A DNA stretch of 64,000 nucleotides from Spirochaetia bacterium (GTDB taxonomy: Bacteria > Spirochaetota > Spirochaetia > SZUA-6 > Bin103), in NCBI GenBank assembly GCA_965198005.1, contig CBDAOI010000003.1:192001-256000 (forward strand), written 5' to 3'. Shown in pieces: positions 1 through 64,000 of the stretch. How positions within the stretch are numbered: the stretch's first letter is position 1; each line of letters opens with the position of its first letter. A model generated the notes under the pieces. It was not told the DNA's origin. It saw only the letters and a program-made list of their open reading frames with translations, and did not search any database. The position numbers were made by a program, and so were the translations under genes.

Positions 1-1061
1 CCTGAACGACACCGGCCGGGCCGGGTTCGTGATGTCCTCGCAGGCGTCGTCGGCGGGCGGCGAGGAAGCGAAGGTGCGCCGCAAGCTGATCGAGGCGGGC
101 CACCTGGACGTGATGGTGGCGATCCGCTCCGGTTTCTTCTACACGCGCACGGTGCCGTGCGAGCTGTGGTTCCTCGACAAGGCCAAGCCCGCCGAGCTGC
201 GGGAGAAGGTGTTGATGATCGACGCGCGCAACGTCCACCGGAAGGTGACGCGCAAGATCTACGACTTCACGCCAGAGCAGCAGAAGAACCTCGCGGCCAT
301 TGTCTGGCTCTATCGGGGCCAGAACGAACGCTTCCTCGCCCTCGTGGCCGAGCACCTCGAACGCATGGTCGAAGCAGCCAGCGAAGCCGCGACGCCCGTC
401 CGGCGCCTTGCCGCCGCGCTTGCCGCGGCAGCCACGACGTGTGCCGATGGCGAACTCTCCGACGACCTCGCACAGAGCCACACGGAGTTCGAGAGACGCG
501 CGGGAGGCGTTCGCGCACGACCTGGACGCCTTCGAGTCGGAGGCGGGCGATACCCGCGATGCATGGGACTCGTCCGGCCCCGACAACGCCGGGCTCACGG
601 CGTTCGCCGCACGCGCCCAGCCCTTGGCGGAAGCAGGGCGCGACTTGATCCGCCAGGCCGATCATCTCCACAGGCTGCTGTCGCGCGTGGCCGAGGGTCG
701 AAGGAACGGCCGCGGCAGCCCGCTCAAGGCAGTCGGCGAAGCGCGCAGCGACGCGGTGGAGCATCTCACAGCGCCGCACTACTTCTGGCGGCAGGCGCAC
801 TGGCTTCAGGAGCGGTTCCCGGACGCGGCCCTGCGAGACGTCGAAGGGCTGGTGAAGCTGGTCGGCCACGACGAGTTGGCCGCCAACGATTGGAGCCTGA
901 CGCCGGGACGCTACGTCGGGGTCGCACCGGAGGAGGAAGACGAGGATTTCGACTTCGAGCAGACGATGCGGGATATCCACTCGGAGCTCGATGAGCTCAA
1001 CGCAGAGTCGGTCCGGCTCGCGGCAAGCATCAAGCGCAACTTCGAGGCACTGCGGCTGTGA
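1..1061 (+). CDS. hsdM: Type I RM methyltransferase subunit, 5'-partial, with one frameshift near 490-500
   Basis: GRAGFVMSSQASSAG...FFYTRTVPCELWFLDK...LMIDAR in one frame; C-terminal DVEGLVKLV...NDWSLTPGRYVGV...ELNAES in another frame; hsdS lies downstream. Confidence 0.85.
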
Positions 1062-2053
1062 CGGAACGGAAATCCATGGGGCGCCGGCGCGCGGACGCTT
1101 CGATCCCAGCGCCTCCGGGCAGGGGAGAGTTGCCCGCTGACTACGCCGCCCTGCTCGTTGAGATCAAGGAACGCATCCGCACGGAACGCGTGCGCGTCGT
1201 GCTGGCCGCCAACCAGGCGATGGTGCTGCTCTACTGGGACATCGGCAAGGCGGTTCTCGCCCGCCAGGAGCGGGAAGGCTCGACCTCCGGGAGGCGTTCC
1301 CGGACATGCAGGATTCTCGCCCCGCAACCTCAAGTACATGCGCGCCTGGGGCGCCTGGCCCGACGCGAAATCGTGCAACGCGCCTTCCCTGGCGCAGTAA
1401 TCTGGCGCTGCTGCACACGACTCCCGGAGACTCCTGGTACGCCCGCAAGGAGGAACTACAGTTCCTGTACGAGCGTCAGGGACATCACCAACTTCCCGCG
1501 GACGCTGCCGCCGTCCGACTCCGATCTGGCCACGCTGGTTCAAGGACCCGTACCTGTACGACTTCCTCGGCACCGCCGGCCGCGCACGGAACGGGAGCTC
1601 GAGCAGGGGCTCGCTGACCACATCCAGCGCTTCCTGCTGGAGATGGGGGCCGGCTTCGCCTTCGTCGGCCGGCAGGTGCTCCTCGAGGTCGGCGACAGCG
1701 ACTTTCGCGTGGACCTGCTGTTCTACCACCTCCAACTCCGCCGCTTCGTCGTAGTCGAGCTCAAGGCGGTCCCGTTCAGCCCCGCCTTCGTCGGCCAGAT
1801 GAACCTCTACCTCTCCGCCGTGGACGACCTGATGCGCCACCCCGACGACACCCCCACCATCGGCCTGCTGCTCTGCAAGGGCAAGGACCGAATGGTCGTC
1901 GAGTACGCCCTGCGCGACCTCGCCAAGCCCCTGGACGTCGCGGACTGGGAGACCCGCTTGGTCGATATCCTGCCGGACGATCTCAAGGGCAGCCTGCCGA
2001 CCATCGACGAGATCGAGGCGGAGCTCCACGGAGCCGACGGGGACGAAGGATGA
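1058..2053 (+). pseudogene. YhcG/DUF1016 PD-(D/E)XK nuclease with several indels in the middle
   Basis: N-terminal ANQAMVLLYWDIGK and C-terminal GFAFVGRQ...DLLFYH...VVELK...GQMNLY...TIGLLLCK...VEYAL; the GFSPRNLKYMR and DPY motifs fall in other frames (1270-1590). Confidence 0.8.
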
Positions 2054-3255
2054 GGTCGGCACGATTGAAGTCCGCGCCCCACGACCGATATTCAAATCGA
2101 TCCAGGTTTCCTTGTGCCGTATGGGTCGTGAAGAGACTTGATGAGCTTGGAACGGTGGTAACTGGCAAGACTCCGGCGACCGCCAATCCTGAATTCTATG
2201 GAGGAGACTTCCTATTCGTAACGCCCAGCGACATGCAATGGAACTCATACTACGTGACCGAAACTCGCTCGACTGTGACAGAAAGAGCTCGTGGATCTCA
2301 TCGGAATCAGTTCATCCCTAGAGATTCCATAGTGTTTACATGCATCGGTAACACGATTGGGAAATGTGGAATTGCGTCGGCGGATTGTCTGACAAATCAA
2401 CAAGTCAACTCAATCATCGTTAACGGGGCTAACAGCCCGCAGTTTGTGTATTACGCGTTGATGCAGAACCGCCCCATGATTCGCGCTATTGGTCTGAGTG
2501 GAGGTGCTCCACAGCCAATAATCAACAAGAGTACGTTTTCTTCCGTCCAAATTGATGTCCCGGACAGGGCAACGCAAGATAAAATTGCCGACATTCTCTC
2601 CGCCTACGACGAGCTGATCGAGAATAACCGGCGGCGGATTGCACTGCTGGAACAGGCTGCGCGGGAGCTCTACCGGGAGTGGTTCGTCCGGCTCCGCTTT
2701 CCCGGCCATGAGAGCACCGGAGTGGTCGATGGCCTGCCGAAGGGGTGGGAAACAAAGACGCTAGGTGAGGTGGCCGACATTCGTGGCGGAAAGCAATTCT
2801 GGGGCGAGGAGCTGGATGACTCGCACCAGTATCCTGTATTTGGAGGAAACGGTATTCAAGGATACTCGAGTAAGTCGACGCATACCGGTTTCGTGATTGT
2901 GTTTGGTCGTGTCGGCGTGAATTGTGGAAGTATCCACTGGTCCTACGACGGGGGATGGGTGAACAACAACGCCTCATCCATTGTTCCGCGTTACTTCAAT
3001 GAGCTTGTTCTGCAACATCTGTTACATTATGATTTCTCACATTTGCGTAAAGGAGCCGCGCAGCCCTTCATTCCAAATGGACTTCTCTCAACTGTTAGAC
3101 TTGTCATACCGAGAAAAGAACTATCAGTGCAGTATTGCAATCTTGTGCTGGGCATTGGTATACAACAAACAAATCTGCACCAACAGACAAGGGATCTTGC
3201 GCGCGCCCGCGACCTCCTCCTCCCCCGCCTGATGTCTGGGGAGGTACCGGGTTGA
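2050..3255 (+). CDS. hsdS: Type I RM specificity subunit (start may be GTG 2128)
   Basis: TGKTP...NQQVNSI first TRD; central DKIADILSAYDELIENNRRRIALLEQAARELYREWFV; GAAQP; terminal RDLLLPRLMSGEV. Confidence 0.92.
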   Translation: MRSARLKSAPHDRYSNRSRFPCAVWVVKRLDELGTVVTGKTPATANPEFYGGDFLFVTPSDMQWNSYYVTETRSTVTERARGSHRNQFIPRDSIVFTCIGNTIGKCGIASADCLTNQQVNSIIVNGANSPQFVYYALMQNRPMIRAIGLSGGAPQPIINKSTFSSVQIDVPDRATQDKIADILSAYDELIENNRRRIALLEQAARELYREWFVRLRFPGHESTGVVDGLPKGWETKTLGEVADIRGGKQFWGEELDDSHQYPVFGGNGIQGYSSKSTHTGFVIVFGRVGVNCGSIHWSYDGGWVNNNASSIVPRYFNELVLQHLLHYDFSHLRKGAAQPFIPNGLLSTVRLVIPRKELSVQYCNLVLGIGIQQTNLHQQTRDLARARDLLLPRLMSGEVPG

Positions 3256-3432
3256 ACCGTGCCGCTCTCACCGACGGGATACGGCGGTCGATGATCGCTT
3301 GGTCTCGTCAAGCGTCCCGCACGAAAGGGAGATCGTGGTTCTCGCGCGTGAGAAGTACCGGAAGACGTTGCGGATTCACTACCCACCGACCGGCAAGGGC
3401 CGGAAGATCCCGGTACGGATGACGGAGACTCG

Positions 3433-3828
3433 ATGAGCCTGGCACTGTTATTCGGCCGGTTCCCTGCGGCCGCGCGGCCGCAGAACGTCGGGCTCCTGTG
3501 GCTGCCGGTGGGGATCGCCCTCTCGGCGCCGGTGCGCGGCCTCGGGTTCACTGCCGCGCCAGGACCGTAGCCGACGATGGCGCTGATGGTGGCCTCGTCG
3601 CTGGTGGTGGTCGCGCCGGCGGGGCTGCCGCTGGCGCTGGCGTGCCGGCAACTCCGGCGGCTGGGGTACGTGCGGGTGACTTGGGCCGCCATTGCGGTGC
3701 TGGCGCCCGCCACCGTGGCCGCGTCCCTGCTCGCGGCGCTGCTCGGGCCGCTGGCGATCGCCGTCTACGCGGCGCTCTTGAGCCTGCCGGTCTGGATTGC
3801 GGTGGTGGTGCTGCGCCGCCGGCGCTGA
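3433..3828 (+). pseudogene. Small hydrophobic membrane protein interrupted by an in-frame TAG (3568-3570)
   Basis: GGAG then ATG 3433, in frame with hydrophobic ORF 3577-3828; a single internal stop. Confidence 0.45.
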
Positions 3829-3873
3829 CCTGCGGCCCCGCGCAGCACCCCAAGCCGCCGCCTGTCGGCGCCG

Positions 3874-4713
3874 CTATTGGCCCGTCCCGTGCGTCTTCAC
3901 GTCGAGGCGCGTGCCGCAGTGGCGGCAGAAGGCGGCGTCCCGCTCGTGGCTCGCCTTGGAGCACGCCTGACAGCGGCGCTGGTCGCGTGCCTGCAGGGCG
4001 TGCGACACCTCCACCGTGACCAGCCCGGTGGGAACGGCGATCATCCCGTAGCCCATGATCATGATCAGCATCGCCAGCGCCTGACCGGGACCGGTCTGGG
4101 GCGAGATGTCGCCGTAGCCCACGGTGGTGAGGGTCACGACCGCCCAGTACAGGCTGCGCGGGATGCTGGTGAACCCGTTCGCTTCGCCCTCGATGACGTA
4201 GATCAGCGACCCCAGCGTGAGGGCGATCAGCAGCACGGCGAACAGGAACACGGTGATCTTGCGCCGGCTCGCCCGCAGCGCATCCACGATCAGCGTGGCC
4301 TCCGCGATGTACGGCACCAGCTTCAGCACCCGGAACACGCGCAGCACGCGCAGCACGCGCAACACCCCCAGGTAGTGGCTGCCCGGGAGCAGCAGCCCCA
4401 GGAACGCCGGCAACACCGTAAACAGGTCGACCAGCCCGAAGAAGCTGAGCGCGTAACGGTGCGGCCGGTACGCGCACAGGAGGCGCAGCACGTACTCGAC
4501 CAGAAACAATCCGGTGAAGATCCACTCGGCGACGGTCAGAAACGGGCCGAGCACGGCCCGCACCGGGGCCGAACTTTCGAGCACCACGACGGTGACGCTG
4601 GCCACGATGGCCGCGATCAGAACCACGTCGAACCGCCGGCCGGCTGGGGTATCTGAGAGAAAGATGACCCGGAACAGGCGGTCGCGCCACGCCCCGGGCA
4701 GGCGCCTTACCAC
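3874..4713 (-). CDS. Voltage-gated-type potassium channel (Ion_trans)
   Basis: TTVGYGD selectivity filter; S4-like LRVLRVLRVFRVLK; C-terminal CxxC...CxxC. Confidence 0.93.
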   Translation of the reverse strand: MVRRLPGAWRDRLFRVIFLSDTPAGRRFDVVLIAAIVASVTVVVLESSAPVRAVLGPFLTVAEWIFTGLFLVEYVLRLLCAYRPHRYALSFFGLVDLFTVLPAFLGLLLPGSHYLGVLRVLRVLRVFRVLKLVPYIAEATLIVDALRASRRKITVFLFAVLLIALTLGSLIYVIEGEANGFTSIPRSLYWAVVTLTTVGYGDISPQTGPGQALAMLIMIMGYGMIAVPTGLVTVEVSHALQARDQRRCQACSKASHERDAAFCRHCGTRLDVKTHGTGQ

Positions 4714-4760
4714 GGTTCAGGTCCGTGCCGGGTTTTGGCCGACGCCGCCCCGGGCCGGCG

Positions 4761-6167
4761 TCAGGCGGTGGCGCGTTGCGCGACCGCCGCCGGTTCCGGA
4801 CATCGCTCCTCGATCCGGCCGCCCAGGCCGAGGAGCTTGTCGAGCACCGCCTCGTAGCCGCGCTCGATGTTGCCCACCTGGGTAAGGGTGCTCTCACCGT
4901 CCGCCACCAGCGCCGCCAACAGGTAGGCGAACCCGGCGCGCAGGTCGGGCACCACCAGGTCGCACGGGAGCAGCGGCGTCGGCCCCCGGATGAGGGCGCT
5001 GTGATGGCAGCCGCGGCCGTGAAACCGGCAGTGCCGGGCGCCGAGACAGTTCGTGCTCAGCTCGATCCCGGCCCCCATCTCCCCGAGCGCGGCCACGTAC
5101 CCGAGGCGGCGCTCGTAGACCGTCTCATGCACCAGCGACACCCCGGCGGCCTGGGTCAGCAGCACCACCAGCGGCGGCTGCCAGTCGGTCATGAATCCGG
5201 GATGCGGGCTGGTCGCCACCTGCAGCGGACGGGGAATGCGCGGGCCGCGAAACAGAATCCCCGCCGGATCGATCCGGAACTCCCCACCGGCGCGGCCGAG
5301 CGCGTGCAGGAACGTCAGCATGTGTTCGGCCACCGCTCCGCGCACGAATACGTCGCCCCCGGTGGCCACCGCCGCGGTAGCGTACGAGGCCGCCTCCAGG
5401 CGGTCGCCGATCACCGGATAGCGCGCCCCGTGCAACCGTTCGACCCCGTCCACCACCCAGGTGCGCTCGCCCTGGCGGTGGATGAGGGCGCCCATCGCCT
5501 GCAGGAACCCGACCAGATTCTGGATTTCCGGCTCGATCGCGGCGTTCCGGATGACCGTACGCCCGTCGGCGCCGGCCGCGGCCAGCAGCAACTGTTCGGT
5601 CGCCCCGACACTGGGGTAGCGCAGCCGTACGGTGGCGCCGGTCAGCCGGTCGCACCGGAACCGGGTAACGTCGTTGTCGCGTTCGATCGTGGCGCCCAGC
5701 CGGCGCAACCCCGCGACGTGGAAGTCGATCGGCCGCGCGCCGATCGCGTCGCCGCCGATGGTGGCAATCCGGGCCCGGCCCAGGCGCTGCAGCAGCACCG
5801 CGATGAAGATCACGCAGCAGCGGTTCTCGGGGCTGACGTCGGTCGGGATCCGCCAATCGGCGAGGGACGCGGGCTGTATCTCGAGGGTGGTGGCGTCGAG
5901 CCAGCGCCACCCCACGCCCAGGGCAGTGCAGATGCGGAGGGTCAAGTCCACCTCGCCGATGCGCGGCACGTTCTCGATGACGCTCGGCTCCGTGCTGAGC
6001 AGCGAGGCGATGATCAGTTTCGGCGCGGCGTTCTTGGCGCCGGCGATGGTTATCTCTCCGCTGAGGGGCAACCCCCCGCGGACCACGTAGACGCGCTCGT
6101 CCGACGCCGACGCCGCCGGCGGTGCGCCGAGCTCGGTGACCGAATCCAAATAACCGTGTACGCGCAA
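4761..6167 (-). CDS. murA: UDP-N-acetylglucosamine 1-carboxyvinyltransferase (start uncertain)
   Basis: GAKNAA, GGDAIGARPID, SVGATE, EPEI, DRLEA, PHPGFMTD, DLRAG, RGYE. Confidence 0.95.
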   Translation of the reverse strand: MRVHGYLDSVTELGAPPAASASDERVYVVRGGLPLSGEITIAGAKNAAPKLIIASLLSTEPSVIENVPRIGEVDLTLRICTALGVGWRWLDATTLEIQPASLADWRIPTDVSPENRCCVIFIAVLLQRLGRARIATIGGDAIGARPIDFHVAGLRRLGATIERDNDVTRFRCDRLTGATVRLRYPSVGATEQLLLAAAGADGRTVIRNAAIEPEIQNLVGFLQAMGALIHRQGERTWVVDGVERLHGARYPVIGDRLEAASYATAAVATGGDVFVRGAVAEHMLTFLHALGRAGGEFRIDPAGILFRGPRIPRPLQVATSPHPGFMTDWQPPLVVLLTQAAGVSLVHETVYERRLGYVAALGEMGAGIELSTNCLGARHCRFHGRGCHHSALIRGPTPLLPCDLVVPDLRAGFAYLLAALVADGESTLTQVGNIERGYEAVLDKLLGLGGRIEERCPEPAAVAQRATA

Positions 6168-6258
6168 TTAACCCCCCCTCCCAGTAGCTTTTGCCCGGTA
6201 GTATCAATGTTCGGCCGGTCGGCGGCGCTGGCTAATGCATAATTGACGCCCGCTCCGG

Positions 6259-6516
6259 CTAGTTGTCGGTGGACGGCAGACCGTAGCGCCGGCGGAACTT
6301 CTCGATCCGGCCGGCGCTGTCCACCAGCGTCTGCTTGCCCGTATAGAACGGGTGTGACGCACTCGAAATCTCGATGTTGATCAACGGGTACTCGTTGCCG
6401 TCCTCCCACTGGATCTTCTCCTTCGAGCCGTGCGTTGAGCGGCTCAGAAAGGCGAAGTCCGAGGAGGTGTCCTTGAACACCACGAAACCGTACTTGGGAT
6501 GAATGGCATCCTGCAT
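6259..6516 (-). CDS. rpmE2: 50S ribosomal protein L31 type B
   Basis: [38 protein letters not shown]; no Zn-binding Cys. Confidence 0.96.
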
Positions 6517-6536
6517 GCTAGTATGACCCTGGATGG

Positions 6537-6565
6537 AACTTAGCGACTTGCCCGGGTTCTGTCAA
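6537..6565 (-). promoter_or_regulatory. Sigma70-type promoter of rpmE2
   Basis: TTGACA-17 nt-TAAGTT on the minus strand, 20 nt upstream of the ATG. Confidence 0.7.
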
Positions 6566-6612
6566 CGCCTACTGCCGCGTCGCCTGCGTCGCTACACCGC
6601 GCGCCGCGCACG

Positions 6613-7068
6613 TCACGGACTGTCGGGCTGGCGCATGGTATACCATACGCCGCGGCCCAGCGATAGTTTCTTTTGATAGGAAATCTCCGGCGTGGTGCCC
6701 TTCTTGTAGCCCCAGAACCGCTCGATCACCTCTTCGGAGAAGTCGAGCTGGCTCATCTGCTCACGCTTCTCGATCTGTTCCCACGACGCCTTCCGCTCCT
6801 TCTGCTGCGCCGGGGTCATCTCCCGGATCTCCTCCTCGTACTGCTCGATCAGGGAATCGATCGTCTCGACCAACTCATCCTTCCCGACGCGCGGCACCTC
6901 CGGCACGACCTCCGCGGTAGCGCCGACGGTTTGCGGTTGGCCCTCCCCGGCGGGCGCCGGCTGCGGTGCGGCCGCGCTCGGCTTGGGATCGGGCTTCGGC
7001 TTGGGGCGGAAGGTGCGGTACAACACGTACACCGCGATTACCACTCCGGCCAGGAGCGCCCAAGTCAT
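6613..7068 (-). CDS. Hypothetical protein with N-terminal membrane anchor
   Basis: MTWALLAGVVIAVYVLY followed by a Pro-rich linker and a charged domain; host-like codon use. Confidence 0.7.
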   Translation of the reverse strand: MTWALLAGVVIAVYVLYRTFRPKPKPDPKPSAAAPQPAPAGEGQPQTVGATAEVVPEVPRVGKDELVETIDSLIEQYEEEIREMTPAQQKERKASWEQIEKREQMSQLDFSEEVIERFWGYKKGTTPEISYQKKLSLGRGVWYTMRQPDSP

Positions 7069-7218
7069 CGGGAACCACCGTTGGGGTGGTGGGGTAACAA
7101 CAACATTTCGCCGCGCAGCATAACACGTCGGCACGCGCGTTGCAGGCCGGCCCGCGCACGTCGTCGAACCTCGAGCGGGCGTGGACGGCGCGCCCGATGC
7201 GCGCTATCGTGGACGCTT

Positions 7219-8400
7219 ATGGCTGGGTCGCGGCCGCTGCACGGCATCACGGTAGTCGACATGACACGGGTCCTCGCCGGCCCTTTCTGCACGATGGTGT
7301 TGCGTGATCTGGGCGCCCGGATCATCAAGGTGGAGCAGCCGGAGGGTGACGAAGCGCGTGGCTTCGGCCCCTTTCTGCCGGCGGAGGGTGCCGCCGGACA
7401 CGGCCCCTCCGCGTACTTCACCAGCCTCAACTGCGGCAAGCGCTCGCTGGTGCTGGACCTCAAGAGCGTCGCCGGGCGGGAGGCGTTCGCCCGGTTGGTG
7501 CGGCGGGCGGATGCGCTGGTCGAAAACTACCGCCCCGGCACGCTGGCCAAGCTGGGGTTCCCGGCCGCGCGTCTGCAGCAACTCAACCCGCGCCTGGTGT
7601 ACGCCGCGATCAGCGGCTTCGGCGCGACCGGCCCCGCGGCCCAACGCCCCGCCTACGACCTGGTCATCCAGGCGCTGTCGGGACTGATGTCGATCACCGG
7701 CACCGAGACCGAGCCCGGGCAGCCCGGCCGGCGCGTGCGGGTCGGAACGTCGATCGCGGACATCGTCAGTGGTCTGTACGCGGCCGTCGGCGTCGCCGCG
7801 GCTCTGGTGCGACGCGCCCGAACCGGCGCCGGGGCCGTGCTGGACCTGGCCATGCTCGATGCCACCGTGTCGGTGCTGGAAAACGCCGTCGCCCGCTATC
7901 AGGTCGAGGGCACGGTGCCGGCGCCGCTCGGCTCGCGTCATCCGTCGATCTCCCCGTTCGAGACGTTCGCCACCGCCGACCGCGAGCTCGTGGTGGCGGC
8001 CGGCAACGACCGGCTGTTCGCGGCGCTGTGCACGGCGGTCGGCCGCCCCGAGCTGGCGCAGGACCCCCGCTTCCTCGACAACGCCGCGCGCAACCGCAAT
8101 ACCGTACAGCTCAAGCGCGAGCTCGAAGCCGCCCTGCGGCGCGCGCCGGCCGCCGCCTGGCTGCAGCGGCTGGCCGACGCGGGGGTGCCGGTGGCGCCGG
8201 TGAACACGGTCGCCGACCTGTTCGACGATCCCCAGCTCGCGGCGCGCGCCATGCTGCCGCCGCTGGCCGGCGGCGCGGGGTTCCGGGTTACCGGCAGTCC
8301 GCTCAAGTTCGCGGGGGTGCCGCCGGAACGGCTGCGGCCGCCGGCCCCCGCCCTGGGCGAGCACACCGCCGACATCCTGCGCGAGCTGTCCGAGGGGTAG
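7219..8400 (+). CDS. CaiB/BaiF family III CoA-transferase
   Basis: PLHGITVVD..RVLAGPF...DLGARIIKVE, LDLK, ENYRPG, ISGFG, YD..IQA.SGLM, LGEHT. Confidence 0.93.
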   Translation: MAGSRPLHGITVVDMTRVLAGPFCTMVLRDLGARIIKVEQPEGDEARGFGPFLPAEGAAGHGPSAYFTSLNCGKRSLVLDLKSVAGREAFARLVRRADALVENYRPGTLAKLGFPAARLQQLNPRLVYAAISGFGATGPAAQRPAYDLVIQALSGLMSITGTETEPGQPGRRVRVGTSIADIVSGLYAAVGVAAALVRRARTGAGAVLDLAMLDATVSVLENAVARYQVEGTVPAPLGSRHPSISPFETFATADRELVVAAGNDRLFAALCTAVGRPELAQDPRFLDNAARNRNTVQLKRELEAALRRAPAAAWLQRLADAGVPVAPVNTVADLFDDPQLAARAMLPPLAGGAGFRVTGSPLKFAGVPPERLRPPAPALGEHTADILRELSEG

Positions 8401-8417
8401 CTCCCGGCCTTGAAGCG

Positions 8418-9836
8418 CTACTCCGACAGGTGGAACACCGCCATCTTGGTTTCGGTCATCTCCTGCACCGCGTACTTCGGCCCCTCCTTGCCCATGCCGC
8501 TGTCCTTGACGCCGCCGTAGGGCATCAGGTCGGCGCGCCACTGCGTGCCCCAGTTGACGTGCAGGTTGCCGGAGTCGCACTCGCGCACGAACTTCATCGC
8601 CCAGTCCAGGTTCTGGGTGAAGATGGCGGCGCTGAGGCCGTAGTTGGTGGCGTTGGCCAGCGCGATGGCGCTGTCGAGGTCGGGGGACTCGGTGACCCCC
8701 ACCACCGGACCGAAGATCTCATCGCAGGAGATGCGCATCTCGGGGCTGACGTCGGCCACCAGGGTGGGCTGGAACAACTGGCCGTTGCGCTCGCCGCCGG
8801 TGAGCACGCGCGCGCCCGAGCCGGCTGCCTCACTGACCCAGTCGGCGACCCGCGCCGAGTCCGTTTCGCGGATCATCGGCCCCATGCCGGTGGCCGCGTC
8901 CAACGGGTCGCCGGTGGAGATCGACTCGACGGCCGCGGTCATCGCCTCCAGCAGGTCGCCGTAGATGTCGCGGTGGGCGATGACCCGCTGGGTGGAGATG
9001 CAGACCTGGCCGGCGTTGGCGTAGCCGCTGGCCGCGGCGGCCTTGGCCACCCGCTCCGGGTCGGCGTCGGACATGACGATCAGCGGCGAGTTGGAGCCCA
9101 GCTCCATGGTCACCCGCTTGAGCCCTGCGACCTTGCAGATCTGCTCGCCGATGTCGCGGCTCCCGGTAAAGGTGATCTTGCGCACGCGCGGATCCGCGCA
9201 CAACGCGTTGCCGATGGCGCTGCCGGGACCGGTCAGACATTGCACCGCCTCGGGCGGGGTGCCCGCTTCCAGGAACAGCTCGATCAGCTTGAGCGCCGAC
9301 AGCGGGGTGTCGGTGGCCGGCTTGATGATGCAGGCGTTGCCCGAGGCGATCGCCGGGCCGATCTTGTGGCATACCAGGTGCAGCGGGAAATTGAACGGAC
9401 TGATGCCCACGACGACCCCGCACGGGACCCGCACCGTGAACCCGAACTTGCCGCTGACGCCGGGCGCGCCGTCGAGCGGGATCACTTCCCCGCCGAGCCG
9501 CTTCGCCTCTTCCGCCGAGAGCGAGATGATCTCCGCCGCCCGGGTCGCCTCAATCGTCGCCTCGGCCAGGATCTTGCCCTCTTCCAGGGTAATGGTACGC
9601 GCCAGTTCGTCCGTCCGTTCGCGCATCAGGTTGGCGACCCGGTGCAGGATTTCGTAGCGCTGATAGCCGGTCAGGCTGCGCATCACGCGCGCGCCGCGCT
9701 CGGCCGTGGCCAGCGCCTGCTCCACGTCGTTCAGGTCGGAGCGCGGCACCGTGTCCACCACCGAGCCGTCGAAAGGGTTGAGCACCTCGATCTTTTGGAG
9801 CTTGTCCACCCAGGTGCCGCCAAGAAGCATTTTCAT
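8418..9836 (-). CDS. Aldehyde dehydrogenase
   Basis: PFNFP, FTGS, MELGSN, AGQVCIS, EIFGP, GGVKDSG; GGAGG RBS. Confidence 0.95.
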   Translation of the reverse strand: MKMLLGGTWVDKLQKIEVLNPFDGSVVDTVPRSDLNDVEQALATAERGARVMRSLTGYQRYEILHRVANLMRERTDELARTITLEEGKILAEATIEATRAAEIISLSAEEAKRLGGEVIPLDGAPGVSGKFGFTVRVPCGVVVGISPFNFPLHLVCHKIGPAIASGNACIIKPATDTPLSALKLIELFLEAGTPPEAVQCLTGPGSAIGNALCADPRVRKITFTGSRDIGEQICKVAGLKRVTMELGSNSPLIVMSDADPERVAKAAAASGYANAGQVCISTQRVIAHRDIYGDLLEAMTAAVESISTGDPLDAATGMGPMIRETDSARVADWVSEAAGSGARVLTGGERNGQLFQPTLVADVSPEMRISCDEIFGPVVGVTESPDLDSAIALANATNYGLSAAIFTQNLDWAMKFVRECDSGNLHVNWGTQWRADLMPYGGVKDSGMGKEGPKYAVQEMTETKMAVFHLSE

Positions 9837-9945
9837 GATAAGGATCCTCCTGTGTCCGGTTCCATTATTCGCATCGCGCGCCGGTCTGCCAAATGGTTCG
9901 GGCGGACGCGGCCGACCGCGGGCGACAGCGCACGCCAGCGGCAGT

Positions 9946-10704
9946 TCAGCCGGCGGCGTCGAGGGCCGCGACCAGCGCCGGCAGCAGCACGGTGACGTCC
10001 CCCTCCAGGCGGAGGTCCGCCAGCCGGTCATGCCCGGTCGGGCCGCGGTTGACGATCGCGTAGCGGGCGCCGCGCTCACAGGCAACCAGCGGCACGTCGG
10101 CCGCGGGGCGCACCTCCAGGGTGGAGCCGATCGCCAGCACCAGGTCGGCGCGGCGCGCGGCCGCGAACGCCCGGCGCAGCGCGGCCTCCGGCATGGGCTG
10201 GCCGAACGACACGGTGGCGGTCTTGAGCACGCCGCCGCAGTCACGGCACCGGGGACAGGCGCCGGTGGCCCGGAACTGCGCCAGCGCCGGCTCCGGTGAG
10301 CTGCGCGCGCCGCAGCCCAGACACTCCACCGCCCGGTTGGTGCCGTGCAGCTCGATCACCCGTTCCGGATCGTGGCCGGCGGCCTGATGCAGGCCGTCGA
10401 CATTCTGGGTGACCAGCGTATCGAGCTGGCCGCGCCGCTCCAGCTCCACCAGCGCCCGGTGGGCGGCGTTGGGCCGGGCGGCCGCGAACTCCTGATGCCC
10501 CTCCTCCTTGTAGCGCCAATGCGCGATCCGGGCTTCCTCGGAGGCCACGAAGTCCTGGAACATGATCGGGCGGCGGCGGTTCCAGATTCCCTGCGGCCCG
10601 CGGAAGTCGGGTATGCCGGACCCGGTCGAGATGCCGGCGCCGGTGAACACCAGCACGCGCCGGGCGGCGCGCACGGCCGCGGCCAGTTCCTCCACCTCAG
10701 CCAT
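9946..10704 (-). CDS. Sir2-family NAD-dependent protein deacylase
   Basis: TGAGIS..SGIPDFRG, TQNVDGLH, ELHG, Zn ribbon CxxC..CxxC, GSTL. Confidence 0.95.
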   Translation of the reverse strand: MAEVEELAAAVRAARRVLVFTGAGISTGSGIPDFRGPQGIWNRRRPIMFQDFVASEEARIAHWRYKEEGHQEFAAARPNAAHRALVELERRGQLDTLVTQNVDGLHQAAGHDPERVIELHGTNRAVECLGCGARSSPEPALAQFRATGACPRCRDCGGVLKTATVSFGQPMPEAALRRAFAAARRADLVLAIGSTLEVRPAADVPLVACERGARYAIVNRGPTGHDRLADLRLEGDVTVLLPALVAALDAAG

Positions 10705-10746
10705 CAACCGGCGATCGTACCGCGGTCGCGCCCGTCCGGTAAGTGG

Positions 10747-12123
10747 TCAGGCGGGCGGCTGATCCCGCCGCCGCCCGAGCGCCACCAGGGCGTCGGACGT
10801 GCTTACCGGGTAGCCGCCGCGACTCTGCAGTTCCCGGGCCGCGGCGGGCAGGCCGGCCAGCTCCGCCGCCGCCTGCGTCCGGATGGCGGCCAGCGGTGCG
10901 CGCGGCCCGGCGCGGACGCCGCCGCGCATCTGCTCCACCAGCAGCACGGTGCGCCGCTCGCGGGCGCCGGCGGCACCGATGATTCGCGCCGCCTCCTCGT
11001 CCAGGCAGAGAATGTCGCCGGTCGCCTGCTGCGCGCGGTGGCAGCGCACCACCTGCTTGATCCCCGGCAGCGTTGCCTTTGCCGGCTCCTCGGAGTGCTT
11101 GGCACTTGCCCGCCACGCCCCGGCGCGCATCACTGCCACCAGCTTGTACACCCCGCCGAGCGCGGGATCGTCGTACGCGGTGATCAGGCGGGTGCCCACG
11201 CCCCATACGTCGATCGGGGCGCCGGCGGCGCGCAGTGCGGTGATCCGCTTCTCATCCAGGTCGCCCGAGGCTACGATCCGCGCCCGGTGCAGCCCGGCCG
11301 CGTCGAGCTGCGTGCGCACGGCCCGGCTGAGACGCTCCAGATCGCCGCTGTCCAGACGCACCCCGAAGCCGTCGCGGCCGCCGGCCTGGAGGGTGCGCAG
11401 CACCGGGATGGCGTGCGGGACCCCGCTGCCCAGCGTATCGTAGGTGTCCGCCAGCAGGATCGCGTGGTCGGGGAAGATCTCGGCGAAGCGCGCGAACGCC
11501 TCCTTCTCACCGGCAAACGCCTGCACCCAGGAGTGGGCCATGGTGCCGCTCACGGGAATGCCGTAGCGGCAGCCCGCGGCCACGTTGGAGGTGGCGTGCA
11601 CGCCGCCGACGTAGGCCGCGCGCGCGGCCGACAGGGCGCCGTCGAGGCCCTGCGCCCGGCGCAGACCGAACTCCAGCACCTGGCCGCCGGCCGCCGCCCG
11701 CACCACGCGTGCCGCCTTGGTCGCAATCAGGGTCTGGAAATTGAGGATGTTGAGCACCAGGCTCTCCAGGAGTTGCGCCTCGACCAGATGCCCGGTGACC
11801 CGCAGCAGCGGCTCGCGGGGAAACACCACGGTGCCCTCCGGCGGCGCCCACAGCGAGCCGCGGAAGCGCCAGCCGGCCAGGAACTCAAGGAACTCAGGGC
11901 GAAACAGCTCGAGCGAGGCGAGATACTCCAGCTCTTCGGCGCTGAAGCGCAGCGCCGCCACCGCGTCCACCGCATCCTCCAGACCCGCGGCCAGCGCGTA
12001 CGCGCCCCCGAACGGCGCGCGGCGGAAGAACAGCTCGAACGTGACCTGCGGGTTGTAGCGATGCAGGAAGTATCCCTGCATCATCGTGAGCTGATACAGA
12101 TCGGTGACCAGCGCGGACGCCAC
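10747..12123 (-). CDS. pncB: Nicotinate phosphoribosyltransferase
   Basis: TDLYQLTM, EFGLRRAQ, TSNV, GTMAHS, DTY, RLDSGD, GVGT, GVYKL. Confidence 0.95.
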   Translation of the reverse strand: MASALVTDLYQLTMMQGYFLHRYNPQVTFELFFRRAPFGGAYALAAGLEDAVDAVAALRFSAEELEYLASLELFRPEFLEFLAGWRFRGSLWAPPEGTVVFPREPLLRVTGHLVEAQLLESLVLNILNFQTLIATKAARVVRAAAGGQVLEFGLRRAQGLDGALSAARAAYVGGVHATSNVAAGCRYGIPVSGTMAHSWVQAFAGEKEAFARFAEIFPDHAILLADTYDTLGSGVPHAIPVLRTLQAGGRDGFGVRLDSGDLERLSRAVRTQLDAAGLHRARIVASGDLDEKRITALRAAGAPIDVWGVGTRLITAYDDPALGGVYKLVAVMRAGAWRASAKHSEEPAKATLPGIKQVVRCHRAQQATGDILCLDEEAARIIGAAGARERRTVLLVEQMRGGVRAGPRAPLAAIRTQAAAELAGLPAAARELQSRGGYPVSTSDALVALGRRRDQPPA

Positions 12124-12151
12124 AACCGACTCCCCGGGGCCGACTCCCCGG

Positions 12152-12751
12152 TCAGGAGAGGCGGACTCCGACCGCTCCCATCCGGGCGAGCGCGCTCTCC
12201 ACGCTGCCCGGCGGCAGGTCCACGCCGCGGCACGCGGCCGCCACCACCTCGACCTGGAAGCCCAACTCGACCGCGTCGAGCGCCGAGTAGTAGACGCAGT
12301 AGTCGGTGGCCAGTCCGCACAGCGCCACCCGTTGCACGCCGAGCCCGGTGAGGTAGCCGGCCAAGCCGGTGGAAGTATGCCGGTCGTTCTCGAAGAACGC
12401 CGAGTAGGAGTCCAGTCCGCAACGCATGCCCTTGTGCAGGATCAGATTGAGCCGCTCGACCTCGAGCCGCGGATGAAACGCGGCGCCGGCGGTCCCCCGC
12501 ACGCAGTGGTCGGGCCACAGCGTCTGCTGGATGCCGTCGATCTCGACCGTGGCGTACAGCTCCGCGTCCGGGTGCTGGGAGGCGAACGAGCAGTGATCCG
12601 GCGGATGCCAGTCCCGAGTCGCCACCACCACGTCGTGGTCCGCCATCAGTCGGTTGGCCTCCGGCACCACCGCGTCGCCGTCCGCCACCGGCAGCGCGCC
12701 GCCGGGGCAGAAGTCATTCTGTACGTCGATTACCAGCAGTGCCGATTTCAT
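12152..12751 (-). CDS. pncA: Nicotinamidase/pyrazinamidase
   Basis: IDVQNDFCPGGAL, DWHP, WPDHCV, YSAF, GLATDYCV. Confidence 0.95.
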   Translation of the reverse strand: MKSALLVIDVQNDFCPGGALPVADGDAVVPEANRLMADHDVVVATRDWHPPDHCSFASQHPDAELYATVEIDGIQQTLWPDHCVRGTAGAAFHPRLEVERLNLILHKGMRCGLDSYSAFFENDRHTSTGLAGYLTGLGVQRVALCGLATDYCVYYSALDAVELGFQVEVVAAACRGVDLPPGSVESALARMGAVGVRLS

Positions 12752-12809
12752 CTGTTCGCCTCCGTTCGCCTCCGTTACCCCGACCATGCGCGTGCCTCCA
12801 TCGTGCAGA

Positions 12810-13853
12810 CTACCGCGGCGGGGAGCTTTCGTGAATGCGCCGGCCAGCGGCCGCGGCGGCCAGGGCCACCGTCAGGCCGAGCGCGGCGATCCCGGCCCCC
12901 GCCAGCCCCGCCGCCACCACCGCCGTCAGCTCGTTCGCCGGGACCCGCGCCAACTCCGCCACCGGCACCTTGGGGATGGCGTGCAGCGGCACCGGCGCGG
13001 CGCTGCCGGCGACCGCCGCCGGATCCAGAAACGGCCACAGCCGTCTGAGCGACCCCAGCATCAACCCGCTCAGGGCCGCCAGCGTGACCCCGTGGGCATG
13101 CGCCAGCAGCCAGGTCAGGGTGCGGCTGACGGCCGCCAGCCCGAGCAGCGCGCCGACCACGAACACCACCAGCGGCAGCGGTTGCGGGTCCGGCCCGGTG
13201 AGGCCGCGCACCAAGTCGATCACGTACGGGTAGGGGCCGAGCACCAGCAGCACGAACGCACCGCTGACCCCGGGGAGCACCATGACCGCCGCGGCCACCG
13301 TCCCGCTCAATGCCAGGAACCAGAGTGCCGGCGCACCGGTCGCGCGTACCGGCAACCCCAACAGGATCACCGCCGCCGCGCCTGCCACCGCGAACGCCGC
13401 GACCTGTGGCGCCCGCCAGCGTCCCACCGCCCGCAACGGCAGCACCACCGCCACCGGCACCACGCCGCAGAAGAAGGCCAGGGCCGGCCCCGGGGCGGCT
13501 TCCAGCACCGCGCCCACCGCGTGGCTGAACAGCAGCGGCGCCCCCACCATGCCGCCCCCCAGCACGATCAGAAACCGCCACGGCACCGCGCGCCAAGCGG
13601 CTGCCACCGCCTGCCCCGGCGGCCCGCCGCGGCGCGGGCGCGGCACCAGCGCGCGCATCGCGTCCACCAGCGCCGCCAGCGCCGCCACCAGCCGCTCGTA
13701 GATCCCGAGGATCAGGGCCAGGGTCCCGGCGCTGACCCCCGGCACCAGCTCGACCACTCCCATCCCCATGCCGCGCAGCAGGGTGGCCAAGTCGGTGCGC
13801 CAGCCGCCGCCACCAGCCACGGAACGCCCGGCGCAGTTGTGCTTGCCGCTCAC
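12810..13853 (-). CDS. DUF368 membrane protein (undecaprenyl-phosphate translocase family); start estimated
   Basis: GMGMG..ELVPGVSAGTLALILGIYERL and a second MVLPGVSGA motif. Confidence 0.88.
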   Translation of the reverse strand: MSGKHNCAGRSVAGGGGWRTDLATLLRGMGMGVVELVPGVSAGTLALILGIYERLVAALAALVDAMRALVPRPRRGGPPGQAVAAAWRAVPWRFLIVLGGGMVGAPLLFSHAVGAVLEAAPGPALAFFCGVVPVAVVLPLRAVGRWRAPQVAAFAVAGAAAVILLGLPVRATGAPALWFLALSGTVAAAVMVLPGVSGAFVLLVLGPYPYVIDLVRGLTGPDPQPLPLVVFVVGALLGLAAVSRTLTWLLAHAHGVTLAALSGLMLGSLRRLWPFLDPAAVAGSAAPVPLHAIPKVPVAELARVPANELTAVVAAGLAGAGIAALGLTVALAAAAAGRRIHESSPPR

Positions 13854-13902
13854 GCCGGCCAGTGTGCCCGATCCCGGCCATCGGCGCAGCCCGGTCGATT
13901 CC

Positions 13903-13943
13903 GCCTGCCACGCCCTGCCACGCCCGCCACGCCCGCCACGCCC
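13903..13943. repeat. About four copies of a 9-10 bp tandem repeat (gcc(c/t)gccac-like) in a divergent intergenic region
   Basis: gcctgccac gccctgccac gcccgccac gcccgccac gccc. Confidence 0.8.
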
Positions 13944-14082
13944 AGGGTGACACGCGAAGGGCGATCTTCGATAGAATAACCGGAGAACAACCTGCGATGC
14001 CCGCGCGGACACGACAGATTGCGACCGACTGCCGATACTCGTTTACGATCGGAACTCACTCATCACACAATCGGAGGCTGAT

Positions 14083-15165
14083 TTGCTCAAGCACTTTCAG
14101 GTGCCCAAGGACATCGAAGTACGGGTCGCGCAGGAGGACATGCGCTGGACCACCGAGGCGCTGCTCACGTCGGCGGGCATGCCCGAGGCGGACGCGCGCC
14201 AGACGGCGGACGTGTTGCTGTACGCCGATCTGCGCGGCATCGACACCCACGGCGTCAGCAACATGCTGCGCACCTACCTCAAGTGGTTCAAGGAAGGGGC
14301 CATCAACCCGACGCCGAGCTGGACCGTGACGCGCGACAACAAGGCGACCTGCGTGATCGACGGCGACCGCGGACATGGCATGGTGATCGCCCCGGTCGGC
14401 ATGCGCGAGGCGATCAAGCGCGCCGCGCAGTACGGCATCGGCACCGCCTCGGTGATGAACTGCCGCCACCTCGGCCCCTGCTCCTACTACGCCCACATGG
14501 CGCTGGAGCACCACATGCTCGGGCAGGCGACCACCACCGGCGGCATGGCGATGGTCCCCACCTACGGCACCCGGCCGCTGCTCGGGCTCAACGCCCTGGC
14601 GTTCGCGGCGCCGTCCGCCAGCCATCCCCCCTTCATCTACGACGCGTCGCCGAGCGTGGTGGCCGGCAACAAGATCGGCCTGGCCCGGAGACTGGGACGC
14701 AAGGTGCTGCCGGGGTGGATCACCGACCAGCACGGCAACCCGATCATGGAAGAGGCGGAGATCCCGGAGAAGTACATGCTGCTGCCGCTCGGCTCGACCC
14801 GCGAAGGGGGGTCGCAGAAGGGGTATTCGTACTCGGTGATCTCCGAGATTCTCACCACCGTGCTGTGCGCCTCCGGCGCCGGTCCGCGCCGGCGCGGCGG
14901 CGACGTGCACAACTTCCTGGCCTATGACATCTCCTGCTTCTGCGACCCGCAGGAGTTCATCGCCGATCTGGACCAGTACCTGACCGACCTGCTCGATTGC
15001 CCGACGGTGTCCGGCGAAGGCCGGGTGCTCTATTCCGGCTACCCGGAAGCCGAGACCGAGCAGGACCGGCGCCGCAACGGCATCCCCTATCACCCGGAGG
15101 TGCTCGAGTGGTTCAGGTCGGCCACCGCCGAGCAGGGAGTGGCGTGGCGGCTGACGGGGGAATAG
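14083..15165 (+). CDS. Ldh_2 family (malate/lactate/ureidoglycolate-type) oxidoreductase
   Basis: ADLRGIDTHGV, IDGDRGHG, HLG, LLPLG...GSQKGY; GGAGG before TTG. Confidence 0.9.
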   Translation: MLKHFQVPKDIEVRVAQEDMRWTTEALLTSAGMPEADARQTADVLLYADLRGIDTHGVSNMLRTYLKWFKEGAINPTPSWTVTRDNKATCVIDGDRGHGMVIAPVGMREAIKRAAQYGIGTASVMNCRHLGPCSYYAHMALEHHMLGQATTTGGMAMVPTYGTRPLLGLNALAFAAPSASHPPFIYDASPSVVAGNKIGLARRLGRKVLPGWITDQHGNPIMEEAEIPEKYMLLPLGSTREGGSQKGYSYSVISEILTTVLCASGAGPRRRGGDVHNFLAYDISCFCDPQEFIADLDQYLTDLLDCPTVSGEGRVLYSGYPEAETEQDRRRNGIPYHPEVLEWFRSATAEQGVAWRLTGE

Positions 15166-15247
15166 TAACCGCTGGACGGACCCTGGCCGTTTGGTGGAGT
15201 CGCGGGGGTTGGTATTCCGCCGCCGCCGGGACTATACTATCGGCGCT

Positions 15248-16117
15248 ATGAGTGCACGTTACGTGAGCCCGCTGACGGTAAGCGAGGCCATCGAAGTCCT
15301 GAGCCGGAACCCGGACACTGCCCGGGTGCTGGCCGGCGGTACCGATCTGATCGTGTTGATGCGACTGTCCCGCCAGATCCCCGAGTTGATCGTCGACATC
15401 AAGAACATCCCGCAGACCCGCGAGATCACCCTCACCGGCGGCGGGCTGGTGCTCGGGGCCGCGGTTCCCAGTGTGGACCTGACCGAGCACCCGGAAGTTC
15501 CCGGCGTATATCCCGGTCTGGTGGAGGCGGCGGAGCTGATCGGTTCCACCCAGATTCAGAGCCGCGCCAGTCTGGGCGGCAATCTCTGTCACTCGTCGCC
15601 GGCAGCCGACACGGTGCCGGCGTTGGCCGCGGTGCGGGCGCAATGCCGGATCGCGGGTCCGGCCGGCGAGCGCCGGGTGGCGGTGGAGGATTTCTGTACC
15701 GGTCCGGGGGCCAATGTCCTGGGCGCCGGTGAGTTCCTGGTTGCGTTCGAGATTCCCCATCCGGGAGCCGGCTCGGCGGATGCCTACCTGCGGTTCATAC
15801 CGCGCAACGAGATGGACATCGCGGTGGTGGGCTCCGGGGTGAGCGTCACGCTGGACGGCGGCGGCACCTGCACCGCGGCGCGGGTCGCGCTGGGCGCGGT
15901 GGCTCCGACGATGATCCTGGTGCCGGAATCGGCCGCCGCTCTGGTCGGGTCGCGGATCGAGGACGCGGACCTGGAACGGGCGGCCGCGGCCGCCTCCGCG
16001 GCTGCCCGGCCGATCAACGACCGGCGCGGGACCGTCGAGTTCCGCCGCCACGTCGTCGGCGTGCTGACCCGGCGCGCCGCCGCCATAGCGCGCGACCGGG
16101 CGCGGGCAGCCGCCTAG
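15248..16117 (+). CDS. Xanthine dehydrogenase/CoxM-type FAD-binding subunit
   Basis: AGGTDL, IGSTQIQSRASLGGNL..SPAAD, ARVALGAVAPT. Confidence 0.92.
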   Translation: MSARYVSPLTVSEAIEVLSRNPDTARVLAGGTDLIVLMRLSRQIPELIVDIKNIPQTREITLTGGGLVLGAAVPSVDLTEHPEVPGVYPGLVEAAELIGSTQIQSRASLGGNLCHSSPAADTVPALAAVRAQCRIAGPAGERRVAVEDFCTGPGANVLGAGEFLVAFEIPHPGAGSADAYLRFIPRNEMDIAVVGSGVSVTLDGGGTCTAARVALGAVAPTMILVPESAAALVGSRIEDADLERAAAAASAAARPINDRRGTVEFRRHVVGVLTRRAAAIARDRARAAA

Positions 16118-16170
16118 CCCGCCCGCGCGACCGTATTCGATAACCGAGGATTGAACGAGGATTGGAGACC

Positions 16171-16650
<480 letters not shown>

Positions 16651-16674
16651 GCCGACGCCGTTGCCGGTGCGCCG

Positions 16675-16932
16675 ATGGCGCAGGTAGAGATTCCTACGCG
16701 GCTGCTGGAGCTCACCGGCGGCCAGACCCGGCTGCAGGTGGAGGCCCACACCGTGCGCGCGTTGCTGCGCGCGCTGGACCAGCGGTTTCCGGGGCTCGGC
16801 GACCAGTTGAAGGCCACCACCGCGGTCGCGATCGATGGCGAGATCATCGGGCAGCGGCTGTCGGACGCCTTGCTGGAACGGGTCGAGCCGGACAGCGAGG
16901 TCTACTTCGTGCCGGCGATCGCCGGTGGATGA
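16675..16932 (+). CDS. MoaD/ThiS-family sulfur carrier
   Basis: 85 aa ending in PAIAGG. Confidence 0.88.
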   Translation: MAQVEIPTRLLELTGGQTRLQVEAHTVRALLRALDQRFPGLGDQLKATTAVAIDGEIIGQRLSDALLERVEPDSEVYFVPAIAGG

Positions 16933-18103
16933 GCTGCATGACATAGTCGGCCGGCTGTCGGGGCTGGAACCGGGGCAGGGGTATGCGCTGGCCACCCTGG
17001 TGCGGGTCGACGGCTCCAGCTATCGCAGCGTGGGCGCGCGCGCGCTGGCCCTCCCGGACGGCGCCACGGTCGGGATGATCAGCGGCGGCTGCCTGGAAGG
17101 GGATCTGCTGGAGCGGGCCGGCGAGGTGCTGGCGGACGGCCGCCCGCGCACGGTGCGCTACGACTCGACCGCACCGGAGGACGCGTTGCTGGGCCTGGGG
17201 CTCGGCTGCAACGGCATCGTCGACGTGCTGCTGGAGCGGGTGCAGGCGGCCGACGCAGCCATCGCCGGCCGTTACCTGCCGCTGCTCGAGCAGGCCCGGG
17301 CGGACGGGCGCCGCAGTGCGCTGGCGACCGTCTACGGCTCCGGCGAAGCGCACGAGGTGGGCGCCCGTCTGGCGCTGGTCGAGCAGCCGGCGGGTGCCGG
17401 CGGCCGCCGGCCGGCCGCGCCGGTGCGCACCTTCGGCCAGTTGCGCCCGGAGCTGCGGGCAGCGGTGGCCGCGGACCTGAGCGGCCTGCTCCGGGCCGGC
17501 CGCTCCCGCTCGGCGGTGTACGAGGTCGCCGGCCACCCGGTGCGGGTGCTGCTGGAGCTGGTCGAGCCGCCGCTCGCCCTGACGGTGTGCGGCGCGGGGC
17601 CCGATGCGGAGCCGCTGGTGGCGCTGGCCGCGACCCTGGGGTGGGCGCCGGTGGTGTTCGACCACCGCGCCGGCTTCGCCCGCGCCGAGCGGTTTCCCGG
17701 CGCCGTCCGGGTGGTCACGGCCGCGCGCGAGGAGCTTGCCGCGGCGGTGCCGCCGCGCGCCGGCGAAGCGGTGGTGCTGATGACGCACAGCTACCCCACC
17801 GACCTGACCTGCCTGGAGCAGCTCGCCACGCGCAAGGTGCGCTACGTCGGCGTGCTGGGGCCGCGCCGCCGCCTGCAACGGCTGCTGGAGGAGCTGGGCC
17901 CACGCGCCCCGGCCGGGGACGTGATCTACGGCCCCGCCGGGCTCGACATCGGCGCCGATACTCCGCCGGAAATCGCACTCTCGATCGTGGCCGAGATTCG
18001 CGCGGTGCTGGCAAAGCGCGCGGGCGGCTCGCTACGGCGGCGGCCGACCCCGATCCACACCGGCGCCGGCGGCGACCGCGGCGGCGGCGAGCCGGACCCG
18101 TGA
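16925..18103 (+). CDS. xdhC: XdhC/CoxI molybdenum cofactor insertion protein
   Basis: LATLVRVDGSSYR..GA, ISGGCLE, LGCNG, MTH, GLDIGADTPPEIALSI. Confidence 0.9.
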   Translation: MDELHDIVGRLSGLEPGQGYALATLVRVDGSSYRSVGARALALPDGATVGMISGGCLEGDLLERAGEVLADGRPRTVRYDSTAPEDALLGLGLGCNGIVDVLLERVQAADAAIAGRYLPLLEQARADGRRSALATVYGSGEAHEVGARLALVEQPAGAGGRRPAAPVRTFGQLRPELRAAVAADLSGLLRAGRSRSAVYEVAGHPVRVLLELVEPPLALTVCGAGPDAEPLVALAATLGWAPVVFDHRAGFARAERFPGAVRVVTAAREELAAAVPPRAGEAVVLMTHSYPTDLTCLEQLATRKVRYVGVLGPRRRLQRLLEELGPRAPAGDVIYGPAGLDIGADTPPEIALSIVAEIRAVLAKRAGGSLRRRPTPIHTGAGGDRGGGEPDP

Positions 18104-18864
18104 CCCCACCGGCGCGGTCCGCGCGGCCCGGCGCCGGCCCCAGCTCCAGTCGCGGCCCTGGTTCGGGCTCCAGCCCGGGCGGCAGCCCCAGCCACGGCTC
18201 TGCTCCCGGCTGCAGTCACGGCCCCAGCCATGGCCGGGTGGCGGGCGTGATCCTCGCCGCGGGCGCTTCCGTCCGGCTCGGACAGCCCAAGCAACTGCTG
18301 CGGTACCGGGGCGAGACCCTGATCGGGCGCACCGCGCGGCTGGCCCGCACGGCCGGCCTGGCTCCGATCCACGTGGTAGTGGGCTATCGCGGCGGTGAAG
18401 TGGCGGCCGCCCTCGGCGAGCCGGGCGACTCTGCCGCCGCCGCCGTGACCGTGGTGGCCAACCCCGACTGGCGGCGGGGCATGGGCAGCTCGCTGGCGCG
18501 CGGAATCGCCAGCCTGCCGGCCACGGCCGAGGCGGCGCTGGTGCTGGTGACCGACCAGCCGCACCTGTCGGCGGCGCTCCTGGGCGCCATCCTGACGACC
18601 TACCGCGCCGGGGAGGCCTCGCTGGTCGCCTGCCGCTACGCCGGCGGCACCGTCGGCGTGCCGGCCCTGTTCGCGCGCCGCCACTTCCGCGAGTTGACCG
18701 GACTCTCCGGCGACCGCGGCGCCCGCGCCCTGTTCGCCCGCCACGCGGACACCCTGGCCACGGTCAGCTTCCCGGCCGGCGACACCGACGTCGACACCCC
18801 CGCCGCTGCCGCCACCCTCGACCCGAAGCAGGGACCACGGCTGCGTGGCTCGCCGCACGTCTGA
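18100..18864 (+). CDS. mocA: Molybdenum cofactor cytidylyltransferase-like nucleotidyltransferase
   Basis: ILAAGAS.RLGQPKQLL, NPDW..GMGSS, DQP, GDRGAR, DVDTP; Ser/Gly/Pro-rich N-terminal extension. Confidence 0.88.
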   Translation: MTPPARSARPGAGPSSSRGPGSGSSPGGSPSHGSAPGCSHGPSHGRVAGVILAAGASVRLGQPKQLLRYRGETLIGRTARLARTAGLAPIHVVVGYRGGEVAAALGEPGDSAAAAVTVVANPDWRRGMGSSLARGIASLPATAEAALVLVTDQPHLSAALLGAILTTYRAGEASLVACRYAGGTVGVPALFARRHFRELTGLSGDRGARALFARHADTLATVSFPAGDTDVDTPAAAATLDPKQGPRLRGSPHV

Positions 18865-18889
18865 CCTTCCGACCGCGCGTGCCTAGCCC

Positions 18890-19222
18890 TCAGGCCTCAC
18901 GGGTCCTCTCGGCGTGCCGAAGATCGTGCAACTCCACGCTGCGTCCTGCATTCTTCGCCGCGTGCCAGCGCTTGAACGAACTCTCGCCTTCTCCCGACGG
19001 ACGCCCTGCAAGCAGGCCCTCGACACTCAAGTCCTCGTCCAGGTCGGGCCAGTGGATGTGCTGATCGTCCGCGTGCAGTTCCCAGTGGTTCCGCTCTTCG
19101 GGCGTAGCATGGACAAGCCTGGGATACCAGGCGAGCGGGACGGAGATGGTGCGTCCGTCGGTGAGTTCCACCACGAGCGCGTCTTCGGTGACCGTGACAC
19201 TCGTCGCTCCTGTTAATCGCAT
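18890..19222 (-). CDS. DUF2442 protein
   Basis: LVVELTDGRTISVPLAWYPRL..AT, IHWPDLDEDLSVEGL. Confidence 0.88.
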   Translation of the reverse strand: MRLTGATSVTVTEDALVVELTDGRTISVPLAWYPRLVHATPEERNHWELHADDQHIHWPDLDEDLSVEGLLAGRPSGEGESSFKRWHAAKNAGRSVELHDLRHAERTREA

Positions 19223-19292
19223 CTTAACGGTCGAAGGACCTTCGCGCAACAAAGCCGGCATCTGTCGCCACCTGCCCGTCAGGCACAGCGGC

Positions 19293-19725
19293 TTACGGCC
19301 ACCCGTCGTCCTCGTCGGTGCGGCCCAGCCGGCGCTGATACTCGTCGACGATGCTCTTCAGCGGGGCGGCGGCGGCCAGATGCTCCTTCAGATCGCTGCG
19401 TGTCAGGAACCCGAACGGCTCTGCCAGGAACGCTTCCTTATCTTCGCTAGCCGTGTAGTCGGCGTAGCTCTGCACGACTGCAAGGGCCTGTCGCAGTAGC
19501 CGGCGCACGCGCCGGCATTCACGTTGGTGCGCGGACAGGTAGTAGAGGAGGTCGGCGCGGTCCACGGCCAGGAGGTTGCGCTCGGCCGTCGGCCTCGGCC
19601 ACGTCGCCGACGCGGAAGGTATCGAGGGTGTTGCCCAGAGTTTTCGTCTGCGTGGATTGGATCGCGGTCCCGCACTGCGCGCAGGCGATCGCCTCCGGCA
19701 GGACCAGCGTATCGAACAGGCCCAT
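19293..19725 (-). pseudogene. Frameshifted hypothetical protein with an N-terminal Zn-ribbon-like motif
   Basis: MGLFDT...CAQCG...QTK...FRVGD; continues in another frame as ERNLLAVDRADLLYYL... Confidence 0.5.
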
Positions 19726-19799
19726 TCGGCCATCTTGCCGCCTCCCGGCTCACGTGGCAAGGGCTGACCAGGCGCACTACCAAACTGTGGCAGGCGACG

Positions 19800-20770
19800 T
19801 CAACCGGAGCGTTCGGCCTTCTGCAGGGCGCGGCGGGCGCCTTCGATGGCGCGGGCGCTCATGCCGCCGCTGCCGAGGCTCGCCCCGCCGCCGCCACCCC
19901 GCAGCCCGGATCGAGCAGGCCGCACCGCGTCACCAACCCGCGGTACGCCGCCGCCGAACTTAAATCGACCTGGCGCGGTGCGCGTCGAGACGCCCCACGG
20001 CACCTCTGAGCCGCGCGAGCAGGTCTCTCCGGCGTCACCGAACATGTTGAGGGAGTAGACGACCATCGTCAGGCAGAGCCCTGGCCAGAGCGCCAGCCAG
20101 GGTGCTTGCTCCATGTAGTGACGCCCTTCCCGGCTCAGCATCCCCCCCCAGCTCGGAATCTGGGGAGGCAGACCGAATCCGAGAAAGCTCAAGCTGGCTT
20201 CACTGATAATCACTCCCCCAACGTTGATGCTGAAGATGATGATCAGGGGCGCCCGTAGATCAGGCGGCTCAAGAAGTGGTCTCGCCCGATGTAGTCGGTG
20301 CCCAGGAGATACCGGGCAGATGAGCCCTGCAGCCGGTCTGCCGGGTGTACCTCGGCATAGGGATAAGGAGAGAGAACGTCGGCAAAGATCGCCACCACAA
20401 TCAAGATCAAGATGACGATCCCGCTGATCGTCCCGAGTGGCTTCTCCCGCCACAGCCTGAAGAAGAAATCTGCAAACCGCCCCCGTCGCTTGGGCTCACG
20501 GATGGGGGAGGGCCTTTCATTCATACCGCACCCTGGGATCCAAGAACGCATAAGTCAGGTCGATCAAGAGATTGATTCCCAAGACCACGGTGCCGAAAAA
20601 CAGGTTCGTTCCTTGTACTACCGGGTAGTCTCGATCCTGGAGGGCATCCAGCATGAGACGACCGAGCCCCGGCAGGTTGAAGAGGGTCTCCATGATCACG
20701 GCGCCGCCCACCAGGATCGGCAACTGCAGGCCGATCAGGGTCACCACCGGGATGAGGGCATTCTTGATAG
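19800..20770 (-). pseudogene. Remnants of peptide ABC permeases: dppC 3' end, an internally deleted dppC, and a dppB 3' end
   Basis: Homology to the intact permeases downstream (EASLSFLGFG, QLPILVGGAVI, SARAIEGARRALQ). Confidence 0.85.
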
Positions 20771-20878
20771 CAACACGGCGATGTCAATGATTGGCGGAAC
20801 GTGGTCGGTACCGGGCCCTATGAGCTGACTGACTTGGTCGAGGGCAGTTCCTTCACCCATACGAAGAATCCCGACTAT
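20771..20878 (+). pseudogene. Inverted fragment of a family-5 solute-binding protein
   Basis: QHGDVNDWRNVVGTGPYELTDLVEGSSFTHTKNPDY matches the SBPs of this locus but lies on the opposite strand. Confidence 0.85.
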
Positions 20879-20934
20879 CGAAGGGCCGGCCCGCTGGCCT
20901 TGCAGGCCCGCGCGAGACGGCCTACGCTGCCGCC

Positions 20935-21954
20935 ATGGCCAGCACCAAGGCACCGCCAACCAAGCGCTACGAAGTATACGAAGTAGGGCAACCCCGGCAC
21001 GCCCAGCCGCCGGCATTCCCGGGCTGCAAGCCCGTCCGCCTGCCGCGCACCGAGATCGACCGCTTCGAGGGGCGCCTCGAGTATTGGGATTCGGCTACCG
21101 AGACCGCCTGGATCTGCGAGCCCACCACTCCCTATCACGAGCGCCCGTCGCGGCTGTTCACGAGATTGGCGGAGTTGATCGCCAGGGTGCGCGGTTCACC
21201 GATCGAATGCTACGGCTCGATGGACCTGCTGCTGCGCGACGCCGGCGGCGAGCCGCGGCGCATCATGCAGGCGGACGAGTCGGTGTACCTGCATCCGGCG
21301 CGGGCCAAGCCGGGGCCGGCGGCCATGGTGGTGGGCGAGGATGACTTTCCCGACGTGGTGCTGGAGGTGGATCACACTACGGACGCGCGGCGGGGCAAGC
21401 TGGCGCTGTACGAGGACTGGGGCTTTCCGGAAGTGTGGGTGGACGTGCCGGACACGCTGTCGCCGAGGCGGGCACGCGGGCGCCGCCCGGGACTGACGAT
21501 TCATCTGCTGGAGCATGGTCGGTTTCGGGTGGCGGCCGAGAGCCGGGCGTTTCCCGGCTGGCGGGCGGACGAGATTCACCTGGCGCTGAACGAGCCGGCG
21601 CCGTCCGCGCGCACCAGCGCGGTGGTGGAGCGGGTCGGGGCGGCGCTGGGCGCGCGCGCAGGCACCGGCCCGGACGACGACCCGCTGTTGCGCTCGCAAC
21701 GGCGCCAGGGGTTCGAGCGGGGCCGTGCTGAAGGTCGCGCGGAAGGTCGCGCGGCAGGCCACGCGGAAGCCCGTGCACAGATGGTCCGTCAGATCCTGCG
21801 GTCACGGGGCATTGAAGTGTCGGCAAGGTTCTCCACCGATACGGAAGCGGTCGCCGCGGCGTCCGAGGAGGCGCTGCTGGCGGCGGCGCTTGGCTGCGCG
21901 GATGAGGCGGAGTTCCTTGCCGCGCTCCGGCGATTGCGCGCCCCGGGCGGCTGA
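20935..21954 (+). CDS. Uma2 (DUF820) family PD-(D/E)XK endonuclease, copy 1
   Basis: RLEY, P..YHE, QAD, FPDVVLEVD, K..LY...GFPEVW; EGRA-repeat tail. Confidence 0.85.
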   Translation: MASTKAPPTKRYEVYEVGQPRHAQPPAFPGCKPVRLPRTEIDRFEGRLEYWDSATETAWICEPTTPYHERPSRLFTRLAELIARVRGSPIECYGSMDLLLRDAGGEPRRIMQADESVYLHPARAKPGPAAMVVGEDDFPDVVLEVDHTTDARRGKLALYEDWGFPEVWVDVPDTLSPRRARGRRPGLTIHLLEHGRFRVAAESRAFPGWRADEIHLALNEPAPSARTSAVVERVGAALGARAGTGPDDDPLLRSQRRQGFERGRAEGRAEGRAAGHAEARAQMVRQILRSRGIEVSARFSTDTEAVAAASEEALLAAALGCADEAEFLAALRRLRAPGG

Positions 21955-21990
21955 GCCGCTCGTCTGGTACACCGTCCCAGGCGCGCTCTC

Positions 21991-22923
21991 TCAAATCGCC
22001 CTGGCGGCATCGGCACCGAGACGTCCGCCACCACCCCGTAGCCTCGGGTCGAGCAGGTCCCGCACCGCGTCGCCGAACATGTTTAGAACGTAAACGGTAA
22101 TCGTCAGAGCAAGACCCGGCCAGAGTGCCAGCCATGGCGCCATCTCCATGTATTGACGCCCTTCCCGGCTGAGCATCCCTCCCCAGCTGGGAATCTGGGC
22201 AGGCAGACCGAATCCGAGAAAGCTCAGCGACGCCTCACTGATAATCACCCCCCCGACGTTGATGCTGAAGATGATGATGAGGGGCGCCATAATATTGGGC
22301 AGGACATGGCGCATCACGATTTGGCTGGTCGGGGTACCCACGGCCCGGGCTGCCAGAAAATAGTCATTCTCTTTAATGCCGATCACGGCGCCTCGGGCTA
22401 CTCTTGAGCTGCCGATGCCCCCTGCTATCCCCAGGACCAGTATTATCTGTAACAGACCTTGCCCCGCTATGGACATAATCGTTAACAAGACCAGCAGTCC
22501 TGGAAAAGCCATCCAGGCATCGACAAATCGCTGCACGACCAGGTCTGATTTACCACCAAGGAATCCCGAAACCCCGCCTATCAGCACAGCGACCACAACA
22601 TTCAGCGTGGTCGCGGCAAGACCAACAAGCAACGAAATACGAGCCCCGTAGAGAATGCGGCTCAAGAAGTCTTGCCCCAGCTGGTCGGTACCCAGCAGAT
22701 ATTGGCCTGATGAGCCCTGCAGCCTGTCTACCATGTGTATCTCATCATGTGGATACGGGGCCAAAACATCAGCGAAGATGGCCACCAGAATCAATATGAA
22801 TACAATAATCCCGGAGGCAGTACCCAGTGGCTTCTCCTTGACCAGCCTGATGAAGAAATCAGCCAGCCGGGAACTTCTCTTCCGCACAATTTCTGCTGAC
22901 GGTATCCCTATGGCGTCGCTCAT
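21991..22923 (-). CDS. Peptide/nickel ABC permease (DppC-like), cassette 1
   Basis: LLGTDQLG, GARISL, AARAVG, HVLPN, EASLSFLG, GDAVRDLLDPR. Confidence 0.93.
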   Translation of the reverse strand: MSDAIGIPSAEIVRKRSSRLADFFIRLVKEKPLGTASGIIVFILILVAIFADVLAPYPHDEIHMVDRLQGSSGQYLLGTDQLGQDFLSRILYGARISLLVGLAATTLNVVVAVLIGGVSGFLGGKSDLVVQRFVDAWMAFPGLLVLLTIMSIAGQGLLQIILVLGIAGGIGSSRVARGAVIGIKENDYFLAARAVGTPTSQIVMRHVLPNIMAPLIIIFSINVGGVIISEASLSFLGFGLPAQIPSWGGMLSREGRQYMEMAPWLALWPGLALTITVYVLNMFGDAVRDLLDPRLRGGGGRLGADAARAI

Positions 22924-22941
22924 ATCCCCGATTTCTCCCCT

Positions 22942-23901
22942 TTAGCTATAGCGGAGCCTGGGGTCTAAATAAGTATAGATCACGTCTATCATTAGATTGG
23001 CCCCCAGAACCATGGTGGCGAAAACCAGGTTTACTCCGGAGACCACCGGGTAGTCTCTGTCTTCGAGGGCAACCAGCAAGAGACGACCGATCCCTGGCAG
23101 GTTGAAGATGTTCTCCATGATCACGGCGCCCCCGACCAGGATCGGCAACTGCAGGCCGATCAGGGTCACCACCGGGATGAGGGCATTTTTGATGGTGTGT
23201 CGGATAATCACGACCCGCTCCTTGAGACCCTTGGACCAGGCCGTCCGGATATAGTCTTGCCTGAGCACCTCCAGCATCATGGTGCGCGTCATCCGCATGG
23301 TGGCGGCAGCCGAGGCCGTTCCCAGAATCAGGCTGGGGATGATGAGTATCCCAAGATTCCCCAGCGGGTCTTCGGTGAAAGGAATCAGCTCCATCGGGGG
23401 CGACCAGCCCCACCAGAGTGCCGGGTAGAGCATAACCATGGTTCCCAGCCAGAAGTTAGGCGTGGCCAGGCCGACGACGGCGACCGAGCGCCCCGCGTAG
23501 TCGGCGGCCGTGTCCTGGCGAATCGCCGAGTAGATGCCGACCGGCAAGGCTATGACCAGCCCGACGACGATTGCCATGAGACCGAGCTCAATGGTTACTG
23601 GCAATCTAGATACTATCTTCTCCTCTACCGACCAATCGCCCGACAGTGATTCGCCAAGGGTGCCGTGCCGGAGAATAGCCCCTATCCAGCGTCCATACTG
23701 CACGTAGACAGGCACGTCCAATCCAAGCATGCGCTCCATAGCTTCACGGTCAATCGTCCCGTGGCTGTAGTAGGCCATCCGACCCACCATCACGTCTATT
23801 ACATCGCCGGGGATGAAGCGTACTGAGAGAAAGACCAGGATGCTCAATATGAACAGGGTGGGGATCATCAGCAATAACCGCCTGATGATATAGGCTCTCA
23901 C
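22942..23901 (-). CDS. Peptide/nickel ABC permease (DppB-like), cassette 1
   Basis: YIIRRLL, IPGD, TPNFW, QDYIRTA..KGL, NALIP, DPR. Confidence 0.93.
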   Translation of the reverse strand: MRAYIIRRLLLMIPTLFILSILVFLSVRFIPGDVIDVMVGRMAYYSHGTIDREAMERMLGLDVPVYVQYGRWIGAILRHGTLGESLSGDWSVEEKIVSRLPVTIELGLMAIVVGLVIALPVGIYSAIRQDTAADYAGRSVAVVGLATPNFWLGTMVMLYPALWWGWSPPMELIPFTEDPLGNLGILIIPSLILGTASAAATMRMTRTMMLEVLRQDYIRTAWSKGLKERVVIIRHTIKNALIPVVTLIGLQLPILVGGAVIMENIFNLPGIGRLLLVALEDRDYPVVSGVNLVFATMVLGANLMIDVIYTYLDPRLRYS

Positions 23902-23966
23902 GTGACACACCTCATTGCGATTTCCCCTCTCATTGTGAGCCGCGACTTACTAGGGCGTGCTCAATG

Positions 23967-24004
23967 AAAACAAAGGAGCTGGGAAACTCGAACCTCCCAG
24001 CCCC
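23967..24004 (-). terminator. Terminator-like or mRNA-stabilising hairpin between SBP1 and dppB1
   Basis: Minus strand ggggctggga-N10-tcccagctcc followed by TTTGTTTT. Confidence 0.6.
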
Positions 24005-24065
24005 CTACCACCCTATCTATAGCTATAGCTATTGCTAGGGTCTGTCGAAAGTGGCAAAAAAACCC

Positions 24066-25871
24066 CTAGTAGCCCATCTCTTGCTTCAGATCCTGGTCAA
24101 TCCAGAGGCGGGCCGCGACTGCTTTGTGGTCCATGTTTCCCAGTTCGGTTTCACCGTTGAAACCTACGACCCACGGCTGGAGCACGTTCATAAGTGGAAC
24201 TCTAGAACCCCATATATACCAGTGCTTTTCTATAATGTACATGTCTACAAGTTTAGTCAGCCTCTGCCGCTCCTCAGTGGTGGTAGCGGCTTGGACATCT
24301 GCAACCATGGCGTCATAAACCGGGTCCCGGACGTGGGGGGGGTTGAAAGTAGCGTCCGACGTCATTTGCAGTATCTGCCCTATAGGGTTCCACTCGTACC
24401 CCGAAATAAAAGCGAACATATCATAATCACCTTCGTTCATCTTTGGTATAAAACCAGCCCACTCAGACCCCCTAACCTCTACATCGACGCCAACCTCAGC
24501 CCAGTAGGAGGCAGCTAAGTCGTTATAGGCCACATCCCAATGTGGTAAACCCACGTTCAGGACAATCTTTAATCTAATGCCGTCCGCGCCGCGCGGATAT
24601 CCAGCCTCATCAAGCAACGCTTCTGCCCCTTCCGGGTCATAGGTATAGTATCCCTTGACCTCTTCAGGCCAGTCTGCAAATGGAGTGACATACCCTTGCA
24701 TACCGACCCCTAAATACCCCTGAGGTGTCGTATCTGCATAACCCCTCCAGTAGGCAGCGTTAATTGAGTCAAGGTCCAGTGCCATCTGCATTGCGTGCGC
24801 TACCCGGGGGTCGTCAAAGGGCGGCCTTGATGAGTTAACAGGCCAAGACGTCAAAGATCGAAATGAAAACGGCTCCATCAGGATTTCGGGGTTGGTCTTC
24901 CTAAGGCTGTCTACCTGGTCCATGGACGAGAGATAAACGCCGCCAAAATAGGCCAGTAAATCAATCTTAGCCGAGCGTAGTGCCGCCAGACGTGTTGCTG
25001 CATCTGGTATAATCAGCGCCTTTAACGTGTCAACATAGGGCAGGCGATTCTCCGGGTACTTTGCGTCGAAGCCCCAGTAGTTAGGATTCTTGGTCCAGGT
25101 TACGGAGGTGCCCTCGGTCCAGTCAGTCAGCTCAAAGGGTCCAGTGCCGACCAGGTTCCTCCAATCCTTAACGTCGCCGTGTTCCTCGATTACCTCGGGG
25201 GGGTATGTAAAAGTCATAATGGTCGTCAAAATATTCCTTAGCCCGTCAGGATCTGCCTTCGTCAGCTTAAAGACGAGCGTCCATTCGTCGGTGGCCGTTA
25301 TCGATTCCCATGGCAGCTTAACCATCGGATTCGTAGCGTAATAGGCAGCAGGTTCGGTGTAGCCACTGCCCAGACCCAAATAACGGTGCAAGTTATATTC
25401 GATGTCCTTGGCAGTTAGCTCCCGACCGTTCATCGGCGCCTTATCATGCCAGTGTACGCCCTTGCGGATCTGGAAGACGATCGTGGTAGCGTCGGGCGTT
25501 TCCCAGCTTTCAGCCAGGTGCCCTCTAAAGACAGAGTCAGGAAAGTACGTTGTTCTATAGCTAAATACGTCCCTCTCGAATGCCCAGTCCGCGATGGTTA
25601 GCCTCTCTACGACGCCACTGATGAGTGATCCTGCGGTGTGATTGTAATAGACGTCAGCATTCTGCCAGTTTTCGCTCCCACTGGCATAGGTAAGTGTTCC
25701 GCCATACTGCGGCGCCACCACCACCTTGCCGGTGGAGGGGTCGGTCACATATTTCTTGTCGGCAGCGGCTGCCGTCGAGCCCTCGTCTGCGCCAGCGGCC
25801 CACAGGCCGGTTGCGGTCAGAATCAGGACCAACGCAAACGCGAAGGTCATTCTAATAATTGCTATATTCAT
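24066..25871 (-). CDS. Family-5 ABC substrate-binding protein, cassette 1 (lower GC)
   Basis: Signal peptide; LAESWE, RKGVHWH, GTGPF, NPNYW, YDPE.A..LL.EAGY. Confidence 0.93.
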   Translation of the reverse strand: MNIAIIRMTFAFALVLILTATGLWAAGADEGSTAAAADKKYVTDPSTGKVVVAPQYGGTLTYASGSENWQNADVYYNHTAGSLISGVVERLTIADWAFERDVFSYRTTYFPDSVFRGHLAESWETPDATTIVFQIRKGVHWHDKAPMNGRELTAKDIEYNLHRYLGLGSGYTEPAAYYATNPMVKLPWESITATDEWTLVFKLTKADPDGLRNILTTIMTFTYPPEVIEEHGDVKDWRNLVGTGPFELTDWTEGTSVTWTKNPNYWGFDAKYPENRLPYVDTLKALIIPDAATRLAALRSAKIDLLAYFGGVYLSSMDQVDSLRKTNPEILMEPFSFRSLTSWPVNSSRPPFDDPRVAHAMQMALDLDSINAAYWRGYADTTPQGYLGVGMQGYVTPFADWPEEVKGYYTYDPEGAEALLDEAGYPRGADGIRLKIVLNVGLPHWDVAYNDLAASYWAEVGVDVEVRGSEWAGFIPKMNEGDYDMFAFISGYEWNPIGQILQMTSDATFNPPHVRDPVYDAMVADVQAATTTEERQRLTKLVDMYIIEKHWYIWGSRVPLMNVLQPWVVGFNGETELGNMDHKAVAARLWIDQDLKQEMGY

Positions 25872-26396
25872 ACGTTTCTCCGTATGTAGATTTTTCGAGA
25901 GTATTGCGTAGCGGTTGCCGCTCCCTGGCTACTCTGACGCCCGCAACGCGGGCGCGCCCGCCAACGCGGACGGCCAGTCAGAGTCAAATACACTACAAGC
26001 GCGCGGCGTGTGACTCAGCGGGTTCACCCCGACTCACGCCGCGCGCGCGTGCGGTTCTTTGAGTATCATTCGAACCTCCTTCTTCTCTAGATCTACGTCG
26101 CGATCTGCGTTACAACGCCACGCGTGGCGGTGGTCTGAGCAGCAGTGAGTCTGAATAACCGCCAACGCAGGCGGTGGGTTTTGCGCGCAGTTGGTCGCAG
26201 GCGGGGATCCGGCACCGTTGCGGTCGACGGGAAGGGTGCGGGCGGTCTTGATGCCGGTTCGACGATGGACCGAGCCGGCGCCACGGATAGCTACGGCGGT
26301 CGTGAAGGCGCCCGCGTGCGCGGGGTCGCGTACGCGGCGATCAGCCCGAGCGGTTAGTTGTTTCTCGGTTTGAAAAGTGAGGCTGGCGAACAACGC

Positions 26397-26784
26397 GGGG
26401 GGGGGGGGGGGGGGGGGGGTAGATGAACGGAATGGGCCGATGCGGCACCCCGGGCGGCGGTGCTCGGGCGCCAGCAGCGGGGGCCGGTGGCAGGGCTGCA
26501 TTGCGTAGTCAGGCATCATCATCCGTATCCGTTCGAGTCCCCAACCCCGACATCATCGCACACCCGCGCCAAAGCGATCAAGCGCTCAATTGCACTTTTT
26601 TGCACTTTCTTCACTTTTTGTCCAGCGGCCCTGTCGCCGCTGGCGGCTGCACCACCAAGCCCGCCCGGTCACGCCAGAGTCCGCCACGGCACTGCCGGCA
26701 ACTGCCTCGGTCTCGATCGCGTCGCTTTCGAAGGGCCGGCCCGCCGGCCTTGCAGACCCGCGCGAGACGGCCTACGCTGCCGCC
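26397..26784. repeat. Conserved non-coding block (G-tract plus about 365 bp) upstream of Uma2 copy 2
   Basis: Recurs at 32050-32422; diverged at about 39827-40065; 3' part only at about 33615-33781, 41227-41291 and 20879-20934. Confidence 0.9.
26750..26778 (+). promoter_or_regulatory. Leaderless sigma70-type promoter, shared by all five Uma2 copies
   Basis: TTGC(A/G)G-17 nt-TACGCT-6 nt-ATG, with no Shine-Dalgarno. Confidence 0.65.
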
Positions 26785-27768
26785 ATGGCCAGCACCAAGG
26801 CACCGCCAACCAGGCGCTACGAAGTATACGAAGTAGGGCAACCCCGGCGCGCCCAGCCGCCGGCATTCCCGGGCTGCAAGCCCGTCCGCCTGCCGCGCAC
26901 CGAGATCGACCGCTTCGAGGGGCGTCTCGAGTATTGGGATGCGGCCACCGAGACCGCCTGGATCTGCGAGCCCACCACTCCCTATCACGAGCGCCCGTCG
27001 CGGCTGTTCACGAGATTGGCTGAGCTGATCGCCAGGGTGCGCGGTTCGCCGATCGAATGCTACGGCTCGATGGACCTGCTGCTGCGCGACGCCGGCGGCG
27101 AGCCGCGGCGCATCATGCAGGCGGACGAGTCGGTGTACCTGCATCCGGCGCGGGCCAAGCCGGGGCCGACGGCCATGGTGGTGGGCGAGGATGACTTTCC
27201 CGATGTGGTGCTGGAGGTGGATCACACCACCGACGCGCGGCGGAGCAAGCTGGCGCTGTACGAGGACTGGGGCTTTCCGGAAGTGTGGGTGGAGGTGCCG
27301 GACACGCTGTCGCCGAGGCGGGCACGCGGGCGGCGCCCGGGACTGACGATTCATCTGCTGGAGCATGGTCGGTTCCGGGTGGCGGCCGAAAGCCGGGCGT
27401 TTCCCGGCTGGCTGGCGGACGAGATTCATGAGGCGCTGAACGAGCCGGCGCCATCCGCGCGCACCAGCGCGGTGGTGGAGCGGGTCGGGGCGGCGCTGGG
27501 CGCGCGCGCAGGCACCGGCCCGGACGACGACCCGCTGCTCCGTTCGCAACGGCGCCAGGGATTCGAGCAGGGTCGTGCGGCAGGTCGGGCGCAGATGGTC
27601 CGCCAGATCCTGCGGTCACGCGGCATTGAAGTGTCGGCGAGGTTCTCCACCGCCACGGAGGCGTTCGCCGCGGCGTCCGAGGAGGCGCTGCTGGCGGCGG
27701 CGCTTGGCTGCGCGGATGAGGCGGGTTTCCTTGCCGCACTCCGGCGATTCCGCGACCCGGGCGGCTGA
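26785..27768 (+). CDS. Uma2 family endonuclease, copy 2
   Basis: Near-identical to copy 1. Confidence 0.85.
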   Translation: MASTKAPPTRRYEVYEVGQPRRAQPPAFPGCKPVRLPRTEIDRFEGRLEYWDAATETAWICEPTTPYHERPSRLFTRLAELIARVRGSPIECYGSMDLLLRDAGGEPRRIMQADESVYLHPARAKPGPTAMVVGEDDFPDVVLEVDHTTDARRSKLALYEDWGFPEVWVEVPDTLSPRRARGRRPGLTIHLLEHGRFRVAAESRAFPGWLADEIHEALNEPAPSARTSAVVERVGAALGARAGTGPDDDPLLRSQRRQGFEQGRAAGRAQMVRQILRSRGIEVSARFSTATEAFAAASEEALLAAALGCADEAGFLAALRRFRDPGG

Positions 27769-27839
27769 CCTCGCCCGCGCAGCCGGCGTGCCCGACGAGG
27801 CGGCATGCAGGTGGCGGACAGGCATGGCCGCCGGCCGTA

Positions 27840-28802
27840 TCAGGCTGACCGGGCGGCCTTTTGCAGGGCGCGGCGGGCGCCTTCGATGGCGCGGGCGCTC
27901 ATGCCGCCGCTGCCGAGGCCGGCGCCACCGCCGCCGCCCCGCAGCCGGGGATCGAGCAGGTCGCGCACCGCGTCGCCGAACATGTTGAGGCAGTACACCA
28001 CCACCGTGAGCGCCACCCCCGGCCACATCGCCAGACGCGGCGCCATCTCCATGAACTGGCGCCCCTCGCGGCTCAGCATGCCGCCCCAGCTCGGCACCGT
28101 GGTCGGCAGCCCGAACCCCAGGAAGCTCAAGGACGCTTCGGCGATGATGATGCCGCCGATCGTGATCGAAAACACGACGATCACCGGCGCGGTGATGTTC
28201 GGCCACACGTGGCGCTTGAGGATGTGCCAGGGAGCGCTGCCGATGGCACGCGCGGCCTCGAAGTAGGGGTTCTCCTTGATGCCGATCACGGCGCTGCGGA
28301 TCACCCGCGAGTTGCCGATGCCGGAAGTGACGCCGAGCACGACGATGATCTGCAGGATGCCCTGGCCGACGATGGTGATGATCGTCAGCAGCAGCAACAG
28401 GCCGGGGAAGGACATCCAGGCGTCGACGAAGCGCTGCACCAGAATGTCCAGCTTGCCGCCCGCGAAGCCGGCCACGCCGCCGACCAGCAGCGCCACCACG
28501 GTGCTCAGCAGGGTGGCGGCAAAGCCCACCCCGAGCGAGGTGCGGGCGCCGTACACCAGCCGGCTCAACACGTCGCGGCCGAGCTGGTCGGTGCCCAGCA
28601 GGTAGGTGGCCGACGGGTCGCCCAACCGGTCGACCAGGTGCATCTCGGCAAAGGGAAAGGGCGCCAGGACGTCGGCCAGGATGGCGATCACCGCCAGCAC
28701 CAGGACTACCACCGCGCTCGCCGCCCCCAGCGGCCGCTCCCCCACCAGCCGCCGCAGCAGGTCGAGCAGAAACGGCCGCGGTTTCGGCTGAGTCGGTCGC
28801 AT
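27840..28802 (-). CDS. DppC-like ABC permease, cassette 2
   Basis: LLGTDQLGRD, EAARAIG, EASLSFLG, DPR. Confidence 0.93.
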   Translation of the reverse strand: MRPTQPKPRPFLLDLLRRLVGERPLGAASAVVVLVLAVIAILADVLAPFPFAEMHLVDRLGDPSATYLLGTDQLGRDVLSRLVYGARTSLGVGFAATLLSTVVALLVGGVAGFAGGKLDILVQRFVDAWMSFPGLLLLLTIITIVGQGILQIIVVLGVTSGIGNSRVIRSAVIGIKENPYFEAARAIGSAPWHILKRHVWPNITAPVIVVFSITIGGIIIAEASLSFLGFGLPTTVPSWGGMLSREGRQFMEMAPRLAMWPGVALTVVVYCLNMFGDAVRDLLDPRLRGGGGGAGLGSGGMSARAIEGARRALQKAARSA

Positions 28803-28812
28803 GCGCCAGACT

Positions 28813-29778
28813 CTACCGGTACTGCACCCGCGGGTCCAGGTAGCCGTAGAGGATGTCGATCATCAGGTTGATCGTCATCACCGCGGTCGCGAAGAACAGG
28901 TTGATGCCCGACACCACCGGGTAGTCGCGCACGTTGAGCGCTTCCAGCATCAGTCGGCCCAGACCCGGCAGCGCGAACATGTTCTCCATGATCACCGAGC
29001 CGCCGATCAGGATCGGCAGCTGCAGGCCGACCAGCGTCACCACCGGGATCAGTGCGTTCTTGATCACGTGGCGGAGGATGATCACCCGCTCCCTGAGTCC
29101 CTTCGCCCAGGCGGTGCGGATGAAGTCCTGGCGGAGCACCTCCAGCATCATCGTCCGCGTCATGCGCATGACGGTTGCCGACAGGTAGGTGCCCAGAATG
29201 AGGCTGGGAATAAGCATGAAGCCGAGGTTGCGCAGCGGGTCGTCGGCGAACGCCACCATGCGCAGCGGCGGCGCCCACGCCCACCAGATGGCGGGAAAGG
29301 TCAGCACCAGGGTGGCGAGCCAGAAGTTGGGCGTGGCCAGGCCGATGATGGCGATGGAGCGCCCCGCGTAGTCGCCGGCCGTGTCCTGCCGCACCGCCGA
29401 GTAGATGCCCACCGGCACGGCGATGACCAGCCCGATGAGTATGGCGAGGACGCCCAGCTCGATGGTGATCGCCAGCCGGCCGATGATCTTCTCCTCGACG
29501 GTGGCGCCGCCGAACAGCGAGTCGCCCAGGGTGCCGCGCAGGACGATGCCGCCGAGCCAACGCACGTACTGCACCGGCGCCGGCACGTCGAGCCCGAGCA
29601 TGCGCTCGACTCGCTCGCGGTCGAAGTACGCCGCCCCCCCTTGGTCCTCCGCCACCCGGGCCATCATGGAGTCGACGACGTCGCCGGGCAGGAAGCGCAC
29701 CGAGAGAAACACCAGGAGCGTCAGCAGCAGGAACGTCGGGATCAGCAGCAGGACGCGGCGGATGATGTAGGTTCGCAT
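28813..29778 (-). CDS. DppB-like ABC permease, cassette 2
   Basis: MRTYIIRR, LPGD, QDFIRTA.AKGL, DPRV. Confidence 0.93.
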   Translation of the reverse strand: MRTYIIRRVLLLIPTFLLLTLLVFLSVRFLPGDVVDSMMARVAEDQGGAAYFDRERVERMLGLDVPAPVQYVRWLGGIVLRGTLGDSLFGGATVEEKIIGRLAITIELGVLAILIGLVIAVPVGIYSAVRQDTAGDYAGRSIAIIGLATPNFWLATLVLTFPAIWWAWAPPLRMVAFADDPLRNLGFMLIPSLILGTYLSATVMRMTRTMMLEVLRQDFIRTAWAKGLRERVIILRHVIKNALIPVVTLVGLQLPILIGGSVIMENMFALPGLGRLMLEALNVRDYPVVSGINLFFATAVMTINLMIDILYGYLDPRVQYR

Positions 29779-29856
29779 GGTAGGGCGTCTCGAAAGTGGG
29801 ACGGCGGCCTGTGCCGCCATCCCACTTCGTCATCTGCCAACAGTGAAGCTGCTACG

Positions 29857-31647
29857 TCAGAATCCCATCTCCCGCTTCAGATCCTGGTCGAGCCAGAGAC
29901 GGGTCAGGATCGTCGTATGTTGGATCGGGCCGATCCCCATCTCCCCGTCGTAGCCCTTGAGCCACGGCTGGGCGACTTGGAACTGTGGGGTGGGACCGGG
30001 ACCGTCGATATGCCAGTGCTGGCCCAGCGCGTACAGGTTTACCTCCCTGGTGATCCGATTCCGCTCCTCCAACGTGGTAGCTGCCAGGGCGGCGTCGATC
30101 AGCGCGTCGATATGCGGGTCGTTGACGCCCAATCCATCGTTGTTCGCACCGGAGGGGCCGCCGGAGCGGTACCAATGATTGAACAGTCCGATGTCATAAA
30201 TGAACGCAGCGTTTTCGCCGTGTGCGATTCCGTCCGAAGTATGCTCGCGCGCGATGGCCAGTGCCTCCGCGGCGCCATGAATGCTCATTTCGACGTCGAC
30301 GCCAATCTCAGCCCAGTAGCCGATGACCAGCTCTGCGTAGTTGGCGTCGTAGCGTTCGAAGTACTTCAATTCGGTCTTGAAGCCATCGGGATAGCCCGCC
30401 TCGGCCAGTAGCTGCCTCGCCCGTTCCGGATCGTAGCGGTAGTACTGCTTGATCTCTTCCGGCCATTCTTCGAACGGCGTCCCCAGGTGGAAATCGTTGT
30501 GCATCATTCCTTGCGGCGTCGGGTCCGCATACCCCTTGAAGTAGGTGCTGGCAATCGTCTCCCGATCCAGCGCCATCTGCATGGCCTGGCGTACCCGGAT
30601 GTCGTTGAATGGCGGCCGGCCCACGGTGATGAACCTGAATGCATTGTCGGAACGGAGGGCGAACTCCCACATCTTGATGTGGGGATCGGTCTTCCGCAGG
30701 CTCTCGACCTGGTCGATCGACCTCAATTGGGCGTCACCGGAAGTCCCCAACATGTCGATTTGACCCGAGCGCAGGGCGGCGATCCGTGCCGCCGGATCCG
30801 GCATGATCAGGGTGACGATCTCGTCGACGTAGGGCAGGCGGTTGTCCGGGAACTTTTCGTCGAACCCCCAGTAGTTGGGGTTCTTGGTCCACGTGATGGA
30901 GCTGCCTTCGACCAGGTCCGTCAGCTCCATCGGCCCGGTGCCCACCAGATTCATGCAATCCTGGACGTCGCCGTGCTGCTGGATCACCTCTGGAGGGTAG
31001 ATCCAGACAATCCACCGGTTCATTATCTTGCCCACCATAAACAGGTCCGGCGCCGCCAGCTTGAAGACTACGGTCGATGGGTCGGTGGCCGTCACCGATT
31101 CGATTTTGGGGAGTTGACCAACGTGCGGCGAGGGTTCGCTGAAGCCGCTGCCGATCCCCAGCAGGCGATGATAGTTGAACTCGACGTCGCTGGCGGTCAG
31201 CTCGCGGCCGTTCATCGGCGCCTTGTCGTGCCAGCGCACGCCCGCGCGGACCTTGACGATGAGCGTGGTGTCGTCGGGCACTTCCCAGCTCTCCGCCAAC
31301 TGTCCTCGCAGGATATCGCTGGGGACCAGGTACGCGGTGACAAGGGGGTTTTGCTCTCTCCGGTCTACCGCCCAGTCCGCGACGCCGAGCATCTCGCTGA
31401 CCACGCCGTTGAAGTGATGCGACCAGCCGCTGTTGGCCCAGGCATCGCAGTGCTCGCCGGTGCCGGTCCGCCCGTAGGTGATGGTCCCGCCATACTCGGG
31501 CGCGGTGATCATCTCGCCGGTGGAGGGGTCGAGCACCATCTCCTTCTCGGCCGCGGCGGCCTCCTCGCGCTCGGCGGCGCCGAACGTAACGGTAGCCACC
31601 AGCGCGAACGCCAGTGTCAACAAACCGATTCTTGAAACGTAGATCAT
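29857..31647 (-). CDS. Family-5 ABC substrate-binding protein, cassette 2
   Basis: GGAGG RBS, signal peptide, LAESWE, GTGP, VRQA..MALDR. Confidence 0.93.
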   Translation of the reverse strand: MIYVSRIGLLTLAFALVATVTFGAAEREEAAAAEKEMVLDPSTGEMITAPEYGGTITYGRTGTGEHCDAWANSGWSHHFNGVVSEMLGVADWAVDRREQNPLVTAYLVPSDILRGQLAESWEVPDDTTLIVKVRAGVRWHDKAPMNGRELTASDVEFNYHRLLGIGSGFSEPSPHVGQLPKIESVTATDPSTVVFKLAAPDLFMVGKIMNRWIVWIYPPEVIQQHGDVQDCMNLVGTGPMELTDLVEGSSITWTKNPNYWGFDEKFPDNRLPYVDEIVTLIMPDPAARIAALRSGQIDMLGTSGDAQLRSIDQVESLRKTDPHIKMWEFALRSDNAFRFITVGRPPFNDIRVRQAMQMALDRETIASTYFKGYADPTPQGMMHNDFHLGTPFEEWPEEIKQYYRYDPERARQLLAEAGYPDGFKTELKYFERYDANYAELVIGYWAEIGVDVEMSIHGAAEALAIAREHTSDGIAHGENAAFIYDIGLFNHWYRSGGPSGANNDGLGVNDPHIDALIDAALAATTLEERNRITREVNLYALGQHWHIDGPGPTPQFQVAQPWLKGYDGEMGIGPIQHTTILTRLWLDQDLKREMGF

Positions 31648-32049
31648 GATGAGAATTACCTCCAAAATTTCGTTCCGAGAGCATGTGCCGATCTCACTTG
31701 TCGACCCCTCGCCTGCTCTCGTTGCCTGTCTGCCGCTCGGTGTTGTCTGCGGCGCAGGCGGTTCCGACGAGGGCGACAACCTGGAACTGACTCCGGGGGC
31801 GATCAGGCGCAACCGCCGTCGATCGCGTCCCGCGGTGGATTACAGCTTCACGGGTACCTCCTGTCTGCGAACCGGTCAGACGCAGGTCTCGCCGGTGGAT
31901 TGTTCTGCGGTCCGGCAACGCCGGGGGTAATTCGTGACTGCGGACCAAGGAGGACGGTGGCCGACGCGCGCGGCCGTCGGTTCACGGCGCCGGGCGCTCG
32001 GTGTGTGACGTGAGAGTTAGAGTTAGAGCTTACTGCCCCGTGTGTGTGT
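31648..32049 (-). repeat. About 400 bp upstream leader of SBP2, repeated with divergence upstream of SBP3 (38758-39185)
   Basis: Shared segments such as gcaggcggttccgacgagggcgacaacct and ggattacagcttcacggg. Confidence 0.8.
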
Positions 32050-32422
32050 GGGGGGGGGGTAGATGAACGGAATGGGCCGATGCGGCACCCCGGGCGGCGG
32101 TGCTCGGGCGCCAGTAGCGGGGGCCGGTGGCAGGGCTGCATTGCGTAGTCAGGCATCATCCGTATCCGTTCGAGTCCCCAACCCCGACATCATCGCACAC
32201 CCGCGCCAAAGCGATCAAGCGCTCAATTGCACTTTTTTGCACTTTCTTCACTTTTTGTCCAGCGGCCCTGGCGCCGCTGGCGGCTGCACCACCAAGCCCG
32301 CCCGGTCACGCCAGAGTCCGCCCACGGCACTGCCGGCAACTGCCTCGGTCTCGATCGCTTCGCTTTCGAAGGGCCGGCCCGCCGGCCTTGCGGGCCCGCG
32401 CGAGACGGCCTACGCTGCCGCC

Positions 32423-33418
32423 ATGGCCAGCACCAAGGCACCGCCCACCAAGCGCTACGAAGTATACGAAGTAACGCAACCCCGGCGCGCCCAGCCGCCG
32501 GCATTCCCGGGCTGCAAGCCCGTCCGCCTGCCGCGCACCGAGATCGACCGCTTCGAGGGGCGCCTTGAGTATTGGGATGCGGCTACCGAGACCGCCTGGA
32601 TCTGCGAGCCGACCACTCCCTATCACGAGCGCCCGTCGCGGCTGTTCACGAGATTGGCTGAGCTGATCGCCAGGGTGCGCGGTTCGCCGATCGAATGCTA
32701 CGGCTCGATGGACCTGCTGCTGCGCGACGCCGGCGGCGAGCCGCGGCGCATCATGCAGGCGGACGAGTCGGTGTACCTGCATCCGGCGCGGGCCAAGCCG
32801 GGACCTGCGGCCATGGTGGTGGGCGAGGATGACTTTCCCGACGTGGTGCTGGAAGTGGATCACACTACGGACGCGCGGCGGAGCAAGCTCGCGCTGTACG
32901 AGGACTGGGGCTTTCCGGAAGTGTGGGTAGACGTGCCGGACACGCTGTCGCCGAGGCGGGCACGCGGGCGCCGCCCGGGACTGACGATTCATCTGCTGGA
33001 GCATGGTCGGTTCCGGGTTGCGGCCGAGAGCCGGGCGTTTCCCGGCTGGCGGGCGGACGAGATTCACCTGGCGCTGAACGAGCCGGCGCCATCCGCGCGC
33101 ACCAGCGCGGTGGTGGAGCGGGTCGGGGCGGCGCTGGGTGCGCGCGCAGGCACCGGCCCGGACGACGACCCGCTGCTCCGTTCGCAGCGGCGCCAGGGGT
33201 TCGAGCAGGGCCGCGCGGCAGGTCGGGCGGAAGGCCGTGCGCAGATGGTTCGTCAGATATTGCTGTCACGCGGCATTGAAGTGTCGGCGCGGTTGTCCAC
33301 CGCTACGGAGGCGGTCGCCGCGGCGGCCGAGGAGGCGCTGCTGGCGGCGGCGCTTGGCTGCGCGGATGAGGCGGAGTTCCTTGCCGCGCTCCGGCGATTG
33401 CGCGACCCGGGCGGCTGA
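32423..33418 (+). CDS. Uma2 family endonuclease, copy 3
   Basis: Near-identical to copy 1. Confidence 0.85.
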   Translation: MASTKAPPTKRYEVYEVTQPRRAQPPAFPGCKPVRLPRTEIDRFEGRLEYWDAATETAWICEPTTPYHERPSRLFTRLAELIARVRGSPIECYGSMDLLLRDAGGEPRRIMQADESVYLHPARAKPGPAAMVVGEDDFPDVVLEVDHTTDARRSKLALYEDWGFPEVWVDVPDTLSPRRARGRRPGLTIHLLEHGRFRVAAESRAFPGWRADEIHLALNEPAPSARTSAVVERVGAALGARAGTGPDDDPLLRSQRRQGFEQGRAAGRAEGRAQMVRQILLSRGIEVSARLSTATEAVAAAAEEALLAAALGCADEAEFLAALRRLRDPGG

Positions 33419-33431
33419 CCTCGCCCGCACA

Positions 33432-33603
33432 GCCGGACGAGCCCGAAGAGACGGCGCACATGGTTGCGGCTGCCGGCGGGCAGGCCATGGCACTGCACAC
33501 CGACGTCGCCGACCCGGCCGCGGTCGAGGCGATGGCGCAGGCAGTGGTCGACCGCTACGGCCGCCTCGATTGTGCCTTTAACGCCGCCGGTGTGGGTGGC
33601 GGC
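33432..33603 (+). pseudogene. Short-chain dehydrogenase (SDR) internal fragment
   Basis: EETAHMVAAAGGQAMALHTDVAD...YGRLDCAFNAAG. Confidence 0.75.
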
Positions 33604-33781
33604 CCGTGCCGACGACTTTTTTTCGGCGGCCCTGGCGCCTCTGGCGGCTGCAGTAGCGGGCTCGCCGGTCACACCAAGGTCCACGGCACTGCCGGCAACT
33701 GCCTCGGTCTCGATCTCTTCGCTTTCGAAGGGCCGGCCCGCCGGCCTTGCGGGCCCGCGCGAGACGGCCTACGCTGCCGCC

Positions 33782-34765
33782 ATGGCCAGCACCAAGGCAC
33801 CGCCAACCAGGCGCTACGAAGTATACGAAGTAGGGCAACCCCGGCACGCCCAGCCGCCGGCATTCCCGGGCTGCAAGCCCGTCCGCCTGCCGCGCACCGA
33901 GATCGACCGCTTCGAGGGGCGCCTCGAGTATTGGGATGCGGCCACCGAGACCGCCTGGATCTGCGAGCCCACCACTCCCTATCACGAGCGCCCGTCGCGG
34001 CTGTTCACGAGATTGGCTGAGCTGATCGCCAGGGTGCGCGGTTCGCCGATCGAATGCTACGGCTCGATGGACCTGCTGCTGCGCGACGCCGGCGGCGAGC
34101 CGCGGCGCATCATGCAGGCGGACGAGTCGGTGTACCTGCATCCGGCGCGGGCCAAGCCGGGACCGGCGGCCATGGTGGTGGGCGAGGACGACTTTCCCGA
34201 CGTGGTGCTGGAGGTGGATCACACCACCGACGCGCGGCGGAGCAAGCTGGCGCTGTACGAGGACTGGGGCTTTCCGGAAGTGTGGGTGGAGGTGCCGGAC
34301 ACGCTGTCGCCGAGGCGGGCACGCGGGCGCCGCCCGGGACTGACGATTCATCTGCTGGAGCATGGTCGGTTTCGGGTGGCGGCCGAGAGCCGGGCGTTTC
34401 TCGGCTGGCGGGCGGACGAGATTCACGTGGCGCTGAACGAGCCGGCGCCGTCCGCGCGCACCAGCGCGGTGGTGGAGCGGGTCGGGGCGGCGCTGGGCGC
34501 GCGCGAAGGCACCGGCCCGGACGACGACCCGCTGCTCCGTTCGCAACGGCGCCAGGGATTCGAGCAGGGTCGTGCGGCAGGTCGGGCGCAGATGGTCCGC
34601 CAGATCCTGCGGTCACGCGGCATTGAAGTGTCGGCGAGGTTCTCCACCGCCACGGAGGCGTTCGCCGCGGCGTCCGAGGAGGCGCTGCTGGCGGCGGCGC
34701 TTGGCTGCGCGGATGAGGCGGGTTTCCTTGCCGCACTCCGGCGATTCCGCGACCCGGGCGGCTGA
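33782..34765 (+). CDS. Uma2 family endonuclease, copy 4
   Basis: Near-identical to copy 2. Confidence 0.85.
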   Translation: MASTKAPPTRRYEVYEVGQPRHAQPPAFPGCKPVRLPRTEIDRFEGRLEYWDAATETAWICEPTTPYHERPSRLFTRLAELIARVRGSPIECYGSMDLLLRDAGGEPRRIMQADESVYLHPARAKPGPAAMVVGEDDFPDVVLEVDHTTDARRSKLALYEDWGFPEVWVEVPDTLSPRRARGRRPGLTIHLLEHGRFRVAAESRAFLGWRADEIHVALNEPAPSARTSAVVERVGAALGAREGTGPDDDPLLRSQRRQGFEQGRAAGRAQMVRQILRSRGIEVSARFSTATEAFAAASEEALLAAALGCADEAGFLAALRRFRDPGG

Positions 34766-34836
34766 CCTCGCCCGCGCAGCCGGCGTGCCCGACGAGGCGG
34801 CATGCAGGTGGCGGACAGGCATGGCCGCCGGCCGTA

Positions 34837-35802
34837 TCAGGCTGACCGGGCGGCCTCTTGCAGGGCGCGGCGGGCGCCTTCGATGGCGCGGGCGCTCATG
34901 CCGCCGCTGCCGAGGCCGGCGCCGCCGCCGCCGCCCCGCAGCCGGGGGTCGAGCAGGTCGCGCACCGCGTCACCGAACATGTTCAGGCAGTACACCACCA
35001 CCGTGAGCGCCACCCCCGGCCACATCGCCAGGCGCGGCGCCATCTCCATGAACTGGCGCCCCTCGCGGCTCAGCATGCCGCCCCAGCTCGGCACCGTGGT
35101 CGGCAGGCCGAACCCCAGGAAGCTCAAGGACGCTTCGGCGATGATGATGCCGCCGATCGTGATCGAGAACACGACGATCACCGGCGCGGTGATGTTCGGC
35201 CACACGTGGCTCTTCAGGATGTGCCAGGGAGCGCTGCCGATGGCGCGCGCGGCCTCGAAGTAGGGATTCTCCTTGATGCCGATCACGGCGCTGCGGATCA
35301 CGCGCGAGTTGCCGATGCCGGAAGTGACGCCGAGCACGACGATGATCTGCAGGATGCCCTGGCCGACGATGGTGATGATCGTCAGCAGCAGCAACAGGCC
35401 GGGGAAGGACATCCAGGCGTCGACGAAGCGCTGCACCAGAATGTCCAGCTTGCCGCCGACGAAGCCGGCCACGCCGCCGACCAGCAGCGCCACCACGGTG
35501 CTCAGCAGGGTGGCGGCAAAGCCCACCCCGAGCGAGGTGCGGGCGCCGTACACCAGCCGGCTCAACACGTCGCGGCCGAGCTGGTCGGTGCCCAGCAGGT
35601 AGGTGGCCGACGGGTCGCCCAACCGGTCGACCAGGTGCATCTCGGCGAAGGGGAAGGGTGCCAGGACGTCGGCCAGGATGGCGATCAGCGCCAGCACCAG
35701 GACCACCACCGCGCTCGCCGCCCCGAGCGGGCGCTCCTTGAACAGTCGCCGCAGCAGGTCGAGCAGGAACGGCTGCGGTTTGGGATTATCGTTCATCGAC
35801 AC
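34837..35802 (-). CDS. DppC-like ABC permease, cassette 3
   Basis: Almost identical to 27840-28802. Confidence 0.93.
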   Translation of the reverse strand: MSMNDNPKPQPFLLDLLRRLFKERPLGAASAVVVLVLALIAILADVLAPFPFAEMHLVDRLGDPSATYLLGTDQLGRDVLSRLVYGARTSLGVGFAATLLSTVVALLVGGVAGFVGGKLDILVQRFVDAWMSFPGLLLLLTIITIVGQGILQIIVVLGVTSGIGNSRVIRSAVIGIKENPYFEAARAIGSAPWHILKSHVWPNITAPVIVVFSITIGGIIIAEASLSFLGFGLPTTVPSWGGMLSREGRQFMEMAPRLAMWPGVALTVVVYCLNMFGDAVRDLLDPRLRGGGGGAGLGSGGMSARAIEGARRALQEAARSA

Positions 35803-35803
35803 C

Positions 35804-36769
35804 TCACCGGTACTGCACCCGCGGGTCGAGGTAGCCGTAGAGAATGTCGATCATCAGGTTGATCGTCATAACCGCGGTCGCGAAGAACAGGTTGATGCCC
35901 GACACCACCGGGTAGTCGCGCACCTTGAGCGCCTCGAGCATCAGTCGCCCCAGCCCCGGCAGCGCGAACATGTTCTCCATGATCACCGAGCCGCCGACCA
36001 GGATCGGGAGTTGCAGGCCGATCAGGGTCACCACCGGGATCAGCGCGTTCTTGATCACGTGCCGGAGGATGATCACCCGTTCCTTCAGTCCCTTCGCCCA
36101 GGCGGTGCGGATGAAGTCCTGGCGCAGCACCTCCAGCATCATGGTGCGCGTCATGCGCATCACGGTGGCCGACAGGTAGGTGCCCAGAATGAGGCTGGGA
36201 ATGAACAGGTGGCCGAGGTTGCGCAGCGGGTCATCGGCGAACGCCACCATGCGCAGCGGCGGCGCCCATGCCCACCAGATGGCGGGGAAGGTCAGCACCA
36301 GGGTGGCGAGCCAGAAGTTGGGCGTCGCCAGGCCGATGATGGCGATGGAGCGGCCGGCGTAGTCGCCCGCCGTGTCTTGCCGCACCGCCGAGTAGATGCC
36401 CACCGGCACGGCGATGACCAACCCGATGAGGATGGACAGGACGCCCAGCTCGATTGTGATCGGCAGCCGGCCGATGATCTTTTCCTCGACGGTATATCCG
36501 CCGAACAGCGACTCGCCCAGGGTGCCGCGCAGGAAGATGCCGCCCAGCCAGCGCACGTACTGCACGTGCGCCGGCACATCCAGCCCGAGCATGCGCTCGA
36601 CCTTCTCGCGGTCCACGTGCACCATCCCGCCCACTTCCTCCGCCAGCCGGGCCATCATGCTGTCGACGACGTCGCCGGGAAGAAAGCGCACCGACAGGAA
36701 CACCAGAACCGTCAACAGGAGGAACGTCGGGATCAGCAGCAGGACGCGGCGGATGATGTAGGTTCGCAT
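35804..36769 (-). CDS. DppB-like ABC permease, cassette 3
   Basis: Close paralogue of 28813-29778. Confidence 0.93.
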   Translation of the reverse strand: MRTYIIRRVLLLIPTFLLLTVLVFLSVRFLPGDVVDSMMARLAEEVGGMVHVDREKVERMLGLDVPAHVQYVRWLGGIFLRGTLGESLFGGYTVEEKIIGRLPITIELGVLSILIGLVIAVPVGIYSAVRQDTAGDYAGRSIAIIGLATPNFWLATLVLTFPAIWWAWAPPLRMVAFADDPLRNLGHLFIPSLILGTYLSATVMRMTRTMMLEVLRQDFIRTAWAKGLKERVIILRHVIKNALIPVVTLIGLQLPILVGGSVIMENMFALPGLGRLMLEALKVRDYPVVSGINLFFATAVMTINLMIDILYGYLDPRVQYR

Positions 36770-36835
36770 TGCAGGGCGCCTGGGAAGTGGGACGGCAGCA
36801 CACGCCACCGGCCCACTCCGTCATGTGGCAGCGGA

Positions 36836-36936
36836 GCCCGCCGTTAGGCGGGCCCCTTTCAATCGCCCGTAGGGCGAGTTGATTCGTGCAGGCGCGCTGA
36901 GCGCGCCTGCAATGGAAACCGCCCCTGGCGGTTTCC
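36836..36936. repeat. Four consecutive inverted repeats between SBP3 and dppB3
   Basis: gcccgcc/ggcgggc; tcgccc/gggcga; tgcaggcgcgc/gcgcgcctgca; ggaaaccgcc/ggcggtttcc. Confidence 0.85.
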
Positions 36937-38757
36937 TCAGAATCCGAGCTCCCGCTTCAGATCCTGGTCGATCCAGAGGCGCGTCAGGAGCGTTGTGAAA
37001 CCCGGCACGCCGATCGACAGCTCCCCGTTGTAGCCCTTGACCCACGGCTGGGCGACGTTGAACTGGGGGACGGGACCGGGACCGTCGATATGCCAGTGCT
37101 GGCTTACCGCGTACAGATTCGCCTCCTTGGTGAGCCGAATAATATCCTCCAGGGTGGTAGCTGCCGTGGCGGCGTCGATCATCGCGTCCATTTGCGGGTC
37201 GTTGACGCCCAATCCGTCGTTGTTCAGGCCGTAGGGGGAATTTGAGCGGTAAAAGGACTCAAGAATTTTGATATCCGCGGTCGGGTTAGCGTTTTCGCCG
37301 TGTGCAATTCCGTCTGAGGTATGCTCGCGCGTGATGGCCAGGAGCTCCGCGGCGCCATGAATGCTCATCTCGACGTCGACGCCAATCTCAGCCCAGTATC
37401 CAATGACGAGCTCCGCGTAGTTCGCATCGTAGCGTTCGAAGTATTTCAATTCGGTCTTGAAGCCATCAGGATAGCCCGCCTCGGCCAGCAGCTGCTTGGC
37501 CCGCTCCGGATCGTAGCGGTAGTACTGCTTGACCTCCTCCGGCCATTGGTCGAAGGGCGTCCCAAAGAGGCCGTCGTTGTGCACCAGTCCGTGCGGCGTC
37601 GCGTCCGCATACCCCTTGAAGTAGGTGTTGGCGATCGTCTCCCGATCAATCGCCATCTGCAGGGCCTGCCGTACCCGGAGATCGTTGAACGGCGGCCGGC
37701 TCACGGTGATGAACCGAAATGCCTGGTCGGATCGAGAGGGGCGGTCCCAGATGTTGATGTGGGGATCGGTCCTTCGCAGGCTCTCGACCTGGTCGATCTG
37801 CCTCAGCTGAGCGTCGCCGCTATTCGTCAACATATCGATTTGACCCGAGCGCAGGGCCGCGAGCCGCGCCGCCGGATCCGGTAGGATCAGGCCGACGATC
37901 TCGTCGACGTAGGGCAAGCGGTTCTCCGGGTATTTTTCGTCGAAGCCCCAATAGTTGGGATACTTAGTGTAGGTTAAACTGCTGCCATCGACGAAGTCCG
38001 TCAGCTCCATGGGCCCGGTGCCAACCAGATTCCTCCAATCCTGCATGTCGCCGTGCTGCTGGATCACCTCCGGAGGGTAGATCCAGGTGATCCACATATT
38101 GAGTAGCGCGGATCCAAAGCCGTAGGCAGGATGTGGCTTTAGAGGCCAAACGAGGTCTGGCTCTGCCAGCTTGAAGACCACCGTCGATGCGTCGGTGGCC
38201 GTAACCGATTCGATCTTGGGAAGCTGATTTGCAGCGTGCCGCGAGGCTTCGCTGAAGCCGCTACCGATCCCGTAGAGGCGATGATAGTTGAATTCGACAT
38301 CGCTGGCGGTGAGCTCGCGACCGTTCATCGGTGCTTTGTCGTGCCAACGAACGCCCGGGCGGATGTGGACGATCAGCGTGGCGGCATCCGACCATTCCCA
38401 GCTCTCCGCCAACTGTCCTCGCATGATAGACGTAGGAAAGGAAAAGAGGCGAAGGTCGTTCTCACTCCTGTCGACCGCCCAGTCCACGATGGCGAGCTGC
38501 TCGGTGACCATGCCGACGAACATTCTTGACCAGCCGCTGTTCGCCCAGGCATCAGGGTGCTCGCCCATGGCGACCACGCCGAAGGTGAGGGTCCCGCCAT
38601 ACTCGGGCGCGGTGACCATCTCGCCGGTGGATGGGTCGAGCACCATCTCCTTCTCGGCAGCGGCGGCCGGCTGGTCGCTCTCGCCGCTGGCAAACGTAAC
38701 GGTAGCCACCAGCGCGAGCGCCAGTGTCAACAAACCGATTCTGAAAACGTAGTTCAT
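36937..38757 (-). CDS. Family-5 ABC substrate-binding protein, cassette 3
   Basis: GGAGG RBS; paralogue of SBP2. Confidence 0.93.
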   Translation of the reverse strand: MNYVFRIGLLTLALALVATVTFASGESDQPAAAAEKEMVLDPSTGEMVTAPEYGGTLTFGVVAMGEHPDAWANSGWSRMFVGMVTEQLAIVDWAVDRSENDLRLFSFPTSIMRGQLAESWEWSDAATLIVHIRPGVRWHDKAPMNGRELTASDVEFNYHRLYGIGSGFSEASRHAANQLPKIESVTATDASTVVFKLAEPDLVWPLKPHPAYGFGSALLNMWITWIYPPEVIQQHGDMQDWRNLVGTGPMELTDFVDGSSLTYTKYPNYWGFDEKYPENRLPYVDEIVGLILPDPAARLAALRSGQIDMLTNSGDAQLRQIDQVESLRRTDPHINIWDRPSRSDQAFRFITVSRPPFNDLRVRQALQMAIDRETIANTYFKGYADATPHGLVHNDGLFGTPFDQWPEEVKQYYRYDPERAKQLLAEAGYPDGFKTELKYFERYDANYAELVIGYWAEIGVDVEMSIHGAAELLAITREHTSDGIAHGENANPTADIKILESFYRSNSPYGLNNDGLGVNDPQMDAMIDAATAATTLEDIIRLTKEANLYAVSQHWHIDGPGPVPQFNVAQPWVKGYNGELSIGVPGFTTLLTRLWIDQDLKRELGF

Positions 38758-39241
38758 GAGAAGAACCTCCGATTCTCGATTCTTGTTCGAGAGCATGTGC
38801 TGATCCTGGTGCCGGCCCCTCGTCTGCTCTCGTTGCCTGTCTGCCGCTCTGTGTTGTGTGCGGCGCAGGCGGTTCCGACGAGGGCGACAACCTCGAACTG
38901 ACCCCGGGAGCGATCAGGCACAAGTGCCGTTGGATCGCGTCCCGCGGTGGATTACAGCTTCACGGGCACCTCCCGTATGCGTACCGGTCAGACGCAGGTC
39001 GACGCCGGTCGGAGGCGTGAACGGGTCTCGCCGGTGGTTTGTTCTGCTGTCCGGCAACGCCGGGGGTGATTGCTGACAGAGGACCAAGCAGGGCGGTGGC
39101 CGACGCGCGCGGTCGTCGGTTTACGGCGCCGGGCGCTCGGTGTGTGACGTGAGAGTTAGAGCTTACTGCCCCTTGTGTGTGTGTTGGGGGGGGGGGTGCA
39201 GCATAAGCGCTAACTTGTTGTGGGGGCCTACAGGGGCCATG

Positions 39242-39386
39242 CATGACTTTACTGTGCGACCGTACCACGGACGTGCGACTCGGATCAACCAGCCGCGTCG
39301 AAAAAATCGAAGAAATCTGGCAGCTCATGGCCCTACGGTGCGACCGTATCACGGACCCGCGACTCGCGTCAACCAGCCAGATCGAA
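39242..39386. repeat. Two imperfect direct repeats of about 60 bp with an 84-bp period
   Basis: catg..tac(t/g)gtgcgaccgta(c/t)cacggac..gcgactcg..tcaaccagcc..tcgaa occurs twice. Confidence 0.8.
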
Positions 39387-39495
39387 GTAAGCTGACAACT
39401 GAGACAGCCGGCGCCGTGGCGGCTCAGCCAGCGCCCGCGAGATAGCGCCCCAAAACCGCCGCCGGGGCGCCGCTTTTGGCCCATCCCGTCCGACC

Positions 39496-39530
39496 GCTAG
39501 GAGTCTGTCGCAATCCGACAGACTCCTAGC
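39496..39530. repeat. Perfect 15-bp inverted repeat bounded by CTAG (possible IS footprint)
   Basis: gctaggagtctgtcg-caatc-cgacagactcctagc. Confidence 0.85.
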
Positions 39531-39815
39531 GTGCCACTGGTGAACCATGCGCGCCAGTGGCAGAGCCGGTTCGATGGTGCGGGTGACCTGGCCCAGCACG
39601 AACCTGAAGTCACGCCACGCACTGGGTGGCCGCTGACGGCGCCAAGTCGTATCCCCAGGGGGAAATAGCGCTGGCATGGCGGATCAGCTTCTCGACCAGG
39701 AGCGCAACCAGCAGCTTGCCGTACAGCCACGCTTTGGCGCTGTCGTCGTCGTATTTCGGCAGGTGGCCCAACTGCGCCAACGATTTGAACCGTTTGAACA
39801 CCAACTCCACCTGCC
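39531..39815 (-). mobile_element. IS4-family transposase C-terminal remnant
   Basis: WQVELVFKRFKS (DDE signature W.IE..FK..KS) followed by HLPKYDDDSAKAWLYGKLL. Confidence 0.75.
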
Positions 39816-40167
39816 AGGGAGGTACAGGGGGTAGACGAACGGGAGAGGCCAAAGCGGTACGCCAGGCGGCGGTGCTCGGGCGCCAGTAGGGTGGGCCGGT
39901 GGCAGGGCTGCTTTGCGTAGTCAGGCATTATCCGTATCCGTTCGAGTCCCAACCCCGATAGCATCGCACATCCCCGCCAAAGCGGTCAAGCGCTCAATTG
40001 CACTTTTTTTCCGGCGGCCCTGACGCCTCCGGCAGGCAGCACAAAGCTCGCCGGTCACGCCATTCCGTGCGGAAATCCTCGTCCACGTCCCGCATGGAGA
40101 GAGTGTAGTTCCAGAAGTCGACGAATACCCAAGGATGAGCGGCCCATATGGCAAGCCCGCCTACCCC

Positions 40168-40275
40168 GCCGCCTTGTGCAGGGCGCGGCGGGCGCCTTCG
40201 ATGGCGCGGGCGCTCATGCCGCCGCTGCCGAGGCCGGCGCCGCCGCCCCCCCAGGCGGGGATCGAGCAGGTCGCG
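40168..40275 (-). pseudogene. Isolated 3' end of a dppC-like gene
   Basis: Matches the RDLLDPR...GLGSGGMSARAIEGARRAL end of dppC2 and dppC3. Confidence 0.75.
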
Positions 40276-40294
40276 AGTGTGATAGACTTCCGGT

Positions 40295-40519
40295 GTGCCG
40301 TCATTCGCGCGCGATACACGCCCCGCAGCCGAGCGGTTTCAGACTGATGTGTATCGCAGGATGGAACCGGCGCAGAGATACTCCGTTGGCACGGAGCTCA
40401 GCGACAGCGTCAGAGACATAGCTCTGGCGGGCCTCCGCGAGCGCTTGCGCGGCTGTACGGAGCGCGCACTGCTACGGCGCTACGTGCTTGAGCACTGGGG
40501 CGTGAGCGTCGAGGAATGA
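40295..40519 (+). CDS. Small hypothetical protein, likely partner of the downstream nucleotidyltransferase
   Basis: TAGACT-6 nt-GTG start; its stop overlaps the next ATG (ATGA). Confidence 0.6.
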   Translation: MPSFARDTRPAAERFQTDVYRRMEPAQRYSVGTELSDSVRDIALAGLRERLRGCTERALLRRYVLEHWGVSVEE

Positions 40520-41085
40520 AGAGCCAGGGCGAGTTGCTCGGCGAAATCGCATCGCTCCTGGACGCAGCCCAGGTCCGATACATGGTTACCGGGTCGATCG
40601 CCAGCACGTACCACGGCAGACCGCGCGCTACGCAGGATGTCGACGTGGTCGTGGAGACCAACCGTGATCACCTCCTGGCTTTCGTGCGGGCTTGTGTTGC
40701 GCGTGGATTCTACGTGGACGCTGACGACGCCAAGGACGCCCTGGAGCACCGCTCGATCTTCAACGTAATCGACGTTTCCAGCGGCTACAAGGTCGACATC
40801 ATTGTCCGCAAGGATCGGCCGTTCAGCGTCGAGGAGTTCTCGCGGCGGCGCCGGGTGGAGCTGCCAACGTTTGTCGTCTCCATGGTCACCGCGGAAGACG
40901 CCATCCTCAGCAAGCTTGAATGGAACCAGGCCGGCGGCTCGGATCGCCAGTACCAAGATGCGGTGGGGATCGCCTTATCCCAAGGCGATCTGCTCGACCT
41001 CGCCTATCTCCGGCGGTGGGCGGTCGAGCTCGGAGTGGAGAACGAACTCCGGCGGCTCCTCTCCGAACGAGAACGGGACCGGTAG
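40516..41085 (+). CDS. Pol-beta-like nucleotidyltransferase (AbiEii/DUF6036-like)
   Basis: YMVTGSIA...G.PRATQDVD, KVD, EDAILSKL, D..YLRRWA..LGV. Confidence 0.75.
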   Translation: MKSQGELLGEIASLLDAAQVRYMVTGSIASTYHGRPRATQDVDVVVETNRDHLLAFVRACVARGFYVDADDAKDALEHRSIFNVIDVSSGYKVDIIVRKDRPFSVEEFSRRRRVELPTFVVSMVTAEDAILSKLEWNQAGGSDRQYQDAVGIALSQGDLLDLAYLRRWAVELGVENELRRLLSERERDR

Positions 41086-41291
41086 CGGTATCGATCGGAG
41101 CGGAAACGGGCTGAGCCAGGTCACGGATATGTGCCGTGCGGCATACCCGTCGGGTGGGCAGGCGAGTCCGCCTCGGATCTCCCCAGCCCGGATGGGTCTC
41201 GTTCGGGTAGCGGTCCTCGTCACCGGCTTCGCTTTCGAAGGGCCGGCCCGCCGGCCTTGCAGGCCCGCGCGGGACGGCCTACGCTGCCGCC

Positions 41292-42299
41292 ATGGCCAGC
41301 ACCAAGGCACCGCCCACCAGGCGGCACGAAGTATACGAAGTAGGGCAACCCCGGCACGCCCAATCGCCGGCGTTCCCGGGCTGCAAGCCCGTCCGCCTGC
41401 CGCGCACCGAGATCGACCGCTTCGAGGGGCGCCTCGAGTATTGGGATGCGGCCACCGAGACCGCCTGGATCTGCGAGCCGACCACTCCCTATCACGAGCG
41501 GCCCTCGCGGCTCCTGACGCGCCTGGCCGAGCGGATTGCCGGCGTGCGCGGTTCGCCGATCGAATGCTACGGCTCGATGGACCTGCTGCTGCGCGACGCC
41601 GGCGGCGAGCCGCGGCGCATCATGCAGGCGGACGAGTCGGTGTACCTGCATCCGGCGCAGGCCAAGCCGGGACCGGCGGCCATGGTGGTGGGCGAGGATG
41701 ACTTTCCCGACGTGGTGCTGGAGGTGGATCACACCACCGACGCGCGGCGGAGCAAGCTGGCGCTGTACGAGGACTGGGGCTTTCCGGAAGTGTGGGTGGA
41801 GGTGCCGGACACGCTGTCGCCGAGGCGGGCACGCGGGCGCCGCCCGGGACTGACGATTCATCTGCTGGAGCATGGTCGGTTCCGGGTGGCGGCCGAGAGC
41901 CGGGCGTTTCCCGGCTGGCGGGCGGACGAGATTCACCTGGCGCTGAACGAGCCGGCGCCGTCCGCGCGCACCAGCGCGGTGGTGGAGCGGGTCGGGGCGG
42001 CGCTGGGCGCGCGCGCAGGCACCGGCCCGGACGACGACCCGCTGCTCCGTTCGCAGCGGCGCCAGGGATTCGAGCAGGGTCGTGCGGAAGGCATAGCGGA
42101 AGGTCGGACGGAAGGCCGCGCGCAGATGGTCCGTCAGATATTGCTGTCACGCGGCATTGAAGTGTCGGCGCGGTTGTCCACCGCTACGGAAGCGTTCGCC
42201 GCGGCGTCCGAGGAGGCACTGCTGGCGGCGGCGCTTGGCTGCGCGGATGAGGCGGAGTTCCTTGCCGCGCTCCGGCGATTGCGCGACCAGGGCGGCTGA
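41292..42299 (+). CDS. Uma2 family endonuclease, copy 5
   Basis: Near-identical to copy 1, with a divergent patch RLLTRLAERIAGV. Confidence 0.85.
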   Translation: MASTKAPPTRRHEVYEVGQPRHAQSPAFPGCKPVRLPRTEIDRFEGRLEYWDAATETAWICEPTTPYHERPSRLLTRLAERIAGVRGSPIECYGSMDLLLRDAGGEPRRIMQADESVYLHPAQAKPGPAAMVVGEDDFPDVVLEVDHTTDARRSKLALYEDWGFPEVWVEVPDTLSPRRARGRRPGLTIHLLEHGRFRVAAESRAFPGWRADEIHLALNEPAPSARTSAVVERVGAALGARAGTGPDDDPLLRSQRRQGFEQGRAEGIAEGRTEGRAQMVRQILLSRGIEVSARLSTATEAFAAASEEALLAAALGCADEAEFLAALRRLRDQGG

Positions 42300-42395
42300 C
42301 CTCGGCCGCGCCGGCGGCTTGAGCTGCCTGCTTGCGCTGCGCGGCGCCCGAGACGCACTATGGGGGCCACGCCACACACCCGGAGGCAGCGACAG

Positions 42396-44352
<1,957 letters not shown>

Positions 44353-44364
44353 CCGCCGCTGCCC

Positions 44365-44625
44365 ATGCCGGTCGTCGCGCTGTTCCACGGCATCCGCATT
44401 CTCGTGTACTGGAACGACCACGACCCGCCGCACTTTCACGCCCAGTACGCGGAGCACGAGGCCAAGGTGGACACGCGCCGCGGCATCGTGACCGCCGGCT
44501 ACCTGCCGCGGCGGCAGCTCCGGCTGGTGCTCGCCTGGGCCGAGCTGCACGGCGACGAGCTGATGCAGAACTGGGAGCTGGCGCGCGCCGGGCAGCCGTT
44601 GCGCTCGATTCAGGGGCTGGCGTGA
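44365..44625 (+). CDS. DUF4160 protein (putative toxin)
   Basis: MP....F.GI.I....DHDPPHFHA.Y, L..W...H..EL..NW. Confidence 0.88.
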   Translation: MPVVALFHGIRILVYWNDHDPPHFHAQYAEHEAKVDTRRGIVTAGYLPRRQLRLVLAWAELHGDELMQNWELARAGQPLRSIQGLA

Positions 44626-44948
44626 TCGACCACCCCAACTACATGCCTGAGGTGCTGCAGGTGATCGCGGCGCCCGGCGAAGGCTATCTCATCCTGCTCT
44701 ACTTCGACGACGGCTCCATTCACCGGTTCGACGTGGCGCCGCTGCTCGACCAGCCGGTGTTTCGTCCGCTGCGCGACCGCGCCCGGTTCCGGCGTGCGCT
44801 CACCGTAATGAACGGCACCGCCGCCTGGGACCTCGCCGGCACCCGCGACGAGACCCGCTGCATCGACCTCGACCCCCTGGTCCTCTACCGCACCACCCCC
44901 GAGATCGACGAACCCGCCTGGGTAGTACGCGGCACCGGCGGCGGGTAG
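44622..44948 (+). CDS. DUF2442 protein (putative antitoxin)
   Basis: GY...LYFDDG....FD..PLL...VF.PL.D...F, W, DLDP..LY; overlaps the DUF4160 stop. Confidence 0.82.
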   Translation: MIDHPNYMPEVLQVIAAPGEGYLILLYFDDGSIHRFDVAPLLDQPVFRPLRDRARFRRALTVMNGTAAWDLAGTRDETRCIDLDPLVLYRTTPEIDEPAWVVRGTGGG

Positions 44949-45042
44949 GAAACCATGATCGCCGCCCGTGGCGCCGTGGCGAGAACGACACCGACCTTGG
45001 TCCAGCTCTCGACCGCCCGCCGCGCCCGCGGGAGTCCGTAGA

Positions 45043-46131
45043 TCACTTGCCGCCAGATGCGGCAAGCAGACCCAGCCGGTAGTAGGAATCGACCGTGGCA
45101 CGGATGGTGGCGTCGACGTCGTAGGGCGCCAGGCCGAGCTCCTGCATCGCCAGCAGGCAGTAGGAGCGCGGCTTGTCGTAGGTCGCCTGTGCCGGCCGAT
45201 CGCCCTGCATCTCCTCGCCGCCTACCTCCTCCACTCCGGGATAGAGCTCCCGCAGGCGCCGCTGCAACTGCCAGGTGAACAGCTCGCCGGTGCGGTCGCG
45301 TGCCGAGAGGATGTAGCGCGAGCCGTTCGCGGCCGTGCCGCGCTCGGCCGCGAGGCGGTGGGCTGTCCCCACGTCGCGCACATCGACGATGTTCCACAAC
45401 ATGCGGCCCCCCGCGCTCTTCTGGTACTGCTTCCCCGCCAGCATGAAACCGATCCACTGCTGCCAGCTATTCGGTTGGTCGTGGTTGGGACACATCAGTG
45501 GGCCGATGACGTGCACCGGCAGGATCGCCATCGCCTCGAAGCTGCCCTCCTCGGCGGCGGCCTGGTAAATCATGCGCTCGGTGTTGGCCTTCGCCATGGC
45601 GTAGGCCAGATCGCGGTTCTCGGGAATGCGATCCTCGGTCCATCTGCCCTCATATGCCTCGAGGTTGTCGCCACACCAGTCCTTCTCGGTGAAGACGTAG
45701 CCTTCCGGTCGCGGATGGCTGACCGCGGCAAACGAGCTGGTGAACACGAAGCGCTTCAGGTTGCCCGACTTCCGCGCCGAGGCCAGGACGTGGTCGTTCT
45801 CGGTAAAGCAGCCGTCGTACACCTGTTGCGGTTGCTCGCGGTTGTAGCCGACGGTGGCGCCGACGTGCAGCACCGCGCTGCAGCCGGCAAACGCCGCGTC
45901 GTAGCTGCCGCGGTCGAACAGGTCGCCGCGAAACAGCTCGACCCGACCGCGCAGGTCGGGGTCATCGTTGAGGGTGGTCAGGTGGTCGACCTTCGCCGGG
46001 TTGGCCAGATCGCGCACGCAGGCATGGACGAGATAGCCCTGCCGCATCAAGTCGTAGACGGTCCAGGATCCGATGTAGCCGCTGGCGCCGGTAACGGCCA
46101 CCGGGCCGTCGGCAGGTGAGATGGCACTCAT
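45043..46131 (-). CDS. NAD-dependent epimerase/dehydratase (dihydroflavonol-reductase-like)
   Basis: VTGASGYIG, FTSSFAA, YAMAK, VDVRDV. Confidence 0.9.
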   Translation of the reverse strand: MSAISPADGPVAVTGASGYIGSWTVYDLMRQGYLVHACVRDLANPAKVDHLTTLNDDPDLRGRVELFRGDLFDRGSYDAAFAGCSAVLHVGATVGYNREQPQQVYDGCFTENDHVLASARKSGNLKRFVFTSSFAAVSHPRPEGYVFTEKDWCGDNLEAYEGRWTEDRIPENRDLAYAMAKANTERMIYQAAAEEGSFEAMAILPVHVIGPLMCPNHDQPNSWQQWIGFMLAGKQYQKSAGGRMLWNIVDVRDVGTAHRLAAERGTAANGSRYILSARDRTGELFTWQLQRRLRELYPGVEEVGGEEMQGDRPAQATYDKPRSYCLLAMQELGLAPYDVDATIRATVDSYYRLGLLAASGGK

Positions 46132-46309
46132 GCTCGTGGCGTGTCCTTCATTCGTTCAGTTGTACCACGGTGGGCGTGGGTCGGTCGAGTGGAACTTCCC
46201 CACATGGTCCTGCATGAAAGCGTCGGCGGGACACGATGCGGCTCTCAGGTTCATCATCAAGCCGGCCCGTCGATCGCTTCGAGGTACAGGTCCACTGCCT
46301 TGGCGGGAA

Positions 46310-46565
46310 CGGGCGCTACGAGATCGCGGTGGAGGATTCGACCAGCCACGGGCGGCTGGACATGGCGGTGCGGACGGGCGGGCACGTGTACCTGTTCGAG
46401 TTCAAGGTGGTGGAGATGGCGCCGCCGGGATCGGCGCTGGCGCAGCTGCGAGAGCGCGACTACGCGGCCAAGTACCGGGATCGGAGCGAACCGATCCATC
46501 TGATAGGCGTGGAGTTCAGCCGCGAGACGCGCAACCTGACGACGTTCAAGGTGGCGGACGGCTGA
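46310..46565 (+). pseudogene. C-terminal PD-(D/E)XK nuclease fragment (PDDEXK_9-like)
   Basis: GRLDM...VYLFEFK...ALAQL....YA.KY...LIGVEFS. Confidence 0.75.
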
Positions 46566-46974
46566 CGTCGGGATCGGTCACTCGGGCGGCCCTTTCGGGA
46601 CTCGCCAAAGCCTCTATCAAGCCGTAGGAATTTTCCGCGTCGGCGCGTAGCCGGCGTACGTCTATGAACGTGTAATCGAACCTGTTCCACCCCTTGGTAG
46701 CCGAGCGCGGCACCCAGGTGGGGAGACCGTTGTACAGCAACATCGGCATGATGAACGGAGGCGTCTCCTCCACGCTTCGACCGCGACACAGGCTTTCGGA
46801 CAGCATGGATGCGTAACGGCGAAGTCGTTGCGCCACTCTCGGGTACGGATGCGACAGCATCTCGATCATCAGCACCGGCGTCCCCGAGCGTCGCCGCCTA
46901 CCCGGCAGGTAGTCCACGCTCCACACCGAATCGCACAGTATGCGTAGCTGACTGCCGTCTTCTGAGGCGGCCAC
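46546..46974 (-). pseudogene. Rpn/YhgA (Transposase_31)-like nuclease remnant
   Basis: DSVWSV...LMIEMLS.P...A.R..RY...P.IMP.LLYNG..W...DY..ID. Confidence 0.6.
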
Positions 46975-47264
46975 GTCTCGGCCGCCTCAGGTTCGATTCC
47001 AATCGAGTCAGCGGCACGGCAGTCGCCACAGATTCCCTGACGCAAGTCATCGCCGCGATCCCAGCAGTAGTAACAGATTCCCAGGCGCTGCCCGACGCCC
47101 GCGAGTGCCTCCCCGGGATTGCCGTCGTGGTGCCGCGACAGCGCCAGGGCCGACTGAACGAAGCTCAGCGTTCGTTCCTCGCCGATATGCGTGAAGAACG
47201 ATTGCGCCTCGAGCCGGCTCAGGACGTCGTTCATCAAGAAGCTGTTGAAGTGGTCGGACATCAC
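46869..47264 (-). CDS. Hypothetical protein with CxxC...CxxC
   Basis: GAGG before GTG/ATG; CYYC and CGDC; the 3' end runs into the Rpn remnant. Confidence 0.45.
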   Translation of the reverse strand: MMSDHFNSFLMNDVLSRLEAQSFFTHIGEERTLSFVQSALALSRHHDGNPGEALAGVGQRLGICYYCWDRGDDLRQGICGDCRAADSIGIEPEAAETWPPQKTAVSYAYCAIRCGAWTTCRVGGDARGRRC

Positions 47265-47515
47265 CGAGCGTCCTCATCGCCCGGGAGATGATTGCCGCCG
47301 TACCCTTCCCATGTCAACGACGAGATCGAGGCGGGCCGTCGTTCGATTACGAAGCTGGGGACGTGCCGCCTCGACGAAGACCGACATACCGGGATCGCCA
47401 GTACCGGCGGATCATGGAGTGGGGATCGGCCGCGGGCCGGCAGGCGATGTTCGGCGGCGTGCTTGGGTTTGAGCCGCGGGCGGCTGCGGATGACCGAAGA
47501 CGCAACCGCCGCGAC

Positions 47516-47753
47516 CGGCTCCATTCACCGGTTCGACGTGGCGCCGCTGCTCGACCAGCCGGTGTTTCGTCCGCTGCGCGACCGCGCCCGGTTCCGGCGT
47601 GCGCTCACCGTAATGAACGGCACCGCCGCCTGGGACCTCGCCGGCACCCGCGACGAGACCCGCTGCATCGGCCTCGACCCCCTGGTCCTCTACCGCACCA
47701 CCCCCGAAATCGGCGAACCCGCCTGGGTAGCCCGCGGCGCCGGCGGCGGGTGA
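47516..47753 (+). repeat. Direct-repeat copy of the 3' part of the DUF2442 gene (44711-44948)
   Basis: Near-identical nucleotide sequence; 5'-truncated. Confidence 0.9.
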
Positions 47754-47887
47754 GCTACCAGCGTCGCGCAGGGCAAGATCAGCCGGTGGACACCAGTTCA
47801 GCAGTTCTGCCGGGGGTCTGCCCGCCTCCTGTTTGATCTCCACGGAGGCGCGGTCGTTGACCGCCACCTCGCAGGGGGCCGGAGCCA

Positions 47888-48595
47888 TCAAGCTGACCGG
47901 TCGATCGCTTCGAGGTACAGGTCCACTGCCTTGGCGGGGAAAGGCGCCGTCTCGGAGCGCACGATGCGGCCCTCCTCGATGATCAGCAGCCGGTCCGCCA
48001 TGCCGTCGAACACCTCGGCCAAGTGACTACTTACGAATACCGTCTTGCCGCGGTCGCGCAGCTCCAGCAGCAGGCGGCGCAGCACGATGTTGGCCATCAC
48101 GTCGAGACCATTGAACGGCTCGTCCAGCACCAGCACCGCCGGATCGCCGATCAGCGCGCCCAGGAGCTGCACCTTCTTGCGCATGCCGGTGGAGTAGTCG
48201 GCGAACGGCCGCTCCAGCGGCTCCTCCATGTCCAGCCGCCGGGCGATGTCGTCCAGGGCGCGCCAAGCGCCGCGGTCGCCGATCTTGAGCAGGCTCAGGT
48301 ATTCGAGATTCTCGCGCCCGGTGAGCTTGGCGAAAAAGTAGTGCTCGTTCGGCAGAAACCCCAGGCGGCGCTTCAACTCCAGCACGTGCGGGTACTGCCA
48401 CAGGTCCTTGCCGTCGATCAGCACGCGACCGCGGTCGGGCATCAGCAGGCCGACCAGCAGCCGCATGGTGGTGGTCTTGCCGGAGCCGTTGCGGCCCAGG
48501 AAGCCGGTCAGCCCGGCGCCGAGCCCGAAGTCGAGATCGGTCACGCCGCGGTCGCTGCCGGCGTAGATCTTGGTGACCTGGTCAAACCGGATCAT
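47888..48595 (-). CDS. ABC-2-type exporter ATP-binding protein
   Basis: GRNGSGKTT, YSTGM, VLDEPFNGLD, SSH. Confidence 0.92.
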   Translation of the reverse strand: MIRFDQVTKIYAGSDRGVTDLDFGLGAGLTGFLGRNGSGKTTTMRLLVGLLMPDRGRVLIDGKDLWQYPHVLELKRRLGFLPNEHYFFAKLTGRENLEYLSLLKIGDRGAWRALDDIARRLDMEEPLERPFADYSTGMRKKVQLLGALIGDPAVLVLDEPFNGLDVMANIVLRRLLLELRDRGKTVFVSSHLAEVFDGMADRLLIIEEGRIVRSETAPFPAKAVDLYLEAIDRSA

Positions 48596-49931
48596 CGCGC
48601 TCCGACCACTCGTCCGCCGCGGTCGAAAGATAGCGCGCGGATGCCAGGCGGTACAGGAACCACAGCACCGCCGCGCACAGGCCCACGAACAGCAGCGGCT
48701 CGACCACCGCGGCACCCAGGCCGCCCACCGCCAGCAACGCATAGAACAGCGTGGGCAGCAGGATGCGATGCAGGTGGCGTACCGCCACGAGCCAGGCCAG
48801 CAGCGGCAGCACGATCATCTGCAGCAGCAGCAGGCCGAGCGTCGCGAGCGCGCCGCCGGCCGCCAGCTCCAGAGCCAGCGCCACCAGCGTGATGGGGGCC
48901 AGCACCGCCAAGTGCGGCGTCACCAGGTACCGCGTCAGGCGCGCGAAGGAGACCGGCGTGAGCTTGTAAAAGGTGATGGGGAGGGCGCGCAGGCCGGTCA
49001 GATACACCCCGGAGGCGGCGGCGGTCGCCAGGTACGCGAGCATGAGCGTCGCGGGCACTCCGGAAGCCGGCATGCCGTATGCCGAGAGATCGGCCGCGGC
49101 CGCGAACGCGAACCCGTACGCCGCCGCGCAGCTGATCAGCCCGCCGGGGGTGAGCAGGAACTCGCGGGCATAGACCGCGACTGCGATCGGCAGGCGGCGG
49201 GTGACCAGGGCCGCCAGCGCCTTGCGCTGCGAGCGGGCCAAGCGCTGCACCACCGCGTGATACAGGGTCACCGGATTCCAGCCGCGCGCGCCGATGCTCC
49301 AGAACGCCGCCAGCGCCGCCAGGTTCACCGGCAGGACCACCAGATTGGCCGAGTCCCACCGCAGGCAGACCGCCACCTGCGCGCCCAGGAAGGCCAGCAC
49401 CGCGCCCGCCCAGGCCAGCCGCGCGCGCGGCCGGAGGCCCGACAGAACCGGCGAGACGGACAGGTGCGAGACGACCACCGCGAGCATCGAGGCGTCGGCG
49501 CCGAGGTAGCGTACGGCCTCCAGCGGCACGGGGAACGCGTGCAGCACCGCCGGCACGGCAGCCGCCAGGAACAGCACGGCGTAACCCACCGGCACGCCGC
49601 TGTTCGCCAGCCCCTGCAGCCGCAGGCTGGTGGCAAGATCCGCCGGCATGGTGGCGTGAAACATGACCGCCGACCGGGGGCACCGCGTGCGCAGCACGAA
49701 CCCCACCGCAAACCAGCCCAGCATGCTCCAGCGCAGTTCCGGCAGCGGCAGTGCGACCTGTCCGCCGTACACCGCCAGGAAGTACGCCGCGTAGGCCAGC
49801 CACAGCAGCAACGCGAGCGGCACCAGCGTCACCAGCATGCGCGGCCTGATGGAGCGCCGCAGATCGCGCAGCTCCGGGCGCAGATGGTAGCGCCAGAACA
49901 GCGGCAGGCAGGGCAGCCGCACAGTCGTCAT
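48582..49931 (-). CDS. Polytopic membrane protein, probable ABC exporter permease
   Basis: Many hydrophobic segments; overlaps the ATPase start. Confidence 0.7.
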   Translation of the reverse strand: MTTVRLPCLPLFWRYHLRPELRDLRRSIRPRMLVTLVPLALLLWLAYAAYFLAVYGGQVALPLPELRWSMLGWFAVGFVLRTRCPRSAVMFHATMPADLATSLRLQGLANSGVPVGYAVLFLAAAVPAVLHAFPVPLEAVRYLGADASMLAVVVSHLSVSPVLSGLRPRARLAWAGAVLAFLGAQVAVCLRWDSANLVVLPVNLAALAAFWSIGARGWNPVTLYHAVVQRLARSQRKALAALVTRRLPIAVAVYAREFLLTPGGLISCAAAYGFAFAAAADLSAYGMPASGVPATLMLAYLATAAASGVYLTGLRALPITFYKLTPVSFARLTRYLVTPHLAVLAPITLVALALELAAGGALATLGLLLLQMIVLPLLAWLVAVRHLHRILLPTLFYALLAVGGLGAAVVEPLLFVGLCAAVLWFLYRLASARYLSTAADEWSERDDPV

Positions 49932-49992
49932 CCGCTTCACCGGCCTCGGTGCGGCGGCCGCAGCAAGCCGCTCGGGCTCGTCACTGAACCGT

Positions 49993-50156
49993 TCAGATGG
50001 TCGCCACCAGTGCGGCCTTCCTGATCCGTCCGTCGTCCGTCAGCAGGGCGCCCGTGCACCTGAGTGCTGGCGACGATGACCCGATCCGCAGGATCGCCGC
50101 CACCGCATGGCGTTGGGCCAGCGCACGAGAATGTGGGTATCGAGCAGGACCTTCAA
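49993..50156 (-). pseudogene. PIN/VapC toxin remnant with a large internal deletion
   Basis: KVLLDTHIL at the start; DPADRVIVA and LLTDDGRI pieces in different frames. Confidence 0.7.
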
Positions 50157-50395
50157 GGCCGGTCCGACTCCGCTTCCCACGTAGCAGCGGGCAGCACGGG
50201 TGAGACGATGTCGCCGAGCACCTCGACGCTGCACCGCAACTCGTCCTGCGGGTACCCTGCTCCGGCAATAGGGGTGGAGTGAACTGAGCCACCGGCCGGC
50301 CACGCTTCAGGATCGTGATCGATTCGCGGGTAGCGTGCACCTGGTCGAGCAGCCAGACACTTGGCTTTGAACTCCGAAGCGTTGATGCTCTCCAT
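50153..50395 (-). pseudogene. Phd/YefM antitoxin, frameshifted
   Basis: MESINASEFKAKCL; then V.ATRESITILKRGRPVA; then V.VLGDIVSP. Confidence 0.75.
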
Positions 50396-50401
50396 GTGAC
50401 C

Positions 50402-50420
50402 AGAATACATGACCGGTCAT
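50402..50420 (-). promoter_or_regulatory. Leaderless -10 element and palindromic operator of the Phd-PIN pair
   Basis: TATTCT-6 nt-ATG; perfect palindrome ATGACCGGTCAT at 50409-50420. Confidence 0.6.
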
Positions 50421-50509
50421 ATGAGCGTGAAGTACCCCGTCGCCGCTCGGCGAGATTGACGATCTCCCCGGGGGCGCATAACGTCGGAACAAGCTGCCGG
50501 CGAGCGGCG

Positions 50510-50662
50510 ACGTGATCCTGCGCCGGGTATTCATCGACGCCGAACGTTCCGCTTCGGGGAGGTCTGGGCGGCGGCGGGGAGTCCGTTCAACGTGTTCGCG
50601 ATCGCGCCGGCCCGCCTGCGCGATGTCAGCGGAGCCAGGGTGAGGAATCTCAAAGCCGAATC
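50510..50662 (+). pseudogene. YbaK/EbsC-family C-terminal fragment
   Basis: RVFID...RFGEVWAAAGSPFNVFAIAPARLRDVSGARV. Confidence 0.55.
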
Positions 50663-50751
50663 GGCCGAATCGGGCGCCTCTTGACCGCCTTGACGGCTTG
50701 ACCGCCAACGTCGATTGACCACCGGCCTACTCCAATGCAAGAGTTCAACGA

Positions 50752-51594
50752 ATGGACCTGACGCGCCTTGCACGCTTGCCACCCTGGCAGTGGCCCCCGG
50801 ACACCGGGAACACGCTGCTGGCGGTTCTCCGCGACCAACAGGCGGATGAATCGGAACACCTCCTGGCCGCCGAAATGGCCGGCGAGATCGTGGCCATCAA
50901 CGACGACCTCGCCGGCGCCCTGCTGTCCATCGTCGGCGACGCCACCGCATCCGAGGAGCTGCGCAGCCGGGCGGCGCTGTCTCTCGGTCCGGTCCTGGAG
51001 CAGATGGACATGGACAGCGTTGACGACTTACCGGGCCTCGACGACGAGCTGTTGGATGCCCAGCCGATCTCCGAGCACACGTTCCACCGGATCCAGGAGA
51101 CGTTGCGCGTCCGGTACCTGGAGGACGACGTCCCGAAGGAAGTGCGGCGCCGTATCCTGGAAGCCTCGGTACGCGCTCCGGCCGACTGGCATCGGGACGC
51201 GATCCGAGCGGCGTACACCCGTGAGGACCGGGATTGGCGGCTGACCGCCGTGTTCGCGATGCAGTTCGTGCGTGGATTCACTGACGAGATTGTCGCCGCG
51301 CTCGACGATCCCGACGAAGAGATCCGCTATGAAGCGGTGACTGCCGCCGGCAATTGGGAAGTCGATGCTGCCTGGCCGTACGTATCCGCCCTGCTCGCCG
51401 CGCCCGACACCGATAAAGAGCTCCTGCTCGCCGCCATCGAAGCAGGAGCCGCCATTCGTCCGCAGGAGGCGGAGCCGCTACTCGCCGAATTGAGCGACTC
51501 CCGCGACGCCGAGATTGCCGAGGCGGCCGGCGGCGCCATGATGATGGTGGCGTCTCCGTTCGACGACGAGTTCGAGGACGAATCGGAACTGTGA
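50752..51594 (+). CDS. HEAT-repeat protein
   Basis: LRSRAALSLG, EVRRRILEA, LDDPDEEIRYEAV.AAG helical repeats; acidic tail. Confidence 0.75.
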   Translation: MDLTRLARLPPWQWPPDTGNTLLAVLRDQQADESEHLLAAEMAGEIVAINDDLAGALLSIVGDATASEELRSRAALSLGPVLEQMDMDSVDDLPGLDDELLDAQPISEHTFHRIQETLRVRYLEDDVPKEVRRRILEASVRAPADWHRDAIRAAYTREDRDWRLTAVFAMQFVRGFTDEIVAALDDPDEEIRYEAVTAAGNWEVDAAWPYVSALLAAPDTDKELLLAAIEAGAAIRPQEAEPLLAELSDSRDAEIAEAAGGAMMMVASPFDDEFEDESEL

Positions 51595-51603
51595 CATGAA
51601 CCC

Positions 51604-51990
51604 GTGACCAGGAACAGAAAGCCGGGCCCGAAACTGCAGCCGTGGATCGACGCGCGCAAGCGGCACCACCTGTCGCACGCCCAGGTGCAGATGGCGCGCG
51701 AGCTGGGAATGAATCCCCGCAAGCTGGGCCGATTGGACAACCACGATCAGGAGCCGTGGAAGCTGCCGCTACGCCAATACCTTGAGCACCTGTACCGCAA
51801 GCGGTTCGGCAGAGGCGCTCCCGAGGTCGTTCGTTCGATCGAGGAGATCGCACGCCGTGATGCCGAGAGCAAGGCGCGCAAACGGGAAGCAAAGCAGCGG
51901 CGGCGAATCGCCCAGACCGGCGACGTACCCCCGAGCGCGGACAGCGACGACGCCAGTCTGTTTGAGGCCGGCACCGGCGTGGCACCATAA
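51604..51990 (+). CDS. Basic hypothetical protein
   Basis: WIDARKRHHLSHAQVQMARELGMNPRKLG...WKLPL..Y.E.LY.KRFG; coding-like composition. Confidence 0.7.
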   Translation: MTRNRKPGPKLQPWIDARKRHHLSHAQVQMARELGMNPRKLGRLDNHDQEPWKLPLRQYLEHLYRKRFGRGAPEVVRSIEEIARRDAESKARKREAKQRRRIAQTGDVPPSADSDDASLFEAGTGVAP

Positions 51991-52547
51991 GACTCGCGGC
52001 CTCTCAGACGGCCCGCGGTCGCTCCCCGCCGGGAGCCGCTCCGCCGTCCAGGCTTGGCAGGATTAGGCTAAGTCATTCCAGCTATTGAACATACGCATCG
52101 TCCTAAAAGAGCCGCACCCGAATCGGTTGATGGCGATGAGCCCCCGCCTCTGGCCGATCCGTATCCACCGCTGCGGCGGGTGCGGGGGGCGACTCATGCT
52201 GCCGCTCCTGCCTCGAACTCGACCGGCGACCCTGAGGCAGGCAGAGGTTGTCGGCTCGGAACAGCACCACGACGATCGAGCGCGGTCGGTCTGCTTGAGA
52301 AACTGGTCAGATGACTAGCTATAGCTATCGCCTCGGCATGCTCCCAGGGCAATCCGCGTTGCGGCCGTCGCTCAACCGCCGCCTAACGGCTAAGATAGCG
52401 GTGCAGTGGATGCAAGTGGCCGTGGTCGCCGCCGGTCGGCATTGGTCCGCACCTGGACGTGAGGGCGCCAGTCCATTTGCGTCGTGAGCAGACCACGACC
52501 AGATGGGGGATAATGCATGGTAGCCGCTCGACGCAAGGAGACGATGG

Positions 52548-53912
52548 ATGTTGCAGAAGTTGAACGTCACCAACTTCAAGGCGTGGCGAAAACTGAACAT
52601 GGCGCTCGGCAGGGTCACCGGGCTCTTCGGCACGAACAGCTCCGGCAAGAGCAGCGTGCTTCAGTTCCTGCTCCTGCTCAAGCAGACGAAGAATGCGACC
52701 GACCGCGGTCTGGTACTCGATTTCGGTGGCCCCGGAGAGCTGGTGAACCTGGGGAGATATCAGGACTTGGTTCACAAGGGAAAAGACGAGTCAGACATCG
52801 ACTGGACACTGCGGTGGCAACTGCCTGATCCCCTCAAGATCAGCGACCCCGAGGGTCTCCTTGCCACCGTGCTCATGCGCGGCAACCATCTGGAGGTGAG
52901 TACAGCAGCCGGGTTGAGGGGATCGCGTCTGACTGCACGACACCTGAAGTACAAATTCGCTAGTTCGAACTTCTTCATCAAGCCAAAGACTGAGGATTCC
53001 AGCGACTTTTTTCTTGATTCCGACGGGGCCAACCGGGTGCGATTCATTCGAACTCCGGGACGCAAGTGGGCCCTGCCCGGTCCCGTGAAGACACACCTGT
53101 TTCCCGACCGCGCCCATACGTTATTCCAGAACACAAGCTTTCTTAGCGACTTCGAGACCGAGTACGAGGCGCTGATGGACCGAATATTCTATCTTGGCCC
53201 GCTCCGTGTGCATCCGCAGCGCGAGTATCGCTGGTCGGGCGCCGGTCCGGTGGACGTGGGGCCGGCCGGCGAGCGGACCATCGACGCCATTCTGGCCGCT
53301 ACGGCGAACAACGAGACAAGGAACCTCGCCAAACACAAGGCGCTCATGTCTTTCCAGGAAATGATCGCGCATTGGCTGCAACAGCTTGGTCTGATTGAGG
53401 CGTTCGAGATCAGAGAGATCGCGCGGGGATCGAATCTCTACCAAGCCCGTGTCCGGGCGAACGCATCCGCTCCCGAGACGATGTTGACCGACGTCGGCTT
53501 TGGCGTCTCTCAGGTTCTGCCGGTGCTGGTGCTGTTGTACTACGTGCCGGAGCGCTCGATCGTACTGCTGGAACAACCGGAGATCCACCTGCATCCGTCC
53601 GTGCAGAGCGGACTGGCGGACGTGATGCTGGCAGTAGCCAAGCGGCGCCGCATACAGATCATCGTGGAGAGCCACAGTGAGCACCTGCTGCGGCGCTTGC
53701 AGCGGCGCGCAGCCGAGGGCGACTTCGCATCGTCCGATCTGAAACTCTATTTTGTCAGCAGCGACCGCGGCGCGGCGAAGCTGAATGACCTTGCTCTGAA
53801 CGAGTTTGGGGAGATAGAGAACTGGCCTGATCATTTCTTCGGAGATGAAATCGGCGAAATCGCGGCAATCAGCAAAGCATCGCTCAAGAAACGGATTGAA
53901 GCCTCTCAATGA
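52548..53912 (+). CDS. AAA_21/DUF3696-type ABC-fold ATPase
   Basis: NFK, GTNSSGKS, YLGPLR, DVGFGVSQVLP, EQPEIHLHP, ESHSEH, G....WP..FF; AAGGAG RBS. Confidence 0.88.
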   Translation: MLQKLNVTNFKAWRKLNMALGRVTGLFGTNSSGKSSVLQFLLLLKQTKNATDRGLVLDFGGPGELVNLGRYQDLVHKGKDESDIDWTLRWQLPDPLKISDPEGLLATVLMRGNHLEVSTAAGLRGSRLTARHLKYKFASSNFFIKPKTEDSSDFFLDSDGANRVRFIRTPGRKWALPGPVKTHLFPDRAHTLFQNTSFLSDFETEYEALMDRIFYLGPLRVHPQREYRWSGAGPVDVGPAGERTIDAILAATANNETRNLAKHKALMSFQEMIAHWLQQLGLIEAFEIREIARGSNLYQARVRANASAPETMLTDVGFGVSQVLPVLVLLYYVPERSIVLLEQPEIHLHPSVQSGLADVMLAVAKRRRIQIIVESHSEHLLRRLQRRAAEGDFASSDLKLYFVSSDRGAAKLNDLALNEFGEIENWPDHFFGDEIGEIAAISKASLKKRIEASQ

Positions 53913-54260
53913 GCGACTATGTGGTAGACACCAACGTCGCTATCGTTGCCAATCAGCCGAATGGTCATGCCGATTTAGTTTGCCAATTGACGTGCGTGGA
54001 AAAGGTACGTTCACATGTACGGCGGGATCCGGGTGCGCAGAGTTCCCATTACCCCTTGCGATGACCAATGTCGCGGCTTCGAGGAGCTTCCAGAGAACAA
54101 GCTTGACCCGTCTGACCGCAAGTTCCTCGCCGTCGCCACCGTTGCGAAAGCCGAGATTCTCAACGCCACGGACAGTGACTGGAGCGAGCAGGAAGCGCTC
54201 ACAGACAAACTGGGAGTGACGGTTCGCCAGCTTTGCCCGCAGCATGCCAGCAAACCCTAG
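53909..54260 (+). pseudogene. PIN-like partner of the ATPase, frameshifted and apparently deleted near 54015
   Basis: MSDYVVDTNVAIVAN..., then DPSDRKFLAVA...NATDSDW in another frame; ATGA overlap with the ATPase. Confidence 0.65.
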
Positions 54261-54271
54261 TAGAACCGGCG

Positions 54272-54949
54272 ATGAGCACAGCTCTCGGGTCGACCACTCG
54301 GATATGGAAATATCCGCGCACTCCCTACTGGCCGTACTCGCCGGCTGGTCCGCGGGATGACGATGAACTGGCCGACGCGGCTCGGTTCGCGGGGCGGCCG
54401 ATTGTCATAACGGAGAAGCTGGACGGCAGCAATACGCTCCTGCACCAGGGCGAAGTCTATGCGCGCAGCGTGTCCGCGCCCGCGACGGGGAAGTGGCTGG
54501 CGATGGTGAGGAAGCACCATGCGTGGAAGGTGACGGAGCCGGACGTGTTCCTCTATGGCGAAGACATCTACGGGGTGCACAGTATCGCGTACGACCCGGT
54601 CCCGGAACAGGAGACGTTCCATGCATTCGCGCTGCGCTTCGCCGACGGTTCCTTCGGTTCGTTCCAAACCATCGCGGACTACGCTCGGGAGCGCTCCATC
54701 CCGGTAGTGCCGATATTGTTCCGCGGGACGCTCCGGTCGGTTCGCGAGGTGCGCGACTTCGTGAGCAAGGCGCACGCGGAGCCGTCGGCCCTGGGCGGAG
54801 CACGGGAGGGCGTCGTGATCCGCCATGCGGATGGGTTTCCGGCTGTGGAATTCAAGCGCAGCGTCTGCAAGAGCGTTCGAGTGGGGCACGTACAATCCGA
54901 CGAGCATTGGTCGAAGCGCTGGCGGGCATGCCCCATCGTGCGACGGTGA
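54272..54949 (+). CDS. ATP-dependent RNA ligase family protein (Rnl2-like)
   Basis: KYPRTP, motif I TEKLDGSN, YGE, EGVVIR, K.VR..HVQ..HW. Confidence 0.85.
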   Translation: MSTALGSTTRIWKYPRTPYWPYSPAGPRDDDELADAARFAGRPIVITEKLDGSNTLLHQGEVYARSVSAPATGKWLAMVRKHHAWKVTEPDVFLYGEDIYGVHSIAYDPVPEQETFHAFALRFADGSFGSFQTIADYARERSIPVVPILFRGTLRSVREVRDFVSKAHAEPSALGGAREGVVIRHADGFPAVEFKRSVCKSVRVGHVQSDEHWSKRWRACPIVRR

Positions 54950-55022
54950 GCGAGGCTGTGACCCTCGCCCGCAGTATCGAGTGGTCGCTTCCCTCGCGGA
55001 TGAAGCGGTCGAGAGGCAGCCA

Positions 55023-56069
55023 TCATCCGCCGACTGACTTGAGCCAACCCCGGTCGCCTAGTGTGTCGCGTGCCAGTTCGATCTTGCGTTCCGAGAATTG
55101 CCGCTTGCGGCTGTTCCACCCATACGTGGCACGAACGACATCCGGTGTCGCGTCGGTGCCGATCTCGTTGATCACCCAGTGAACCGTGGCCAACAGCTCG
55201 AGGCCGAACGGCGACTCGAAACCGGCCACCAGCTCGACGACTCGATCAAAGCGACCACGCGTCTCGGGATGCCGGCCGAGGAACGCTTCAGCCTCGCGGA
55301 TCGCCCCGGGGATCAGGTTCAGCGGCTCGTCCGTCCGGTCCCCGCCTGAGCCGCCTCCCTGCAGGTAGTGGCCGTCGAGAGCTCGCAGAACGTGACGCAG
55401 GTTCTCCGCGTAGGGTCCGTGCGGCGCCTTCACGTACTGCAATCGGAGCGGCTCGCCGGCCTCCTGCATGAAGTAGAGCAGCTTGTGTACCTCAAGCAGG
55501 GTCACGAAGGGTTCGGCGAGACCTATCAGGTAGCGATGCATCAGACCAAGCAGTGCCGCCCGTCCCGGCGTCATGGCCGCCCGCTTCGGCGCCGGGAGCG
55601 GGACCTCCCCCGAGTCGGTTGCGTACGGCTCGAAGACCAGCGTATCCAAGTCCGGCAGGCCGGCGAGCGCCCGGTGGATGCGAGGCTTTACCGCCGTCCA
55701 CTCGAGACCGCCGAGTCCGCACCCGAGCGGCGGCAGGGAGATCGAATGAATCCGGCGCCGCTCGATCTCGGCTACCAGCGCCGACAGGCCACTGTCGATA
55801 TCCGCCAGGCGGCTCCGGCCACGCCAGTGCTGCTTCGTCGGAAAGTTGACGATGAAGCGCGGCACGAACTCGCGGGTCTCGAACACGAACATCCGGCCCG
55901 GCTGCAGCTCGCCCCAGTCGCAAGCAGCCTTGTACGCCTTGAAGTTGTCGGGGAACCTGCGCTTGAACGCGAGCGCGACGCCGCGCCCCATGACCCCGAC
56001 GCAGTTGACACTGTTGACCAAGGCCTCGCTGTCCGCTGCCAACAGATCGCCCGTCACGTATTTGATCAT
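55023..56069 (-). CDS. darG: DarG macrodomain antitoxin
   Basis: GDLL, VNSVNCVGVMGRGVA..FK, NFPTK.HWR, LGCGLGGL; C-terminal KL.YF.Q, GPY, LELLATV. Confidence 0.9.
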   Translation of the reverse strand: MIKYVTGDLLAADSEALVNSVNCVGVMGRGVALAFKRRFPDNFKAYKAACDWGELQPGRMFVFETREFVPRFIVNFPTKQHWRGRSRLADIDSGLSALVAEIERRRIHSISLPPLGCGLGGLEWTAVKPRIHRALAGLPDLDTLVFEPYATDSGEVPLPAPKRAAMTPGRAALLGLMHRYLIGLAEPFVTLLEVHKLLYFMQEAGEPLRLQYVKAPHGPYAENLRHVLRALDGHYLQGGGSGGDRTDEPLNLIPGAIREAEAFLGRHPETRGRFDRVVELVAGFESPFGLELLATVHWVINEIGTDATPDVVRATYGWNSRKRQFSERKIELARDTLGDRGWLKSVGG

Positions 56070-56085
56070 CGCTCGGGCTCCATAC

Positions 56086-56460
56086 CTAATAGTACCACTC
56101 GCGGCGTACTTCTACACGGAGGCTGGCTGAGCCACCGACGATCTCGGATACCCGTCCCGCCACGCTTTCGCTCATCACGCCGAGCCTCTCGACCAGCGAC
56201 CAAGGGAGGTATCGATGCAGCAGAAACTCCGCCTGCTTCGGGCGCTTCAGGTCGCCGCTCCACTGATCTGCCGCCACAGGTGTTCGGATGGCACGGGACC
56301 GGCAGGTGCTTGCGACGGGCCACCACCTCGGACATGCCGATTCTCGTCGGGGCTCTGCCCTCAGCGGCCTCGCTGTCGGCGAGCAAGCCGCCAGTCTCGA
56401 CAATCGCGCTGAGATTGGCGCCGTGGGTGATGTGATAGAGCCTGGGGCGCTCGGGCACAC
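56086..56460 (-). pseudogene. darT: DarT (DUF4433) DNA ADP-ribosyltransferase, central deletion plus frameshift
   Basis: LYHITH..NL.AI...GLL in one frame; KQAEFL...VEV..EWYY in another; directly upstream of darG. Confidence 0.8.
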
Positions 56461-56599
56461 GCACAGTGAAGTAATCTATCCCGATAGCCGGTAGTTGAAC
56501 AGAATCGGGGACTGATGCGCCGCGCCGAAGCCTGCCGCCGCGCCACCACGAGCGGGATTGACCTATGTCGCGCAGCAGATAGCCGCTCTCCATGCGATT

Positions 56600-56670
56600 G
56601 GCGAAGATATACAAGTCATCGTAGAGAGCCACAGCGAACACCTGCTGCGACGCCTGCAGCGGCGTGCCGC
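56600..56670 (+). pseudogene. Fragment of a second DUF3696-type ATPase
   Basis: IQVIVESHSEHLLRRLQRRAA, matching about 53653-53715. Confidence 0.75.
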
Positions 56671-56679
56671 GGACCGTCG

Positions 56680-57163
56680 ATGAGTGCGACTCTCGGGTCC
56701 GCCACTCGGATATGGAAGTATCCGCGCACTCCCGCTGGACGGCAGCAATACGCTCCTGCACCAGGGCGAAGTCTATGCGCGCAGCGTGTCCGCGCCCGCG
56801 ACGGGGAAGTGGCTGGCGATGGTGAGGAAGCACCATGCGTGGAAGGTGACGGAGCCGGACGTGTTCCTCTATGGCGAAGACATCATGGCGGACTACGCTC
56901 GGGAGCGCTCCATCCCGGTAGTGCCGATATTGTTCCGCGGGACGCTCCGGTCGGTTCGCGAGGTGCGCGACTTCGTGAGCAAGGCGCACGCGGAGCCGTC
57001 GGCCCTGGGCGGAGCACGCGAGGGCGTGGTGATCCGCCATGCGGATGGGTTCCCGGCTGTGGATTTCAAGCGCAGCGTCTGCAAGAGCGTTCGCGTGGGG
57101 CACGTACAATCGGACGAGCATTGGTCGAAGCGCTGGCGCGCATGCCGCATCGCACGACGGTGA
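56680..57163 (+). pseudogene. Second RNA ligase copy with two internal deletions
   Basis: Near-identical to 54272-54949 but lacks the equivalents of 54326-54417 (includes the motif I Lys) and 54569-54670. Confidence 0.88.
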
Positions 57164-57170
57164 GCGAGGG

Positions 57171-57640
57171 ATGAACGGGGAGCGGGGCTCGGCGTGGGGG
57201 CTGGACTTCTACGACCCCGAGTTTCTGGCCGATCCGGCGCCGATCGTTCGCAACGAGCAGACCGGACAGTGGATGCTGACGCGGTTCGCCGACGTGTACG
57301 AGACGCTGCGCGACCGGCGGCTGGGCCGCGTCTACCACCACCGGTACAGCCACGCCGAGCTGGGACAGCCGGCGCCCGACCCGCGCTGGGCCGCGTTCCA
57401 CCGGCACGAGCGCTGGTCGATCGACCGCTGCCGGGAGCTGGGGGCGTTCGACCTGCTGGCCGACTACGCCCAGCGCTACTCGGTGGCCGTGGTCGCCGAG
57501 GTGCTGGGCGTGCCGCGCGCCGACACGCAGCGGCTGCTGGACTGGTCGCACGCCATCGTCAAGATGTACGAGCTGTCGGCGCCCGAGGAGCTGAAGGCGC
57601 GGGCCGACGCGGCGGCGGGCGAGTTCATCGCCTGGAGGCG
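57171..57640 (+). pseudogene. Cytochrome P450 N-terminal remnant
   Basis: DPEFLADP, WMLTRFADV...LRD, FDLLADYA...VAVVAEVLGVP..D; no heme-binding Cys region. Confidence 0.65.
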
Positions 57641-57817
57641 GGCCTCGGCGGGCCCGGCTTCTGACGGGGCGCGGCGGGTCCCACTCGGCGTCGATGCCGA
57701 AGGCTCACAGCCGCCACGTCGCCGGCCAGCTGACAGTCATCTTGCGCCGGCCGGAGCGGCGCGCGCCGCCGCGGCATCGTGCCGCCGCCCGTGTCAGGGT
57801 CGCGCCATGGAGTCAGG

Positions 57818-59014
57818 TCAGTCGTGGTCGAGGGCGCGCTCGCCGTGGAAGGTGAGGTCGAGGCCGGCCTCCAGCTCGTCGGTTTCGGGCTTGAGGCGCT
57901 TGACGGCGCCCAGCACCTTGAGGATGAGCCAGGTCATCCCGAACGCGTACACCACGCTGATCACGGTGGCGGCCAGGTTGGCCAGGAACAGTGATACCCC
58001 GCCATAGATCAGCCCCGGCGGCGCCCCGGTCTCGGGAGTCGCGAACACGCCGGTGAGGATCGAGCCCAGGATGCCGCCCACGCCGTGCACGGCCCATACG
58101 TCGAGCGCGTCGTCCCAGCCCATGCGCTCCTTGAACAGCACCGCGCCGTAGCAGGCGGCCCCCGAGAGCACGCCGATCAGCGCCGCCCAGCCGGGGGTCA
58201 CGAAGCCGGCCGCCGGAGTGATGGCGATCAGGCCCGCGATCGCGCCGGTGAGCGCGCCGATGATGCTCGGCTTGCCCTTGTGCCGCCACGACAGCAGCAT
58301 CCAGGTGACCATCGCGGTGGAGGCGGAGATGTCGGTGTTGATGAAGGCGACCGACGCGATCTCGTTGGGCGACAGCGCGCTGCCGCCGTTGAAGCCGAAC
58401 CAGCCGAACCACAGCAGCGCGGCGCCCAGCGCCACGAAGCGGAGGTCGTGCGGGGCCGTGTGCGTGCGGCGCGCCCCCAGCACGGTGACGGTGGCCAGCG
58501 CGGCCATGCCGGCCGAGATGTGCACCACGGTGCCGCCGGCGAAGTCGATCGCTCCGAGCTGGGCCAGCAGCCCGCCGCCCCACACCCAGTGCGCCAGCAC
58601 CGAGTAGACCAGAATGCTCCAGAGGCAGATGAAGATCAGGTAGCTGCTGAAGCGGAAGCGGTCGACGAACGCGCCGGTGATCAGCGCCGGGGTGATCACC
58701 GCGAACATCATCTGGAACAGGAAGAAGGTCCAGGTGGGGATCGTGGTCCCGCCGAACACCTCGTCGATCGGGATCCGGAACAGCCAGTACTTGAGGTCGC
58801 CGATGATGCCGCCGACGGTATCGCCGAACGCGAGCGAGAAGCCGACCGCGATCCACACCGTGCTCACCAGCCCCAGCGAGATCAGGTTCTGGGCGATGAT
58901 GGTCAGCGTGTTGTGGCGGCCGACCAGCCCGCCGTAGAAGAAGGCCAGTCCCGGCGTCATGAGAAACACGAGAGTCGAGCAGAGAAGGACGAATCCGGTA
59001 TCGACGAGGTTCAT
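57818..59014 (-). CDS. amt: Ammonium transporter
   Basis: MTPGLAFFYGG, FQMMFA.IT, DFAGGTVVH, WFGWFGFNGGS, DDALDV..VHG. Confidence 0.95.
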   Translation of the reverse strand: MNLVDTGFVLLCSTLVFLMTPGLAFFYGGLVGRHNTLTIIAQNLISLGLVSTVWIAVGFSLAFGDTVGGIIGDLKYWLFRIPIDEVFGGTTIPTWTFFLFQMMFAVITPALITGAFVDRFRFSSYLIFICLWSILVYSVLAHWVWGGGLLAQLGAIDFAGGTVVHISAGMAALATVTVLGARRTHTAPHDLRFVALGAALLWFGWFGFNGGSALSPNEIASVAFINTDISASTAMVTWMLLSWRHKGKPSIIGALTGAIAGLIAITPAAGFVTPGWAALIGVLSGAACYGAVLFKERMGWDDALDVWAVHGVGGILGSILTGVFATPETGAPPGLIYGGVSLFLANLAATVISVVYAFGMTWLILKVLGAVKRLKPETDELEAGLDLTFHGERALDHD

Positions 59015-59040
59015 TGGTTGCTCCTATCGTTGCATGTGGT

Positions 59041-59628
<588 letters not shown>

Positions 59629-59659
59629 GCGCTCGGCCTCCCGTTCCGCCCGCGCCTGC

Positions 59660-61945
<2,286 letters not shown>

Positions 61946-61963
61946 AAGACGGTAATCAGTAAC

Positions 61964-61995
61964 AAAAAAAGTGCCCGCCGTCAACGGCGGGTCAC
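61964..61995 (-). terminator. Intrinsic terminator-like hairpin just upstream of the reductase
   Basis: cccgccg-ttga-cggcggg followed after 3 nt by T7 on the minus strand. Confidence 0.65.
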
Positions 61996-62316
61996 CTACT
62001 AGTCCAAAGGGTGCTCTCACGCTGGCCGGTGCAAAGCCGCGATGCGCCAAGCAGGCGTCGGAAAGGTTGCGCCGGCGAGGCCCAAGGCCTGCTCGGCTGC
62101 TCGACGGAGTTGGCGTTGGCGACGCCCTGCTCGGCGCCTTGGCGAGCAGGCCGCACCTGCCCGCGCGGCTCCTCCAGCGGCTCCAGGGCGGCAGGCTCCA
62201 TCTCGTCCGGACGAGCACGGCGCGTGATCAGGTGTTGTTCGGCACGCAAGGGTAGCTGCATTATTAGTGACTGAACGAGCACCAGTCCGGCCGCAATCCC
62301 ATCAGGAGGAGTCCGT

Positions 62317-62763
62317 ATGAGTACCCGATTTCGCGTTCCGCCGCGGTTGCGGCGGCTCGATCAGCGCTTGACGGCCTGGATGGACCGGCATGGCGTCCTG
62401 CTGCTGCGGGTGGCGGTCGGGGTGGTGTTCATCTGGTTTGGCGCGCTCAAGCTCTTGCCCGGAGCGAGTCCAGCGACCGGCCTGATCGTCTCGACCTATC
62501 CCTTCCTGCCGGAGCGGCTGTTCGTTTCGTTCGTGGGCTGTTGGGAGGTAGTGATCGCACTCGGCTTTCTCACCGGTCGATTCCTCCGGGTGACGGTGGC
62601 GCTGATGTATCTGCAGATGCTCGGGGCGATGTCGCCAATCGCGCTGAATCCCGCTGTCGTCTTCGCGCAACCGCCATTCGTACTCACTCTCGAAGGGCAG
62701 TATATCTTCAAGAATCTGGTCCTGCTTGCCGCGGCGATCGTGGTCGGCGCACGGGTGCGTTGA
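62317..62763 (+). CDS. DoxX/DUF417-like membrane protein
   Basis: LLRVAVGVVFIWFGALK, EGQYIFKNLV; AGGAGGAG RBS. Confidence 0.8.
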   Translation: MSTRFRVPPRLRRLDQRLTAWMDRHGVLLLRVAVGVVFIWFGALKLLPGASPATGLIVSTYPFLPERLFVSFVGCWEVVIALGFLTGRFLRVTVALMYLQMLGAMSPIALNPAVVFAQPPFVLTLEGQYIFKNLVLLAAAIVVGARVR

Positions 62764-62804
62764 CAGGGTACCGTTCGCCGGGGCGGCGCGCTAGAGGTGA
62801 TCCA

Positions 62805-63648
62805 CTACCGAAGGATGGCACCCTTCAGGAGCCAGATAATAACGCCCGCGAGCAGAAGAAGGACTGGCGACCATATCGCAGCGATCAATCGCCACGCTTC
62901 GGGCCGGGGCCATTTCACAGCGCCAGTGTAGCGCGAGCGCGCCGTACGCGTCACGGCCGACGGGCAGCCGCCGTGCGCAGCCTCGGCATGTAGCTTGAAG
63001 AAAGAGATCCAGTGTTCCGCTGGTATACCGCCGACGTGGTAGCCTCTCATGGCGGCCGTGTAATCGTCCATGAGACCGGTCAACCGGGCTATGCGACCGA
63101 AGTTGTGGCCGCCGTCCTTTACCGGACGGTCAGCGATCCTGGTCTTGGGCCTCGGGTACGGGCTCACGTCGGTGCCCGGAGGATGTACCGTCCGCTGGTC
63201 CGGAGTGTCACTTGTCTCCCTGACGGTGGTCCACCACCAATTTCGATACTCGGCCGCATAACGGGCCTGCTCAATATACGGCTCGTAAACGACGGGTTCC
63301 CCCGACAGAACATTGCGAAGATGCCACGGAACCACGACCAGAAGGTCTTGTGGGGCGCAGGCTTTTGGGGTGACAGTGTACCGAAAGCTGGGCTCGCGCT
63401 CTTTCGAGAGTAGATACCATCCCTTGAGTTCTATGCCCAACGCGATATCTTCACTTCCATCCATTGCTGCCCAGCACCGCATTCAGACTGAACAGGTCAG
63501 CCGCTTCGAGACCCTCGATGTGAGTTGTAGTGTGGAAGTATACAGGGAGAGCCCTGGTGGCATCCCTGACGCGCCGTACCAGACTCGCATGCTCGCTCGT
63601 CGGGGGAAACACGTGCCGTTGCGGTTGAGACATGAGGCGCTCGTTCAC
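62805..63648 (-). pseudogene. Putative restriction endonuclease, frameshifted near 63460
   Basis: GIELKGWY (ExK) motif; overlaps the methyltransferase stop; split over two frames. Confidence 0.55.
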
Positions 63649-64000
63649 TCCCTCTCAAGCGGTAACGATAATTGTATGCTTGCCGCCTGTTCGTGAAGTC
63701 GGCTCTGCGCCAGCGCCGCAAAACCGCGGTCTACTTCGGCGGCAAGAGCGTGCCGCCCCAGCGCGATCGCGGCGACCGACGCCGAGCACAGCCCGCCGAA
63801 CGGCTCCCACACCGTGTCTCCTGCGTTCGAGGCGATACCAATGATCCGACGCATGAATGACAGAGGCTTCTGGTTCAGGTGAGCCGTAGCATTGCGACCG
63901 GGATTGTGCATCCGAGGCGCGACCCGCCGGCCGTTGCCCCGATAGCGCTCAACACCGTTGAGGGGCGGATGCGACCAGACGTTGGTTAAGCCGTGCTCGT
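63645..64000 (-). CDS. N6/N4 DNA methyltransferase, 5'-partial
   Basis: TNVW, HLNQKP..M..II..S..GDTVWEPFGG (motif I), GR...AE. Confidence 0.85.
   Translation of the reverse strand, partial: EHGLTNVWSHPPLNGVERYRGNGRRVAPRMHNPGRNATAHLNQKPLSFMRRIIGIASNAGDTVWEPFGGLCSASVAAIALGRHALAAEVDRGFAALAQSRLHEQAASIQLSLPLERE

Follow-up and report, generated by a model that had tools for sequence, protein, structure and literature searches.

Layout of the array

The window (the whole stretch of DNA analysed, 64,000 nucleotides) comes from a sponge-associated spirochaete. Within it we found an array of five long-form Uma2 genes and three ATPase-less SBP5-DppB-DppC cassettes spread over 22.5 kb. The features are, in order:

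19293..19760 (-): left flank gene, without Pfam family; 77% nucleotide match to L080:10409-10986
19800..20768 (-): dppC/dppB remnant, 68-90% by BLAST to cassettes 1-3, with an OppC_N match; dppC 19800-20253 (OppC_N part in 20243-20551), dppB 3′ part 20252-20768
20870..21972 (+): Uma2 unit 1; ORF 20935-21954, 339 aa; PF05685 32.2 bits
21991..25871 (-): cassette 1; dppC 21991-22923, dppB 22942-23910, SBP 24066-25871
26410..26719 (-): non-coding leader/promoter segment "U", upstream of an SBP gene
26720..27790 (+): Uma2 unit 2; ORF 26785-27768
27791..27839 (-): cassette 3′ end piece with GC-rich hairpin; start of the homology to a C1 sister cassette that lacks Uma2
27840..31812 (-): cassette 2; dppC 27840-28802, dppB 28813-29820, SBP 29857-31812
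31900..32357 (-): cassette 2 leader segment, including "U" at 32050-32340
32358..33440 (+): Uma2 unit 3, without its own cassette; ORF 32423-33418
33460..33600 (+): short-chain dehydrogenase (SDR) gene fragment between Uma2 units 3 and 4
33615..34787 (+): partial leader and Uma2 unit 4; ORF 33782-34765
34837..38796 (-): cassette 3; dppC 34837-35802, dppB 35804-36808, SBP 36937-38796
39039..40062 (-): cassette 3 leader pieces, 39039-39194 and 39827-40062
40168..40275 (-): dppC 3′ end remnant, 91% identical to 27853-27965 (BLAST)
40516..41085 (+): AbiEii-like toxin fragment, weak (PF08843, E = 0.0014, 19 bits, below the cut-off of 22.5)
41226..42321 (+): Uma2 unit 5, abutting the acetyl-CoA synthetase gene start; ORF 41292-42299
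42331..44352 (+): right flank, acetyl-CoA synthetase gene (ACS), in two frames, 42360-44342 and 43243-44352

Much of what the initial annotation had read from this region was confirmed. The five near-identical plus-strand Uma2 genes all match PF05685 (31.2-32.2 bits; cut-off 27) and share 94-98% of their amino acids. Pfam domains and coordinates likewise bear out the minus-strand cassettes, each made of one SBP_bac_5 and two BPD_transp_1 genes, and the orientation of their neighbors: Uma2 copies 1, 2 and 4 converge with dppC, whose stop codon lies 36-72 bp from them, and copies 2 and 3 point away from the 5′ region of an SBP gene. The cassette remnants described at both array ends were recovered by BLAST to the cassettes and by the OppC_N match; the dppB remnant is truncated at the start of Uma2 unit 1. 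The reported absence of Dpp/Opp ATPase, integrase and transposase held in a domain search, which returned no ABC ATPase or transposase domain from 20 + 65 ORFs of the region and no integrase domain from 20 + 39 + 65 ORFs of region and window. The SDR fragment covers positions 40-88 of the adh_short profile and has a 74% match at C4:1140710-1140868. The window also has many TA- and defence-like genes (DarT/macro, AAA_15, AbiEii-like, DUF2442/DUF4160).

The sister species G003 has the order CoxM-CoxS-XdhC, the 19293..19760 gene and ACS; the last two mark the left and right edges of a variable slot, and in G003 they enclose other genes instead of the array. The array fills this slot, apparently as a lineage-specific island. 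A Uma2 pair converging with a type 2/3 cassette is found in the same arrangement in the species G001, G003 and G005, flanked by type 2/3 dppC/dppB genes that are 88-95% identical, and the array itself appears to be built from duplicated units of Uma2 plus cassette.

Transporter cassettes

Cassette 1 is about 70% identical in nucleotide sequence to cassettes 2 and 3. Its GC content is lower than theirs, as first described (0.52-0.58 versus 0.60-0.68), but the accompanying suggestion of a foreign cassette in the same slot, made from GC, did not stand: SBP genes across the genome have a median GC of 0.554 (129 loci), so it is cassettes 2 and 3 that stand out, cassette 1 being typical. Each cassette has its own upstream leader, common to cassettes elsewhere, and there is no shared array promoter. 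Segment "U" recurs beside SBP 5′ ends elsewhere in the genome; its translations look non-protein, and it matched no Rfam family.

Each cassette gene has about 190-220 loci genome-wide, and Uma2 has 32. DppD/F pairs number only four (eight matches), three of them in distant full operons and one an orphan (C3:1173618-1174833). The cassettes may be powered by ATPases encoded elsewhere in the genome, this orphan pair being one candidate.

An integron-like capture of cassettes, as originally proposed, is only partly supported overall. BLAST searches turned up no capture site or attC-like element; the hairpin downstream of dppC recurs solely in the closest sister copies (two in the array, with others in C4 and C1). 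It is unlikely that the array represents a new capture system of the integron kind. Nor does it have the marks of an insertion sequence or transposon: there is no transposase domain, and inspection of the aligned Uma2 unit ends gave neither terminal inverted repeats nor target duplications.

The Uma2 genes

To our knowledge, Uma2 is a very large protein family without tested function. Relative to copy 1, the other array copies are 94-97% identical in protein and 92.4-95.0% in DNA over about 1.08-1.10 kb, a unit that starts ~65 bp before the ATG and ends ~20 bp after the stop. With intact reading frames and a dN/dS of 0.15-0.25 in all ten pairs, the copies are under purifying selection. H68, D114, E144 and K155 are invariant in all 38 aligned family members and fit a His...(P)D...EXX...K pattern, a mapping based on spacing and the range of the Pfam alignment; a PD-EXX-K pattern with the lysine shifted to the next helix is given as the Uma2 active site in the part of the 2005 family survey available to us (PMC551604). 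For an AF2 model (mean pLDDT 79), the top Foldseek matches are 9y1l (E = 3.9e-6), 6okh, 3ijm, 3ot2 and 1wdj (TT1808), all over the N-terminal half only; 9y1l, 6okh, 3ot2 and 1wdj are Uma2/DUF820 structures. The array copies thus have the predicted Uma2 fold and a complete active-site pattern, and encode putative nucleases; the accessible portion of the family literature reports no nuclease assay for any member.

The C-terminal tail, which may resemble Rpn / DUF4351, has no Pfam match at E <= 10, DUF4351 (PF14261) included. A genome scan for DUF4351 gave weak matches only (E = 0.29-0.79), one of which (E = 0.57) lies in the tail of a paralogue (C2:491316-491480). Relatives carry Uma2-only tandem arrays (L064, with nine matches), and MAGs labelled Gammaproteobacteria, Vicinamibacterales and others contain homologues at 55-65% identity.

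Divergence and exchange among the copies

The Uma2 copies have dS values of 0.035-0.15, compared with 0.09-0.38 between cassettes 2 and 3; for cassette 1 dS is 1 or more. Within a single duplicated unit dS rises from 0.035 (Uma2 copies 2 versus 4) through 0.093 (dppC) and 0.24 (dppB) to 0.38 (SBP), and identity along the unit steps down from 97-100% to 91-94% and then to 72-92%. The earlier description of the Uma2 unit as a discrete conserved spacer is upheld by its shared ends and by its lower dS than that of the flanking cassettes. Recombination at this unit had also been proposed, and sequence exchange among copies is evident from the stepwise identity and from the four-gamete test, which fails in 220 of 465 informative-site pairs among the five array copies. 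In a PHI-like test the observed value for seven Uma2 copies was reached by none of 2000 permutations; the five array copies alone gave p = 0.235, not significant. The array copies form one clade (support 98/95), and their mutual identity of 94-98% compares with 82-88% inside the array of G001 and 80-85% between species. They apparently evolve in concert, by gene conversion. A second array, on another contig of the genome, has the same pattern; its most homogenised tract is the SDR+Uma2 spacer, and in the first array it is Uma2 (+dppC).

We consider it fairly probable that the locus is an island of duplicated units whose Uma2 copies, apparently gene-converted, likely serve only as a passive 1.1-kb stretch of homology for ordinary homologous recombination. 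The ancestral order would have been that of G001 and G005, Uma2 - cassette - Uma2 - Uma2 - cassette; unequal crossing-over would then have added one unit of Uma2 plus cassette 2/3, and the remnants at either end would be what deletions left behind. Conversion, acting repeatedly, would have homogenised Uma2 (+dppC); the SBP genes would have diverged or received patches from other paralogues. As for Uma2, it is most likely a selfish gene that amplifies itself and, as PIN toxin modules do, accumulates between cassettes; it is probably not a dedicated cassette-capturing enzyme.

Possible roles of Uma2

Uma2/COG4636 proteins have been described as putative PD-(D/E)XK nucleases and as proliferating selfish genes (Feder and Bujnicki, 2005; PMC551604, available to us in part). 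The same text already proposes that rearrangement is promoted by Uma2 repeats and Uma2 cutting; the idea of recombinogenic Uma2 repeats has therefore been in print since 2005 and is not new. Applied to our array, Uma2 would cleave its own spacer or DNA close to it, and repair from sister copies would drive conversion, unequal crossing-over and cassette turnover. The complete, invariant active-site residues and the purifying selection favor such activity, and the position of the Uma2-bearing spacer as the most homogenised part of both arrays fits it as well. So does the excess of Uma2 near local duplicates: among near-identical dppB pairs less than 30 kb apart, 8 of 15, from about four arrays, lie near Uma2, versus 22 of 135 loci overall (16%). 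Duplication nevertheless proceeds elsewhere, since 86 of 114 dppB pairs of at least 88% identity have no Uma2 locus within 6 kb of either member, and a cassette triple at C3:721-740 kb is 99.6-99.9% identical without Uma2 nearby. Moreover G001 has the same architecture with Uma2 copies that are not homogenised, and cleavage and target site are both putative. Of the initial idea that Uma2 anchors the recombination by which cassettes are gained, duplicated and lost, exchange between copies is borne out, and a requirement for Uma2 is not supported.

Tabulating Uma2 neighbors led to a similarly divided result. Uma2 lies within 1.5 kb of a cassette at 17 of 31 loci (55%), well above the random 16%, but PIN toxin genes do so at 27 of 52 (52%; Fisher p = 0.82); the enrichment is real, and the specificity for Uma2 that had been expected is not supported. 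Scored as a cassette within 8 kb, linkage among Uma2 relatives is found at 8 of 10 loci in the closest, same-genus clade, 7 of 63 in others and 1 of 34 in other phyla, the remaining 33 of which count against a cutting role. We think active cutting by Uma2 unlikely. Its fullest form, Uma2 as motor of a recombinase-free array whose spacer cutting drives conversion and unequal exchange and reshuffles some 200 cassettes, is a long shot; if true, Uma2 cutting would help this sponge-associated spirochaete group build and reshuffle a motor-less transporter repertoire.

The ~1.09-kb Uma2 unit might instead be a transposase-free mobile or homing-like element that inserts into spaces between cassettes, one such place being immediately beyond the terminator hairpin of dppC. 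Its sharp ends, shared among copies, would fit this, the same 5′ and 3′ ends standing beside a truncated dppB (copy 1), the SDR fragment (copy 3) and the ACS start (copy 5). A sister cassette in C1 would fit it too, being 95% identical from ~10 bp past the Uma2 stop, with a PIN module in place of Uma2 and a 25-nt Uma2 3′ remnant (C1:194595) 0.8 kb away. Yet the inspected ends bear no inverted repeats or target duplications and coincide with the promoter-proximal region and the stop codon, where conversion tracts are expected to end with the homology, and no clean filled-versus-empty pair was found; the chances of this reading are slim. It is very improbable that Uma2, like PIN toxin-antitoxin modules, is kept between cassettes through addiction, by penalising array loss, or for phage defence: PIN and Uma2 genes are equally strongly placed near cassettes, the TA- and defence-like genes of the window are plentiful, and there is a match to the PADLOC candidate PDC-S17 (E = 6.9e-4), but that match is weak and the Uma2 units have no antitoxin or methylase partner gene. 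That the assembler mis-joined or duplicated repeats is scarcely credible: the region is repeat-rich, the public-run contigs matching it are all short, and some cassette segments that contigs share at 100% identity, close to their ends, hint that contigs overlap elsewhere in the assembly, but the 5-8% DNA divergence and distinct linker-repeat indels of the five Uma2 copies argue against collapse or artificial duplication, stretches unique to each of the three SBP genes are present without differences in run contigs from three studies, and assemblies of three other species have the same architecture.

The locus is a natural experiment: two species have the Uma2-cassette unit homogenised and a third does not, and the genome studied here also offers a Uma2-less sister cassette and an independent second array. 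Together these make the 20-year-old idea of genome-stirring by Uma2 directly testable. The locus also shows a very large symbiont transporter repertoire that appears to grow through plain segmental duplication, with or without Uma2, which tempers claims of a new capture system.

Comparison with known systems

The array genes are the same as Uma2/COG4636/DUF820 by Pfam match, fold and His...D...ExxK site, and likewise occur in many copies per genome, as tandem duplicates and across phyla. They are stably linked to a transporter cassette in one genus, whereas the available part of the 2005 survey gives no recurrent neighbor (PMC551604). The array form also differs in being long (~330 aa), its C-terminal part helical and conserved and its 4-residue linker repeat variable in length.

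The cassettes share with Opp/Dpp-type importers a family-5 SBP and two permeases in the usual order. Such ABC importers (PepT family, for example DppABCDF) combine these with two ATPase genes. The two ATPase genes (oligo_HPY tail) are missing from our cassettes, of which there are about 200 against four DppD/F pairs.

Chromosomal integrons (superintegrons) hold interspersed toxin-antitoxin cassettes and have an IntI recombinase, attC sites and a common promoter. The array is similarly a long, variable region of exchangeable cassettes with selfish modules between them, but it lacks IntI, attC sites and a common promoter; each of its cassettes comprises three genes in an operon that has a leader of its own, and homologous recombination would explain their turnover.

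Tandem gene arrays undergo concerted evolution through unequal crossing-over and gene conversion. Our array resembles them in having within-genome copies closer than orthologues, mosaic sharing and copy-number change. It differs in that homogenisation is confined to the spacer gene (plus dppC), whereas the genes for substrate binding diverge.

Uma2-Cassette Array in the Window

Five plus-strand ORFs of the window carry the Uma2 domain (PF05685; ORF listing and Pfam), scoring 31.2–32.2 bits against a cut-off of 27, with 94–97% protein identity to copy 1. Three minus-strand cassettes, typed by NCBIfam as Opp/Dpp/Nik importers without ever reaching an equivalog cut-off, lie among them.

Features of the array region
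19800-20768, cassette remnant (self-BLAST)
20935, plus strand, start of Uma2 copy 1
21991-25871, minus strand, cassette 1, family-5 SBP and two permeases (Pfam)
26785, plus strand, start of Uma2 copy 2
27840-31812, minus strand, cassette 2, family-5 SBP and two permeases (Pfam)
32423, plus strand, start of Uma2 copy 3
33460-33600, short-chain dehydrogenase (SDR) fragment (domain match)
33782, plus strand, start of Uma2 copy 4
34837-38796, minus strand, cassette 3, family-5 SBP and two permeases (Pfam)
40168-40275, cassette remnant (self-BLAST)
41292, plus strand, start of Uma2 copy 5

We screened 65 extra ORFs (≥100 aa) of this region; the only two domain matches were an OppC_N fragment and the SDR fragment, with no ATPase, integrase or transposase domain among them. 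The initial annotation had described five near-identical Uma2 genes, three SBP/permease cassettes with remnants at both ends, and a region free of Dpp/Opp ATPase, integrase and intact transposase, and these searches bear out that description. The repeat shared by all five Uma2 copies comprises the gene with ~65 bp upstream of its ATG and ~20 bp beyond its stop codon. In self-BLAST, copy 2 with cassette 2 is homologous to copy 4 with cassette 3 (26613-29839 to 33615-36830, 94.6%), and leader plus copy 2 to leader plus copy 3.

Small ORFs at 26034-26522, 31848-32159, 38960-39484 and 39497-39964 were rejected as genes, their translations being non-protein-like and without Pfam family, and we treat the stretch upstream of the SBP genes as putative leader DNA. 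The conserved SBP leader (minus strand; 26034-26522 and 31848-32159) includes a C tract that varies in length by cassette and reads as a proline run in one frame. An Rfam scan of the entire window gave no family at threshold.

A Variable Slot

The nearest genomes compared are from other species with rearranged synteny, and the comparison covers presence or absence of the slot content only. In the sister species G003, CoxM, CoxS, XdhC and a homolog of ORF 19293-19760 are separated from an intact acetyl-CoA synthetase (ACS) gene by ~4.5 kb occupied by an AAA_22 gene and ORFs that match no Pfam family; no Uma2-cassette array lies between the ORF homolog and ACS. Homology to the window ends at 19760 and restarts at 42331, ~10 bp past the end of Uma2 unit 5, so the stretch that the initial annotation had delimited is exactly a variable slot. 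That annotation also pointed out that cassette 1, of lower GC, occupies the same slot as the others, but the GC difference is no sign of a foreign arrival there: its GC of 0.52–0.58 is typical of the 129 full-length SBP loci in the studied genome (median 0.554, range 0.514–0.651), and the GC-rich cassettes 2 and 3 are the exceptions.

The window ACS gene (42331-44352) has 94% DNA identity to that of G003, the neighboring cox/xdhC genes 77–79%, and its reading is split between frames covering 42360-44342 and 43243-44352; possible accounts of its state are a sequencing error, a frameshift or a recent interspecies exchange. Small toxin-antitoxin- or nuclease-like genes flank the island (18890-19261, 44365-44948, 46236-46565 and 1058-2053), comprising DUF2442 (twice), DUF4160, PDDEXK_9 and a YhcG-type PD-(D/E)XK nuclease. 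A DarT-like ADP-ribosyltransferase gene adjoins a macro-domain gene at 55023-57121 as a DarTG-like pair, near an AAA_15/DUF3696 gene (52548-53912) and an RNA ligase gene (54233-54949).

Genome Background

The window is C3:192001-256000 of the studied genome (4.89 Mb, four contigs, 66% GC). In this genome, tblastn with the window proteins found 192 SBP, 213 dppB and 218 dppC loci, together 12.6% of the genome, with 121, 132 and 121, respectively, as single matches of at least 80% query cover. Only eight oligo_HPY matches were found, forming four DppD/F pairs. Three pairs sit within complete, distant operons; the fourth, an orphan outside the window (C3:1173618-1174833) with no SBP or permease genes within 8 kb, is a candidate shared motor for roughly 200 ATPase-less cassettes. 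Uma2 matches number 32, in several subfamilies.

Cassette genes make up 23% of the 310-kb contig C1, whose stretch 172000-220000 is littered with fragments of cassettes and of Uma2, among them dppC pieces that match window cassettes 2 and 3 at 97–99% identity and, at 187066-188151, a frameshifted copy of Uma2. Three cassette segments are 100% identical between contigs (C1:5109-7945 and C4:1732488-1735324; C2:4160-7543 and C3:799267-802650; C2:776207-777157 and C4:1560944-1561894); two of these sit close to contig starts, and they may be assembly overlaps instead of true duplicates. Related records are MAGs titled "Spirochaetia bacterium". Contigs from public runs are 200–500 nt long over the repeats. 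RNA libraries labeled "sponge metagenome" contain parts of the array region, their contigs covering portions of SBP 2 and SBP 3, which indicates presence only.

Association of Uma2 with Cassettes

The proposed tie between Uma2 and the cassettes stands as an enrichment, but not as one special to Uma2. Taking all genome matches except one under cut-off, 17/31 Uma2 loci have a cassette gene no more than 1.5 kb away, against a random expectation of 15.7% (20,000 placements outside cassette genes); collapsed to 20 regions, 11 are adjacent to cassettes (binomial p = 6e-5). Yet PIN-domain genes are as close in 27 of 52 cases, a rate no different from that of Uma2 (Fisher p = 0.82), and the closeness is therefore not specific: small selfish genes generally settle between cassettes in this genome. 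Nor does recent cassette duplication, which is common here, depend on a Uma2 neighbor. Among dppB duplicates (at least 88% identity over at least 600 nt), both members lie more than 6 kb from any Uma2 in 86 of 114 pairs, which include three copies at C3:721-740 kb with 99.6–99.9% identity; the same holds for 11 of 16 SBP pairs defined likewise. Counting against a reading without any specific tie, 8 of the 15 local (<30 kb) dppB pairs, from about four arrays, are close to Uma2, the baseline being 22/135 loci.

Neighbors were also tabulated at 73 loci (±8 kb) around relatives of the window Uma2 protein. The link held in the same genus, with cassette genes at 8 of the 10 closest loci (75–82% identity), but at only 7 of the remaining 63, and at 1/34 for records labeled as other phyla. 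Tandem arrays of Uma2 alone exist: a Spirochaetia MAG record (L064, 5374-16815) has nine consecutive long-form Uma2 matches on one strand, with transporter genes absent within 8 kb. Across 19 genomes of the family, long-form Uma2 matches track genome size (rho 0.82) more closely than the SBP candidate count (0.72); since kin are not independent, this says nothing specific.

Evolution of the Array

All ten pairs of the five Uma2 copies have dN/dS of 0.15–0.25, indicating that every copy has been kept functional. In the duplicated unit dS climbs away from Uma2 (copies 2 and 4, 0.035; dppC, 0.093; dppB, 0.24; SBP, 0.38), and identity is stepped, at 97–100% over 26700-28700, 91–94% to 29500 and then 72–92% in patches; between cassette 1 and cassettes 2 and 3 dS is saturated (~1–2.4). 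In the four-gamete test on the five copies, 220 of 465 informative-site pairs fail. A PHI-like permutation test gave p = 0.235 for these five, and with the copies at C4:203k and C1:187k added, 0 of 2000 permutations reached the observed value.

The order SBP(-), Uma2, Uma2, dppC(-) recurs in three other species (G001, G003 and G005), so the unit is older than these species; the dppC and dppB of their units are 88–95% identical to those of cassettes 2 and 3. In a tree of 25 proteins, the five window Uma2 copies group together (98/95 support), and those of G005 make up a separate clade. Uma2 identity is 94–98% in the window, 82–88% inside the G001 array and 80–85% between species. The copies thus appear homogenized within the studied genome and within G005, as in concerted evolution.

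A second array (C4:109217-131700) has three ~7.6-kb units of SDR(-), Uma2(+), leader and SBP-DppB-DppC(+), with a different Uma2 subfamily oriented like its cassettes. Its SDR and Uma2 spacers are 99–100% identical in the three units and its cassettes 82–98%, repeating the window pattern of spacers more alike than cassettes. One explanation is that spacers are homogenized; another is that cassettes diverge through patching from many paralogous fragments elsewhere.

A sister of the window cassettes (C1:195400-196990, 95% identical) matches the window starting ~10 bp beyond the stop codon of Uma2 copy 2. It has a PIN gene in the place of Uma2, and 0.8 kb off lies a 25-nt leftover of the 3′ end of Uma2. 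The copy at C4:203k has a 120-bp insert at the junction past the Uma2 stop. These two cases mark the spacer as a hot spot of module swapping. The ends of the Uma2 units showed neither terminal repeats nor target duplications.

The Long-Form Uma2 Protein

H68, D114, E144 and K155 are invariant in an alignment of 38 family members and fit the PD-EXX-K site of COG4636, as given in PMC551604. In the AF2 model (mean pLDDT 79) the N-terminal part folds as an alpha/beta domain, and among PDB entries the model matches Uma2/DUF820 structures best. The C-terminal half consists of helices, a single long one (residues 250–290) bearing a 4-residue repeat whose length varies by 0–12 residues among the five copies and by up to ~44 across the family. 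This tail may resemble the tails of Rpn/DUF4351 proteins; profile matches to them were not significant. PADLOC gave one weak match only, to candidate PDC-S17.

Comparison with Known Systems

The initial annotation likened the array to an integron in effect, one that would use no site-specific recombinase. The searches found none of the three defining features, namely an IntI recombinase (ORFs of the region and window), attC-like sites (BLAST), and promoter-less cassettes under one promoter, and the array differs from integrons in each. A hairpin downstream of dppC, considered as an attC-like element, is not widespread in the genome.

Feder and Bujnicki (2005; PMC551604) described Uma2 as a proliferating, horizontally spread and probably selfish family, found no recurrent neighbor, and proposed that rearrangements are promoted by the nuclease activity of the family as well as by its dispersed repeats. 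Among the papers listed for Uma2, DUF820 and sponge or spirochete ABC transporters, none deals with the function of Uma2 or with this cassette expansion. New here are a long-form Uma2 subfamily common to MAGs labeled as several phyla, its linkage to one transporter cassette type kept across species, and clear signs of concerted evolution among its copies.
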